From the NCBI GenBank assembly GCA_918797485.1, contig CAKKNE010000001.1, forward strand, positions 3,224,001 through 3,288,000: a DNA stretch of 64,000 nucleotides. The letters run 5' to 3'. Positions 1 to 64,000 of this stretch are shown here, in pieces. Position numbers and translations under genes: made by a program. Under the pieces are notes generated by a model. The model was not told where the DNA came from. It made no database searches and saw only the letters and a program-made list of their open reading frames with translations. The DNA is from Pelagomonas calceolata (Eukaryota). Every line of letters begins with the position of its first letter. Position 1 is the first letter of the stretch.

Positions 1-786
1 GTTCGGTCGATGGTGCTGCGGCACTCTTGGTAAAATATGCTTCTCGAGCCACCGCGGCACGATCTTGACCGCGGCCCAGCCCACTATGAGGACCAGTAAA
101 ATCATACTACCCAAAGGTAGCGCGTAGGCCATCGGTTTTGCTCGCCGCATCATGTTGTCGACGCAAGTCAACAACGTGATATTCACCAATTCATTCACCG
201 ACGCCGCGGCGATGATCAACTGGCCGATGGGCTGGTTGATGACCGAACCGGCTTTGAGGACATTAAGGGCAATACCAGTCGACATCGTCGCCGTGCACGC
301 GCCGACGACAAAGGCCGGCGTTAATTTGGCGCCCCAGGCCAATGCTACTAATAGTCCAAGTCCTAAAGGTGCGGCACTCCCGACGAATCCGACAGCTAAA
401 CCTCGCGCGCCCACAATTTCCAACATCTCGACGTCGACCATCAGACCCGCTTCCAACGCATGTAAGCACAGACCCACTTCTCCTATACTCTTAAGAGCGG
501 AGGGGAAAGGCACGAAGTCCACGACGTGGGGCCCTAGGATCACGCCGACCAGGATCTCGCCCACGAGCGACGGCGCGCCTGCCGCGGCCGCGATCTTGCC
601 GCTGATCCACACGAGAATGATGAAGATGACCGTGTAAAAAATCTCCGTGAAGTGAGTGAACTTGTCTTCTTTTTTGTCATGGTCATTTTTGTCGCATGGT
701 GGTACAGCAGTGGCCTCCTCGGCCTTGGCGGCGAGAGCTAAAAGGAGGAGCAGCCCGCTCAGGCAGTGGTAGCGCAGGCGCCCCAT
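1..786 (-). CDS. Cation/H+ antiporter (CPA2/Kef-like), N-terminal part; runs off the window start
   Basis: Manual translation from ATG 786: MGRLRYHCLSGLLLLLALAAKAEE (signal-like)...FYTVIFIILVWISGKIAAAAGAPSLVGEILVGVILGPHVV. The P-x-x-VGEILxGxxLGP pattern is typical of CPA2 TM1-2. Confidence 0.8.
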   Translation of the reverse strand, partial: MGRLRYHCLSGLLLLLALAAKAEEATAVPPCDKNDHDKKEDKFTHFTEIFYTVIFIILVWISGKIAAAAGAPSLVGEILVGVILGPHVVDFVPFPSALKSIGEVGLCLHALEAGLMVDVEMLEIVGARGLAVGFVGSAAPLGLGLLVALAWGAKLTPAFVVGACTATMSTGIALNVLKAGSVINQPIGQLIIAAASVNELVNITLLTCVDNMMRRAKPMAYALPLGSMILLVLIVGWAAVKIVPRWLEKHILPRVPQHHRPN

Positions 787-1009
787 GGGTGCGCCGGAGG
801 CTGCGTTTCCACTGCTATGCGGTGTGCGCCGACTACAACAATGCGGCCATCACTTTATGCTTGACATCACAGTGCGAACCGTGCGGGCTTTGTACGCGAG
901 GTCTCGGGGACTCCGTGCGGAGGGTCCCCGACGCATCGACGCGGCCGGCTACGGTTGCTGGGCCTAAGATTTTGAATTCGGGTCCGCGGACCGCGGCGCG
1001 GTGCGGGGG

Positions 1010-1143
1010 AGTTTGCTCTGCTTTGCTAGAGCTTGGCCGCCTAGCCACCGCGACCGACGCGAAGTCTGCTTGACCGCACGCCCGCCCCGGCCTCATGCGC
1101 TGTCGCCCCGAGTGTTAGCTCGGAGGCGACGATGGCGAGGGGG
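1010..1143. repeat. Dispersed intergenic repeat with hairpin (copy 1)
   Basis: cgctgtcgccccgagtgttagctcggaggcgacgatggcgaggggg (1098-1143) recurs at 18503-18548, with similar upstream sequence (agtttgct...cctagccac...acgcccgcccc). Confidence 0.75.
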
Positions 1144-1225
1144 TAAAAGGCGCCCGCCGCCGATGAATCGGCGACGCGCAACAGCAAAGTCACGGTACCA
1201 CATTCTTAGTAGCTACAAAGGTTCA

Positions 1226-2104
1226 TCACGACGCCCCGAGCGCGAGGAGCGACGCCGCGGCGTCGAAGGCCGCGGGCGGCGCGCACGCGACGCGCACGCG
1301 CTGTTTCGGCGAGGCGGGCGGCTCGTCGCGCCCGCGCTTCTTTACGCCGCCCGGCGCCGGGCGCACGGGGCGCAGCGCGAGGAGGTCGTCCAAGTTTTCC
1401 GAGGCACCGGCCCGTTCGTAGACCGTCTCCGCCTCCTGCTGATCAGTAGACCTCCGCCGGTAGCCGAAGTTGTTGAGCTGGCGCTGGAACGACGCGTACT
1501 TCGAGTGCTTGTAGTACTTCGACAGGTTGCGCTCGAGCGCCGCGGGGTCCGGGATCACGATCTCGCCCCGGCGCCAGCGGATGATCTCGGGCCGCTCCTC
1601 GATCATGCGCTTGAGCTGGGCCACGAAGGGGATCGCGCGCCGCTGCTGCTCGTGCGGCGGCGTCACGGGCGGCGTCACAACAGGCGGCACTACCACAGGC
1701 GGCGGCCGCGCGAAGCGCGGCAGCGCCCGGCCCGGCGGCCGCACGAAGGGCAGCGCCCGGCCCGGCGGGAAGCCGCGTGGCGCCGGCAGCGCCAGCGGCA
1801 CCCACCCTGCCGGCGCGGGCGCGGGCGCGACGCCGCGCGGCGCAGGGAGCGGGACCCAGCCGGCCGGCGCTGGCGCCGCGGCGCCGCGCGGCCGCGGCAG
1901 CGGCACCCACCGCGCCGGCGCCGGCCCGGGGACGACGCCCCGCGCCGGCGCCGCGCCGACGACGGGCATTAGTGGCAGCCAGCCCGCCCCGGGCGGCGGC
2001 CCGAATGGCAGCATCATCACAGGGGCCGCACCGGGTGGCAAGGCGTGCCGCGGCGGCAGCCAGCGGGGTGCCGCGGCGGCGCGCTGCGGCGTGGGAGGGT
2101 TCAT
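1226..2104 (-). CDS. Heat-shock factor (HSF) DNA-binding domain protein with Pro-rich repeats
   Basis: IPFVAQLKRMI...IIRW...LSKYYKHSKYASFQRQLNNFGYRR is the HSF DNA-binding signature. Start at ATG 2104 (MNPPTP) is inferred. Confidence 0.85.
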   Translation of the reverse strand: MNPPTPQRAAAAPRWLPPRHALPPGAAPVMMLPFGPPPGAGWLPLMPVVGAAPARGVVPGPAPARWVPLPRPRGAAAPAPAGWVPLPAPRGVAPAPAPAGWVPLALPAPRGFPPGRALPFVRPPGRALPRFARPPPVVVPPVVTPPVTPPHEQQRRAIPFVAQLKRMIEERPEIIRWRRGEIVIPDPAALERNLSKYYKHSKYASFQRQLNNFGYRRRSTDQQEAETVYERAGASENLDDLLALRPVRPAPGGVKKRGRDEPPASPKQRVRVACAPPAAFDAAASLLALGAS

Positions 2105-2546
2105 GGCGCCGTTTTGCGGCTGCCCGGCCGCAGCGCAGGGCGCTGGCTCCCACCCAACAAATTTTGTCTTTGTGTTCGGCTCGCCGCCGAGTTGAAACGA
2201 ACAGGTAAAGCGGCGGCCGGGGCGATCCGAGAGACGTCCCACCGGTCGCGGGGCAGCCGATCCCGTCGAGGTGTGCGGTGCTTTGTTGTAGCCCCCGCGC
2301 GCGTTGTGGCCTCGTTTGACTGGGTTCCTGGCTGGCTGGCCTGACTCTACCAGTCCCATGGACCAATCCACGGCTCTCCACGCAGGCATCCGCGCGAAGA
2401 GGGCGGACTCATCGACTTTTGCAAGGTCTTGCACTCCCTGCTGGCCGTGGCTTTTGCGGTGTAGCGCAGCGAGTTGGCATCGACGCACCGAAATTCAGCA
2501 TCAATATGTTAGTTGCGGACTAGGACTTTCAAACTAACCATCGATC

Positions 2547-4178
2547 ATGGCTCGCCGCGTGCTCTTGTTGGGCCTTGCAGCGGCTGCACCCAGAGCCGCC
2601 GCCCTGGTCGCCCCGCGGCCGCGCGTCGTCGCGCGGCCGGCGACCAGCTTGCCGCCGCCGCCGCCGCGGCGACCATCACTTGCAGTCACGCAGCGACGAC
2701 GGCCACTCTTAAAAGCGAAGCCGATCGCCGCGGCCGAGAAGTACACGCTGTATGACTCGCGCTGGGCGCACTTGTTTATGCTCTCGTTCCTAGCGTTCGT
2801 GTCGGACTGGGTCTGCTTCGCGACGGCGGCGAACCCCGGGGCGTTTTCCAGTGCTACTGGTAGGGACCCCGCCGAGATAATCGACCTGTTTCTCCTGTGC
2901 AACGTCGCGAGTTGTTTCTTGTTCACTGATATAGCGAAAGCCTTTGGCCTGCAACGGGTCATGGTCGCCGCGTCCGTATTGATGACGGCGGGGTGTTTCT
3001 TGCGGAGCGGCATCGATCCTTCATCTTTACCGTCGTATGATATGATACGATTGGGTACTGCTTTAGTAGGCTTCTCGCAGCCCTTCTTCCAGTGCTCGCC
3101 ACCCTTGCTCAGTGCGACGTGGTTCGGCGCGCGCGAACGAGCAACAGCAACGGCCACTGCTCTGAATGCGAATCAGTTGGGCATCGCCGCGGCCTTTGTG
3201 GTTGGTGGCTTGGTGGTCGGCGACGACGCCTCGAAACTCCCGGCGTATTTTCTCGATATCTCTGCCGCGTCTCTCGTAGCCTGTGCTTTGACATGTGTGT
3301 TCTTCCGGTCGCGGCCACCGACGCCGCCGACCGCGTCGGCACAACGGGCCGTAGAAAAGTCCGAAGCACCGCCAGAAGACGAACCTACATTTTTAGGCCT
3401 GCGCTACCCCCGCCTCCTGATCGACTTACTCCAAGTGGAAGGCTTCAATCCTTCTCTAGGCGCGTTCGTGTGCTCGATAGGCGTGACGAACGTCATCTCG
3501 GCCTTCGCCGCCGAAGCGTTGCAGCGCGCGGAGTGTCCCCCGGCGGAGCTGGCCGTGGTGGGTGCGGCGTTCCAGGTCGCTATTGTTCTAGGAGGTGTTT
3601 TAGTCGGTGGCTACGTCGACGAAACGCGGACGTTTAAGCGGACGACACTAGTCTGTCTCATGGTGGCTACCGCTTGTGTGACATCCTTAGGCCTGGCCGA
3701 GGGTTTTGATCAACACTTTCCGAACTTCGTGGTCGTAGGCGTGTTGCTATTGTTGGGCGGATTCATCGGTCCCGTGCAGCCCATCAACGCGGAGCTAGCG
3801 GTGGAAGTCGCTTACCCAGCGGACGAGAACGCCATCGAGGCGACACAACAGCTGTCCGGGAATTTAGCTTCCGCGTTGTTGGTCCCACTATATCAGTTCC
3901 TGGCCGGCGTCGACGTGACCTTCGTGCCGTCGGACGCGCCGCACGGGCCGCTAGGCCTGTCCAAAGCGGCGGGCGGCTTTGCGCGCGCCGTGACGGCAGC
4001 AGGGCGGCCCGACGTCACGACCATAACTCTGATCGACCCGGAGTTTTTAGATGTGGAGCGCGCCTTCGACATGCGTGGTGATGATATTTTATTATTACTA
4101 CTGCTGGTGGGCACAATCGGCTTCTTCTCGCGCGCGGACTTCGACTTGAGGCGGTCCGCGGTCGACGACGCGTCATAA
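2547..4178 (+). CDS. MFS transporter (FLVCR/SLC49-like) with N-terminal targeting-like peptide
   Basis: 543-aa ORF with about 12 hydrophobic segments; YDSRW, QPF...PPLLSATWFGARERATATA...ANQLG and ELAVEVAYP motifs. Confidence 0.85.
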   Translation: MARRVLLLGLAAAAPRAAALVAPRPRVVARPATSLPPPPPRRPSLAVTQRRRPLLKAKPIAAAEKYTLYDSRWAHLFMLSFLAFVSDWVCFATAANPGAFSSATGRDPAEIIDLFLLCNVASCFLFTDIAKAFGLQRVMVAASVLMTAGCFLRSGIDPSSLPSYDMIRLGTALVGFSQPFFQCSPPLLSATWFGARERATATATALNANQLGIAAAFVVGGLVVGDDASKLPAYFLDISAASLVACALTCVFFRSRPPTPPTASAQRAVEKSEAPPEDEPTFLGLRYPRLLIDLLQVEGFNPSLGAFVCSIGVTNVISAFAAEALQRAECPPAELAVVGAAFQVAIVLGGVLVGGYVDETRTFKRTTLVCLMVATACVTSLGLAEGFDQHFPNFVVVGVLLLLGGFIGPVQPINAELAVEVAYPADENAIEATQQLSGNLASALLVPLYQFLAGVDVTFVPSDAPHGPLGLSKAAGGFARAVTAAGRPDVTTITLIDPEFLDVERAFDMRGDDILLLLLLVGTIGFFSRADFDLRRSAVDDAS

Positions 4179-4190
4179 GTAACACAATCG

Positions 4191-5456
4191 TTAAGTAGGC
4201 TTCTTCCCGAACCCCATCAGCGCCGACGCCTGGGATGCGGCGGCCGACGCCGTCGAGACGGCGCCCCCGACGGCGGCTTGCGCGGCGGCCTTTCGCTTCG
4301 CGGGGTCGCGCGCGGCGTCGAACGCGGCGCGCGCGCCCTTCTGGGCCATCTCCTGCGCTAACGCTGCGCGGTCGGCCATCGACGGCTCCGGGTCCAACTC
4401 CTCCGAGTACTCCGCGAGTTCGATGGTCCTCGACCTGTGTGGAAGTCAAAATTCGGGCGCCCCACGCCATCGACGCGATGTTGCCTCCATACCTAACTCG
4501 CTGGTTGATTTCCACGCAGGTCGCGACCCGTCGCGGAAGTCGGCCAGGCCCGCCTTGCCGGCGACCGCCGCTTCCGTGTCGACCAAGGAAGACACGGCCG
4601 CGCCGACGGGCAGCATCGACGCTCCTGGGACGCCGCTACACAAATACACGAACAGGGCCTGGGCCGCCGTCTCCACGACCTGTGCGGAAAGCAAGATCTC
4701 ACGACGCCTTCGTGCTGAATCGTCGCGTCGTCCTCCACTGCTCGATGGCGTGGCGATGCCGGTTCCTCACCGCTCGACCGTGCACCCGACGCACTGGTTG
4801 ATTTCCACACAGTCCACGACCGTACTCATGGCCCCCGCGGCGACCGCCTCGGCCTTGGTCCCGGCCATAGCATACAAAACACGAGCTCTTGTTTGAGGTA
4901 GGCTCAAGTCGTGCCCGCGCAACGCACAGACCAACAGCGTCCCCCGCAGCAACTTCCAAAGGGGGGCAATAATAGCAGAACACGCTCCTAAACCAGGCAC
5001 GAAGGCCACCAAGAATTGAACCGTATCTTCAGACATGGTCGTCGCGAAGGCCTGCCCGCAGCACCGGTCGGCGTCGCCCGCGAAGTTCCTCAGTAGTTTA
5101 TTCCGCCTTGCTTTTGTACTGCGGAAGCCCTTTGGCAGGCCGTCGACGGCCAACGCGACGAGCGTCATCAACGATGCGACGAATTGCTCCTTGCCCACGT
5201 TGGCCTTGGTCTTCTCCGGCGGCGGCGTCGGGTTCTTCCGCTCCTGCTGCCCCCGGATGCTCGCCTGCAGCTTCGTCGCGGCCCGTCGCTGTTCTTGCTC
5301 GTACGCGGCGATGGCCTCCTTCGTCGTCGTGCCGTTCGACGCCGATGCGTCGAACGCCTTCTGCGCGTCGTCGGTCCAGGCGTCGCCCGCGTAGGCCTTG
5401 GCCTCGTCGAGCGTGACAGTGTCGGGGAGTGCTCCTGCGGAGGCACCGGCACCCAT
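4191..5456 (-). CDS. IQ-motif-containing protein, 3 exons (5456-4821, 4679-4528, 4434-4191)
   Basis: AATKLQASIRGQQERK is an IQ motif. Removing two introner introns joins three ORFs in frame (AMST|VVETAA; FRDG|SRTIEL), giving 344 codons. Confidence 0.7.
4435..4519 (-). mobile_element. Introner family A (intron 4435-4527)
   Basis: TIR ctgtgtggaagtcaa/ttgatttccacgcag; flanking 8-mers tcctcgac/gtcgcgac; splicing restores frame. Confidence 0.85.
4680..4812 (-). mobile_element. Introner family A (intron 4680-4820)
   Basis: TIR ctgtgcggaaa/tttccacacag; perfect 8-bp TSD tccacgac at 4672-4679 and 4813-4820. Confidence 0.95.
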
Positions 5457-5729
5457 GGGGCAGCCTCTCTATGCTACGCTTGTCGTGCGACGGCGGCGAG
5501 GCAGGCCTTGAATCTTCTGTGCGTACGCGTTGTGCCGTAGCGCCCTTCGATAGCAAAGAGGCACTAGCCTTTGTACGGTTTGCTCGGCCACAGCGTTCCC
5601 AACTGTACGGCGCACGCCACACGGGGCAGCGCCAGAACGCATTCGTTCGTTTCCAAACGATCCGCAGTCCCAAGCGAAGCGGTCCAGTAGAGCGGGCAGC
5701 CCAGCCTGCAACCGGGCAGCCTCGACACC

Positions 5730-6332
5730 ATGGCCACCGCCGCCCTCGCCGCCGCGAAGCTCAAGAGGAGAAGCAACGCCGACATGAACCGCCTCAGACA
5801 CCCACCACCACCACCCGCAAGTGGCGACGCGACGATACGGCTGAAACTGCTCACGATCGGCGCCGCGCACAGCGGCAAGAGCTGCATCGTCAAGCGCTAC
5901 TGCGAAGGGAGGTTCGTCTCGAAATATGTGCAGACCGTCGGCGTCGATTATGGGGTCAAGCCCGTGGACGTCGACGGCACGATGGTACGAGTGAATTTCT
6001 GGGACCTGTCCGGCCATTCTGCTTTCTTGGAGGTAAGGAACGAGTTCTACAAGGACACGTCCGCTACTTTACTAGTGTATGACGCGTCGGACCGCAATTC
6101 CTTCGAGGAGCTCGAAACGTGGCTCCGGGAAGCTTTTAGATATGGCATGAAGGAATCAATACCTATCTGCGTCTGCGCGAATAAAATAGATAGGCCGCGG
6201 AAGGTCTCCGAGAGCGAAGGCCGGAAGTGGGCGCGGGACCGAGGCTACGACTACTTCGAGACGTCGGCGCAGTCCGGCGCCAATATATCCGAGGTCTTCG
6301 AGTGCGCGTTCCGCAGGGCGCTCCGGCGGTAA
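5730..6332 (+). CDS. RJL: RJL-family Ras-like GTPase (DNAJC27/RBJ GTPase domain, no J domain)
   Basis: GKSCIVKRYCEGRFVSKY...GVDYGV...VNFWDLSGH...EVRNEFYKD, with NKID and ETSA motifs. The DLSGH (Q to H) switch II is characteristic of RJL. Confidence 0.85.
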   Translation: MATAALAAAKLKRRSNADMNRLRHPPPPPASGDATIRLKLLTIGAAHSGKSCIVKRYCEGRFVSKYVQTVGVDYGVKPVDVDGTMVRVNFWDLSGHSAFLEVRNEFYKDTSATLLVYDASDRNSFEELETWLREAFRYGMKESIPICVCANKIDRPRKVSESEGRKWARDRGYDYFETSAQSGANISEVFECAFRRALRR

Positions 6333-6343
6333 GTATGTGTGTT

Positions 6344-6400
6344 TTACTCGTGGCAGCCGAGGGCGACGTCGCTCCGCGCGACGTGCTCGAGCACGCCCGA
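6344..6400 (-). repeat. Diverged duplicate of the 3' end of the adjacent HAD gene
   Basis: gcagccgagggcgacgtcgctccgcgcgacgtgctcgagcacgcccga matches 6482-6529 closely. Confidence 0.8.
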
Positions 6401-6466
6401 CGTGGGAGCGCTTGCCCTCCGTATCCTGCGGTACCCTGTCGCTCGCGGCTGGACACAAGCACTAAC

Positions 6467-7029
6467 TTACACGCCCTCGCCGCAGCCGAGCGCGAAGTCG
6501 CTCCGCGCGACGTGCTCGAGCACGTCCGAGAGGTCGCGCACGACGGGGGCGCCGCCCTCGCGCCAGCGCGCGCCCTCCGCCGATAACTCGTCGCCGTGAT
6601 TCTCACGGCCGAAGCGGTCGAGGAGCACGGCCCGCATGCCCGCGTCGCGCGCGCCGACGAAGTCCTTCGAGAACGAGTTGCCCACGTGGAGCACGTCGCT
6701 GAAGCCGATCGGAGTGCCCGCGCCGTAGAGCACCTCCCTCGCTACGTTGGCTTTTTCGAGCGTTACGTCGAAGATGCGCTGGTCGGGCTTCATCGCTCCG
6801 ACGTCGCGGGCAAAAATCGTGAAATCGAGATGATCTGACAAGTCCAGCATCGGCAGGATCGCGTCGCCATAGCGCTCGTCGGCATTGCTAATGATGCCCG
6901 TGACAATTTTCCTCCGGCGAGCCCAGGTCAAAAATGGGATCACGTCGGCAAAAACGCCGTAGGTCGCGTGCGAGCCGAACAACGCGTAGATGCGCTGGAA
7001 GACGCGCTCCTGCTGGTCCGCGTCCAGTG
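6467..7029 (-). pseudogene. HAD-like hydrolase (HDHD3-like), C-terminal exon only; N-terminus absent
   Basis: GIISNADER, KPDQRIF, LHVGNSFSKDFVGARDAGM match HAD motifs II-IV. A splice acceptor lies at 7030, but I see no motif-I exon upstream. Confidence 0.6.
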
Positions 7030-7237
7030 CTGCGCGGACGACACCGTGACGCCATCGACGCGAATAACGGACGCTGACCGGCACCGGGCAACGAGACGTA
7101 CTTGGGGGCGGAAAAATTAATTTCTTGAGTCGCGGTGGCGGCGCCGAGCGACTGCGCGCAGGGATAGGCTGTGTTAAGTTCAGTAAAGTTAGTACGCCCC
7201 GAAGAAGCACGGGAAAGCGCGGGCGGGCGCGCACTCC

Positions 7238-9454
7238 CTAGTCGCCGCCCGACTCCGACTCCGACTCCGTGTCTTCCAAGAGCCCCTTCGCCTCGGCCTC
7301 CTCCAATATATTCCCGAGCGCGTATCTGTGCTTGTTGCACTGCTGGGCCACTAAAAAAGCGACGCGGTGCGCCTTGCCGCTCTCGTGCCAGTACTTGGGA
7401 TACCCCTCCGTGTAAACCGCCAACGGCATCGGCATCACCCTTAGACTCTCCACATTCGCCATGTCGCGGCGATACGTCGTGCCGACCACGAAGAACTTTT
7501 CCAAAATATCGAGCTTGTCTTTGTCCTCGACGAGGTCTAGCTTATACGCCTCTGCGAGGGCCTCTCTCTTGAGGCCGTCGGGCCCCGACGCGAGCTCGTT
7601 GACCTTTTCCACTAGTTCAAACTGGTCCACCTGCCCGAGGGCGACCGTCGCGGCTTCGGCGAGCTCCCACAGCTTCTGCGTCTTCGCGGGCGTCGCCCTC
7701 GTCTTGATGTTGAAGCCGATCTGCAGTGGCAGTAAAAGTCGCTCGTCGGTCGCGACGAGGGAGATATCAATATCGCTGTCATGTAACGTGGTGTCCACCT
7801 TTTCCATCATCGCCTCGAAGATCTCCTTCGACGTCGAACCAGTGTGCTCCTCGTCGTCGTCGTCTCCTTCGTCCGAGAGATCACTTAACAAGCTCTGCAC
7901 GGCACAGGCTTCATCGTAACGCTTGCGCAGCGACGGCGACAACTCCAACGCCTTCTCCAGCGCCAGCTTGTGCCCCTCGTCCGTGCACTCATAGTTATAT
8001 TCAGGAGAACTGGTCACCACGTACCTCGGGACTCCTCTGACCTTCATCAGCGTGACGCCCATCGCCACACAAGACGCACGTTTGAATCTATTGCGCTTCC
8101 AATCCCGATCGTTTTCATCCGCATCAAACGGCAGGCCTTCAAAGGCCTTTCTAACGTCCGCGACCATGGATTTCAATTTCTCGGGCGACACATTGATACC
8201 TGCATCTTCGAGCTCCTTGACCTTGCCCTCCGCGAGCTTCATGAGCAATTCATCTTTAGGTATGTTCAATTGCGACACGAGGCTCACTTGACACTGGTAA
8301 AGGCAATTCGTCACGACCTCCTTGGGCGTGCTGCCGAAGTGGCCGAAGCGTCTATTTCCATACGCAGGGACTGCCGGTCTTCTATAAAAAAACTCCTCCG
8401 CGGCCCACGAGAACGTGTCAAAGTCGACGTCGACCTTAGAACTATCGCTTCTCACGTATGTAAATTCGTCGACGGCGTCCTCGTTCTCCTCGTCCTCGTC
8501 CTCGTCCTCGTCCCCATCGTCCGAGTCCGCGTCCTCCTGCTTAGGGAACTGGTCCAACTCCCTCGCTAACACTAGCTTGTACCGTTCTTCACTAAACAAC
8601 TCCCGGGCGTGTCCTAAGTAGTAGCAGTCCCCGTCCCGCCTGAAGGGGCCCCAATCTTTCTTGGGTGGTGGACGCGTCCCGTTTTGGGTCTTCGCGAGCG
8701 CTTCTTCTACTTTTCTCTTCTCCACATACAAGTCGTTCTCGTTGTCCCGCTTCACGGACACCCTAGTTGCATACTCTCCTAATCTTTCGCCGTCGACGAC
8801 GTTCACGACCTTGCCGTGGCAGCTACCATAATTATTTCCCATGAATCTCGAGACCTTGGCGCGCGCGCGCTCCTGCTTCGCGTCCTCGGGCTCGTCCTTC
8901 ACGATCTCTAATGTAACATCCACGACGACCTTGCAGCGCAGCCCGTCCGTGGCGTTGGGCACCTCTACTGATGTAGAATAGTCGGATCCGGATTTAATGT
9001 ACACCACTTCGTTGAGCCGGACCGGCTCTGTTGTCAATACTCGCCTCTCGTTCTTCCAGCAAACGTCGCACCAGCGCTCATCCGCCGGTTCGTCCCAGTC
9101 CTCTTTCATCTGAGCCTTTACACAAGATTTCTGGCACTGGCTGCAGTTCCTCCTTTCCCGCGGCGGCCGCGGCCTTTTCGCGCGGGCCGCCGCGTCGACA
9201 TCGGCCTTGGACGGCTGCTGCTTTGCTTCAAATTCGACCTGTTTTCCGCGGCGCGACGTCCTCGCGGGTAACTTCTTAATCGTGCAGTTACCACACGTCG
9301 ACGAACCCCTTTCCCAGGCCGTCCAACAATTGGGACAGGCCCGTTCTCCGCGTCCCCCCTTCTTGACCTCGATGGCGTTGTTCTTCATTAAATCGAAGCA
9401 TGACTCGTATTCCTCGCCGTCGGGGGAATTCCCGGCGCCGCCCGCGTCCGCCAT
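7238..9454 (-). CDS. Large intronless hypothetical protein with N-terminal CxxC zinc-finger-like motifs and acidic tracts
   Basis: Open ORF 7238-9727. Motifs CPNC...CGNC and CSQC...CDVC. Start at MADAGG (9454) is inferred. Confidence 0.7.
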   Translation of the reverse strand: MADAGGAGNSPDGEEYESCFDLMKNNAIEVKKGGRGERACPNCWTAWERGSSTCGNCTIKKLPARTSRRGKQVEFEAKQQPSKADVDAAARAKRPRPPRERRNCSQCQKSCVKAQMKEDWDEPADERWCDVCWKNERRVLTTEPVRLNEVVYIKSGSDYSTSVEVPNATDGLRCKVVVDVTLEIVKDEPEDAKQERARAKVSRFMGNNYGSCHGKVVNVVDGERLGEYATRVSVKRDNENDLYVEKRKVEEALAKTQNGTRPPPKKDWGPFRRDGDCYYLGHARELFSEERYKLVLARELDQFPKQEDADSDDGDEDEDEDEENEDAVDEFTYVRSDSSKVDVDFDTFSWAAEEFFYRRPAVPAYGNRRFGHFGSTPKEVVTNCLYQCQVSLVSQLNIPKDELLMKLAEGKVKELEDAGINVSPEKLKSMVADVRKAFEGLPFDADENDRDWKRNRFKRASCVAMGVTLMKVRGVPRYVVTSSPEYNYECTDEGHKLALEKALELSPSLRKRYDEACAVQSLLSDLSDEGDDDDEEHTGSTSKEIFEAMMEKVDTTLHDSDIDISLVATDERLLLPLQIGFNIKTRATPAKTQKLWELAEAATVALGQVDQFELVEKVNELASGPDGLKREALAEAYKLDLVEDKDKLDILEKFFVVGTTYRRDMANVESLRVMPMPLAVYTEGYPKYWHESGKAHRVAFLVAQQCNKHRYALGNILEEAEAKGLLEDTESESESGGD

Positions 9455-10096
9455 CAGAAGTGCTGAATGTGCTGAGTGCCGCCTGGTGTCGGCGGGCTGC
9501 GGTCTTCCGCGTGCGGCCGCCCTCGCGCTGCGCCGCGGCGGCGGTCTCTGCGACGTGTGCCTCGACGGGCGCGATGTGCGGCGGCTTGCGAGACGCAGGC
9601 CGCTTGATGGGAAGCGCACGCGCTCGTACGGCGCCGGGCTGCCCCAAAAATGGGCCGAGCGCCTTGGCAGGAGGCCGGGCGGCGCTACCAGCGCCACGGC
9701 TATCGTCGTCCACCACTGGAAAGCCATCTAGAGTCGCGATTATCAGCTTGCTGAGAGCTGCTGAGACGCTGTGCGCCTGCCCGCACGACTTTGCTTTCTC
9801 GTCCATTTGGTCCTTTACTCGCTTCCGAGCAAGCCATGACCTGCGGGACAAATCTGCGCGTATCTGAAAAACCCAATATTTGCGCTCAGGCCGAGCTCGA
9901 GGCCAGGCTTTGCGCCAGGCACAGACCGACGGACCGCGAAGGCGGCACAATATCGCAGCTTCTTAACGCGGCGCCCCGCCGCGATCACGCAGCGCCTCCT
10001 TCGGAGCAGCCCCGTTGCTCCGCTGATAAAAACCAGCACACCAAGCTCCAGGCACGAGACCAGGCGACGCCGGCGCCGTCCGTAAGTGCGTCAAAG

Positions 10097-11113
10097 ATGG
10101 TAAAAGGATGGGAGCCGACGAATTTCGACCCCAACTACGAAAACTTCGCCAACGCCGGCTGGACCAAGTACGAGCACGACGGCCGCGAGATCACCAACCT
10201 CTACATAAACAACAGCGTGTCCCCGACCAAACTCGCCGTCTTCCGGCGTGTATATGATGCAGACGGCCAGCAATCTAGAGAATGGTGTCATCGCGATTTC
10301 TCGAAGAAGAACCTAAAAGCGTTTGTCCGCACGTTAGCTTCTGCGGGCCGGATCACTTCGGTCGCAAACGACCGAATTCGTCACGTCGTGGACGGCCTCA
10401 TGAAAGAGGAGGGCGGCATCGAACTTGACGAGGGCCGCTGCGCCGAGCTGGAAAAAAGGTACGCCCAAGCAATGAGCAAAGACCTGAGCGATGACATCGC
10501 TGCGCTACGGGCCGCCATGAGGGCCGAGGCGAAGGAAGACTTGGAACACCTCAAAGGGATGTGTGAAAGGTATAGGAAAAAATATTTCCGTGATTCTCTG
10601 GAACCGGGCGACCTGGCCCCGCCGACGGGGGAGCGCGCAATGGCTCTCGCTCTCGTCAACTACCCGGAGGTTTGCAGGGAGATTATGAAGAAATTCTGCG
10701 CATACGGGGCGCGGCGGCTGGAGGGCGGCCTCCTGGACGACGTGCGCAATTATCTGAGAGACTCGCAGATACTACACATGATGGTGAAGAAGGCCTACCC
10801 GAAGCTGTCGGACAAGGACGTCAATAAGCTCTGCCGCAAGGGGACGAAGACGGAACGGGCGCTCATTCACATCGACCACTACATCGCACAATTAGGCGAC
10901 GGCCCCCACCACTTCGTCGCCATGATTGGAGGTCCGAATATGTCGTTCGGCGCTTCGCGGCGCCACATCGCGAAGGATTTGTACGTGACGCAGGAGGTCG
11001 CGGACGCCATCCGCGCGGCCGCGCTGGAGACGATCCGGGGCGTCCGAGCGGTGATTCGCGAGGGTCCCGCGAACGGCGGCGGCGACGAGGGCGAGGAGGA
11101 GGCGATGGCGTAG
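10097..11113 (+). CDS. Hypothetical protein with C-terminal HNH-like motif
   Basis: Long open ORF; IHIDHYIAQLGDGPHHFVAMIGGPNMSFG resembles the His-Me finger DH...H...N pattern. Confidence 0.6.
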   Translation: MVKGWEPTNFDPNYENFANAGWTKYEHDGREITNLYINNSVSPTKLAVFRRVYDADGQQSREWCHRDFSKKNLKAFVRTLASAGRITSVANDRIRHVVDGLMKEEGGIELDEGRCAELEKRYAQAMSKDLSDDIAALRAAMRAEAKEDLEHLKGMCERYRKKYFRDSLEPGDLAPPTGERAMALALVNYPEVCREIMKKFCAYGARRLEGGLLDDVRNYLRDSQILHMMVKKAYPKLSDKDVNKLCRKGTKTERALIHIDHYIAQLGDGPHHFVAMIGGPNMSFGASRRHIAKDLYVTQEVADAIRAAALETIRGVRAVIREGPANGGGDEGEEEAMA

Positions 11114-11382
11114 AGAAGGCGCCGGTGCCTAATTTAGCTAGTTAGCTAGTTGTTACTCGGCGTCCGAGCGCGACTAGACGAAATGAAGGCCGATACAGCT
11201 GAAGAGTCAACTACCCCCCGCGCACGTCTGTTGAGTCCCTACGCCCCCCGCGCACACTTCCGAGCCACGAAAAAAATTCTGGTCGAGTTCGCGAGAGCGC
11301 GACGCGAGAAAAAGGCCTACTACCTCCTAAGACGCCGCTAAGATTCAGGCCCTTACGAACAAAAAGGGAAAAGGAAGGACGC

Positions 11383-13500
11383 CTACGCGGCCTCGGGCGG
11401 CGACTCGCTCACCTGGCGCCGCCGCGCCTGCGGCGACGCGCACGACGAGAGCAGCGCGGACACCTTGTGCGGCAGCTGGACCCGCGGCGCGGGCAACCCC
11501 CAGGCCGCGTGGTACTCCTGGCCGTTCGGCGACACGAACTCGCAGCGGCCCCTTCTCAGGTTGGGGTCGTAGAAGTCGTCTTCCGGTCGCGCAGTCCCTG
11601 GCAATTGCAAGGCCAGATCGTCACTCATCGGCACCGCAACACCGGGATTCTGGGCCATCTGGGCCTTGTAGTGGGCGTGCAGCGGCGACAGGCCGCCGGG
11701 GCCGCCGTAGCCGCCAACGGGCGTTTTTCCGATCGGTCCAGAAGGCGTCAGGCCCGTCCGCCCCGACGAGAACAGCTCCGAGATGCCGTTCTTCGCGGGA
11801 CTAAACCCGTCCATGTCGCTCAGAGGCGTGCCGTTCGGACCTTTTAATGGAGCGTCCATGTTCATGTCCAATGCATCGAAGGAGACGTCGAGCGCGTCGC
11901 CGTCGTCCGTCTTGAGCGCGTCTTCCGCGTCGTCGTCGTCCAATGCTAATAGAGCGTCGCCGTCGAAGTCGAGGGCGCCGCCGCCCTTCATCTGTGTGTT
12001 TATCGTGTGAGTCGCGGCCGTAGGACGCTCTCGATCGTCTCGACGCGGCGCCGCGTCGATGGCGTGGGGGCGCACGCCATCGCCGTGAGTCGAACGAACA
12101 AGGACGCTCGCGACGAGGCCCCACAAGTAAAAAAGGACGCCGCAACACACCCCGAACAGGTCGAGCATCGTCGAGGGCGAGTCCTGGCCCGCCGGCATGG
12201 AATTAGAGCGATCTAAAGCGGCGGACGCGTCGGCCGCGGTCTTCACCCGAGTTCTAGTCTTCGGCTGCGGCGCGCTTGAGGAGCGCGTCGTCCGTGATGG
12301 CGCAGGAACTGCTGATGAAGACGCCACGGCTCGCTTCGAGCTACGCTGCTTGTCGGAGGGTTCTCGTTCATCTCTATCTATCGCCTCCATTTGTGTGCGA
12401 GCCCGCGCGATCGTCGCCGTGTCCTCGTCCTGCGGCGGGCCCTTGCCGAACATGGCCGACTTCTTCCGGCGAAAAGCCGAATTCCAGCGGTTCTTCACGG
12501 CGTTCTCCGCCCTTCCAGGGAGTAATTTGGCGATCTTCGTCCAGGCGTTGCCCCAGCGCTGCTGCGCTTCGGCTAGTATGGTGTCCTCCTCGTGCGTCCA
12601 GCCGCCCTTCTTCAGGTTCGGGTCGAGGTGGTTCGTCCAGCGCTCGCGGCACTGCTTGCCGATCCTTCCCGGGATTCTCTCGGCGATCTGCATCCAGGTC
12701 AGGCCGCCCTCGTTCATGCATGCGATAATGATCTTGTCCTCCTCCTCCGTGAAGGCGCCCTTCACGAGGCCGGCCCTGAGTACTTTCTGCCATCGATGCA
12801 AGCATTGCACATCACTCCGCCCGTGGCCCGCGAGGTGCTGTTCCGCTATTCTCTTCCAATCATGAGTCCCAACAGCTTTCACGGCTAAACAAAGCTTCTC
12901 GTCCTCCTGCTTCGTCCACCGCCGCTTCAACCCCCCTTCCCGCAAGCAATCCACAATCACCTGCGCGGCGCATTTCACTCAAATTCGACAAAGAAACGAC
13001 CCACGACCTCGTGCGATGGACACGAGTCGCATCGAATGAAGGCACCGTACGGGACGCCGAGATCGCACCTTGTCTTCTTTCTCGCAAAAAGCTCCCTTGA
13101 CCAGGCCAGGCCTCAAAACTTTCTGCCACCGGTGCATACACTGCGCGTCACTGAGATCGTGGCCCCGCATGTACACGGTCGCGATGGTCTTCCAGTCGCC
13201 GAGGCCGACGGCTTTCACCGCTGCACACAACTTTTCGTCTTCGTGCTTCGACCATCGTCTCTTGGTACTGAGAGCTGCCGCTTTCGACGTGCCTCGCGTC
13301 TGCGCGGGCTGGGGCGCCTGGTAGTAGACCGGTTGGGGCGCAGTGGCCTTCTTCTTTTTGGTAGGCGGCTTTCTATAGACGTCGGCCATCTCCGCGTCGG
13401 GCGGCGGCGGCGGCTGGAGCAGGGGCACGGCGCCCGGCGGCAATACACTGCCGGGTGGCAGGACTTGCGGGCCCGCCGCCGGGTCGAGGCAGAAGAACAT
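11383..13500 (-). CDS. 3R-MYB (c-Myb-like) transcription factor with duplicated R1; introns 12961-13068 and 11992-12150
   Basis: Myb repeats RWTKQEDEKL...QCLHRWQKVL, IPGRIGKQCRERWTNHL and LPGRAENAVKNRWNS. The spliced CDS is 617 codons in frame. Confidence 0.9.
12961..13068 (-). mobile_element. Introner family B
   Basis: gtgcgatctcggcgtccc...gactcgtgtccatc...gaggtcgtggg...tttctt...gaatttgag...cgcgcag, shared with 17 other introns. Confidence 0.85.
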
Positions 13501-14183
13501 TCAAGATGATGGGGCGCGCGGGCTGCCGCCGGCACACGTCGGCCAGAACTGTCCTCGAGGGCTGCCCCGCGGGGCGGCGGGCCTTCGTGGCTGGGGCAGG
13601 CCCTCCCTCGGATTGAATGTGATCCTCCCTGGGGCCTCGCGACGGCGGGCGGCGCCCGGGTGGGCTGTGCCAAGACGCTTATGCCACCAGATGCCCACCG
13701 GTCGCGACGGACGAGGCCGACGGTTATGGCACCGGGCGCGAGGCGTCTTTGGCAGGCGTGCGCGGGCGGAGGGCTCGCGCGCGACGCTTGGCGGGCGCGC
13801 GCCTGGTTTTTTTCTCTTTTGGCTAGTGGGGCTCATTGTTGGGCTCTTGCGCATCTCCGCGGGGCGGGAGACCGCCGAGCGTCTTAGGAGCATGTCGCCG
13901 GCGTCGTAGGAGCCCTGCGTGCTGCGTGACTCCCCGAGGCAGGGCGCGTTTCGGGTTTTGCCTGCTATTTTAATTGCAAATAAAAGCGCAACTCACGCTG
14001 GCCGCGATAGATCGCAATCGGCTGCGTTTTTTAAGCATAATTAATTACGTCAGTTGCGCGCGCTGTTTATTCGAGCCATCGCCGCTGCTGCGGCATCCAT
14101 AGCAGTGGGCTGATTTTGGGCTCACCGGTACGCCGTCGACGCCGCGGCGCAAACGCAAAAATGCACGATAGACAACAGCAGAG

Positions 14184-15023
14184 ATGACAGACGCAAAGGC
14201 GGAACGATGGAAGCCCGAGGGCCACCCCATGTTGGGGGTGCGCGGCAGCGTCGCTTTACTACAGTGCGCGACCACTCTAATCTTGGTCTTCAGCGGCATT
14301 AATTGGAGCCAGACCATCCCCCTGGCGATGATGCAGTTCGTGTCGGCCTGTACTTTATTAGCACAGTGGGACAAGTCGGGACGGGACCACATGTACGTCG
14401 TACGAGGCTGCGCGTCTTTAGTGAGGGCCATCGTGGTCCTAAGAACGAGCGCCTGCGGCCGCGTCTTCCCGCCCTGGGCGGGCTGCGACGCCGAGCCCTG
14501 GCGCGGCCACGAGAATGTGAGATTGCCCTTCCGGTGCATTCACGTGCTCGCTTGCGTGCGGCAGCTGGCGAACGCCTGGTCCCTGCTGAACCAGTACCAT
14601 CTCGTGGGCGACGGCGTCACGCCGGACAACGGGCATCGCCAGCTCTGGATCCGCGCGAGAATACGCCTGGCAGGTGTGCCCATCCAGTTAGCGCGCTTCG
14701 TCCTCAAAATCGTTTTACTCGACGACACGCGGTATGAAAGGGGCGACGTCGAGGTCGCCTGCAATTTTGTACGGGCGGTGTTGCTGATTCCGCTCAGCGC
14801 GTGGTCGCTGAACCACCAGTACTACACGTCCGGGAGCGATCCGCCGCCTCGAAGCGTGCAGCGCGGCTGTGCGTGCCTCGAGCTCGATCATGTGGACTAC
14901 AACCCGTCGGGCCAGGGCGGGTTACATCGAGCGAAGTCCAATGTCGGGTTGGGAGACGTGGAGTTGACCGAGACGCGACCCGCGGCGCCGGCCGACGACG
15001 CCGACGCGGAAACCCCTCGGTGA
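14184..15023 (+). CDS. Hypothetical membrane protein
   Basis: 279-aa ORF with several hydrophobic segments; no family recognised. Confidence 0.55.
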   Translation: MTDAKAERWKPEGHPMLGVRGSVALLQCATTLILVFSGINWSQTIPLAMMQFVSACTLLAQWDKSGRDHMYVVRGCASLVRAIVVLRTSACGRVFPPWAGCDAEPWRGHENVRLPFRCIHVLACVRQLANAWSLLNQYHLVGDGVTPDNGHRQLWIRARIRLAGVPIQLARFVLKIVLLDDTRYERGDVEVACNFVRAVLLIPLSAWSLNHQYYTSGSDPPPRSVQRGCACLELDHVDYNPSGQGGLHRAKSNVGLGDVELTETRPAAPADDADAETPR

Positions 15024-15127
15024 CGCGTCGCCTCGCCGGCGCGGCGGGAGACGCCGTCGACGCGAGCAGCAATTCACACTCCGACCGCCGCCGGCGGTGG
15101 AGCCTAATTTTATCACTGTTAAGCACA

Positions 15128-16093
15128 CTAGCCCTCGTCCGGTAGCTCGACCTCGACCGGCGGAGGGTGGTTCGCGACCTTCTCGCGGAATTGAGCATGA
15201 GCGCCGGCCCAGGCCGCCTGGAACTCCTCGGGCGTGCCCGCTCTTCTTTTAGAGCGGCTCTCCAATGAAGTCGTGTCGCGCGGCGTTTCATCAACATCAG
15301 CACTCTCAGCAAACAACGTAGACCACCACGTCACGACGCCAAGGGCAACGGGCCGCTTCTTGAGGGAAACGCAGACACACCTACAATCCGTCGGCAGCGG
15401 TATGACGCTGTCCTCGAGGCACCAGTCGAAGGAGTCCTTGAGAGCATCTTCGTCGTGAGACGGCGCCAAGCGAAAGGAAGGCCGGGGGTCGTCGCTACAC
15501 CAGACGTCGTGCTTCAGCGCTTCGGTCAATTCATTCACGGTCAAAACGCAGGCGTCGCCCTTGTACTGTAATGAGCAGCGGACGTTGTGCGCCCGCGTAC
15601 TCGCACCGACGGGGAACCTCGCAACTATATCTTCCGCAGACTGACTCCAGACCGCGCAGATCCTTCCATTTCTTGTACAGAAGCCGCCGTCTTTGGTGGC
15701 GTCTACCACTGGATTTTTGCTGGCCGGCGGCGGCACGGGCTTCGACAGAGCAGCTTCTGCTTTCCACTGCTCGACGCGCTCGGCCTCGACGTCGTCCTCG
15801 ACGTAGCGGTTCGGCTCGCCCTCGCCGTCGCTCTCGTCGAAGGCGTCCCACTTCGAGTAGTCGATGCCCCCCCGCTTCGGCTTTGCTGGTTCTTGCGGCT
15901 TTGAAGCTGGCGTGACGTCGAACTTGTCGTGCCCCGTGCGCGTCACGGACCAGCCGTCGCTTCCGATGGTCACGCCCGTCGTCGCGGCGTCGAGGCGCGT
16001 GACGACGGGCCGCGGCGGTTGGGAGCGCTGGTCCTCGGCGTCCTCCTCGTCGCCGATGCCCTTCCACTTGTCGTAGTTCGTGAGGGCGGACAT
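15128..16093 (-). CDS. CS (p23/NudC-like) domain protein
   Basis: N-terminal TNYDKW and IDYSKWD motifs; WSQSAEDIVARFPV...W...SLKK...WWSTL resembles a CS fold. Confidence 0.65.
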   Translation of the reverse strand: MSALTNYDKWKGIGDEEDAEDQRSQPPRPVVTRLDAATTGVTIGSDGWSVTRTGHDKFDVTPASKPQEPAKPKRGGIDYSKWDAFDESDGEGEPNRYVEDDVEAERVEQWKAEAALSKPVPPPASKNPVVDATKDGGFCTRNGRICAVWSQSAEDIVARFPVGASTRAHNVRCSLQYKGDACVLTVNELTEALKHDVWCSDDPRPSFRLAPSHDEDALKDSFDWCLEDSVIPLPTDCRCVCVSLKKRPVALGVVTWWSTLFAESADVDETPRDTTSLESRSKRRAGTPEEFQAAWAGAHAQFREKVANHPPPVEVELPDEG

Positions 16094-16704
16094 TGCTGTG
16101 ACTGTGTTGCGGGCGGCGCTGCAGCTGGTCTTTGTATTTGCCGCAGTTTCGAAAGGATTGCGACAGGCGACGAATGTGGCAGTGTTGCGTCGCAGTCGCT
16201 GGATCGACGCGTACAGCTGGTACGACGGCCCCGGCTTGCGCACAAGCTAGCTCGTAGACGCACTAGACTAAGGGAGTGTACGCAAAGCCTCAAATGCCAC
16301 GCGTACAGAGCCCTCGCGCACGCCTCGCGGCCGGCAGGACTCCTGCGCGGACCCCAGCCCGGCCACTAGGGATCACGTTTTGGCTCCCAGCGCCGCGAAA
16401 GCCAAGGCGCGGGCGCCGTACCAGCAGCCTCCAAGGCAGCCCGAGGCCGCGCCGCAGTCGAACGGCTCGAGGGCCGGCCGCTGCACGAGTGCCGGCAGCC
16501 CACGCCGCCCCGCGAGGGTAGAACAGCGCTGCCCCACCCGGGGCGAGGCGCCGCCTCCCGCCGCCGCGGACGCGATCCTTCACGGCCTGGGAGCCGCCCC
16601 GCAGCAGTTGTCGACGCGGGCGCAGCCTCAGGGGACCCTTCAAAGCTTGAGCCGCGGGCGTGGCCGCAGGGCACCCGTCACCGCTCGTGCCCTCCGCACA
16701 AACG

Positions 16705-18339
16705 ATGAACAAGTACGAGGTCCTCGGCGTCGTCGGCGAGGGCGCCTACGGCATCGTCCTCAAGTGCCGCAACAAGGAGAACGCCGAGACGGTGGCAATA
16801 AAAAAGTTTAAAGAAAGCGAAGATGATGAAGAAAATGTCCGGAAGACGACGTTGCGCGAGGTTAAATTATTAAGGATGCTGCGGCACCCGAACATCGTGT
16901 CGCTGAAGGAAGCCTTTCGGAGAAAAGGTAAACTCTACCTCGTCTTCGAGTTCGTTTCCAAGAACCTGTTGGAAGTGCTAGAAAATGAAGTGGGCGGTGT
17001 GGGTTCCGATGCGACCTGTAGATATATGTTGCAATTAGCGCAAGCCATCGACTGCTGCCACTCCCACTCTGTGATCCATCGAGATATCAAGCCCGAGAAC
17101 TTGCTGGTCGATCCTCGCGGCAAGCAGCTCAAGCTGTGCGACTTTGGCTTCGCGAGGAGTTACGCACCGGGAGCGACGGACTTGAGCGACTACGTCGCCA
17201 CAAGATGGTACAGAGCCCCGGAACTGTTACTCGGAAGCACAGATTATGATGCCACAGTAGACGTCTTCGCGATGGGTTGCATCATGGGCGAATTAGCGGA
17301 CGGCCAGCCCCTGTTTCCCGGCGAATCGGAGATCGACCAACTCTACATCATCCAGCGCATGCTCGGGCCGCTGACGCCGGCCCAGGACGCGTTGTTCTTG
17401 CGGAATCCAAGGTTTGTGGGCCTCAAATTTCCCGACATGTCGCGGCCGGAGACGCTGCAGAAGAAGTACGTCGGCACTTTATCTAAGAGGTCATTGAGCT
17501 TCATGCAGGCCTTATTGCAGATGGAGCCGCACCAGCGCTATTCGTCCAGAGAGTGCCTCGAGCACCCGTATTTCGAGGACATCCGGCACGAGTACATCAA
17601 GCAGCCCACGTCCAGAGCGGGCACGGCGGCGTCTCGCAGTCGAGTGGGCACGGCGCAAAGTAGCGTTGTGAGTGGCGCGCCGTCCGAGGACCTGCCTACG
17701 ATTAAGGCGCGGCCGCGGTCGCCGCAGGGCGAGCCGCCCTCATTACCGCCGGCCCTGCCTTCGCGCCTGCCTCGCGCGACGAAGAAGCTGCCTCCGTCCT
17801 TCCAGAGGACGCAGAAGCCGAAACGGAAGCAGCAACGTCGAAGGCAGCAGCCGCAAGAACCCAGACGGCAGCAGCAGCCGCGGAAACGGAAACCGGCCCT
17901 GAAACCCGTGAACCAGGTGCCTCCGTTAGAAGATGCGCCCTTGCCCGAGGAGGGGTCCTTGTATGGACGGGCTCGAGCGCCGCCGCTGCGCGCCCGGAAG
18001 CCGCGCCGGTCGCGGGCGGAACGAGCGGCTTCGGAGCGGGAGCCGAAGCCCCTGACGCAGCCGCACCACGAGCCGCTCGCCGCGCGGTCGCCGGTTCCCA
18101 ATAGAGCCAAGGTGGCGACGCGCGAGCGCGACTTGCAGCGCGAGCGGGAAAGAAGACGGGAAAGGGAGATCCGCGAGCTGCGCGAGTTCTCCTCCAAATT
18201 ACCGCTGCAATTGCAGCAGAAGCTGCGCGACGCCGACGAGGGAAGTTATGCTCGCACGGGCACGTCGCACGGGGGCCGCAATAGATTGCCCGACTGGGAG
18301 CGGTCCGACCCGTTTCCCGGTTCGCAGAAGCGCTGGTAG
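16705..18339 (+). CDS. CDKL5: CDKL-family kinase (CDKL5/LF5-like)
   Basis: MNKYEVLGVVGEGAYGIVLKCRNK...AIKKFK...KTTLREVK, HRDIKPEN, DFGFAR, YVATRWYRAPE, GESEIDQL. Confidence 0.85.
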   Translation: MNKYEVLGVVGEGAYGIVLKCRNKENAETVAIKKFKESEDDEENVRKTTLREVKLLRMLRHPNIVSLKEAFRRKGKLYLVFEFVSKNLLEVLENEVGGVGSDATCRYMLQLAQAIDCCHSHSVIHRDIKPENLLVDPRGKQLKLCDFGFARSYAPGATDLSDYVATRWYRAPELLLGSTDYDATVDVFAMGCIMGELADGQPLFPGESEIDQLYIIQRMLGPLTPAQDALFLRNPRFVGLKFPDMSRPETLQKKYVGTLSKRSLSFMQALLQMEPHQRYSSRECLEHPYFEDIRHEYIKQPTSRAGTAASRSRVGTAQSSVVSGAPSEDLPTIKARPRSPQGEPPSLPPALPSRLPRATKKLPPSFQRTQKPKRKQQRRRQQPQEPRRQQQPRKRKPALKPVNQVPPLEDAPLPEEGSLYGRARAPPLRARKPRRSRAERAASEREPKPLTQPHHEPLAARSPVPNRAKVATRERDLQRERERRREREIRELREFSSKLPLQLQQKLRDADEGSYARTGTSHGGRNRLPDWERSDPFPGSQKRW

Positions 18340-18399
18340 TAAGGTTGTTTACGCGTCTTGCTCCGATCTATTCTCCCCCCGGGGCGCCGCCGGCCGGCA

Positions 18400-18548
18400 A
18401 GTTTGCTTTTGCTTAGCTAGGCCTAGCCACGACCCGCCGCGGCGTTCAAAGTGGCGGCTGCGCGGGGTCCGCGTGACCGGAACGCCCGCCCCCGCCCCCG
18501 TACGCCGTCGCCCCGAGTGTTAGCTCGGAGGCGACGACGGCGAGGGGG
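18400..18548. repeat. Dispersed intergenic repeat with hairpin (copy 2)
   Basis: Matches 1010-1143. Confidence 0.75.
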
Positions 18549-18627
18549 GAGCAGGCCGAACGGTACTGTCACGGAAGTTGTCACGGTAGTAACGTTGTTA
18601 CGCGTCCGCGCGGCGGGAGTCGAGGGG

Positions 18628-19936
18628 CTACTTCTCCGCCTTCTCCTTGTCGCGCGAGCGCGAGCGCGAGCGGTCCTTCTCCTTGCCCTTGTCGCGCGAG
18701 CGGCTGCGCGAGCGGCTGCGCGAGCGCGAGCCCTTGCCGTCGTCGCTCGACGACACGCTCTCGCCGCGCTCCTGGCGCTCGCGCTTCTCGCGCGCCTTGC
18801 GCCACTTCTTCTTGTAGCGCTTCTCGAGGTCCTTGCGGAGCGAGCGCGACGGCGTCCGGATGTGCATGAAGTTGCAGTAGCCGCCGCGCGTGCACACGGC
18901 CTCGTCGTACTGGCGGCAGCGCGCCTCGCGGAAGTCCGTCACGGGCGAGAACTCGCAGACGAGCGGCCGGCCCGCGTAGAAGCGGCCGAAGAGCGCCTTG
19001 AGCGCCGCGTCCGAGTGCTCCTCGTCGGCGAACTTGCAGTAGACGTTGCCGACCATGTGGTCGCCGAGGTTCTCGCAAACGTTGAGCTCCTCGATCTCGC
19101 CGTAGCCGGCGAGCTCGTCGTAGACCTCCTCGTAGAACTCGTCGAACTCCTCCTGCACCTTCTTCGGGTCGAGCTGCGACGGGTCGCCGCCGGCCGCCGC
19201 GATCTGCGACCTGAGTGCAAATCAAAATTTTACGGCGCGTTCGTCCTGAATCGTCGCGTCGTCCTCCACGCCATCGACGCGACGCCTGCTCGATGGCGTG
19301 GCGATGCCGGTTCCTCACCGCTCGACGGAGCCAGCGCGGCCGCGTCATCGCCGAGAAATGTGCACCCGACGCACTGGTTGATTTCCACACAGTCCGCGAC
19401 GCCGGGTTCTGGTACATGTGCTGCACGATCATCGTCTGCGAGAAGGGCGGCTTGTGGTGCTGGCGCGAGCACCGGTCGCCGTGGCGGCACGCGCCGATCT
19501 TGAAGTAGAAGGGGCAGTTCACCTTGTCCTCCTCCGTGCCGTGGATGCGGGCGAGATGCGTCGCGCCGCCGCGCGCGCCGCCCAGCTCGCGGTCGCGCCA
19601 GTTGCGGCCCGCGTCCCGCGACGAGTCGTAGCGGCTGCCGCCGTAGCCGCCGCCGCCGCCGCCGCCTCCGTACCCACCTCCTCGCGGCGGACCGCCTCCG
19701 CCGTAGCCACCTCCACCGCCGCCTCCGTAGCGGCCGCCGCCACCCCCTCCGTAGCGGTCCCCGCCCCCGCCTCCGCCTCTATAAGCGTCGTTCGAGCCGT
19801 AGCCTCCTTGGCCGCCGCGGTAACCGCCGCCTCCGCCTCCGTAGCGATCACCGCCTCCGCCGCCGTAGCGATCCCCGCCGCCGCCCCGTCGGTCGTCGTA
19901 CCGGCCGCCGCCGCCTCCGCCGCCGTAGTGCGACAT
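18628..19936 (-). CDS. U2AF1: Splicing factor U2AF small subunit; one intron 19211-19400
   Basis: [56 protein letters not shown]...[11 protein letters not shown] and an RS tail; 373 codons after splicing. Confidence 0.95.
19211..19392 (-). mobile_element. Introner family A (intron 19211-19400)
   Basis: TIR ctgagtgcaaatcaa/ttgatttccacacag; TSD tctgcgac/tccgcgac (7/8); interior nearly collinear with 4680-4812. Confidence 0.95.
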
Positions 19937-20193
19937 CGCAGCGAAGTGCTGCTGGTTCTGAGAACTGCTCGCGCCGCTTACGGCTGCCTTTTACTCGCCC
20001 CCGCGGACCTTTGTCCGGCAGCGAGGATTCGGCCTCGAGACTCGCTGCTAAGCTAGTCGCGTCCTTCTGCTAAGGCAGTCACCCGAGTGGCTGTCCTTGG
20101 CACAAGTGACGACTATAAAGTCCGCTTCCACCTCGCTTGGGGCGCCTGTGGAGCTCCAAGCGATCAAAAGCTGCGGCAGTAGAACCCGGCTGA

Positions 20194-20219
20194 TTGCTAG
20201 TGTCTTACAGGACGCTAGC
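20194..20219 (-). promoter_or_regulatory. Recurrent upstream motif GCTAGCG-N-GTAAGACACTAGCAA
   Basis: Also at 36090, 37568, 46552, 50057 and 53900; always intergenic and upstream of a start codon. Confidence 0.55.
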
Positions 20220-20464
20220 TCAGGCCGCCTGCCAAAACTCCCACAACCTCCATAGGTCTGGATAATACAACGGCGCAGGTCCTCTACTGACGCCCGCTGT
20301 TCAGCAGCCGCGTTTGCACCATCGCTGCGGCCGCCACCCGCGAGACACAGGACAGCCCTTGAGCACAGGACCTGCGCGCCGCCGTCCGGAAGTCTCCGAG
20401 GCACGACAGAGGACAGGAGAGGCGTGACAACGGCACACAGAGGCGAGCCACCGGCCAGAACAGG

Positions 20465-21412
20465 ATGCCCATCGACTACACGCACTTCGATGAGATCGGC
20501 GACGACGCGCCCGTCCCACAAAAACGAGTGAGGAAGAAACCCCACGCGGGGCCCGAGGTCGTCCGGGAGGACTTTGAAGATGACATCTCCGCCTACTTGG
20601 ATGGGGGCCTGCCCATGCCGCCGCCGCCGCCGCTCACGGATGAAGAAAAACGCGAGCTCTTAAGGAAGTCAAAACTGAAATTCCAGGCGGCGAAGGACGA
20701 GTTCGGGGCCGAGGCGACGGCGTGGCACCGCGAGCAACTGAAGCTCGCCGCGCGGGACCGGTGCGTCTACGGCCCGGGCGCGCCGGGGGCGCCCTGCGAC
20801 GGCGGCCGCGCGCGCGTGCGTGGCGGCGAGGACCTCTCGACCTGGGACGCCGCCGCGAGGGCCGCGCAGACGAAGAAACCGGCTCCAGGACCCGAGTCGC
20901 TTGATATGAAAGCGTTGCGAGAACAAGCGGCGACGGGCGACGCGGAAGCCCAGTATCGCCTCGGTGCTCGTTTATATGAAGATAAAAAAGGCGCGGAGGC
21001 GGAGCGCTTTCTGAAGCTGGCCGCCGCGCAGCACCACGCCCAAGCCTGCGTCGCCCTCGGCGAGGCCTACGCGGCGCCCGTCGACGATCAGATTAGATTG
21101 GACTTGCAGGAGGCCCTCAAGTACTTCCGCAAGGCCGCGCGGGCGGGCCACGCCGCCGCGCGGCGGCGCGCCGCGTTCCTGGACGACGTGTTCCGCGAGG
21201 CCGAGGCCGAGGGCCCGGAGGCGCCGATCTTTGATGACGACGACGCCGCGGCGAAGAATGATGCGGCGGCGGCGGCGCGGGCGGCGCACGACGCGCGAAT
21301 GGCCCTCGAGGGCCCGGCGGCGCCGGGGATCGACCGCGGCGCGATCCGCGAGGCGACGGAGGCGCTCCGGGCGCTCGGGATGTCGTCGGCGGAGCTCCGC
21401 GAGCGGAGTTAG
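20465..21412 (+). CDS. Sel1-like repeat protein
   Basis: AATGDAEAQYRLG...AAAQHHAQACVALG...EALKYFRKAARAGH. Confidence 0.8.
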   Translation: MPIDYTHFDEIGDDAPVPQKRVRKKPHAGPEVVREDFEDDISAYLDGGLPMPPPPPLTDEEKRELLRKSKLKFQAAKDEFGAEATAWHREQLKLAARDRCVYGPGAPGAPCDGGRARVRGGEDLSTWDAAARAAQTKKPAPGPESLDMKALREQAATGDAEAQYRLGARLYEDKKGAEAERFLKLAAAQHHAQACVALGEAYAAPVDDQIRLDLQEALKYFRKAARAGHAAARRRAAFLDDVFREAEAEGPEAPIFDDDDAAAKNDAAAAARAAHDARMALEGPAAPGIDRGAIREATEALRALGMSSAELRERS

Positions 21413-22680
21413 TGTTGGTGTTGGTTGTTGGTGTTGTGTTTCGAATCAAAACTGGCCACGCAAGCGAGGCAGTGAAGCGGCCCGAGCCAAGCGGATAAAG
21501 GAGGACCGTGGAAGTGAAGTTCGGCCGCGAGGCGGTTGGCGACGACGTCCTCAAGCGAAGCGAGTGTTTGGAGGCGAGCGGCCTTCTTCGAACTTCGAGG
21601 GAAAAGCTCTACTTATTTTTGAGAGGGCCGACGAGGCCGTCCGGTGTGCGATCGACGAGGCCTCCGGCGCCAAGTTCAAGGACGTGAAGCAAGTCCGGGC
21701 GGCCGTGCCGGCGCGGGCCGCGCGCGAGCGGGAAGCGGCGCCGGGGCTCTCCTCTCGGCGGGGCGCGACGGGGCCGATCGCGAGGCGGAGCGCGCGCGGC
21801 TGCTGCGCGACGACGCGGCGGCGAAGACCGCGTCGGGCGTTTGTCGGGAGGGGGCGCGCCATCGGGGCGAGGGAGGCCTCGGTGCTGGGGCGGCTTGTGC
21901 TAAGTGTATCTGCTAAGTGACGTGTAGACAAATGTGTAGAGACTTTCGGTGTGAGGCGTGATTTAAAAGATGCACGGGAAATGAGTTTCAAAGTGTGAAA
22001 GTGTAAACAAGTAAGAATGGTAGCCACGAGTAAAATCGACCAAAGGACGAAAGACGAAGACGAGCCCTATACGCGCCACCCGCGGAAGTTTCGGCTTTAA
22101 GGCGCAGTCACAGTCAAGGTCGACCCCTTGAGGTCCTATTGAGGCCGCGCTCCGCCCCTCGTTCGCGTCCGTGCGAAAAACAACAGCACAAAGTTGCTGG
22201 ATACAAAACTCACCTCCGTGCGCCCGTAAACGCCCCTATCAGCGCCTCCGGCGCGCACGCAGTCCACGAGCAATAAAATCGCTGACCGCTAGCCGCGCTC
22301 GGCGCGCGAGCGGGAGGGTCGCGCGGTCGGCGAAACCCTTCCGCGCCGCAGGCCTAAGACATCATGAAGAAGACGATCATCGCCCTCGCGCTGGCCGCCG
22401 GCACGGCCGCGCTACCCCAAGTCAAGTCGCGCCTCCGCGGCACCGCGACGGACGAGGAGGCCCACCGCGTCGGCGGCCGCGCCCCGAACTTCGGCATGGA
22501 TTCAGCGTTGGCAAGCAGTTAAACGCCCCGCGGCGATGCGGCGCGGCGCCGTCGACCCCCCGAGAGGGCGGCCCAAGACAGGCGAACGTCAGAGAGCAAA
22601 ATTGGGGCGTCTCGTCGAAGCCGCGTTTCCTGAGCGTTTTCGCGCTCGCCGACGCAGGCAGAGACCTAAAAAACCACAAC

Positions 22681-23446
22681 ATGAAGCTCCTCATCGCCCT
22701 CGCGCTCGCCGCCGCGCCGTCCGCCCTCGCGATGGCGCCCTACGTCCCGTCCGAATTGAACGGGTGCGACGAACCCTGCGCGGATGTCGTTACTATCGAC
22801 TCGCCGTCCTTCCCCACGATTGAATCCGGTACTTGTTACGTATTTGACGGCATGTTCCCCTCCGGAGGGATAGGAGTCCCCGACGGGGTCAACTGTGTGA
22901 AGATCACGGTCCCGAGCGACTCCGGCCTAGTCTTCATTTCCGCACACATCCCGCGTCCTACTTGCCCCGCGCCCCGCGAAACGCTGAGACGCGGCGCGCG
23001 CAGGTCTTCGGCGACAACGCGGAGATCGTCAACGCCGGCAAGGTAATTTCCATCTTCGCGCGCCTCCCGCGTCTATTGCTTTTTGCTCTGCGAGGCCTTC
23101 AACCACGCAGGTCCAACCCACAGTTGACGGAACGAAGATCACGAACACCGGCACCATGAGCGACGGCAACCCCGTCCAGATCGCAGCGCGCCCCCTGCGT
23201 CCCTCCGCCTCCGAAGGGCCTCGACGACGCCTCCCTCGCGCGCAGGTCTTCTCGCCTAGTGGAGCCGAGATCACGGTGAGTGAGCCGGGCAAAGCGCAGA
23301 TCTTCGTGCGCGACCCGCGTCCGTTGAGCCCGCCGCGCGAAAGCGAAGAATTCGAAACGCAGGCCAATGGTGGAACCGACATCATCTTCAAGTGCTACGG
23401 TGCGGACGCGACGGCGACGCCCTCGACGCCCGCGCTCTGCCCCTAG
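22681..23446 (+). CDS. Small secreted protein, 5 exons (22681-22929, 23004-23042, 23111-23173, 23246-23305, 23363-23446)
   Basis: Signal peptide MKLLIALALAAAPSALA. Four GT...CAG phase-0 introns give a continuous frame to TAG 23446. An upstream signal-like ORF start at 22364 may be a further exon. Confidence 0.55.
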
Positions 23447-23585
23447 TCGTGAAGGGCCCTGCAGACCAGGAAACACCTCGAAGCGCCCCCCCGTCGGGCT
23501 ACGCAATGACATCCCTAGGGCCCCATATGGCTCCCGCTCGCGAGGCGCGTAAGGTGTACATACTAGTAGATATACAACACGACAG

Positions 23586-26500
23586 TTAGGACGACCGGCC
23601 CGTCGACCGGCGCGACCCGTCCTCGAGCCTGCGGAAGGTCGAGGGCGCGGACGTCGACGGCGTCAACCCATACGTCGTCGTCGACGGCGTCGCGATGGGC
23701 GTCGGCGGCGGCGACGCTAATGAAGACGACAACGCGGTCGACGCCTCGTCGCGCACCGAATCCAGGACGCTCTTCAGGTAGTCCGGGTCCGTCAAATCGG
23801 GCAGCTCCTCGACCTCCTCCTTCTTGTCGTACACAATAAGATTCTTGTTCCGATATTCGTGGCCCATCACTTTAGCCATCCGTTCCTTCTCCTCCTCGGC
23901 TTTGCTCGTCTCGTACTCCTGCAAAGCTGAGACGAGGACGTGCTCGTCCATGTGCTTGTCGCATTTCAATTCCTTGAAGCGATTGACGATGGATCTTTCC
24001 TTCGCCTGCCGGTCCGCAGCTAACGCTAGTTGGTCCCTGTTCAATTTCATGGCGTGCCTCACGGTACTATTCGAGCGGCTCTCCTCGATCTGTGCATCGA
24101 GCTGCTTTTCCGTCCGGACGACGTCCTGCAGTAACTTGGAAGCAACATCGCCGTAGCGCGGTTCCTCGCTAGGCGGCAGATGGTACCGATACTTGCAGCC
24201 CGTCGCCCCACCGACACTTTTGCCCTCGAAGACGGAATCGCAGCACGACCACCGCTTCCGCCGGTGGCCCATGCAACTCGCAGTGATCCTTTTGACGTCT
24301 TTATGGGCGGGACACGTTACGGGACACGCGACCCGATACGTCCCGGGATGGTAGCCGCAGGCGAAGGCCGAGTTGTGCGCCTCGGTGTAGGTCTGGCCGC
24401 AGGTCCGACAAATGATGGATCGTTCTCGCAACCGCTCATTGTAGGTCTTTCGGAACTTCAGACGTTTTTCTACTTCGTTTTCTGGAGGCGCTTGCCAGGA
24501 TTGAGCTTTCTGCGCGACGAGGTCAGGGACCTTGCGAGGAGAACAAGGAACACATTCCACGGGTACACCACCGGTCTCATGTGATAAACCACCTGCAACA
24601 CGATCCGCGTCGCGATCCTTCGCGATGCGCCGATTCCCGTCCATGATCTCCGCGAAGCGCGGCCCGTAGAGCGCCTCGTCCGCGGCCTCCTTCTCAAGCC
24701 GTTTCTGCTCGTCCTCGGCCTGCGCGCGGGGAGACGCGTGGGCGACGCCGTCGCGTGGCGCGTCGCGGCGGCGGTGGCGCGGCGATGGCGTCGCGGCGAC
24801 GGCGTGGGGGTCGACGGCACGCCATCGCGCAGGCGTCGCGGCGACGGCGTGCAGGTCACGCCATCGAGCAGACGTCGGCGACGCGGCGCGCCTCGCGGCG
24901 ATGGCGTGCCGGTCGGAGTGCCGAACCGCGACAGGCGTCGAAGGACGCAACGGGACGCCGCGGCGCGGACCTGCTCTTTGAGATATTCACGCATGTTCGC
25001 CTTCTTCCTCCGAGTGTCCGGCGAATCATTTTCATCATCAGCATGAGGATCTTCTTCTCCTGGAGATTCAGGCTCTGGCTCGATCTCGAGCACAGGCTTC
25101 GTGTCCACACGTTTATCATATCCAGTTAATGAAGGCACGTCGTCGTCTCGCACTACTCTGCCAGGCAGTCGCATCCCCAATATTTTGGGATGGAGCCGCC
25201 TCAAATCAACACCGTGCTTAATCACGGCGTACTTGAGCTCGAACGCTTCTTTATGGCCCCGGTGCCAGGACCAGTAGCGCACCCAGCCTTTAAACACTTC
25301 GGCTAAGACCTTACGTTGACTCCGGCCGAAGATCTTTTTGCCTAGTTCACTTCTAAACAGTCTCATGTAGTCCTTTCTAACACGTTTCCGCCACGTCTTC
25401 TGGAGGTCTCGCTCCCGCACCGCCGTGGCGGCTTCATTCCGCCGCGTCATTTCAAATAAAAGCATCTGCCGCCGCTCCGTGGCCACGATCTCAGATCTAT
25501 TGATAATTATCATGGCGAGCGTCCGGAAGTAGTGTTCATGTAGTTGTTGGTGCAATAGGGGCGTGAAGAATCGTTGATACACACCAGCAATGGATCGCGT
25601 GTCCATGCAGAGCGTGTCTCTGTCGACCCTGACCTTCGTTTTCCGTTTCCTCTTCTCTTCTTCCGTGCAAATCTCGAGCCATTTCGTGGCGTTATCCCTC
25701 AATAAAGTCTTCTCCGTGCACTCCTTGCGGAAGTAGATGGCCTTGGACCTGCGCGGAGCGTCGCGGTCGATCGTTCGTGAGCATTCGACTCACGAGGAGC
25801 GTAAACCCTCTCGGCGGCCGCGGCGACGGCGTCGCGGTGCGGGGACGTCGCGCCGACGCCATCGACGCGCCACGTCGACTTGATGGGCGACAGGCCGCGA
25901 ACCGGCCCCGGCGCGGTCCGAACGGCCTCAAAATCGTCTGATGGACACGAGTCGCGTCGATGGCGTGAAGGCGCCTCCACACGACGGGACGCCGAGATAC
26001 GTACCGCGCGCGCAGCTCGTCCATGCCCTTGCCCTGGCAGTAGAGCGCGACTTTTCTCAGGTTCGCCCGCGCGCGAAACGCCTGCTTCTCGATGACGCGC
26101 GCCTCCTCCTCGAGCTCCATCCACTCGAGCTCGGCCTTCGCATGCGCTATCAACGCATCCTTCCGGAAGGCCTCGAGGACCGCCGCCTGCTCGGCCTCGT
26201 GGCGCTGCCGTCTTTTCCTCAGTTCCCTCTGAGCTTTCTCTCGTCTCCTACGATGGCGGTACTTCCTCCTCTCAAGGCGCTCCTTCTTGACTCGATCTCT
26301 CATTTCTTCAGGAGCCTCGTCGAGAGGCGGTGCTAGGGTCTCGGGAATGAGGTCCTCCTGACTATCATCACTCAACACCGAAGACGCGTAGCCCTCGTCA
26401 TCTGACAGGTCCTCAATGACGGTAGAGTCCGCAGCTTCGTTCTCGAGCGCGTAGAGCTCCATCTCCTGTGTGGCACGGACATTGTCGCGACACCGCCGTA

Positions 26501-29500
26501 GACTCTCATGAGGCCGCGTCGACGCCATCGCCCCCACCAGATCAAGTTCAAGGTCAATGAAGACGCTGCGTCACGGACCTTCTTCAGCGCGGCTAACTGC
26601 TCGGCTTTCTTCTCCTCCGTGCGTATCGACATGGCGAGGTCGTCCTCGGCGAGCATCTCCTTGCACTCTCTTTCCCTGACAAGTTTCTGGGCCTGCTCCT
26701 TCTTCAGTTGATCTCTACGTTCCTGCTTCGACGACTTTTTAGTAGAAGCGCCGCCGACGTCGTACTTCGATCCAGATTGGCTCTTCGCCTCGAGCATGAA
26801 CAGCCGCATGGCCTGCTCCGCCTCCTTCATGTCCCGCCGCTCCCGCAGGTTGTTCGCGAACTCGTACTCGTAGAACGCTCTCGCACGCAATTCCTCCTCT
26901 TCCAGTACAGCGATGAGCCGGTTCTGCCGTCGCACCTCCCTCTCGTGGGCCTCCTTCGCCTCCTCGTCCTTCACCAACGATAAACGTCTGCGACGCTCCT
27001 CCTCCATGCGCACCTGGTCCTGTTTATTGGTGGCGCCCCACCTGCGCGGAGCATCGCGGTCTCGCGGTCCGCATCTCCCTCGCAGGTCGCGTCGATGGCG
27101 TCCCGGTGGTGGAGATCTCAGGGGCGAGCCATGGATCTCACCAACACGCCATCGCCGCGACACCTCGACGCGGTCCGAATGGCCTCAAATTCGACCTCGT
27201 CTGATGGACACGAGTCGTCTCAGTGAAGTGAAGGCACCGTAGGACGCCGAGAGCGCACATCTCGAGTTGCTTCTTCAACTCCTTCTTCTTCGTCGTCCAC
27301 CACCGCGACAGGATCGTGTAGACGCCGTGCTGCATGTGCTGCGGCTGGAGGAAGACGATGCCCGTCTCGTCCTCCGTGCGAGATTTCGCTTCTAAACCCG
27401 ATTTCAGGCCGTCCTCGCTGATGTCCGCCAGGAACTCGCGCAGGAACTCGAAGTACAGGAACTCCAGCGCATTTTCAGAGGTCAGCGCCGCGTTCTTCGC
27501 GTCGACGGCGCTCCGAGCATCCGCTTCTGACACGCGCGCCGCCTCGAGGACGAACTCTCTCCTCAATTTGCGCATGCGACTCGCGAAGTACTTCGCCTTT
27601 TGATAGGCTGTTAAAGGTACGGGTTTCGTCCCTTCGCCGCTCCACGTCCGGGCGGCGATCTCCATGCGCTGCGCTTCCCGTTCCGTGGCTTTCAGCGATC
27701 GTTTGGCGATGCCTAGTTTGCCTCTGGCTGTTCCCAGGATGGTCAACGCCCACGTGACCGCGGCCTTCACCTTCCGATCGACTTCTAGTAACTCTTTCTC
27801 CCTAGCACCGTCGAATTTCAACTTCTTCTTGTATAGATATTCATCTCTAGCCATGAGCTCCGTTTCTCTTCTTCTAATTGTTAACTCGGCAGAATAGAAG
27901 GCTCGGACATACAACTCGTCCTCGCGCATCGCTACTAAGTTACTTTGTGCAATAGCTCGCTCCGTCAGCATGATCCCCTCGAGGGGCATGTAGGCTCGCG
28001 CGCGCGGCTTGCCGAACTTGAGCTCGACGACGCAAATGCTATCTTCCGGTCTAAATAATAAAATGGGGCAATGACCGTACGGCGTGGGAACAATAACGCC
28101 TCGCGAGCGATAGTGCATCGACGCGACGATCTCAGCTCTTTCTCTCAGCACGATAGCTTTCGCATCAGCTTGTTCGCGTTTAACAGAAGCTCGTTCCGAC
28201 AGCGATTGGAGCTGGCGCTCCTGTCTGACCCTTTGTCTCAGGAGATCTCTCGTAGCCGTACCCAATTCCGCGGCGAGCTTCTCGCAGTCCTCGGCCGAGT
28301 CTTTTAAACCGCATAAAGCTAGATCCTTCTCCTTCTTGTCGATCTTCGCTGCTCTAAGGACCTCAAGGGCGTTCCCAAACTGCTGGTCGCTGACACCTGC
28401 GCGGAGCATCCCACGTCATCGTGCGATGGCCACGAGACGCCGCGTCGCACGCTTGACCTGCATGACCTTCGACGCCCCGACCAAATCTTTCTCGACCTGC
28501 TTCAGGTGCACTTCGCAGGTGAAGATCTCCCGATGCAAATATCCTAAAACATCATTGAACTGGCGCTTCTCCTGGTCGAGCTTCATGCGTTGCCTGCGCG
28601 GGGCGTCGCGGTCGCTCACGAGCTCGTCTGATGGACACGAGTCGTATTGAGGAAGTGAAGGCGCCGCAACACTTCAAAACGCGGAGATCGCGCCCTTTGA
28701 GATCCTCCAGTCTCTGCCGGTACGCGTTGACCCTGCCAACTAATAACAACATGTCGTGGAACGCCGCCCGGTGGCGCATGACGTACAACCGCTCGTCGTC
28801 CGGCCTAGCCGCACTGCGGAACGACGCCGCCTCGGCCTCGCAGCGCTTTTTACTTCGTGGCGAGAGGTCGTACTTGACGCTCTTGAGTTGATCCTCGGCC
28901 TCCTTGTCGAAGTCTCGCATGGATCGCGCTTCGGGACTGCCCGCGGCCGGTCGCTTCTCGGGCGAGGGCAGGGCCACGTGCTCGTTCTCCTCATCTGAGA
29001 GATATTCACCTCGCTCAATCGCACTCGCTCGCTCGTCGATTTCGCGGTCGGACCACTGCACGCCCTGGCGCTGGGCCCCGTGCGATTTGAGTAACCCGGC
29101 ATGCCTCCTATCTAAGTCGTACCTGCGCGGAGCATTTCCGTCAAAGCGGTCCGATGTGGCGTCGCGTCGACGGCGCCCTGACGACCACGTAGACTCTCGT
29201 GGGATCACAACGACGGCGTCTCGTGAAGACGCCATCGACGCGACCGCGGTCTCTCTGACGCGGTCCGAACTGCCTCAAACTCGAAAAAGAAACCACCCAC
29301 AACATGATACGAGTCCCAGCAACAAAGTGAAGGCACCTGAACACCTCAAGACGCCGAGATGCGTACACGGCCTTCATCTCGTCGAAGTCGTAAAAATGGA
29401 TGTCCGACTGGCGCACCAGATACTCCTCCTTCTCCAGTCTCATCCTCTCCTCCTCGATCTCAGCTAACTCCGAAGCCATATCGAGCGTCTCCGCGCGATA

Positions 29501-32500
29501 CGCGGCGGGGTTCAGGCGGTGCCGCGCGACCCTCCGACATAAAGCGGGATCGTCGCCGCCCCCCAAGCCTTGTAACTGCTCCGGCTCCTCGTGCGTCCGC
29601 GTCATCTCCTTGCCGCAGTCCAAACACCGCACGCCCTTCCCATATTTATCGCCCCAGGCCTTGGCCCGCAGATGCTGGCAGAAGCCCTCGCGTGAGGGCC
29701 CCTCGAAGAGCCGAATCGCCCGGTCAAAGTTCGGGATCAGGCCGATCTTCTCCCGCATGTGGGCGCGCCTAGCAGCTCGGAGTTTCGCCTTCTCCTTCTC
29801 CTCTTTCCGCTGTCGCGCGCGCTCCTCCGCTCTCGCACGACGCGCGGCATCATCATCGGCCTTGCGCATGGCCGCGACGTCCCGCAGCCGCTGCTCGCCC
29901 GCTTGGCGCCACTGCCGTTCTTCGGCACCGACGAGCGCCGCCACCTGTGCGGAACGACTGCGTGAGCATCGTATTCACTGGAAACGGTCCGAAACGGCTC
30001 AAATTTGGACCAGAGACCACCCATCGCCTTCTCTGATGGACACGAGTCGCGTCGACGGCGTAAAACCTTCGTAGAATCACGGGACGCCGCGTCCGACGTA
30101 GTCGTCCATCCAGCGCTGCTCGGCCTCGGCGTGCGCGCTCCGTTGCAACATCATGATCCGCGCTTTTTTTTGGATGTCGGCCCTACTCAAAGGTATGAGC
30201 GGCGGCGGTTTCAGTAACTCGCGCATCTCGGCGTCGGTCATCTTCTTGTTGAGGCCCGCCTGCGTGGGATCGTGTCAAGTTCAAGTTCAAGTTCAAGTTC
30301 AACAAACCTTCTTCTCGAGTCTCTTGAGTTTCTTTCTCTCTTTCTCCTCCTTCTTCGCCAGATCGAGGGCGGCCTGCGACTCCGCGTTCGTCATCGAGTC
30401 GATCTGCCTCTTGAGGAGCTTTCTTTCTTTAAATTTGTAGAAGGGCCTGCGCGGAGCGTCTCCCGTCGAACGCGGTCCGAACGGCCTCGTCTGATGGACA
30501 CAAGTTGATGGCGTGACTCCACACGACGGGACGCCGCGAGCGGACGTCTTCTTGAGGCGCTCCTTCATGGGCGTGAGCGCGTCGTTGTCGTCGTCGGACC
30601 GCGTCGAGCGCTTCGACGACGGCCGCGAGCCGGGCCTCGAGCCCGGCGTACCAGGTCGGGACCCGTCTTGTGAGCCTGGAGTGCCCGGCTTGCCCGGAGT
30701 ACCGGCTTCGTGGTCGCTCTCGGCCTCGCTGTCGACCTGTGTGGCCAGCAACCAGTGAGTCTCGGCGAGCGGTGAGGATCCGGCACCACCACGCCATCGA
30801 GCAGGCGTCGCGTCGACGGCGTGGACACGGCTGCCGACCTCGGGCGGCGGCCCCGGCTTCTTGATGAAGAACGAGATGGGCGTTAAACCGGCGCGCATCT
30901 CCTCGACGACGTTCTTGGCCCGCATCTTCGTCAATGTTTTGACGGCGCGCGTCGTCATGAGGCCCGCGGCCTCGGCGTAGGCCTCTCTCCGTTTTCTCTT
31001 GACCTGCGCGGAGCCTCAAACTCGAGAAAGAAACCACCCACGTCATCGTGAGATGGTCACGGGTCGTATCAGTGAAGTGAAGGCGCCTCAACACCTCAAA
31101 ACGCGGAGGTCGCACGGCGTCCCTTTTCGCTGCCTCGAACTTCGCCGTGTCCTCGCGCTCCTTGGCTTCGCGCTTCAAGCGGCGGTTGTCGACTTCGACG
31201 AGCGCGAGATACGCTCTCGCGTCCGCCTGTGTGGAGCGACTCGGTCCGAACGGCCCCAGAATCGGAAAAGAGACCACCCACACCATCGTGAGGTGGCCAC
31301 GAGTCGCATCGACGGCGTGAAGACACGGTATCGCACAATAGCAGCCTCCGCCTCGTTGTGCTCCCAGATCTTTCTAGTTTCGGGATCGGGCGCGACGCGC
31401 TGCGAAATGTAGTAGCGACACTCGTCGAGATCGAGCCAGTACGGCGGCCCGGCCATGCGCTCCATGTCGTCCACCGGTTGCACTTCGTAGCGGATGCGGC
31501 ACGTGACGCCTGCGCGCGAACGGCCTCGAAATCCAAAAAAAGACCACCCCCGGCCTCGTGAGATGGCCACGAGTCCCGGCAACGAAGTGAAGGCCCCGCA
31601 ACACCGCAGCATACCGCCTTCCAACCACTGCACGTCGACGCGGTTCACGCGCATGTGCTTCCACGTATTGTTGTCTTCGTCGAAGACCTCCAACGAGCAC
31701 CCGGCGCACTTCTTCGCGGCCTCGACCTTCGGTTTCAGGGCTTCTCTTTTACGTCTGAGATATTTTTTGAGCGACTGTCGGACTCGACGAGCATGAGCTT
31801 CTTGCTTCTTTTGCTGAGCGAGTTCTTCCTGCGTGGGAGGTTTCAGGGGCGTTTGAGAAGCCACACGAGAACGTCGGCGTCGTCTTGTACCGGTCTCCTC
31901 GGCGAAGCCCTTCTCGACCTGCGTGGCCATCGACCGGTGAGTCAGGCTATCTTCGCGTCGACGGCGTCTGAGAGCGTCGTCGAGCCTCGTCGAGCCTCGT
32001 CGAGCCTCGTCGAGCCTCCACGCCATCGACGCGACGCGTTCCTCGCTTCTTGCCGAGTGAGAGCGGTCGCGTTTGCTATCTCGGCACCGCGGCCCTGGTT
32101 TCGGCTCAAACTTGGACACGACGTCCCTCTGCTACACGCGACCGCGTGGGGCGAGCAGCACCCCACTCCGACCGCGAGAGACCCGAGATTGAAGTACAAC
32201 TTGAAGTTTTCGACACTGGTCTCGACGTCGTCCTGGGCCGCCTGGTCGGCCACTTGCATCAACTCGTCCCTCAACAACCTTCTGAAAGTACCAATATGAT
32301 GCCGCTGCGGCGTCGCGTGCAGACTATCGCTATCCCAGTAGCCCGGCGGCGCTTGCTGCGCGGAAACGACTCGGTCTCGACACGCGCTCAAAGTCGACAA
32401 AGAAACCACCCACGGCCATCGCTCCCGGAGACGACGCACGGTGTGAAGGCACCACTTCAAAACGCGGCGAGCGCACGCCGAACTTCGCGGCCTTCGCCGC

Positions 32501-35500
32501 GAGTAATGCCGCAGCATCGGGATCGGAAGGCACGGGCGGGACACTATCGGCCTTAATGAGTTCCGCGAGCCAGTCCGCGTACTTCATGGATCCCGAATTC
32601 ATCTCCAGCCGTAACTGCTTCACGTAGGACGAGATGACGCGATTCGAACCTGCGCGGAGCATCGCGTCGCTCGACTCGGTCCGAACGGCCTCTTCAGCAA
32701 AAAAGAAACCACCCACGACCTCGTCTGATGGACACGAGTCGCCTCGATGGCGTGAAGGCGCCTCCACACGACGGGACGCCGAGATCGCACCGTCGGTGAC
32801 CTCCAGGTCAGGAATATCCCTAGGTGCATACGCCCCTTGCTCCACGACGAAGTGTGACTCAACAGCCTCTGTAGACGACATGAATTCAAACCGCCACGCT
32901 AGCGTGTCGGTCCTCATCCCGTGCGTGAACTCGTAGCGCGCACCTGCGTGTCCGAAACGCGCTCAAACTCGAAAAAGAAACCACCCCCGGCCATCGCTCC
33001 CGGAGACGAGTCGCATGGAAGGGAAGGCACCTTCATAAAACGCCGCGATCAGCACAGCCCGCGTACTCGTCCACAATATTTTTGGCCACCGCTACTTCTT
33101 GTAAATTGCGCAAATTCGGCCCGAGCTTCACGGTGCACCGGTCGGTCGGGTCTCCTAAGTCTGAAGCCATCGGATTTCTTTTGGTAATCGTAAATTCGAT
33201 CGTGTAGGCGTCGTGGCGAGGTAACGCCATCTCGCCTTCCAAGTATCCAGTTCGAGCCGTATGATGCGCGAAGCCCTGCATTCTTGGATTCCACCTTTGT
33301 TCCTTGGTCTCGTCCTCCATGAGTAAGCGCTCCTCGGCGGTCATCGCCGTCGAGGGTCTCGATTCTACCTGTTCATCTGGATCTTGCCTGCGCGCGAATC
33401 GAGTGATAGACACCATCGACGCGTCGCCGCGACGGCGTGGGGGCGAACATCCACGAGAACTGATACGCCATCGACGCGACACACGATTTGAGTCATGCAC
33501 CGGATCTCGCATGTCGCTCGAGACCCACTGTATTACATTAAGAGTCTTGGTCCGCCGCGCCCACCAGTCGAGCGACCCCTCGTGCCGTAGATTTATTTTT
33601 CTCAGTTTTGACCCTTTGGCCCAGAACAGCCGGATCGCCTGGACTAAATCGTGGCGCACGTCCTCGAATCTAGATTTCTTGACGCGCGTCGCGATGTTCG
33701 CTAATTTGACGAGCATCTCGTCGAGGTGTACCGTCTCGTTCTGGCGGTGGCGCTCGGCCGCCCAGAGGCCTCTTTCGAGTCTCGTGGCCTCTTCTCTTGT
33801 AGCTAAGATGGACTTGGACTGGTCGCGATAGACCTCCAGTTGCGAATGGCGCGTGATGGCCCGCAACGCCTCGGCCGGATTTGCTTGCAACGGATTGAGG
33901 CCGAGCGTCGGTACTTTCGATAATGAACGTCCTAGGATCATGGGCGGCGGGCCGAGGCCCGCGTCCGTCGACGACGCTTCCAGAGGTCGTCTCATTGTTA
34001 AACACTTCTCACTCAGAGCGGCCGCTCGCGCTCTAGCCGTCGAGGCGCCTTCTCTATGCGCCTTGGCTCTCGTCCTCAACACAGCCGACTCGTGGAGCAA
34101 TTTCGATTCTCTCCTGTGAAGGAACTTCATGCGCTCCGCGCGTCTTGCGCGACTATCTTTTTCTGCCTCGTTCGCGTCGCGGCGCGGCGGCCCGGCGATC
34201 CTCCTCCGCAACACCTCGTCCTCGGCCGCTAACTGTTTGCGTTCCGCACACAATCTACTTCTCTGAGCATCTAGATCGCGAGCCGAAGTCTCGAGAGCGT
34301 CGCAGTCCGCTTGCCGCGCGGACGCTTCGGCCGCCGCTTGGCCCCGTAGACCTTCGAGGTCCCCTAAAGCCTCCCACTGCTCCTCGATGACTGGGGTGGG
34401 TGTCCCATGGAACACTCGGACGCGTCCGTGGTCCGCCGCTGACTTACCATCCGTAATCGCACCAGGGATGATTTCACCCTCGGCGGTCGTGGCGCTGTCG
34501 GGAATCACGACGCCACCTCCACCGAACACTCCTAATGTCTTGCCAGATGGGAATGTAGTAGCAGGCGTCAAATCAGGACCTTTCACTTGTTCTATCGCTC
34601 TAGAAACCCGTACGGATTCCTCTTGTTCGGCTTGCCGCGCGGCTAATTCCGCATCTCTCTCGAGGAACTTCCGGTCCGCCTCCTTGCGTCTGAGTTTGGC
34701 TTCTAAGCGAGCATCTTTCGATACTTGAGTATAATGAGACGCGCGGAACTTGCGGCGCTGGAACATGGTCTCGCGGTAATGCAGAGCGGCCGCGGTGTTG
34801 GCCCCGGCCGCGGCCGCCTCGCGTTCCTCGATGAGGGACTGCGTCTTCTCCCGGTACGCTTTTAAATCTTTCTCGCGCTGGCGCGTCGCCGCGACTCTAG
34901 CTAGAGCCATCTTGAGGTCTTCTGACGGCTTCAGATGATCTAACAACCTCCCTCGACTCCGCTCGATGCCGGCCTTCCGGTACCGCAAAGCTTCCCGATC
35001 GCGCTCGATCTGTAGTCTTTGGCGCGTGATGGCCAGCGACCGCAGCTCGTGCTCCTCGATGCGTTTCAAATGTAAAACGCGCCGCCGCTCCCTCCGAGAA
35101 AACCCCGGCTCGGCCACCCTCCCAACAACTCTCCCAACAGTGCCCAGCTCCTTCTTCAGCAGCTTCCCGGCGTGCTGGAGGTTCCCTTTCACGTCCTTCC
35201 ACGACGTCGACGTCCGCCGCATGCGGTTCAGCCTGCGCGATTCAATATCGGAAAAGAGACCACCCACCGTCTTCTCTGATGGAGACGAGTCGTATGGACG
35301 TGAAGGCACCTTCATAAAACGCGGAGATCCACAAATCAATTTTCTCCTCGTAGTCCGTGTTCCCGGAAATGAAGTTCTTGTTGAAGTCCCGCTTCTCCTC
35401 CTCGCGCAATTTTTTGTTGAACTTCATGACCGTGAAGTCCTTGATGTCCTCGCCGGCCATGATCCAGGCGGCCTTGATGTCCGCGAGGGGGTCGTCGTCC

Positions 35501-35881
35501 TGCGTTGATTGATAGCGTCACGACACCGCCGCGGCTCTCGCGCGCGAGCGTGGACTCTCGTGTGATCATGACGACGGCGTCGAGGCGGCGCGGCATCGCG
35601 TCGACGCCGTCACGGCGACCACGTCATGCGCGGAGCATCGTATTCACTGGAAACGGTCCGAACGGCCCCAAATTCGAAAAAGAAACCAGCCACGACCTCC
35701 TCTCCCGGAGACGACGCATGCCGATGAAGGGAAGGCACCGCAACACCTCAAAACGCGGAGATCGCGCCTGCGCGATCTCCTCGTCCGTCTCCAAGTAGCC
35801 GCCGGCCTTGTCGTCCAGGGCCAAGCCTAACTGGAAGTCGGCCATGTTCGCGCCGAAGAGGCCCATGGCGCCCCTGCCCAT
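23586..35881 (-). CDS. Giant coiled-coil protein (~3070 aa), 22 exons, C-terminal Cys/His zinc-finger-like domain
   Basis: 21 introns: 24720-24970, 25749-26004, 26466-26578, 27042-27258, 28397-28450, 28594-28693, 29123-29366, 29945-30097, 30260-30307, 30447-30545, 30737-30838, 31004-31115, 31227-31336, 31510-31614, 31919-32172, 32356-32476, 32650-32790, 32944-33055, 33388-33510, 35233-35332, 35500-35767. Removing them leaves 9213 nt (3071 codons) and links the ORF fragments in frame. C-terminal CRTC...CGYHPG...WSCC...GC..H. Confidence 0.75.
25749..26004 (-). mobile_element. Introner family B (long copy)
   Basis: gtacgtatctcggcgtcccgtcgtgtggaggcgccttcacgccatcgacgcgactcgtgtccatcagacg...gctccgcgcag. 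Confidence 0.85.
27042..27258 (-). mobile_element. Introner family B
   Basis: gtgcgctctcggcgtcc...gactcgtgtccatcagacgagg...gatgctccgcgcag. Confidence 0.85.
28397..28450 (-). mobile_element. Introner family B, 54-bp deletion derivative
   Basis: gtgcgacgcggcgtctcgtggccatcgcacgatgacgtgggatgctccgcgcag. Confidence 0.75.
28594..28693 (-). mobile_element. Introner family B, GC-AG intron
   Basis: gcgcgatctccgcgttttgaag...gactcgtgtccatcagacgag...ccgcgcag; the GC donor is required for the frame. Confidence 0.8.
29123..29366 (-). mobile_element. Introner family B
   Basis: gtacgcatctcggcgtc...gtgggtggtttctttttcgagtttgagg...atgctccgcgcag; gtacg is repeated at the start of the next exon. Confidence 0.85.
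29945..30097 (-). mobile_element. Introner family B
   Basis: gtcggacgcggcgtccc...gactcgtgtccatcag...ttcggaccgtttccagtgaatacgatgctc. Confidence 0.8.
30275..30302. repeat. (TCAAGT)n hexamer repeat filling a 48-bp intron
   Basis: tcaagt x4 plus tcaa. Confidence 0.9.
30447..30545 (-). mobile_element. Introner family B
   Basis: cggcgtcccgtcgtgtggag...tgtccatcagacgaggccgttcggaccgcg...gctccgcgcag. Confidence 0.8.
30737..30830 (-). mobile_element. Introner family A (intron 30737-30838)
   Basis: ctgtgtggccagcaaccagtg end; TSD ctgtcgac/ctgccgac (7/8). Confidence 0.85.
31004..31115 (-). mobile_element. Introner family B
   Basis: gtgcgacctccgcgttttgaggtgttg...gtgggtggtttctttctcgagtttgaggctccgcgcag. 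Confidence 0.85.
31227..31336 (-). mobile_element. Introner family B
   Basis: gtgcgata...ttcacgccgtcgatgcgactcgtggcc...gtgggtggtctcttttc...ccgttcggaccg...ctccacacag. Confidence 0.8.
31510..31614 (-). mobile_element. Introner family B
   Basis: ggtgttgcggggccttcacttc...gactcgtggccatc...ggtggtctttttt...gaggccgttcgcgcgcag. Confidence 0.8.
32356..32476 (-). mobile_element. Introner family B
   Basis: gtgcgctcgccgcgttttgaag...gtgggtggtttctttgtcgactttgag...ccgcgcag. Confidence 0.8.
32650..32790 (-). mobile_element. Introner family B (near-consensus copy)
   Basis: gtgcgatctcggcgtcccgtcgtgtggaggcgccttcacgccatcgaggcgactcgtgtccatcagacgaggtcgtgggtggtttctttttg...gaggccgttcggaccg...gatgctccgcgcag. Confidence 0.9.
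32944..33055 (-). mobile_element. Introner family B
   Basis: gtgctgatcgcggcgttttatgaaggtgccttc...ggtggtttctttttcgagtttgag...cacgcag. Confidence 0.8.
33388..33510 (-). mobile_element. Degenerate introner with 8-bp TSD and GC donor
   Basis: TSD gatcttgc (33380-33387) / gatctcgc (33503-33510); contains the ccatcgacgcg core twice. Confidence 0.65.
35233..35332 (-). mobile_element. Introner family B
   Basis: gtggatctccgcgttttatgaaggtgccttcacg...gactcgtctccatcag...gtgggtggtctcttttcc...cgcgcag. Confidence 0.8.
35500..35767 (-). mobile_element. Introner family B with GC donor and extended 3' part
   Basis: gcgcgatctccgcgttttgaggtgttgcggtgccttc...; the consensus end reads gatgctccgcgcat at ~35626, and the intron continues to AG at 35500. 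Confidence 0.75.
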
Positions 35882-36089
35882 GGTTTATGACGGCGGGGGC
35901 CCGGTCCGGGCTGCCTACGGCTCAAGCCTAGCTCTGGGCGGCTGCCGGGCGGACGGCGGTGGGGTGCTGCCCGGCGTGCGGTAGCCGCCACGCGTCGACG
36001 TCGGGAGCCCGCGACCAGCACGTCGGGGTCCGGTGAGCCGGCGGGCGTAGCCTGCCCCGAGCAAAGCTGAGCGCTGGGTTTGCTTTTGG

Positions 36090-36114
36090 TTGCTAGTGTC
36101 TTACCGCCGCTAGC
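36090..36114 (-). promoter_or_regulatory. Recurrent upstream motif
   Basis: Reverse complement gctagcggcggtaagacactagcaa. Confidence 0.55.
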
Positions 36115-36324
36115 TGTGTACGCACCGCACCGCTGCAAGGCGCCATCGAGGCGCCGGGCGCCCCCTCCCAGCATTCATCCAGACCACGATGAGGTGAGCG
36201 ACCTAGTAAAACAGGCAAAAGGCGCGCCACCGGCGGCCGCGCGGGGACGCCCCCTAGCGACGTAACAAGAGACACGACGTGTATGCCAGGACGCCCGCCG
36301 CCGCAATGATACAAGCATATAGAC

Positions 36325-37392
36325 TTAGACCACGACCTCCACCGCCGCGAACTGCCACACCCTGGGCAGCTTCTCCAACCGCTCCCGCGGCCCCGCGGTA
36401 TACCGCGCGTTGACCCACTCGAGCAGCCTAGCTGGTTGGGGCCCCAAGGCGTCGTCGTGCACCTTCAACGACAGGAACCGTGAAAGACCGTCGACGGTCA
36501 CCGCCGTCCCCAGACAGTCCAAGCATCGGATCGGACCGACTTGACACAAAGCATCTAAGCAAGCGTCGTCGAAGAATTCCGTCCACTGCACGCGCACGTC
36601 CGACAGATGTTGGAGAGACGCACACGCGGCCACGAAGCCAGACGAGGAAAAGTGGCCGTAGCTGCCCCCAAAAACTCTTAGTGACGGTACTTTTTTTGCG
36701 AGTACTGTGAGAAACGCGTCATCACACCCGAGCCCGCCCACGGCGATCCCGGATAGACATCTTTGATCGTCCGTCGACTTGCGCTTCGCGGTGGATGAGA
36801 CATAAGTTGACGCTCCTTTTATGCTCATGTTGAAATTGCCGCCCACGTCGACGTCCTCCAGCACGCGCGCTGCTTGTAACGAGGTAAATGCGCTATCCGT
36901 GAGCTTGCGGCAGTCTCTCAGATTCAACCTTCTTAGGGTTGCTGCGCACGCGTCCACTATGATAGCTAGCGCAGCATCGTCCAACTGGAGGCACGATCCT
37001 AAATCTAAACAAGATAAAGTTTCGGACGTCTTTGCTTGCGCCTGCGCCAACATCAGAAACGGCGCCCTTGCGCGACACGCCGCGAGCGACAACGTGTCCA
37101 CGCGTAGAGACTCGAAGAACTTCGGCGGCAGCACGCCATCCACTAAAGCGCCGCGCGCAGCCAATGTAGCTAGCAATTGGGGCCGCGCCTCCGGCCGCGG
37201 CCTTCTTCTCGCGTCGCTCGTAGATTGCTCGACGGCGGCCCAGCGGTCCCTATGTACGGTCTGCGCCTCGCACCGCAGGAACGCGTCTTTACTTGATCGC
37301 AGTAAAGCGGGGTGCGTCTCCTCACCATGTCGCAGGCACCGCGCCGGGTCCTCCGTTATCCGATTCAGGCAGAGGTCGGTCAGGGAGAACAT
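36325..37392 (-). CDS. Leucine-rich repeat (RNI-like/FBXL-type) protein
   Basis: LSCLDLGSCLQLDD, LRRLNLRDCRKLTD and LDCLGTAVT are cysteine-containing LRRs. Confidence 0.75.
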   Translation of the reverse strand: MFSLTDLCLNRITEDPARCLRHGEETHPALLRSSKDAFLRCEAQTVHRDRWAAVEQSTSDARRRPRPEARPQLLATLAARGALVDGVLPPKFFESLRVDTLSLAACRARAPFLMLAQAQAKTSETLSCLDLGSCLQLDDAALAIIVDACAATLRRLNLRDCRKLTDSAFTSLQAARVLEDVDVGGNFNMSIKGASTYVSSTAKRKSTDDQRCLSGIAVGGLGCDDAFLTVLAKKVPSLRVFGGSYGHFSSSGFVAACASLQHLSDVRVQWTEFFDDACLDALCQVGPIRCLDCLGTAVTVDGLSRFLSLKVHDDALGPQPARLLEWVNARYTAGPRERLEKLPRVWQFAAVEVVV

Positions 37393-37774
37393 GCTGTGGC
37401 ACGCGCCCCCACCCACCTCTGGGAGAGTGCTCTGCCAACCTATGCGGGATCACCCGAATGGCTGATGGGATGGGTGCGAGCGCTGCAGCCCGCGCAAAAT
37501 GGAGGTCTAAACCGATCGTCGGTTGGCAGTGGCTGCTCGGGCGTCGCGGCGCATGCGGCAGCAGTCTCTAGTGTGTTACAGTCCGCTAGGTCGGAAGCTG
37601 CGGCTTTGCGGCGCGTCGTGCGAAGGGTACGAGCCAGCACGCGTGGGACAGCGCTTTGCCCTCGCGGACGACGAGTGCAAGCGTTCGAGCGAGCAGTAAC
37701 GCGTGACACCCAAAAACAAAGCCACCACCTCGGAGAGCAAAAGTGCTGCACGCGCAACCGCACGCCTGCGAGAA

Positions 37775-38554
37775 ATGATGGCGACCGCTGCTCGACGCCT
37801 ATTAGTCCGCCGCGGCCCGACGCGCCGGCTCGGCACGGCGCCGCCGCCGCCGCCCGCCGGCGCGGCGCTCCGCCTCTTCGGCTACTCCATTTGTCCGTTC
37901 TGCCATTTTGTAAGAAGCGCCGCGCGCTACACGAAGACGACGATAGCCCTCACGGAGGTCAATCCGCTGACCAAGGCCGAAATCAAGTTCAGCGAGACGC
38001 ATCGGAAGGTGCCGATCGCGGTTTTTGACGACGGGTCGATTGTCGTCGAGTCCGCGGCGATTGTGGACGAACTCCTCCGGCGGTCGCCGCCCTCGGAAGA
38101 TTTCGCTTCAGAATCCGCGCGCACGTGGGCGGCCTGGGCAACTCATGAATTGGCGCCGATGGTCTACCCGAACCTCACGAAGACGTACGGCGAGTGCCGC
38201 CGAGCTTTATCTTACGCCGACGGGGCCTTTGGGCCAATGGATGCGCTCCTGATCAAGCACGTGGGCGCGCTGGGCATGAGCCTGGCGCACGGCAAGATCA
38301 AGAGGAAGTACGGCATCGAGGACGAGCGGGCGGCGCTCTTCGAGAAACTGGCGACGTGGGAGGCGCGTATTGGAGATCGGCCGTTCCGGGGCGGCGACGC
38401 GCCGGACCTGGCGGACGTCGCCGTGCACGGCGTCCTGGGGGCCGTGGCCGGTCTGCCGGCGCGCGACGACGTCGTGGAGGCGCACCCGAAGATCGGGGCC
38501 TGGCTGGAGCGCGTCGAGGCGGCGCTCGGCGGGGAGAGGGTCGTGGTGAGGTAA
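37775..38554 (+). CDS. PTGES2: Prostaglandin E synthase 2-like glutaredoxin/GST protein
   Basis: YSICPFC, EVNPLTKAEIKFS..RKVPI, ES..I, F.GGDAPDLADVAVHGVL. Confidence 0.85.
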   Translation: MMATAARRLLVRRGPTRRLGTAPPPPPAGAALRLFGYSICPFCHFVRSAARYTKTTIALTEVNPLTKAEIKFSETHRKVPIAVFDDGSIVVESAAIVDELLRRSPPSEDFASESARTWAAWATHELAPMVYPNLTKTYGECRRALSYADGAFGPMDALLIKHVGALGMSLAHGKIKRKYGIEDERAALFEKLATWEARIGDRPFRGGDAPDLADVAVHGVLGAVAGLPARDDVVEAHPKIGAWLERVEAALGGERVVVR

Positions 38555-38562
38555 GGACAAGT

Positions 38563-39708
38563 TTATAAACACGGCGGCACCGCCACCTGAATTACGGCGC
38601 CCGGGGCGCTGCCGGGCGGGACGGTCACTTGGACCGTGCGGCCGTCCGGCAGCGGGCAACTGAGCACGGAACCCGGTCCAGTACCGGGCGGGATGGTGAC
38701 CGCTATGGTCTGCTGTTGCGGTACGACCGTCGCCGCGTACGTCACCGGCGCCACGTTCGGGTGGGCCCTTCGAGACGCTCTTCCCCGGTGGTTCGCTTGC
38801 AATAAACGAGCGGCATCGTACTGCTGCGCCGCCGGCGCGACCTTGGCGCCGCCCGCGTCGTCCTGCGGTCCGTATTTGTGCGCGACCAGGCCCACCGCCG
38901 CCGCGACGAGGAGAAACGCCGCGGCGCCGTGGACGCCGGCCGCGGCGCCGACCAGCCGTTCGTCGCACCCGCCCTTCGAGAACTTCCCGATCGGCCCGAA
39001 GTGCGACGCCCAGAGCGCGAAGCCGATGGTCACGAGCAAACAACCCAGAAGCCAAGCGCAGAGGGACCAGCCGAAGCGCGACCCTGCGGTCCCGGACGGG
39101 TCCAAGCGCTTGCGCAGAATCTTTGTAGAAGCCCAGCCGAGCACTGCGGAGCAAAACACGGCGACGAGGCAGAGCCAGAACGCCGCGGGCGACCGCATGC
39201 CGCCGACGTCGTCGTGGGGCCGGCACGTGTAGACGTGCTGGGCCGGGCTCTCGTAGTCGTCGCCGCCGCCGCCGCCGTACAACCGGCGACCGCCGTCGTC
39301 GTCCCACGGGACCTCGGCGTCGTCCAGCAGGACCTCGTCGGCGAGTCGTCGGTCGCCGCCATACCCCGACCCCACGAGCCGCGTCCTACCACACCCATCC
39401 TTCCCGAGGTCCTTGCACTTCATGTAACAAGTATCGGCGCCGCAGGCCTCGGCCCAGTCGTCCCTCTCCTCCTTGATCAGCGCCTCGTCGCCGTACTGCT
39501 GCACGGCGTCGCACTCGGCGTCCGCGTCGCAGAGGGCGAAGGCCTCGGCCCGCGACGCCGTCGGCCTGCCCTTGAAGAGGTGATCGGAGTTCCGCGACTT
39601 GTGCGCGCACGACGTCCGCCGCACCTTCTGGAACACGCAGCGCGCGTAGGTGTTTGTGTAGTTCGTGGCGTTCATTGCTGCCGCGTGGGCTGCGAGCCAT
39701 CCCGCCAT
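38563..39708 (-). CDS. Hypothetical membrane protein (Cys-rich N-terminus, 3 TM segments)
   Basis: 381-aa ORF with three hydrophobic stretches and a C-terminal VTIPPG..PG repeat pair. Confidence 0.6.
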   Translation of the reverse strand: MAGWLAAHAAAMNATNYTNTYARCVFQKVRRTSCAHKSRNSDHLFKGRPTASRAEAFALCDADAECDAVQQYGDEALIKEERDDWAEACGADTCYMKCKDLGKDGCGRTRLVGSGYGGDRRLADEVLLDDAEVPWDDDGGRRLYGGGGGDDYESPAQHVYTCRPHDDVGGMRSPAAFWLCLVAVFCSAVLGWASTKILRKRLDPSGTAGSRFGWSLCAWLLGCLLVTIGFALWASHFGPIGKFSKGGCDERLVGAAAGVHGAAAFLLVAAAVGLVAHKYGPQDDAGGAKVAPAAQQYDAARLLQANHRGRASRRAHPNVAPVTYAATVVPQQQTIAVTIPPGTGPGSVLSCPLPDGRTVQVTVPPGSAPGAVIQVAVPPCL

Positions 39709-39926
39709 GGCTGCTCCTCTCGTGGTCGCGGCTGCGGGCTGCTGTGGGCTGGCTGCTGGTGTAATTGCGGGCTGCGGTGGGGTTGTCGGGCTGCTGCTGG
39801 TGCAACTTGCGCAAGCTTCGCAAGCGAACGCACCTCACTGGGAGATAACCGCTACTCTACTGGGAGAGTGCGCGCTGCGTGCGATCAACCTCATCTTGCA
39901 ATCTAGCTCTAGGTTCAGACGGCGAG

Positions 39927-42900
39927 ATGGCTACGCGAGATGCCAACCGCGAAACGACGAGCGACCCTCTTCGCCGACCGATCCCTCCCCGCGAACAACA
40001 CACGGTTATTAGCAGGCAGCCCACTAAAAAACAAAAACACATCTCCGGCAGCGCCAGCGCTATCCAAATACGAGCGGAGGCGGCGAGGCGTGCCGCCAAA
40101 GGGCAGCCGGCCATGGGGCAGCCCGCAAAAGTGGACGTCGAGGCGCCGGTGCCGGAGCTGAAGTCGCCGACGCTGCGCACGAGGGACACAGTGGGGCTGC
40201 GGGACGCGCTGCTGGCCCGGAAGGCGAAAAAGCTCCAGGCGACGCGGCTGGGGTTCCTGTTCTTGTATATGACGCTACTCTTCGGGGTCTGGATTCTCGC
40301 GTTGCGGCACAACCGCATCTCGCTCTATGAGCTCGAGTTCAATCCCCACAAACCGTTGGGGGTCGTGTTGAAAGGCTGCGATCTCGTGGTCAAGCGCGGG
40401 CCTGACGCGCGGGTGCGCCTCAAGACGCACCTCTCGAGCGCGGCGTCAAGCACAGTGCATAAATCAAATTGTCGGCGCGTCTCGCACTCGACGCACGGGT
40501 TGATTTCCACACAGGTCGGCGAGCATCCAGATGCGCAGCGGCAAGCTCGAACGGATTACGGCGACGAACTCGTTACCAGGCGGCTGCGACGCGTCGCCCG
40601 GTCTAAGGTGCGCGCCGATCTGCAAGCTCACGGTTGAAGTACCCCATGCGAAGGAGATCGTAAGGTTAGATATTAATCAAGATGCGGCCGACGAGGCGGA
40701 CCACGTGAAGGTGGTCCTCAAAGATGTTAAAATCAAAGATTGTAGGGTGAACGGGCCGCGCGTCGAGCTCGTCGTCAAGGACACAATACATGAGTCGATA
40801 CTGAAGGCGCAATTGGAGTCCGGCACGATCCGGGCGTCGCATGTGCGAGGCGGCGCGTTGTTCCTCAAAAGCGCCCGAGGCAACATCTACGTCGACGATG
40901 AATCCACGGATAGCTGGGATTTGAATTGGCGCGCCGGTTCTAACCAAGCCTGCTTCGAGACCTTCGGGAGCGGTGCGCGCGACGCCCTGTCCATCGACTA
41001 TTCTGGCAGAACGGTGGACGGAGTCTTGACCTGTGTGGAAATCAAATTGTCGCGGCGCGTCTCCGCCACTGCTGAATCATGGCCTTACGCCATCGACGCG
41101 ACGCCACCTCGACGGCGTGGCGGTGTGGGTCTTACACGACTCGATTCAGTCATCAGGGACGCGTCGTCGCCGAGAAATGACTTAGGCACCCGACACACGG
41201 GTTGATTTCCACACAGGTCTGGACCCCGAAGCAGGTCTTCTCGAACTCCACAACAGGCTCATGGTGGACGGACTGCAACCCCCAATCATTGTGGTGGAAG
41301 ACGCAGGTCTTCGCGACCTACGACGGCGACGCGGACGGGAGAATCACGAAGGACGAGTTCCGGGAAGGCTACGAGAAATTGGGAAGGTGCTGCGGCGGCG
41401 GCTGCCCCCAGTGGTCCTGGTGCGGCGTCTTGGAGGACGAGGTGTTTCCTTCCGTAGATAACACTGGAACACTGTTGATGGGCAGCAACGTGGTCACGTC
41501 CGGATCATTCCTCGACAAACTGGAGGGGATGGGCGACACTACATTAATTCCGGGGTGTCACAGAGTAGCCACTGTTGAAGATAGTACTACTAGACGAAGT
41601 GTTACGCTATGGAGCGACGCGGGCGAAGTTCGCTTCACGAAAGGTGTTGATAGGACTACTGACGACCACGGCGTCTTTCGGGATACGGGCCAACCAGACG
41701 GTTTAAGACTGGCGAAGTACGATAGTGATGCCTTAATTAGTGAAATACGAGACGTCTATGGCGCCAATGACGCGGAGGGCGACGTGCTGGTCGTTATTGA
41801 TGTGGTCTCCTCACCAGGTGTCCCGGAGCAGCGCTGGATTTATGCTACTAGAAAGATTTTCCTCGAGATCGACCCCCCGACGCTCCACTTATTATCTTTA
41901 GGACTACTCGTACCGGACATGAAGAGGTATCGAGTGCACTTTACGAACGGTGCAATCTCGGCGTTTTGAGGTGTAGAGGCGCCTTCACGCCGTCGACGCG
42001 CGTCGTCTCCATCAGATGAGGTCGTGGGAGGTTTCTTTTTCGAGTTTGAGGCCGTTCGGACCGCGTCGAGCGACCGCGATGCTCCACGCAGGCGTCTGTG
42101 GCGATCATAACGCGACAGATGTAAAAACAGCAACGCTGGAGATCTACTCTCAATTATATCAGGCTCTAGTTCCCAGGTTCCAGCAGAGCGGGCTGCGGGG
42201 CATGCTCGTGCGGCTCGAGAGACAAAAAAGAAGAACGCTGCCTGCCTTAGGGAAGATGTGGGCCTACCCCAGTCGCGTGGGCACACTAACGGGAGCCAAC
42301 ACACCGACGGACCCCTACGAGACGCCCTACAACGAGGTGCGGCAGGGGACGCCGCGCACGGCCTTAGTTTTTAGTGCTGCGCTTGGCGTCTTCGTCGCTA
42401 TTTTCAGTACATTGGCCCTGATCAAGGTCGCGACGATACTCGTGGATAATCATGAAAGAAAACAACAGGTAAGACACCAGATGGAGGCGGCCAAGCAATT
42501 AGCTGCTTTGGGTGCGTCGGAACAAGAGATCAAAGCCGCCCTGAGGCCGCCCCCGAAACCGCCTCGCAAGACGGGCTGGAAGCGGTTCTTGCAAGTCCCC
42601 AAAAATCCCTTGGCCAAGCCGCTGCGCCTGTTCACTATTTTTGTGGCCAAGCCCCTGAAGCGGCACTACGTTAATAGTGTGAAAGCGTTTGTGCAGGCCG
42701 AGTGTTTATTGCGACCTGTTCGAGGTGGCGTGGTGGTCGAAGACAAGCCTGCTGATGCGAGCGCACCGGCCCCGGCACCGGGAGAGCAGCTGCGGTCCAT
42801 GCCTGTGTGGAAATCATGACCTTACGCCATCGACGCGACGCCACCGCGATGGACGCTGGTTGATTGCCACACAGGTCCATCCACGCGTCGCTCGACGGCG

Positions 42901-45107
42901 TGAACAACCACAACGTCATGCTGTTTGATTTGAACTCCTGCGCGCTCGAGAACTTCGAATGTCACTACAACAAGTACTGCGCTCAGCAAGATCTGAAACC
43001 GTTCCTGAAAGAGGAGTTGCAGGCCGAGCTCGCCTCGAGATTTGATTGCAAGTTTAAGCGGGTGAGGAGCAGTGCATAAATCATGACCTCCACGCCATCG
43101 ACGCGACGCCGGCTCGACGGCGTGATCGGGTGCACCCGACGCACGGGTCGATGCACGCACAGGTCAGGATGCCCCAAATTTCGGGACTGAAGTGGAGGGA
43201 CCAGACGCTGCGCGACCTCGACGCGTTCCGGGAGCGGAAGCTGAGGATGACTGCAAGTTTGGATGAATTTGGAGATATTGGCGGCGCCGCATCTCTCAAC
43301 ATCGACGGGGCGCTGGTCGCGCGGTTCCTGCGGGAGGAGTGCGAGATCACGGGCCACAACCAGATCGACCAGATCCAAACTTTTGACCGGAGAAGAAGGG
43401 ACGAGGCCGGCCACAAGGGCATTGCCGCCGGACTCTATTCGAGGTTCTACGACTGGATCTGCGTGCAGAACCCGGCGGCGCAGCTGGTGAGCGAGGACGA
43501 CGTGCGCACGGCCTGCCGAAAGATTGTCAGAGGCGACCCCGAAAAGCTGCTCGAGCAGGTCGGGCCCGGTTTAGTGTTCTCGGTGGAAGGCGTCGTCTTC
43601 GCGCAGGGCCTCACGCTGAAAGATGCTGGTAGAGATAAAGCTGTCGGCGCCATTTCCCGAGACGAGTACAAGCGGGAGGCGTTGCTCGTGTTGGGCCACG
43701 TTTGTTTCTTGATGTCCCTGCCTTGTTTGGTGCTTGCGACGTTATTAAAGACGCAGTTCATGTACGCGGAAGCGTTATCTGTCAGACGAGCTTTATCCAA
43801 GTACGACCTCACGTGGCCCATGAAGGAGGATAGGGAGATCAACGCGACGTGCATGTATCTTGGGAGTTTCTGTCTGGCTTATATGGCCCTCGCTTTATTA
43901 CGACTCATCGCGAACTACGCCTTTACTACAAAAGGTAGTAAAGGGGTTATCAAATATATGACGTTGGTCAGCATGTGGCTCTTCGGGTTTGCTTCCACCC
44001 TCATGGTCGTCTTCTTCATCGCGTACTGCGCTATCTTAGCGTGCTGGATTTTGGTCGCGGCCGTGAGGAACGGTGTGGGAATCAACCAGTGCGTCGGGTG
44101 CTCAAACTCGAAAAAGAAACCACCCACGACCTCGCCCGATGGACACGAGTCGCGTCGATGGCGTAGGGCGCCCGAAATTTGATGTCCACGCAGGTCATGA
44201 AGCCCTCGGAGTACCTCAAATACGCGGCGGCCGCCGCGCTCATCATCTTCGTGATCACGACGTCCTGGAAGCAGATGGCCGCCACGGCGCGTGCGATGGA
44301 GGAGACGATCACGAGGGTCATGGACCGCACGCTCAACGAAAGCGTGAAGAAAGCGTCGCGTCCCGTGTCGTCGACGCGGCGTTGTCCCCGTAAGTTGACA
44401 CACAGGCACGAGAAACTCACGCGCGAGAAGATGAACAAGGAGGCCGTGGTCGAAGGCGCGGCGGTCGGCACTGTCGCGGTCGGCGCTGCTGGTTTACGGC
44501 AGCGCAAAGGTGAAACTACAGAAGATGTGGAGGCCGGGGATGATCCAGATGCGCCCTTCGAGATCGAGCGCATCTTCGATCTCGTGGATGAGGACGAGTC
44601 CAATACCCTCGACCGAGAGGAGCTCCGGGAATTATTTTACCTGATGGAGATCTCGATAAGCGAGGAGCAGCTCGAGACGATTTTTGCGTTCGCCGACGCC
44701 GACGGTTCTGGGAGTATAGACATGGGCGAGTTCCGGAGCGCCTGGGCGCGGATCCAGGAGGAGATGGTCGCGGCGGTCATGGAGCAGGTCGGCCTGTCGA
44801 CGACGCAGATCATACTTTTTGTGGCGTGCGTGACGATCGCGGTCTGTGCTCTGTTTGCGTTCATCTTCCTCGCCATCGGCGCATGGCACGACGTACGGGG
44901 GCGGCGTCCTTGGGGTGCCTTCGCTGTCCACCTCCACGCCGTCGACGCGTCCCCGCGCAGGCCGACGGCGCCTTCATCGCGGTGGTGCAGTCCACGTTTA
45001 TTGCCGGTTCTGGGTTCGTCACGCAGATGGCGGCGGCACGCAAATCATCAGATGACGACACGGAGAAGGCCGAGGAGATGGCGGAGGAGTCATTGAAAGA
45101 CGACTGA
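39927..45107 (+). CDS. Large multi-pass membrane protein with EF-hands (~1447 aa), 9 exons
   Basis: Introns 40445-40514, 41023-41216, 41950-42091, 42795-42874, 43062-43162, 44063-44193, 44355-44405 and 44893-44960 leave 1448 codons in frame. EF-hands DGDADGRITKDE, DEDESNTLDREE, DADGSGSIDMGE. Confidence 0.8.
40453..40514 (+). mobile_element. Introner family A, short (intron 40445-40514)
   Basis: cagtgcataaatcaa/ttgatttccacacag; GT donor exactly 8 bp before the left TIR. Confidence 0.85.
41031..41216 (+). mobile_element. Introner family A (intron 41023-41216)
   Basis: Perfect 15-bp TIR ctgtgtggaaatcaa/ttgatttccacacag; TSD gtcttgac/gtctggac. Confidence 0.95.
41950..42091 (+). mobile_element. 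Introner family B
   Basis: gtgcaatctcggcgttttgagg...gaggtcgtgggaggtttctttttcgagtttgaggccgttcggaccgcg...gatgctccacgcag. Confidence 0.9.
42803..42874 (+). mobile_element. Introner family A (intron 42795-42874)
   Basis: TIR ctgtgtggaaatca/tgattgccacacag; TSD gtccatgc/gtccatcc. Confidence 0.9.
43070..43162 (+). mobile_element. Introner family A (intron 43062-43162)
   Basis: Degenerate TIRs; TSD gtgaggag/gtcaggat. Confidence 0.85.
44071..44193 (+). mobile_element. Chimeric introner: family A ends with an inverted family B interior (intron 44063-44193)
   Basis: cggtgtgggaatcaaccagtgcgtcgggtg + ctcaaactcgaaaaagaaaccacccacgacctcg..gatggacacgagtcgcg + tttgatgtccacgcag; TSD gtgaggaa/gtcatgaa. Confidence 0.85.
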
Positions 45108-45113
45108 GTAAAT

Positions 45114-46286
45114 TTATTTCAAGGTAGGCTGGAACGCGTCCGCGTAGATCTCGTCGACGACGCACTCCGCCCCCAGGAACTCCTCCGCTAACAAAATCTT
45201 CTGCCAGGAGTCGTCCGCTAATAATTCATCGAGGGGCGCCATGCGCTCGAGGGGCTGCACGAAGGCCCGCGGCATGCAGCCGGCCCTCGCGCAGGCCGCG
45301 GCCTGCGCGTCGCGCGCGTCTACACTTACATCTTCGACGGCCCGGATCATCGCCTCCAAAGCCGCGGCGCGCCGAGGCGACGGCGCGCAACTTACGACCT
45401 GGGCCAACGCGGCCCGTCTCAATTGCGCGAGCCACCACTCGGCCCCGTACGTCAGGCGTAATTCCTCGCCTTTTTTGATATCGCGCGTACACACGGCAAA
45501 AATGCGGGGCGCGAAGAGGCCCGAACTTCCAATAGTAGCCTGCACCAACGCGCAATTTGTGCTACTTTCAATGTTGGACACGTATTCTTGCGTGGCTCTT
45601 CTCAGAGCAGCCCCATCAACCGCTACCGGAGGATAGGGCCAGGCCGGATCCTTGAGCACGAAGCCGTCCACATCACTAGGTCTCAACGACCCCTCCGACG
45701 GCGTTAGGTGCGACGGCGCCCTTATGGTGGAGTGGTCATTTATCAGCTGTGCCACACCCTCATCCACAGTAGCTCGTTCGACTTTCCCCAGTAGCACGTA
45801 CTCGCCTTCCCCGGCTCGCGTGACACACGCATCTAAATCTTCATCGACATTACAGGTCGTTTTCAGGGAGCCGGCCACAACAGAACCTCCCTTGGCTCTC
45901 CCAACAGCGTCCGCGACGCGCGCCCCCGTCAAGCCGATCTCGTACCGCTGACAGTACTTCCGCCAGTTCTCGCCGTAGTAGGACTGATATAGAGCGAGGT
46001 CGCCGGATCTCGTGTCCGGGCATTCCGCGAGGAGCCCGACGTATTCCGTCGCCGTGGAGCCTTCTTTTAAATCCTGGGCGGCGAAGACGCCCGTGCCGGC
46101 GCCCGGGCTCTCTTGCAACGTGACGCGCGGGTCCGCTCGTTCATAGGCCTCGACGTCGACGCTCCAGGATTCATATATCTGATCGGTGACGGGCGGCGGC
46201 CGCCTCAGCAAGCGGCGCAGGGGGTTGAGGGGCGCGGCTCGCTCGATGACGAGCGCGGCGCACGAGAGACGGAGCCAGCGCAGCAT
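45114..46286 (-). CDS. SET-domain protein with N-terminal targeting-like peptide
   Basis: SPGAGTGVFAAQDLKEG...EYVG, AQLINDH, TRDIKKGEELRLTYGAEWW. Confidence 0.85.
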   Translation of the reverse strand: MLRWLRLSCAALVIERAAPLNPLRRLLRRPPPVTDQIYESWSVDVEAYERADPRVTLQESPGAGTGVFAAQDLKEGSTATEYVGLLAECPDTRSGDLALYQSYYGENWRKYCQRYEIGLTGARVADAVGRAKGGSVVAGSLKTTCNVDEDLDACVTRAGEGEYVLLGKVERATVDEGVAQLINDHSTIRAPSHLTPSEGSLRPSDVDGFVLKDPAWPYPPVAVDGAALRRATQEYVSNIESSTNCALVQATIGSSGLFAPRIFAVCTRDIKKGEELRLTYGAEWWLAQLRRAALAQVVSCAPSPRRAAALEAMIRAVEDVSVDARDAQAAACARAGCMPRAFVQPLERMAPLDELLADDSWQKILLAEEFLGAECVVDEIYADAFQPTLK

Positions 46287-46551
46287 CGTGGTAACGTGGT
46301 ATCAAAAGAGCAGCGAAGGGGTGGTGGGAATGGTCCCGGGCTCAGGTCGCGCCGCGGTTGGCGCTCGACAAAAGCTGCTGTGAGAGCACAGGAGCAAGAT
46401 CCAGAGAGCACACTGCGGGAACCAGCTGGGCCGCCTTGTGCGGCCGTATGCGGTGCACTGAAGCCTCGAGGATGCCCTTCAGCACCGTTGTTGGGTTTTG
46501 GTCCAGCGTCTGAGCTCAAATGAGTCAAATCAGAGCCGCGGATCCGGTCGA

Positions 46552-46577
46552 GCTAGCGTTATGTAAGACACTAGCAA
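46552..46577 (+). promoter_or_regulatory. Recurrent upstream motif
   Basis: gctagcgttatgtaagacactagcaa. Confidence 0.55.
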
Positions 46578-46740
46578 ACAAGGTTCTGGAGGTTTGCCGA
46601 GTCGGTTCTGCTTAAAAAAGCAAGTGTGCTGTTATGAAAGACGCGGTGGCTCGCGCCCGCCGCCGATGTAGCGGACTAGCACCGGAGCAGAACCCACGTG
46701 ATAAAACGCCGCCGACGAAAAAGAAAAACACAAAACACAC

Positions 46741-48351
46741 TTACTCCCGCGCGCTCACATCACTATCGGTGCTAGGACTCGTCGGCGAAGCGGGCAAGGC
46801 CCGCACGGGCGACTTCGACTCGGGCGTGTAGTAGGAGTAGGTCCCGTCCGAACCGGGCGACGCCTGGGACACGGCGCTCAGGTCGGCCCAGCTCACAGCA
46901 GTCCCACTACGATGAGAGGACGACGCATACGAAGTATCATCGTCATCCGTCAAAATGCGGATCTGCGTCCGCAGGTGCGGGGGCCGGCACTTTTGGATCG
47001 TCACCTCGTCGATGCGGACGTACGACTGGATCCGCGCGCGGTACTCGCTGCAAGGCAACCTAGCACAACCCGAATCTAGACCGTCGCCGCAGTGCCTTTC
47101 CAATAACGAAAAGAGGCCGTCCTTGCTATCTTCGAACGCCGGGAGTCGTTCCGTGAAAGCAGCAAACAAGGGATGCCGCAGCGCGTCGTGCGCGCCCAAG
47201 CGAGGGTCCAGTCCTGAAACACAAGCCAAGGCCAGGTCGCTGACGTCGCCTCTTCTTGTCTCCTCGCGCAGCTCCAGCCGTCTCGCGTCCTTTTTGAGGA
47301 CACTGGCGTCCACATCAGATTCTTTTTTCGTTTCCGTCTTTTGTAGTGATTGTCTGAGTGAAAAGGCGTCATCAATGAGTTCCAAGATGGACGGGGCTCG
47401 GTCTAGCAACGCCGCCCTTGATGCCGCATGGGCGACGACGCGGTCGGCATCTGTCGAACAATGGAGCTCTCGTAAGTCTTGGGGAGAGGGCGCCCCGAGC
47501 ACCCAGCACTGCCTCGTAAGTACATCCAACGTGTTCTTGCCCGCAAAGAGCGGTATGGACGTCTCCATCTCGACCAAGATACAACCACACGCCCACACGT
47601 CGCCCGCCCTTCCGCCTCGTCGCGGTGACCCCAGCAGCTGTTCCGGCGGCTGGTAGCACCGCGCGCCGATGTCGTCTGTGGTTGAACGCAGACCATCTAA
47701 AGCGGCCGACGTCGAATCATCTGACCCTAAAAACTTCGCGGACGCAAAGTCGATGAGTTGCGCGTGACACTTCTCATCTAGCACGATGTTTGAGGGTCGC
47801 ACGTCTCGATGGGCTATTTTCGCATCGTGGACAAAAGCCAGGGCCGCGAAGAGTTGTCTTGCGACGCACGTCCGGTGTTCCGGGGACAGTCTGTCGGCTA
47901 AAATGGCATGCCTTAAATCAGTCCCAAAATAATCGAGAGCTATGGCCGCATGCAGGCCACTCTCGCCCACATACACTCGTCGCAGTCTCCCGACGCACGG
48001 ATGGCCCTGCAAGGCGTGGAGATAGGCCACCTCCCGATAGCACCTTTGTGAAGACGTTCTATCCCTAAAACAGCCTCGTAGCAATTTCAGCGCGACGAAG
48101 CGTCTTCTGGCGCGCTCGTAGGCTTTATATACAATACATCTAGAAGTCCCACCGACCCTCGCGCAGATCTCGTAGCGCCGCAGTAACGCGGGCTCGACGA
48201 GCGGGTCGTCCTCTTTTGGTGCTCTTTCCGTGGTGGAAACTGTTTCTTCATCATAGGCCTGCTCGGCGATGGCCTCCAGTTGTTCTTCCGTGTGGAACCA
48301 GGGGCAGCTCCTCTCTGAATCGCGGCGGCTGCGGTACTGTGCTAGGGCCAT
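46741..48351 (-). CDS. Divergent MAP kinase (MAPK15/ERK7-like)
   Basis: LLRRYEI, VALK, QRCYREV, HRDVRPSN, DFASA, DVWACGCIL...PLFAG. Confidence 0.75.
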   Translation of the reverse strand: MALAQYRSRRDSERSCPWFHTEEQLEAIAEQAYDEETVSTTERAPKEDDPLVEPALLRRYEICARVGGTSRCIVYKAYERARRRFVALKLLRGCFRDRTSSQRCYREVAYLHALQGHPCVGRLRRVYVGESGLHAAIALDYFGTDLRHAILADRLSPEHRTCVARQLFAALAFVHDAKIAHRDVRPSNIVLDEKCHAQLIDFASAKFLGSDDSTSAALDGLRSTTDDIGARCYQPPEQLLGSPRRGGRAGDVWACGCILVEMETSIPLFAGKNTLDVLTRQCWVLGAPSPQDLRELHCSTDADRVVAHAASRAALLDRAPSILELIDDAFSLRQSLQKTETKKESDVDASVLKKDARRLELREETRRGDVSDLALACVSGLDPRLGAHDALRHPLFAAFTERLPAFEDSKDGLFSLLERHCGDGLDSGCARLPCSEYRARIQSYVRIDEVTIQKCRPPHLRTQIRILTDDDDTSYASSSHRSGTAVSWADLSAVSQASPGSDGTYSYYTPESKSPVRALPASPTSPSTDSDVSARE

Positions 48352-48664
48352 AGTGGTCTCTTTGGCTGCTCCTCGGTGTTGGGCTGCTAGCCTTGCAGGC
48401 GGTTCGTCGTCGGCGTTCGACGCAACACCTTCGCTCGCACTGCGGCCGGCGTCCCGGGCGCTTGCTGGCCAGCCCAGGCGCTGCCGGTGCCCTCTTGCGG
48501 CGCCTGGGCCTGGCCTCGCCAGCCGTCGGCGCCGCCTCGGAGGCCTCTCCAGACCGTTCCATCGCCGACTGTGCCCAAAATTCGGGTTTAGGGGCCGTCG
48601 AGTATTACGACGAGTAATCGTTGGCGGTGTGCAAACGGAGCGTACGCCGCACAGCCGAAGCCCG

Positions 48665-49375
48665 ATGGCCGTCCAGTGCCTCCGCGGCCGCGACGACGTC
48701 GCCGCCGCCGCGGGCAGCCCATTTTTTGACGACGGCGGCGGCTTCCATGGGGCCTCGACCGCAAGCAGTGCCGGCTTTGACACGGTCCGTGCCCTGCAGC
48801 ACCTTCAGTCACGGCTCGCGCGGCTCGACCGGGAGCGCCACGAGGCCGACGCGTGCGCGGCGGCGCTCCGGGAAGACATCGCCGCGCGCGAGCTCGACCT
48901 CGCGCGCCTCGCGGCGGAGGCGGACGCCGCCGACGCCACGGACGACGGCACGGTCGACGACGAGGACGACGAGGACGACGAGGCCACTCTGGTCGAGGCG
49001 GCAACGGCCGCCGAGGCCGAGCTGCGCCGCGCCGAGGACCGGCGGGCGGCCGCGATCGACCGGCTGGCAGCGGCCGCCGCGGCGGCGCGCGCCCGGCGGC
49101 CTCGGACGAATCCCGGCGCCCGGCGGCCTCGGGCGAGTCCTGCGCCGCGTACCGCGGCGGCGCCCGCGCGGCGAAGGAGCGCGCCGCGCCCGCTCGTCGC
49201 GATCGACGAGCGCCCGCCGTGGAATTCGTGCGGGCGGCGGGGCATCTCCGCGGCCGAGGAGCGCTGGACGCCGGAGCCGCGGCCCCCGCCGGAGCCGGCC
49301 CGTTCCAGGCGCTCCACGGGGACCTCGAGGCGTGGTCGGACGGCGACATCGTCGACGAGGCGAAGGGGTAAGTAG
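48665..49375 (+). CDS. Hypothetical coiled-coil protein (weak CEP57 N-terminal resemblance)
   Basis: VRALQHLQSRLARLDRER heptad segment followed by an acidic tract. Confidence 0.4.
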   Translation: MAVQCLRGRDDVAAAAGSPFFDDGGGFHGASTASSAGFDTVRALQHLQSRLARLDRERHEADACAAALREDIAARELDLARLAAEADAADATDDGTVDDEDDEDDEATLVEAATAAEAELRRAEDRRAAAIDRLAAAAAAARARRPRTNPGARRPRASPAPRTAAAPARRRSAPRPLVAIDERPPWNSCGRRGISAAEERWTPEPRPPPEPARSRRSTGTSRRGRTATSSTRRRGK

Positions 49376-50234
49376 TTGGTGAATAGCCGCCGCGTGCGTT
49401 ATCTTTCGCGGTGCTAAAGCTAGTGGGCGGCGCCCCTGCCCACCGCCGGTCCGATGCGGCCGGCGACGGGCCGGGCTCGGAAGCCCGCGAGGCGCCCCAT
49501 CCCCACTAGTAAGTCGAAAGACGTAGCTCTTTATGTACAAGTCGGCCTCGACGACGTACCAGAGTCGGGGAATGTTCTCACCGATGTGAGTTCCATGGCG
49601 GTTGGATTCACGCGAGAGCGAGAGCGGGGCGGGGAGGGGGGGGACCAAGACTCGACGCGGAGCATCGTTGCCGTGACGGGCGGGCCCGGCTTGCTCCTTT
49701 TGGCCTGCGGGCCGTCATCTGCCATATCACTGCGGCTGTTTTAGAGATACGGTGCGCTCCGGGGACTCGCGCGCGCGGCGGGTTGCGGGTGCCTAAGTGA
49801 GGCCAGGCCGCCTGGGCGAGTTTCTCGTTTCCCGTCGCACGCCTTGCGGTCTCCAGGTCGAAAACCCTTACAAGGCAAACGTTCTGTGAGCTTGGCGCTC
49901 CCGGATATCCGCGGGCGGCGGTGCAGGACGCCTGACAAAACTGCACCAAGCAGGCCAGCCCACCACATCGTCGTCCCGCTGAGCTATGCCTCCTTGGCGC
50001 CCTTTGTATTCCTCTGCGAGCGTGGACAAACCTAGGGAGCGATTTGAGCAACGATCGCTAGCGGCTGTAAGGCACTAGGAAGCCCAGCCCAGCTGTCTTG
50101 GTCGAGCACGCCGCAGCGATCGCTTTGTACGAGACGCAGGGTTAATTCTACATACCTTGGACGCTGCAGGTCGCAACGCCGTTGCCGCGCTCGCACGCCG
50201 TTGCTCTCCCAAGCCGCCGCACTGCACCGCCATA

Positions 50235-51527
50235 ATGCCCAAAAAAGCAGCACCATCTAACGACGCGCCCGCGAGCGATCAAAAGAAAAAGACGAAAACG
50301 GGCCCGACGCCGGCCGAGAAGCTCGCGGACGAGCTCGACGACCTCATGATCGCCTACCTGAAAGCTTGTAGAGAAACGCCGGACAAGGCGCCGGGCCTCG
50401 AGAAGAAAATGAAAGCGAAGACGGCTCAATTAGCTGCTTTGCAGGATCAAGGGATAGACGCGCACCCGAGCTGGGCCGATGTGGAATAATGCGCCGGCTG
50501 CTCCCGAACCTCGCCGCGAAGATTGATGGAAGGGCCTGCGAGGGCCTTCGCACCAGAGGTTATGCTATTGTGGACGGTTTTTTGGGCGAGACGTGGTGTC
50601 GCCCTGTGTGGAAATCAACCAGTGAGTTAGGTTGTCTCGCCATCGAGCAGAACGTTATGGGGACAATGTCGCGTCGATGGCGTGGAACCTCGACGCTGTC
50701 GAGCAGGCGCAGCTACTGAGGCAGCATCGCGTCGATGGCGTGGGGCGCGCGAAATTTGATGTCCACACAGGTGTCACCTGCTGCGCGACGACATCATCAC
50801 GCTGGCCGAGCGGCGGTTATTGGGGAGAAACGCGACGCATCTCGTGCGGCGAGGCACGACGTCCTTACTGGTCAAGAATAACATCTTCGAGACGGAAATA
50901 GGCGCGCACGAGGAAGCTAGAGTTAATGCGCCGCACCTCGCCACATTATATAACGACAGAACGCTGCGAGAACGACTGAGAGCGTGCGTCGGCGGCCCGT
51001 TACGCTCGCAATCCTTGAAGGTCCAACTGAACCATGGAAGTGGGGGCTGCTTCCCCCTCCACTTCGACGGCGACCCGTCGTTAGATGATCGGGTCATTAC
51101 AGCAGTATTATATCTGAACCCGGACTGGTCCGACGCGGACGGAGGCCACCTCCAACTCGTGCCCTTTCCGGAAACACCGGTGGACGTCGCGCCGCTTTTC
51201 GACCGACTGGTGCTCTTCGCGTCGCACGACACGCTACACCGGGCCCTGCCCGCACAAAACGTGCGCTTCTGCGTGACGCTCTGGTTCTACCGGACACAGC
51301 CCGGCGGCGGCGCCGCGGTTGCTGATGAGACAAAGGCCGAGCGGAGGTTGATGGCGCGCTACGCGTATCGGGAGGCGTGGGGGCGGTCCATCCGCGAGAG
51401 CCATGCGCCGGGCGAGGCGCTCGACGCCGCGTTGTCGGACCACGCCTCCGACACGCTTAAAATCGCCGAGGCTTTGAAGGCGCGCGGCGTCGATTTGGCG
51501 GAGTTGGACGCTATGATTATTAAGTAA
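50235..51527 (+). CDS. 2OG-Fe(II) oxygenase (prolyl-hydroxylase-like); apparent frameshift at 50487-50489 and intron 50596-50770
   Basis: GYAIVDGFLG, FPLHFD, RVITAVLYLNPDW...GGHL, PLFDRLVLF...HRALP...RFCVTLWF. Confidence 0.8.
50604..50770 (+). mobile_element. Introner family A (intron 50596-50770)
   Basis: TIR ctgtgtggaaatcaa/ttgatgtccacacag; TSD gtgtcgcc/gtgtcacc. Confidence 0.95.
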
Positions 51528-51600
51528 CTTTAAACAACTCGGCCTGTGGTTTTCGTGCCCCCAGCGCCAACGAGAGACGAGCCGCTGGACCGAGGAGCGA

Positions 51601-52833
51601 TCATGATACTTGAGTTCCCAGGGGAAAGTGCCTCTCGTTGGCGTTGGCGCCGCGGAGCGTGGCTCGCGACTGTCGCAGGGCCCCCTCAACCCCCGCTACG
51701 AGCGGGTGCGCGCCGCCGAACACGCGCCGCCCGATCCGTTCAATTTCCTCGAATGTCGTCACGGCCTCGCGGAGATCGTCGAGCGTGGCGGCGTCGTCTT
51801 TGTAGAGCGCCTTACCATAAATCCACCGCATTCTGAGCATGAGATCATGACTCTCTCCGAGAACGCGTCGCGCCACGGGCATCATTTTGCGCAACAGGAC
51901 CTTAGTTTCTTTGAAGCGTTCTAGTTGTCTCAGCGTCGAAGCGTAGTTGTTGGCTGCTAGGAGGGTTTTCCTACTTTCCTCGCCCTCGAGCTTCAACCAA
52001 CCAGAATAGACGTCTCGCCGCATACTTATTGCCTCGTCAAGTCGTCCCAGCGCTCTGTACGACGACGCAAGGTTGCCCTGCATGATAAGTATATTTCCTT
52101 CTGAATCGCCAAGGCGCCGCAGCATAGACATCTCGGCCTCTCTCACGGACAACGCGTCCTCGTGTTGCTTTGCCGCGGATAAACCGTTCCCAAGTAGGTT
52201 CATCGCCAACACCCGAACCCTGTCCGCCTCCGGCAGCCCTACGTACGTTTTCCAGCACGCCCACCCGAGCGCGTGTTGTACGACGCCGTGATACTTTTGC
52301 TCGCACAGGCCGCACGTGTCCCACCGGTTAAAGCGCTCATTCGCCTGGTCGAACAAATTATTCTCCAAAGCCTCCGCGACCAAGATCTTCGCCTGCTTCG
52401 CCAGGCACGACAAGTGCGCGAATCCCGCCCCCCCTCGGCAGGCGCACCCGCGCACGAGGCCCTCTTCCGAACCGTCGTCAAAGCAGATCCAGCACGTCTG
52501 CCCCTTCGTGTCCTCGGCGCACGCATTGACCGCCACCGCCGAGGCCTCTTCGTATTTTTGGTCGGCTTGGTCGGGCAAATACAAAAACCAAGGTGGCGGT
52601 TCCGCCGTCGCGGTGAGCAGTGGTCGCGGTTCCGCTACCAGCTCGGCAGTGGTCGGCGCGAGCAACGAGGCGAGCTGGTAGCGGCGAGCGACGTCGCGCG
52701 GCTCGCGCGCGGCCACCGGCGAGCGGCTTCGGCTGCGCGAGAAGCTCCGAGCAGCCGAGCCTAAACCTTGAGCTGAGCGGCTCCGGGAGCGCCTAATTCG
52801 CTCGCCCTCCCCGGCGGGCTGCCTCTGGTCCAT
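51601..52833 (-). CDS. RING-CH (RINGv) zinc-finger protein with TPR-like helical repeats
   Basis: CWIC...CACRG...HLSCL...CGLC, followed by NLASSYRALGRLDEA / NNYASTL repeats. Confidence 0.85.
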   Translation of the reverse strand: MDQRQPAGEGERIRRSRSRSAQGLGSAARSFSRSRSRSPVAAREPRDVARRYQLASLLAPTTAELVAEPRPLLTATAEPPPWFLYLPDQADQKYEEASAVAVNACAEDTKGQTCWICFDDGSEEGLVRGCACRGGAGFAHLSCLAKQAKILVAEALENNLFDQANERFNRWDTCGLCEQKYHGVVQHALGWACWKTYVGLPEADRVRVLAMNLLGNGLSAAKQHEDALSVREAEMSMLRRLGDSEGNILIMQGNLASSYRALGRLDEAISMRRDVYSGWLKLEGEESRKTLLAANNYASTLRQLERFKETKVLLRKMMPVARRVLGESHDLMLRMRWIYGKALYKDDAATLDDLREAVTTFEEIERIGRRVFGGAHPLVAGVEGALRQSRATLRGANANERHFPLGTQVS

Positions 52834-53000
52834 GTTAGCGACGGACGCGTGGCTTCTGCGCGTAATCCGGCTGCTTTGTGAGCCCCAGCGCGACTGCCGG
52901 GCGGCAGGAAGGCACAGGAGCGGCAGCCCGTGAGAATGCGACCCGCAGAAGGCATCGCAGAAGGCTGTGGGCATTGACCTGTCGGAACTCGATGCTATGC

Positions 53001-53690
53001 CTAAGTAACTTTAAACGACTCGCTCGGCCTCAAGCCGGCAAAGTCCGGGTGCCGCTCGAAGGGCGCCGTGTCGGCGTAGCAGCGGTCGAAGACGGCGTCG
53101 ACCGTCGCCTCGGGCTCGGCGCGCCCCGCCAGCGCCAGCGACAGCGCCGCGCGCCGCCGCACGCACTTGCCGTGATGTGCCATCAAGCCGAAGACGCCTC
53201 TATTAATTTCCTGCGAGAGGTCGCACTCGCCGGACAGCGACGACGCGCGAATCTCGGCACAAGCGTGGTGCGCGCCGCTCTTCCAGTCGACCTTCGCGCG
53301 GCACTGGTCGTACGCGTGCACGAGCTCGTGCACGAGCGTCCTTTCAAAAACCGCCTTGTCCGGCGCGTGCTCGGCGACGACGACGACGCCCGGCGCGTAG
53401 CGCTTCTGCGACCCGTCGTTGACGGCGAAGCCGCCGACCATCTTGTCGCCGAGCGGGCCGCTCCGTTCTACAGAGGCGCACCTGACAAACCCAAAGGGCG
53501 AGCCGACGTCGCAGCCGAGCTTCGCGATCTCATCAAATAAAAAGCGCACGCGCACGTTGCGCGACAGCGCCGCGTCTCGTAAACGGCAGCAGCGCCTCTC
53601 CGCGGCCGTCTCCGGTTCCGGCGCCGGTGCCGGTGCTGGCGCCGCGTCGTCCGTCGTCGTCGTCGAGCGGCGGCGCATGAGGCGACCCAT
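53001..53690 (-). CDS. ATP23: Mitochondrial inner-membrane metalloprotease ATP23 (M76)
   Basis: TLVHELVHAYDQCRAKVDW...HACAEIRASSLSGEC...CVRRRA...CYADTAPF. Confidence 0.92.
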   Translation of the reverse strand: MGRLMRRRSTTTTDDAAPAPAPAPEPETAAERRCCRLRDAALSRNVRVRFLFDEIAKLGCDVGSPFGFVRCASVERSGPLGDKMVGGFAVNDGSQKRYAPGVVVVAEHAPDKAVFERTLVHELVHAYDQCRAKVDWKSGAHHACAEIRASSLSGECDLSQEINRGVFGLMAHHGKCVRRRAALSLALAGRAEPEATVDAVFDRCYADTAPFERHPDFAGLRPSESFKVT

Positions 53691-53899
53691 TATTTATGGC
53701 GCTGCGATGGCGTCGTCGCTACAAGTTGCGTCTCCAAGGTAGCACACTGAGGTGCTGCTCGATGGGTGCAGCTCTAGACGTGGCGCCAGAGGGCTGGGCT
53801 GCTGTGCTCGCAGCAAATGTGTCACAACAGCTTACAACTGCTCCAATCTGCACCCAGTGTGCGGTAAAACAAGAATTTACGCAAGTTAATCGCGCAGCG

Positions 53900-53925
53900 G
53901 CTAGCGGCCTGTAAGACACTAGCAA
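53900..53925 (+). promoter_or_regulatory. Recurrent upstream motif
   Basis: gctagcggcctgtaagacactagcaa. Confidence 0.55.
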
Positions 53926-54363
53926 ACAGGGACGCGTCTTGACGCGCGGCTAGCCCACTCAAGCGGCCCGTGGGAGCTCTGCCCGCCCGCCCGGGGCCGT
54001 CGGGGGCTCCATAGGGGCGACCGGCTGCCCCTCTGGGCTGCCCATCTGGGCTGCCCCGCATGCCAACTCAAGCCTCCCCGCGGACCCACCACGCCTCCCC
54101 GACCGCCAAGCCCCATCAGACGGCCCCTCGAAATAAAAAAAATTGCGAATTGCGGTCTAAAAAAACTCGAGCGTGCCCCGAAGACGCTGCACCCTGGATT
54201 TGGCGCGTGTGGCTCCTAGCCCCCCGGCCCCCAAAAAACTGTGCGCCGCGGTTGCCCCGGGGTGCTGCCTAGCTGCTCAAGCGGTTTTCCGGGCTGCGCG
54301 TCGCGCTCCGCGCTAGATTTCACAGCCTCAACTCAAAAAAACGTATACCCCCAATATCGAATA

Positions 54364-55212
54364 ATGGACCCGCGTCTCCGCGCCCCGGCCCTCAAGGGCG
54401 ACGTCGAGGCCCTCACCACCGCATTGAACGCGGGGGCAGACCCAAACAAGCGCGACGAGGACGGCTACGCGCCTTTACTGTACGCCGCTTCAAACGGGCA
54501 TGCGCGCTGTATTGATGTACTAAGGCGCCACGGCGCCGACGTCAACGCCGCGGCGCGCTGCGGTCGAACACCCTTAAACACGGCGGCGGCGGGCGGCCAC
54601 ACCGAGGCCATCAAAATTTTGATCAAGGCGGGTGCTCTCGTGGATTGGCGCGAGAGCTGGAACGGCTCGTCCTTCGCGACGGCGTTGCACTGGGCTGCTA
54701 GACTAGGCACGGCGTCTGCTGTACAAGCTTTGTTAAAAGCCGGCGCCGACGTCGACGCGGACAATGCTACAAGGCGAGTGGTAAGAGCAGTGACGCTCGC
54801 GAATGTAGCCGGTGAATCGTCTTCTTCCGACGACGACGACGAGGAAGAGGTCCAAGACGACGACTCGGCCGTCGAGAGCGTCGGGAGCTCCATCCGCTTG
54901 GAGGTCGTCCGCGGCAGTTTTACGCCGCTCGACGAGGCCGTCCGGCGCTTCGGCAGCAAACCGAATCGGGTGATCCCGACGCTCGTAGCAGCGGGGTGCA
55001 CGATCAAGCTCGAGCACGCCGAGACCGTGCCCTACCTGCGCCAGGTGCTCGAATGCGGTGGATTCGCGCAGTACGAGCGCGCGCATCGACGAAGATTAGC
55101 GTGGATTTTAGGAAGGGGCACGCGCGTGCCCGCCGAATTACTGCCGACGATCATCGACTTCTGGGCCCACGTCGGCTGGTACGCCGTGCCCCACCTGCGG
55201 CCCGGGTCCTAA
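54364..55212 (+). CDS. Ankyrin-repeat protein
   Basis: GYAPLLYAASNGH, GRTPLNTAAAGGH, TALHWAARLG. Confidence 0.85.
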   Translation: MDPRLRAPALKGDVEALTTALNAGADPNKRDEDGYAPLLYAASNGHARCIDVLRRHGADVNAAARCGRTPLNTAAAGGHTEAIKILIKAGALVDWRESWNGSSFATALHWAARLGTASAVQALLKAGADVDADNATRRVVRAVTLANVAGESSSSDDDDEEEVQDDDSAVESVGSSIRLEVVRGSFTPLDEAVRRFGSKPNRVIPTLVAAGCTIKLEHAETVPYLRQVLECGGFAQYERAHRRRLAWILGRGTRVPAELLPTIIDFWAHVGWYAVPHLRPGS

Positions 55213-55476
55213 GGCCCGCGGCCCTGTCATCTGTGACTGAGACATATCTGTCGCACATATCTGTCATCGTTCCGTGTAACAACATATGCATATGCTTTCT
55301 TCTTTTGGCACGGGTGTCGCGGCGGCGGCGTGGGTGCGCTTGCTCCAGCCCGTGGGGAGCCGTAAAACCGCGTCGTCCGGACATATAAGGTTATTAGCTT
55401 GGGGGCGTGGTCGGAAGGGGGACGCGCGTACGCGGCCGCTGCGTTTGCACGCTCGGCCGGCGCGCAGGGGGTTTAG

Positions 55477-56319
55477 TCAGTAGGAGCCAGCGTGGGCGTA
55501 GAACGCCGCGACGGTCGGTAGCAAAGCCTCGGGCACGGGCAGGAACTTCAGAAACTTCACGAACTTGGTCAGATGGGCCGCCTCGTACTTCGCGAACGAC
55601 TCGTGGCTCCCAACTCGTTCCAAGTACAAAAACGTGTCGGGCTTCGTCCGGCGCAGGTAATGCACCAAATCCCAGGAGAAGTGTGTTGGGGAAGTGCCGG
55701 GGTGGCGCAATCTTGGAATGGGGTAGCCCGCCTTGAGGACCGCGGGCCAGGCCCTCCTATGACACTCGGTCAGGAACCCCGCGGGGTTCCTGGACTTAAC
55801 ATCGGCGCCGGCCCTCAAAAAGCGCCGGACGAGCTCCAGGTTCCCGGCTTCCGCGGCGTAGTGCACCGGGGCCCAGCCGGCGTCGTTGCGCTGGCACACG
55901 TCCGGGCCGGCGTCCAACAATTCGTCGATAATACGTAATTGGTCACAAATCCCAGCGTCCTTCGACGCCGCGTAATGTAACGGAGCGAAGCCGTCCCAGG
56001 TCGCTCTGTCTGGACGTGCACCGGCCCGGAGTAAGGCGATGACGCACGCCAGGCGCTCGTCGCCTTCCAGCGACGAGCACGTCGAGGCCTCGGACGCGCC
56101 GCAGTTGGCCGACGCGCCGCCGCAGGCCAAACAGAGGGGCGTCAGACCGTGCTCTGCCTCGCGCGTCGACGGGTCGGCGCCCGCCGCGAGCGCCCACTCG
56201 ACGCCGTCGAGGTCGCAGCGGTCGGCGGCGGCGTGGAGCGCGCTGGCGCTCGCTTGCAAGGGCACGACGCAGCTCACTTCAAAGGTGCCGTCCACGGAGC
56301 CCTCCAGGTCGCGGCGCAT
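55477..56319 (-). CDS. Ankyrin-repeat protein
   Basis: ALHAAA, GLTPLCLAC, GFAPLHYAA, GWAPVHYAAEAGNLELV. Confidence 0.85.
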   Translation of the reverse strand: MRRDLEGSVDGTFEVSCVVPLQASASALHAAADRCDLDGVEWALAAGADPSTREAEHGLTPLCLACGGASANCGASEASTCSSLEGDERLACVIALLRAGARPDRATWDGFAPLHYAASKDAGICDQLRIIDELLDAGPDVCQRNDAGWAPVHYAAEAGNLELVRRFLRAGADVKSRNPAGFLTECHRRAWPAVLKAGYPIPRLRHPGTSPTHFSWDLVHYLRRTKPDTFLYLERVGSHESFAKYEAAHLTKFVKFLKFLPVPEALLPTVAAFYAHAGSY

Positions 56320-57002
56320 GCTTTAGCGCTGACGCCGAAGCCAGGTGTATGGCGCGGCGAGCGCTCTCGCGGCGCGCGACTGTGATCGTCGGCGCTGCGC
56401 TGACGCGTTTTGCGTTGCAAATGCTCCGGCAAACTCGCGTTCACGCAAGCTTGCCGTCTCGACGGACGGCGTTGGAATTTCCTTCCGAGGAAGCACGTGT
56501 CTTTGACGTCAACCCTGCAAAAACGCTCTCGCGGCGTACAGAGCTCCGTTGTTGATGCCGTAAGCTGCAGAGAGTGTCTTTGGGTTTGATTCTCGCCGTT
56601 GATGCAAAAACTTTAATCTCTAGGGCACGGGAAGATTGCGATTTTGCCCTCCAATGTGCTTTAGGCTGCTTTGCTGCTTTCCCGGTGCCAATCTGAGACT
56701 GCAATGAAACACGCCCAAACGCCATCGTAGACATCCAAGGAGCAAAAGAGCAGCACGAACATTGGTGGGAACTGGTTTGAGCTGACATCGCCGGAAGGAC
56801 CCGCGAGATTCGCGACTCAACGCCTCCCGAACCGCGCCCTGAGGGTCTCAAAGCCTGGAATGAGCAACTTAGATGAGTAAGGTCCGCTCTGAATGATTTT
56901 TGAGATGCCTTGCGATGCCCGGCAGTGGCACCGCCGCGAGGCCGCCCGGCAGAGCTCTCGCCCGGCGATCACTCGTCGCTAGAACTATCGCACACAACAC
57001 CC

Positions 57003-60000
57003 TTACGGCCCCGACCGCTCCCGCTTCGCCGCCCGCAGCGCCAGGGCCTTCTCGCGGTTCTTCGCGATGCGCAGCTGCAGCGCGCGCTGCTTGTTCGCCT
57101 CGGCGCGCGCGCGCTGCGCGTCGCTGAGGGCGTCCGGGGGCGGCGCGGGGACCTCGCGGAGCGGTTCTCGCGGCGCGGCGACGGGCGGTGGCCCGCGCGG
57201 CCCGGCGGGAGACGGCACGGGCGGCCCGCGCGGCACCGGCACGGGCGGCGCACCTCCAGCCGGCACCGGCGGCCCGCGCGGCCGCGGCGGCGGCACGGGC
57301 GGCGCGCCACCGCCAACAGCCGGGACGAGCGGCGGCGGCGGCGGCCGCGCCGGTGCCGCGGGCGCCTCGAGCCACGCGGGCCGCGGCGGCCCTTCTTCCT
57401 CGGGCGGCGACGGGAGCGTGTCCGAGCCCGAGGGCAGCCGGAACTGGGGCGGCGCCGGAGGCGGCGCGACGACGGGCGGCGCGCCACCGGCCGGCACCGG
57501 TGGTCCGCGCGGCCGCGGCGGAGCAACGACGGGCGGCGCGTCGGCGTTGGACTCCTGCGTCCAGTCCCAGGCCGGCGTCGGCGGCGCCGGCGGCGCCTCT
57601 CCGTTCGCCTCCAGGAACCGCTCCATGCGCGCTGCAGCGCCGTCGCCTTCCGGCGCGGGCGCAGGCGGCGGCGCCCGCGGCGATCCAGCAGGAGACGGGT
57701 CGTCGAAGCCCCAGACGTCCTGGTTCGCCTTGGCTTTCGAAGCGCCGCACGCCCCGCAAGTTTCGCCCGTCTGGCCCGCGGCGAAGCACTCGAGGCACAT
57801 CCAGGGCACCTCCTTCTTTCCTTGGGAAGCGGCGTCGAGGCCCCAGACCTGTGTGGAAATCAACCAGTGAGTTAGGTTATTGCGTGGACCTTCGTGAGCC
57901 TCCACGCCATCGAGCCGACGCGGCTAGTCGATGGCGTGGGACGCCCGAAATTTTATTCCACACAGGCCGAGACGTCATTTCCCGCGAAGGCCGCGTGGCG
58001 CGGCATCTTTTTCTGGAAGGCCACGGACGCCAGAGCGCCGTTCTGCGCACTTAACTTCTCGAGATCGTACAGGTCGTCGCAGCGTCGTAAAGCGACAAAG
58101 TCGGCAACAGCCCTGAGTAACGCCGACCGCGACGACGATGCTGGAGGAGCCACTATCTGTCCAGTCCGCGGCGGCGGCCGACCGGCGTGGCCGCTCCGTA
58201 ACGCGCGGCGCCAGCCGTCGGCGAGTCGCGCCTTGTACTGCACCGGGCCCGTCCAGTTTCGTTGTTTAACGACTTGGAGCTGCTTCTCGTTCAACCGCCA
58301 GCTCCTATCTTGTTTCGCCGCAGCGCGAGCTGGATCCACGAGTTTCCTTTTCACTTGCCCGCCGACCTGGGACGAGCGCCACGCGTCTATACTCAACCTT
58401 TTATCGACCCGTCGAGGCCAGGACGGCTGCACCCGTCGAGGTACGAGTCGCTTCGACAGGTCCGTCCGCAACCGCAGTCCTCGTCTGTCTCGTAACGCGT
58501 GAACCACAGCAGCTGAACGTTTCCCAGAACTCTCGAACTTCTTCTCCTCGCCGGGCACCATGAGCAGTACCACTCTACCAGTCCTCTTGCGAGCCGTACG
58601 ACCCATCCTCTGGACCATGCGAATAGGACTTCCAACTTGATCGTAGAAGACACAAACGTCGACGGCGCCGATATCCAGACCTTCCTCCGCAATACAAGTG
58701 GCCACGAGCACATTCGAATCGTTCCGCAGGAACGCCTCGACGGCGTTCTTCTGCGACGACTGCTTCATGCCGTCGCCGCCGCCCTGGCCGACGAAGCGCT
58801 GGACTCTCAACAAATCGCCGGAAGCTCTCGACAACGCGTCGCCGATCTCGTCCACACTTTGCCGCGTGCCCGTGAACACCATGGCTCTAGAAGATTTGTG
58901 GGCCTCCCGCGCGCGCTGGAAGTGGTCCACGAGGAGCTCTCGCAACTTCGTCGTCTTCGGGTGCTCTCCGGACGATCGTAGGGCCTTCAGAGCGTCTAGG
59001 AACTGTGGACTCCCAGCCAGCCGTTGCAACGCCCGATCACCGGGCGGGACACTCTCACTTCGTGACAATTTAGCAGCGACGTCCCGAGCTACCGAACGCA
59101 CGGATTCCAACTTCTCCAAGGCTCCCGTAGTGCCGTAGTGCCGTAGAGCGTCCGCCGCCGACGCGAGCTTGTGCGCGACATGTTTGTCCGCATACGACAC
59201 CCTATTGTTATCGCGACCGGCCTGCAACACCGTATAGGCTCGCAGCGTCGACAAGTCCGTGCTATGTAAAGCGCCCGCATTCTGTAATCTTTTGAGAAAG
59301 GGCTCGGCGACCTTCTGGAGCGCCTCGAGGCCTTTTTTGACAACAGGCCCCTCTTCACAAATGATCTTCTCGATGAGGCGGTGGTGCGTATATTTGGCCA
59401 CGTCGGGGTCGTCCTCGGTCCGCACCTCCACGTGCGCGATCCTGCGCGGGGCGTCGCGGTCGCTCGACTCTGTCCGCCCACGACCTCCTCTCCTGGAGAC
59501 GACGCGCGTCGATGGCGTGAAGGCACCGCAGCACCGCGGGACGCCGAGATCGTACCGCAAGTTGTCGACGACGTCCTGGACCCCGGCCACGTCACTGCCC
59601 GGTGTGGCGGACAATGCCAAGACGCGAAAATGGGCGTGTCTAAAACCCACATGCTTCACCACGGAACAGTAGGCGTACTTCTTGAGCGCGCGATGCGCCT
59701 CGTCCACCACTAACAGTACTACGCGACTAGCATCAAACACGCCTTTCGCCAGGTCGTTCGCCACGGTCTGCGGCGTGCAGTAGAAGACGCGCCGTTTCCT
59801 CCATAACTCTCGTCTACGTTCGACCGGGACGTTGCCGTCGAGCTGAGCCGTGTCTTCCTCGGGGAGACCGACCACGTCGTGGCACGCCTCGACTTGCTGC
59901 GCCACCAAAGGTTTCGTCGGGGCCATGAAAATAATTTGACCGTCGGGGAACCACCGATGATAATTGTACATGAGCACCGCCGCTATTAATGTCTTTCCCA

Positions 60001-60274
60001 ATCCGGTAGGTAAACATACTAACGTGTTCTTCAGTAACGCCTGCTTGACGATCTGTTCCTGGTACTGGCGCACCGGATAGTTGTTCGGGTAGGTCCAGGT
60101 CTCGCAGGCGCCCTCGTCGATGCGCGCCGTCCACCGCGGACAGAGCTCGGAGTCGCCCTCGCAGCAGTTACCATGTGGGCGCGTGGCCCAGGAGTGGTCG
60201 AGCGGCTCGCGCTTCTTCTTCTTCTTTTCCGGTTCTTGCTTGGTTCTTGGGGCGAAGAAGTTGAAATCGGCCAT
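57003..60274 (-). CDS. FANCM: FANCM/Mph1 DEAH helicase; introns 59442-59555 and 57849-57973
   Basis: YPVRQYQ, LPTGLGKT, APTKPLVAQQ, DEAHRA, LALSATPG, IAEEGLDIG, QRMGRTARKR; 1011 codons after splicing. Confidence 0.92.
57849..57965 (-). mobile_element. Introner family A (intron 57849-57973)
   Basis: TIR ctgtgtggaaat/attccacacag; TSD ccccagac/gccgagac. Confidence 0.9.
59442..59555 (-). mobile_element. Introner family B
   Basis: gtacgatctcggcgtccc...ggtgccttcacgccatcgacgcg...gagcgaccgcgacgccccgcgcag. Confidence 0.85.
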
Positions 60275-60722
60275 CGCGGCGCCCGCGCTCGGTCACGGCG
60301 CCGGCGTCCGGTGACCCGGCTTTGGCCCGTACGTGTGCTGTCGGTTGCGCGCGCGGCCGCTCCGCGATATCACGCGCTGCGCGGCCAACTTATGCGGCCG
60401 CGCGGGCGTTTGGGGTCTGCCGCAGTTGATTGCCCGCAGCGCCTCCGCGGCGTCCTATGGGCGCGCCAAGCGCAGCCGGCCGTCGCAGCACTGCTGCGCG
60501 AAGCCACCAGCACAGTCCTGGCGAGCAGTTCGCCTGGTAGCGCCGCGCAAAGACCGCGCCGCGTCGGTCCTCGGTTTGTTCTCGCTAGTAGGTCTACAAG
60601 CTAGCCAAAACGCCCGCGCGCTAGTCCTAGCACCGTAACATCGACTAAACGCCCGCGCGCACTAGTGCTAGCACGGGATGCCAAAACGGTACGCCGCCGA
60701 CGCGAAAACCCAGCACTCCATG

Positions 60723-63172
60723 TTACCCCCCACTCGAAGTCGGGATCGGCACGCACACTGACAAAGTCCGCTCGAGCAGCTTCCGCAGCCGCCTTCGCAG
60801 CGCGTCGTCGTCCGACGCGACGTCGGCGCGCAGCTCGCTCCCTTCGCGCACTAATCCACAGGTCGCGCTCTGCTCGTCGAGGACGACCTTCATCAGACAA
60901 ATGTACTCTTGTTCGTCGCCGTCCGCCGGTTCGCAATCCGTCACGTTCTCCTCACCGAAGGAATCAGATAACGCGTCCCGGACCAATGCGGCAGCAGCGG
61001 CGCCGCCGTCGCGCTGGGTCGCCGGCGGCGCGCAGCAGGGCCCCGCATTCCTCAAAGCTGGTACGGAAGTCGCCGCGTGTAACGCGAGACAAGCAGTGGC
61101 GTCGGCGACCGCATCACCCAAGGGTGCCGCATTCCAATTTAATGTTAACTCCTTCTCCCCTGCTTCTAGTCCATAAACAGACGCACGCACGGCGCCACAA
61201 ATGACCCATCCTTTCTCGAAGGCGCCGTCGCACTCGTCATCTGTCGCAGTGCCCTCTTGCACGTCCGCGAAGGTCTGCCTCAGCAGAAAGTCCAAGCCAT
61301 CTACTCCACAACTTAATCGTAGTCGTACCGTCTGCGCTAAGGCCGTGACCGCGAGAGGCGAACTGTCCCTTAATTCATCATCAGCGTAGAGCGTCGTTCT
61401 CAAATCCCTCCTTACGAGTACGCCAGCCTGCACTCTCCTACGTTTCGGCTTGTCTACGTCACTCATCTGATCGTCGTCCCACGTCGCGCCCACGCAGGCC
61501 GCCCGTCGGTCGCGTTGGAACTTCATCTTCACCAATTGGCCGTTCTCCGGCGAAGACACGGTCGGTCTTCTGTCCGACGGCCACTTGTTTGTTTCTTGCA
61601 CTAGTTTACCCTTCAGGCGGTCCATCTCGTTCTTCTCGCCATGCACTAAGACGATGTTGTCGGGCCTGCGTCGACCGACGGCGTCGCGAGACACGTCGAC
61701 TCTCTGACGGCCACGTCGACGGCGTCGCGGCGGCGTGATATCGTGGAGACGCCATCTTCCCAAAGTTGAAGTTCAGAAACCTTCAGAAACAGACACTGCG
61801 TCACGGACCGCGTCGCCTCCACGAACGAAAAGTTCTGGAAGAAGTCGACGTGGGCACTGAAACTGACAGAGACCACCGTACACCGTCGCGCTTGGACCCG
61901 CCCGTCCATCGTTCTCACCTCGTCCGGTTCACTCAAGATTTGCTTCGCCAGCGTGCCTTCGACGGAGTACCCCGCAATGACCACACCGTTCCGTTCCGAC
62001 GAGGCCCACTTGTCAAACAATCTACGAGAAACACCACTCTGGAGCATACCAGGAGCCGCCATGACGACGCAGGGCCCCGTGTCGTCGAGATCATCTACCG
62101 AATTCAAATTTTGCACATGTGCAAACCTAAAGGGGTTCGCGACGTCCATCTGGTCCCTCACCTGCGTGTGTACGCGTGGACTCGCGCGAAGACGCCATCG
62201 CCGCGAGTTTCGACACTGGTCGCGGACGTGCTGGTTCATCATGTTTATATACGTCTGGTAGACCCTCAAAGCGCGCGTCGCCATCTTGGAAGCGTAGAAG
62301 ACGGGAATCCGGTGGAGATCCTCCCGCTCCTTCCAGTACTCGTCCAGGATCAACAGTAACTCTTGCGCCCGCCCGAGGGCAAAGGCCGGGATCAAACATC
62401 TACCGCCCCGTTGCACGATGCGCTCGATCGTCGACGTGAACAAAGCTTCTCGGACATCTCTGGATTCATGTTTTTGAGTTCCGTAAGTGCTCTCCATAAT
62501 TAACACGTGCGGTTCCAGAGAAGGTACCTCCGCAGGTACTAAATGACGATCCTCCTCCATACTGTAGTCTCCGGTATATAGCAAGCGCACGCCCCCGATC
62601 TCGATGTAGAACATCGCCGCGCCAAGAACATGTCCAGCGTTATAGCTCCAGAACCTAATGCCGTTGTGTTCGACGACCTGGTGGAAGTCGACCAACTCGA
62701 CCTTGTCGCAACAATTAGCTAGGTCCGCTTCGTCGTACAAGCCGTCCCTGCCACCGCTCCCTTCGCCGCCTTGCTTCCTGCCGTCGCCCGACGGTAGTAA
62801 ACGAATGTAATCGGACAGTAGTAGTCTCATGACGGCTCTTGTGGCGTGGGTCATGAAGATCCTGCCTTTAAAACCCGTTTTCTCCGTCAAGTACGGGACG
62901 CCGGCCGCGTGGTCGATGTGGAAATGAGAAACGAGGAGTAGGTCTACGGTTGATAAGTCTACGGTGTCTAAGAATGGGAGGGCATCTAAGCCGGATCTAC
63001 CGGGATGAATGCCGCAATCTAATAAAACGGACCTCCCTCGAAATTCCAGTAGATGGCAGGAACGACCGACTTCTTTGCCGCCGCCCAAAGGTGTTATTTG
63101 TAAGGTGTCCTCCATGGGCTGCGGGGCTTGTGTGGCGCCCGCGACGACCTGGACGGGCGGGGGCTCGGCCAT
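60723..63172 (-). CDS. CPSF3: Cleavage and polyadenylation specificity factor 73 kDa endonuclease; introns 62162-62227 and 61666-61808
   Basis: PLGGGKEVGRSC, SHFHIDH, AGHVLGA, YTGDYS.EEDRHL, ESTYG, FALGRAQELLLILDEYW, SFSAHVD, LVHGE; 747 codons after splicing. Confidence 0.95.
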
Positions 63173-63468
63173 GATGACTGCTGCTGTTTAGAGCCGGCTC
63201 GAGGCGCTCGCGAGGTGTGGGGCTTGCAGGGGCTGTTTCGGAGCGCGGCGTGGCAGCGCAGCGGCGCCAGGCGCTTGTGTATTATAAAGTGGTGCTGCGG
63301 CGACCGCGTCTGGCTGCTTAAGGCCAACAGCGAGTGCTTTTAGCCTGCTTTTGCTCTCTGCTCCCCCTAGTGTCGATGTACGCTAGCCCAGCCAATCTCG
63401 ACGCTGCTCGTCTGAAGGGCTAGAATTTGTGTCTTGGTGTGATCTGGGCCATGTCGGACCGACCCTGT

Positions 63469-63665
63469 GGCCCACCGATTCCGAAACGCCAGCCGGAGAC
63501 GGCTGCGGCGACGTGCGGCCCGCACATCCGGCGCCCTGGCTCTGCGCAGCCGCGCGCATCCGTGCCGGCGCGGGAAACCGGGCCACCGATCCCCGCGCGC
63601 GCGAGCGCTGCCGACGCCGGGCCCTGTGGACCACCGATTCCCGCGCGCGCGAGCGCTGCCGAGCA
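63469..63665. repeat. Short direct repeats (ccaccgat(t)cccgcgcgcgcgagcgctgccga)
   Basis: Two near-identical ~33-bp units at ~63583 and ~63631, plus a partial unit at ~63472. Confidence 0.7.
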
Positions 63666-63756
63666 AGTGTCGGTCGTCCCGCAGCGCGCCGCGTCCGCAA
63701 CGACGCTAACGCGCGCGAGGGCCGCCAAGGCCGACGCCGCCGCCGCGCTCAAAAAA

Positions 63757-64000
63757 ATGCCGAAGCGGTCCGCCCTCTTCAGCAAGACGCTGATGCAAGC
63801 TCAGAAGACGAGGGACGGCCGGACGTGCTCCTGGTGTAAATTGGTCGGCAAGCGCAATTTAGACAATGTGACGCTGGCCCCCTGCGGGCCCTGCCTGCGG
63901 CGGCGCGGCGTTTCTGTCCTTTATTGTTCTAGAAAATGCCAGCGCGAGGCGTGGCAGACGCACAAACCAATTTGTGCCGCGACGCCCTGGTCCCTCGCGC
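63757..64000 (+). CDS. MYND zinc-finger protein, 5' part
   Basis: Manual translation MPKRS...CSWC...CGPC...YCSRKCQREAWQTHKPIC. Confidence 0.8.
   Translation, partial: MPKRSALFSKTLMQAQKTRDGRTCSWCKLVGKRNLDNVTLAPCGPCLRRRGVSVLYCSRKCQREAWQTHKPICAATPWSLA

What the first reader, a model, noticed from the sequence alone, without database searches (positions are those of the whole stretch)
4427..57973. Intron-generating DNA transposon family A: TSD supplies the donor, TIR supplies the acceptor
Seen: 11 introns in 7 unrelated genes (4435, 4680, 19211, 30737, 40453, 41031, 42803, 43070, 44071, 50604, 57849). Each is bounded by CTGTGTGGAAATCAA-type inverted repeats and 8-bp direct repeats: perfect at 4672/4813, 7/8 at five sites, weaker elsewhere. 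In every case the GT donor is the first 2 nt of the upstream duplicate and the AG acceptor is the last 2 nt of the TIR. Splicing removes the element plus one duplicate and restores the frame exactly. Because both TIRs end in CAG, copies occur in both orientations relative to transcription (50604 versus 57849). Known: this architecture matches the introner elements described in the pelagophyte Aureococcus, and 8-bp TSDs are typical of hAT/P-type transposases. Inference: a non-autonomous element that becomes phenotypically silent by splicing. No transposase is present in this window.
Basis: partly seen in the sequence, partly recalled or inferred. Interest (0 to 1): 0.9.

Follow-up and report, generated by a model that had tools for sequence, protein, structure and literature searches.

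The report
Transposon-made introns in a marine alga
Short repeated DNA elements sit inside genes of the alga Pelagomonas calceolata and are spliced out cleanly as introns; they were likely spread by a cut-and-paste transposase, and this kind of element (an introner) is already described in this species.

Summary
Real, and a known kind. All 11 elements are present (20 TIR matches against 0.6 by chance). They lie in 6 genes, not 7. The host is Pelagomonas calceolata.

In 98 paired copies from marine metagenomes the duplication is 8 bp. All 62 copies with a clear TSD start with GT/GC on one strand, and both orientations occur (29 vs 24; 9 ambiguous). Close relatives lack the intron at three of the window's sites and carry other copies where the window is empty.

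Published surveys already list P. calceolata introners (fam2: 340 copies, 202 bp, donor co-opted, acceptor carried, labelled hAT), and the same terminal repeat occurs in Aureococcus. No transposase was found, so the superfamily stays open.

Details I did not find in print: three interior types share the ends and a 203-bp length. A 14-bp dyad sits about 30 bp inside one end, and half of the shortened copies break there. Copies shrink after insertion. One site appears filled independently in opposite orientations.

The parts
4435..4527 (-). Introner intron, 93 nt: intronic TSD 4520-4527 plus 85-bp element (beta type, L end first); exonic TSD 4427-4434 (5/8)
   Evidence: junction (2 reads and one X7 contig)
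4680..4820 (-). Introner intron, 141 nt: TSD 4813-4820 plus 133-bp element (alpha type, L end first); exonic TSD 4672-4679 (8/8); same gene as 4435
   Evidence: junction
19211..19400 (-). Introner intron, 190 nt, in the U2AF35 splicing-factor gene; 182-bp element, 97% identical to the alpha consensus with one 21-bp deletion; TSD 7/8; site appears empty in close relatives
   Evidence: junction (154 and 102 reads)
30737..30838 (-). Predicted introner intron, 102 nt; 94-bp element, R end first, donor-side TIR mostly deleted; TSD 7/8
31919..32226 (-).
40445..40514 (+). Introner intron, 70 nt (62-bp element, R end first, TSD 4/8) in the EF-hand membrane protein gene; empty in 3 of 3 metagenomic ORFs that span it
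41023..41216 (+). Introner intron, 194 nt (186-bp element, R end first, TSD 7/8); same copy present in relative P0427
42795..42874 (+). Introner intron, 80 nt (72-bp element, R end first, TSD 7/8); empty in P0417, P0425 and P0430, filled in P0429
43062..43162 (+). Introner intron, 101 nt (93-bp element, R end first, TSD 6/8); filled in all 7 close metagenomic ORFs that reach it, with differing interiors
43526..43533 (+). Exonic 8-mer starting with GT, empty in the window and in P0440, filled by family elements in relatives: L end first in P0431, P0433, P0436; R end first in P0428, P0432
   Evidence: read from translated ORFs only
44063..44193 (+). Introner intron, 131 nt (123-bp element, L end first, TSD 6/8) whose interior carries about 73 bp, 86% identical, of the window's second repeat family
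50596..50770 (+). Introner intron, 175 nt (167-bp beta element, L end first, TSD 7/8) in a 2OG-Fe(II) oxygenase gene
57849..57973 (-). Introner intron, 125 nt (117-bp beta element, R end first, TSD 6/8) in a DEAD/DEAH helicase gene
   Evidence: indirect RNA support (contig piece starting at 57970)

Best explanation
These are spliceosomal introns formed by copies of a short inverted-repeat DNA element of Pelagomonas calceolata, likely inserted by a cut-and-paste transposase encoded elsewhere. Shown: each copy sits between 8-bp direct repeats; the intron runs from the GT (or GC) at the start of the upstream repeat to the AG at the end of the element; splicing leaves one repeat and the same protein as in relatives without the insertion; either end can supply the AG. 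Inferred: the full-length element is 203 bp (a 211-nt intron); insertions that do not land on a GT/GC of the sense strand are removed by selection, which would also explain the scarcity of phase 1; afterwards the intron-side repeat, the donor-side TIR and the interior decay in place while the acceptor end is kept, so copies age into short, ordinary-looking introns. The transposase was not found.
For: Junctions at 9 of 11 sites. The spliced 1447-codon gene matches the P. calceolata protein P0422 at 99.9% without a gap across all five sites. A 21-nt end occurs in 121 metagenome stretches from 4 of 64 parts scanned, about 2100 estimated. Of 122 matches, 98 had both ends; a duplication length of 8 gives 82% matches and 42 perfect pairs, against 20-32% for lengths 2-7 and 9-12. 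62 of 62 copies with TSD at least 7/8 have GT/GC on one strand, against about 32% expected: 29 L-first, 24 R-first, 9 both. The donor strand is the best coding strand in 41 of 43 scorable copies; phases 0/2/1 are 19/18/4, and 6/5/0 in the window. The R end keeps AG in 34 of 34 copies where it is the acceptor and in 27 of 36 where it is not. Empty sites: a single 8-mer in L006 against filled L029; metagenomic ORFs that read through 40453 or 42803 but into another unspliced intron, so they are genomic; U2AF35 read-through on contigs of 22-769 kb. Length rises with TSD match (rho 0.45, 86 of 98 copies; perfect TSD in 17 of 22 full-length and 24 of 64 shorter copies). Aureococcus gene models contain the translated same TIR end.
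Against: No transposase or long element was found in the window, beside unpaired ends L061 and L064, in viral contigs or in prokaryote assemblies; no whole genome was available. Junctions can slide within the TSD, so their placement relies on GT-AG. Intron retention could not be measured because reads from other copies pile on the elements (65% of laid reads run on unlike). 30737 and 31919 have no RNA test, and 4435 has only 2 raw reads. 24 of 64 shortened copies still have a perfect TSD, so some deletions may arise at or before insertion; L066 and L117 share a deletion and several substitutions. Metagenome copies come from an unknown mix of pelagophytes and were selected by an exact 21-nt end.
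Confidence: 0.95

Rival explanations
1. The transposase itself prefers targets with G-Y at one edge, so the GT/GC rule is biochemical and not the result of selection.
For: No exception among 62 clear TSDs, although intergenic copies would need no donor. Only 2 of all 98 copies lack GY on both strands.
Against: The GY lies on the coding strand in 41 of 43 scorable copies. There is no palindromic target: 9 of 62 have GY on both strands, about 6 expected. It is independent of element orientation (29 vs 24). Nearly all scorable copies lie in coding sequence (43 of 46 score as coding), so intergenic copies were hardly sampled.
Confidence: 0.12
2. The introns spread through RNA (reverse splicing of excised introns), not as DNA transposons.
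For: No transposase found; element sequence is abundant in poly(A) RNA.
Against: Locus-specific 8-bp duplications, 15-bp TIRs and insertion in both orientations relative to transcription are not what reverse splicing predicts (established knowledge; PMC9860276 passages contrast the two).
Confidence: 0.03
3. These are old introns that resemble each other through splice signals and low-complexity sequence, with empty sites due to intron loss.
For: Some copies are short and decayed (40453 TSD 4/8; 30737 nearly without a donor-side TIR); 43070 and 44071 are shared by all close relatives that reach them.
Against: Copy 19211 is 97% identical to the consensus over 182 bp; TSD matches far exceed permutation; relatives carry other full or partial copies at sites empty in the window.
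Confidence: 0.01

Closest known systems
Pelagomonas calceolata introners: 956 putative IEs (PMC9481584, Supplementary Note 3); fam2, fam3 and fam39 in PMC12130899 file sd07
   Same: Same species. Intron length peak near 210 bp, GT and GC donors, AG acceptor, TIRs. fam2: 340 copies, 202 bp, 13-bp TIR, gt 281 / gc 42, 'co-opt 5' carry 3''; fam3 and fam39 are 203 bp with TIRs. Here: 203-bp mode, 211-nt intron.
   Different: Those rows do not report an 8-bp TSD for fam2. All 11 window copies are shortened (62-186 bp).
Aureococcus anophagefferens introner elements (Huff, Zilberman and Roy 2016; paper not held; described second-hand in bioRxiv 10.1101/2020.10.14.339549 and PMC9860276)
   Same: One splice site carried and the other recruited from the TSD; an 8-nt cut with intron creation in either orientation is described as similar to A. 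anophagefferens. A 203-bp metagenomic element with the same ends matches A. anophagefferens models AURANDRAFT_34382 (85% over 60 aa) and JL721_3860, including the translated TIR.
   Different: The Aureococcus-matching interior (gamma) is not among the window's 11 copies; it is 42-43% identical in register to alpha (shuffles 25%) and not detectably related to beta.
hAT superfamily non-autonomous elements (MITEs)
   Same: 8-bp TSD and short TIRs (general knowledge). fam2 is labelled hAT from a RepBase hit to hATv-2N1_EHux. A minority of donor-side ends begin CAGTG (40453, 43070, 31919, L012, L055), like typical hAT ends (recalled).
   Different: The main TIR begins CTG, not (T/C)AG (recalled hAT consensus). 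No palindromic target preference. No hAT transposase found.
Polarella glacialis introner-like classes 6, 8 and 10 (bioRxiv 10.1101/2020.10.14.339549)
   Same: 8-nt TSD, donor from the TSD, acceptor from the element, either orientation.
   Different: Dinoflagellate host with GA/GT/GC donors; sequence relationship not tested.

Membership tests
Introner (TE-derived spliceosomal intron) | Many similar copies in unrelated genes | tested here: met
   11 copies in 6 genes; 121 metagenome stretches
Introner (TE-derived spliceosomal intron) | Removed by splicing at GT/GC-AG | tested here: met
Introner (TE-derived spliceosomal intron) | Recent gain: empty orthologous sites | tested here: met
   Read-through ORFs at 40453, 42803 and 19211; DNA empty site L006 against L029
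Aureococcus-type introner | 8-bp TSD whose first bases give the donor | tested here: met
Aureococcus-type introner | TIR carries AG at both ends; either orientation | tested here: met
   29 vs 24 in metagenomes; 5 L-first and 6 R-first in the window
Aureococcus-type introner | Same terminal sequence as in A. anophagefferens | tested here: met
   Translated TIR end in two A. anophagefferens gene models; seen at protein level only
Aureococcus-type introner | Insertion into nucleosome linkers | not testable with these tools
   needs MNase or methylation maps
P. calceolata fam2 (PMC12130899) | Sequence identity with the published consensus | not testable with these tools
   consensus not found in 14 supplementary files; length, TIR and mechanism agree
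hAT superfamily | 8-bp TSD | tested here: met
hAT superfamily | TIR beginning (T/C)AG (recalled consensus) | tested here: not met
   main TIR begins CTG; only a minority end variant begins CAG
hAT superfamily | Cognate hAT transposase with the same ends | tested here: inconclusive
   none in window, L061, L064, viral or prokaryote scans; whole genome not available

The most novel reading that the evidence does not exclude
This introner lineage has a built-in route of shrinkage. Three interior types share the ends and an exact 203-bp length. A 14-bp dyad centred between nt 30 and 31 from the L end is kept with compensatory changes in all three (18 of 21 Watson-Crick pairs, at most 12 at 162 other centres), and deletions start at its axis in both orientations (42 of 84 shortened copies at nt 30-34, including 8 of 11 in the window). 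If the dyad is a hairpin or protein site that is cut after insertion, these elements turn themselves into short, immobile, ordinary-looking introns, and many 'ordinary' pelagophyte introns are their remains. The CAGTG end variant would mark a hAT ancestor that gained its acceptor by one base change.
Probability: 0.3. Interest if true: 0.6.

Novelty: already known. Interest (0 to 1): 0.3.

Why it matters
The mechanism is published, so the finding mainly validates it with RNA and population data in one of the most abundant open-ocean algae. What it adds is a testable system: sites that are filled or empty among wild relatives, one site apparently filled twice in opposite orientations, and a graded series from 203-bp copies to 62-bp relics. 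That series bears on how transposon-made introns lose their signature, and so on how many old introns began as transposons. The mobilising enzyme is still unknown, and the exact ends given here make a search for it simple.

Tried and rejected
Whole-genome search for copy number and an autonomous element: no genome held. Viral contigs: 0 matches to a 19-nt end; 27 matches to a 16-nt end, none paired with a TSD. Prokaryote assemblies: 5 matches, four chance-like and one at a contig edge with the alpha subterminal sequence, probably algal contamination. Unpaired ends L061 and L064: no transposase family in 9 ORFs. Pfam on 60 of 247 window ORFs of 110 aa or more, chosen by codon bias and by hand: no transposase. 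The TIR-like pair at 22893/22933 was rejected (TSD 0/8). A palindromic GT..AC target site was rejected (9 of 62, about 6 expected). Microhomology at deletion ends: 23% of 158 have 2 nt or more against 18% at random, not a clear signal. Identical deletions as mobile sub-families: most pairs share few or no substitutions, L066/L117 excepted. Drift of the intronic TSD toward a better donor: no trend in 34 copies. The search for empty sites among fetched loci gave one (L006); none of the loci was orthologous to the window's sites. Huff 2016 could not be read. Earlier findings of this scan: none returned. The claim that the dyad and deletion hot spot are not in print rests only on searches of an open-access library; Huff 2016 and its supplements, the bioRxiv supplements and figure S3 of PMC9481584 were not seen and may describe them.
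Full report
Observation. The 15-nt terminal repeat matches 20 times in the window against 0.6 by chance. Removing the upstream 8-mer and the element opens the frame at all 11.

RNA. Poly(A) reads and contigs show the predicted GT-AG junction at 40445, 41023, 42795, 43062, 44063 and 50596, and on the minus strand at 4435-4527, 4680-4820 and 19211-19400. The raw runs X21-X23 are one sample; X7 is a second study. Support for 4435 is thin (2 reads and one contig). Junctions can slide within the duplication, and retention could not be measured because other copies map here.

Corrections. There are 6 host genes, not 7. Five copies lie in one EF-hand protein gene whose spliced frame matches P0422 at 99.9% without a gap. 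Other hosts include U2AF35, a 2OG-Fe(II) oxygenase and a DEAD/DEAH helicase. Four of 11 donor-side ends have lost the terminal CTG; all acceptor ends keep CAG. A probable twelfth copy lies at 31919-32226. The host is Pelagomonas calceolata: a member of the same protein cluster is so named by NCBI and UniRef.

The family outside the window. An exact 21-nt end gave 121 metagenome stretches from 4 of 64 parts scanned. Of 122 matches in 120 loci, 98 had a second end (at least 11 of 15) within 320 nt; 24 were dropped as edge-cut, unpaired or weak. The duplication is 8 bp (82% match, 42 perfect; 20-32% at other lengths). All 62 copies with TSD at least 7/8 begin with GT or GC on one strand: 29 L end first, 24 R end first, 9 both. 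Of 56 copies with enough flank, 46 had an unambiguous donor strand and 43 scored as coding; in 41 the donor strand was the coding strand, with phases 0/2/1 of 19/18/4. The R end, which the query left free, ends in AG in 34 of 34 copies where it is the acceptor and 27 of 36 where it is not.

Empty and filled sites. L006 holds a single 8-mer where L029 holds the element between two (flanks 82-90% alike). Metagenomic ORFs 89-96% identical to the EF-hand protein read through 40453 (P0424, P0426, P0427) and 42803 (P0417, P0425, P0430). Five of these six also run into another unspliced intron, so they are genomic. P0429 is filled at 42803 and P0427 at 41031, both with an intact upstream duplicate where the window's has drifted. 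43070 is filled in all 7 close ORFs that reach it and 44071 in all 5. The U2AF35 site reads through on contigs of 22-769 kb, and Aureococcus models have the same residues; that the contig calls are intron-free ORFs is inferred. The window's empty 8-mer at 43526 is filled in relatives, L end first in P0431, P0433 and P0436 and R end first in P0428 and P0432, with different interiors, which suggests independent insertions. These readings come from translations, and paralogy is not excluded.

Anatomy. The commonest length is 203 bp (14 of 98; 23 within 199-207). Three interior types share the ends and this length: alpha, beta and gamma. Alpha and gamma are 42-43% identical in register against 25% for shuffles; beta is not detectably related, apart from a shared hairpin motif with alpha. 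The window's copies are 62-186 bp; by best interior match 5 are alpha, 5 beta and 1 unassigned, and some short ones are ambiguous. Shorter copies have more decayed TSDs (rho 0.45), and the shared insertion at 43070 differs inside between relatives, so shrinkage likely happens in place. A 14-bp dyad centred between nt 30 and 31 from the L end is kept with compensatory changes in alpha, beta and some gamma copies; L085 and L120 lack it. Among 84 copies under 197 bp, 42 leave the full-length sequence at nt 30-34, 16 at nt 22-29, 17 at nt 35-60 and 9 later. The R end shows a softer cluster at about 25-39 nt, so a position-based cause (nucleosome edge or protein footprint; 203 = 28 + 147 + 28) is a real rival to the dyad.

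Mechanism. Shown: duplication, splice-site use, both orientations, exact restoration, presence/absence. Inferred: cut-and-paste insertion by a transposase acting in trans; loss of unspliceable insertions by selection; decay of everything but the acceptor end. No transposase was found, and the genome could not be searched.

What is known. PMC9481584 (passages and supplement passages seen) reports an intron peak near 210 bp and 956 putative introners with GT/GC, AG and TIRs in P. calceolata. PMC9860276 (passages and table rows) lists the species as introner-bearing. PMC12130899 (passages and rows of file sd07) lists 11 families, among them fam2 (340 copies, 202 bp, 13-bp TIR, donor co-opted, acceptor carried, labelled hAT on a RepBase hit) and two 203-bp TIR families. 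bioRxiv 10.1101/2020.10.14.339549 (passages) describes the 8-nt, either-orientation pattern as like that of A. anophagefferens. Huff 2016 was not held. A gamma element matches two A. anophagefferens gene models including the translated TIR, so the lineage spans both genera. It works like, and is, an Aureococcus-type introner. hAT membership is not established.

Verdict. A real feature, correctly interpreted, already known in kind and very likely in this species and family. Interest 0.3. The fixed length, the dyad-linked deletion hot spot and the apparent double insertion are the parts worth following.

Noticed in passing
window 12961-13068, 24400-35900 (many), 41950-42091, 59440-59555: A second repeated intron family with a conserved donor of its own, no TIR pair or 8-bp TSD, seen only in the sense orientation. 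Two copies are RNA-confirmed. Its acceptor end resembles a decayed family A L end. The 41950 site is empty in P0417, P0426 and P0429 and filled in P0423.
   Followed up: partly
window 44101-44172; L055:5982-6115: Family A ends enclosing an interior like the second family, joined at about nt 31 from the L end: a hybrid or a fourth interior type.
   Followed up: partly
window 11992-12150, 44893-44960: RNA-confirmed introns without TIRs that still carry the hairpin motif found inside family A; possibly older relics.
   Followed up: no
window 40484-40518 and 19360-19392: About 700-950 poly(A) reads per run carry the element's L end followed by the same foreign exon, with short 5' overhangs: an abundant transcript elsewhere keeps or starts within an element.
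   Followed up: no
window 19211-19400: An introner interrupts U2AF35, the factor that recognises the AG acceptor (function from general knowledge).
   Followed up: partly
window 44355-44405: A 51-nt in-frame intron is spliced in RNA (59 and 58 reads) but retained in three database proteins, P0418, P0419 and P0421.
   Followed up: no
window 41950-41970 and near codon 357 of the EF-hand gene: Relatives P0426 and P0429 carry further family A insertions at places empty in the window.
   Followed up: no
L149:2655-2673: A family A end in a contig of a bacterial MAG, probably algal contamination.
   Followed up: no
window 51604-53010: RING-variant plus TPR gene with many related reads and similar sequence in L069 and L119: a multi-copy gene family.
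   Followed up: no
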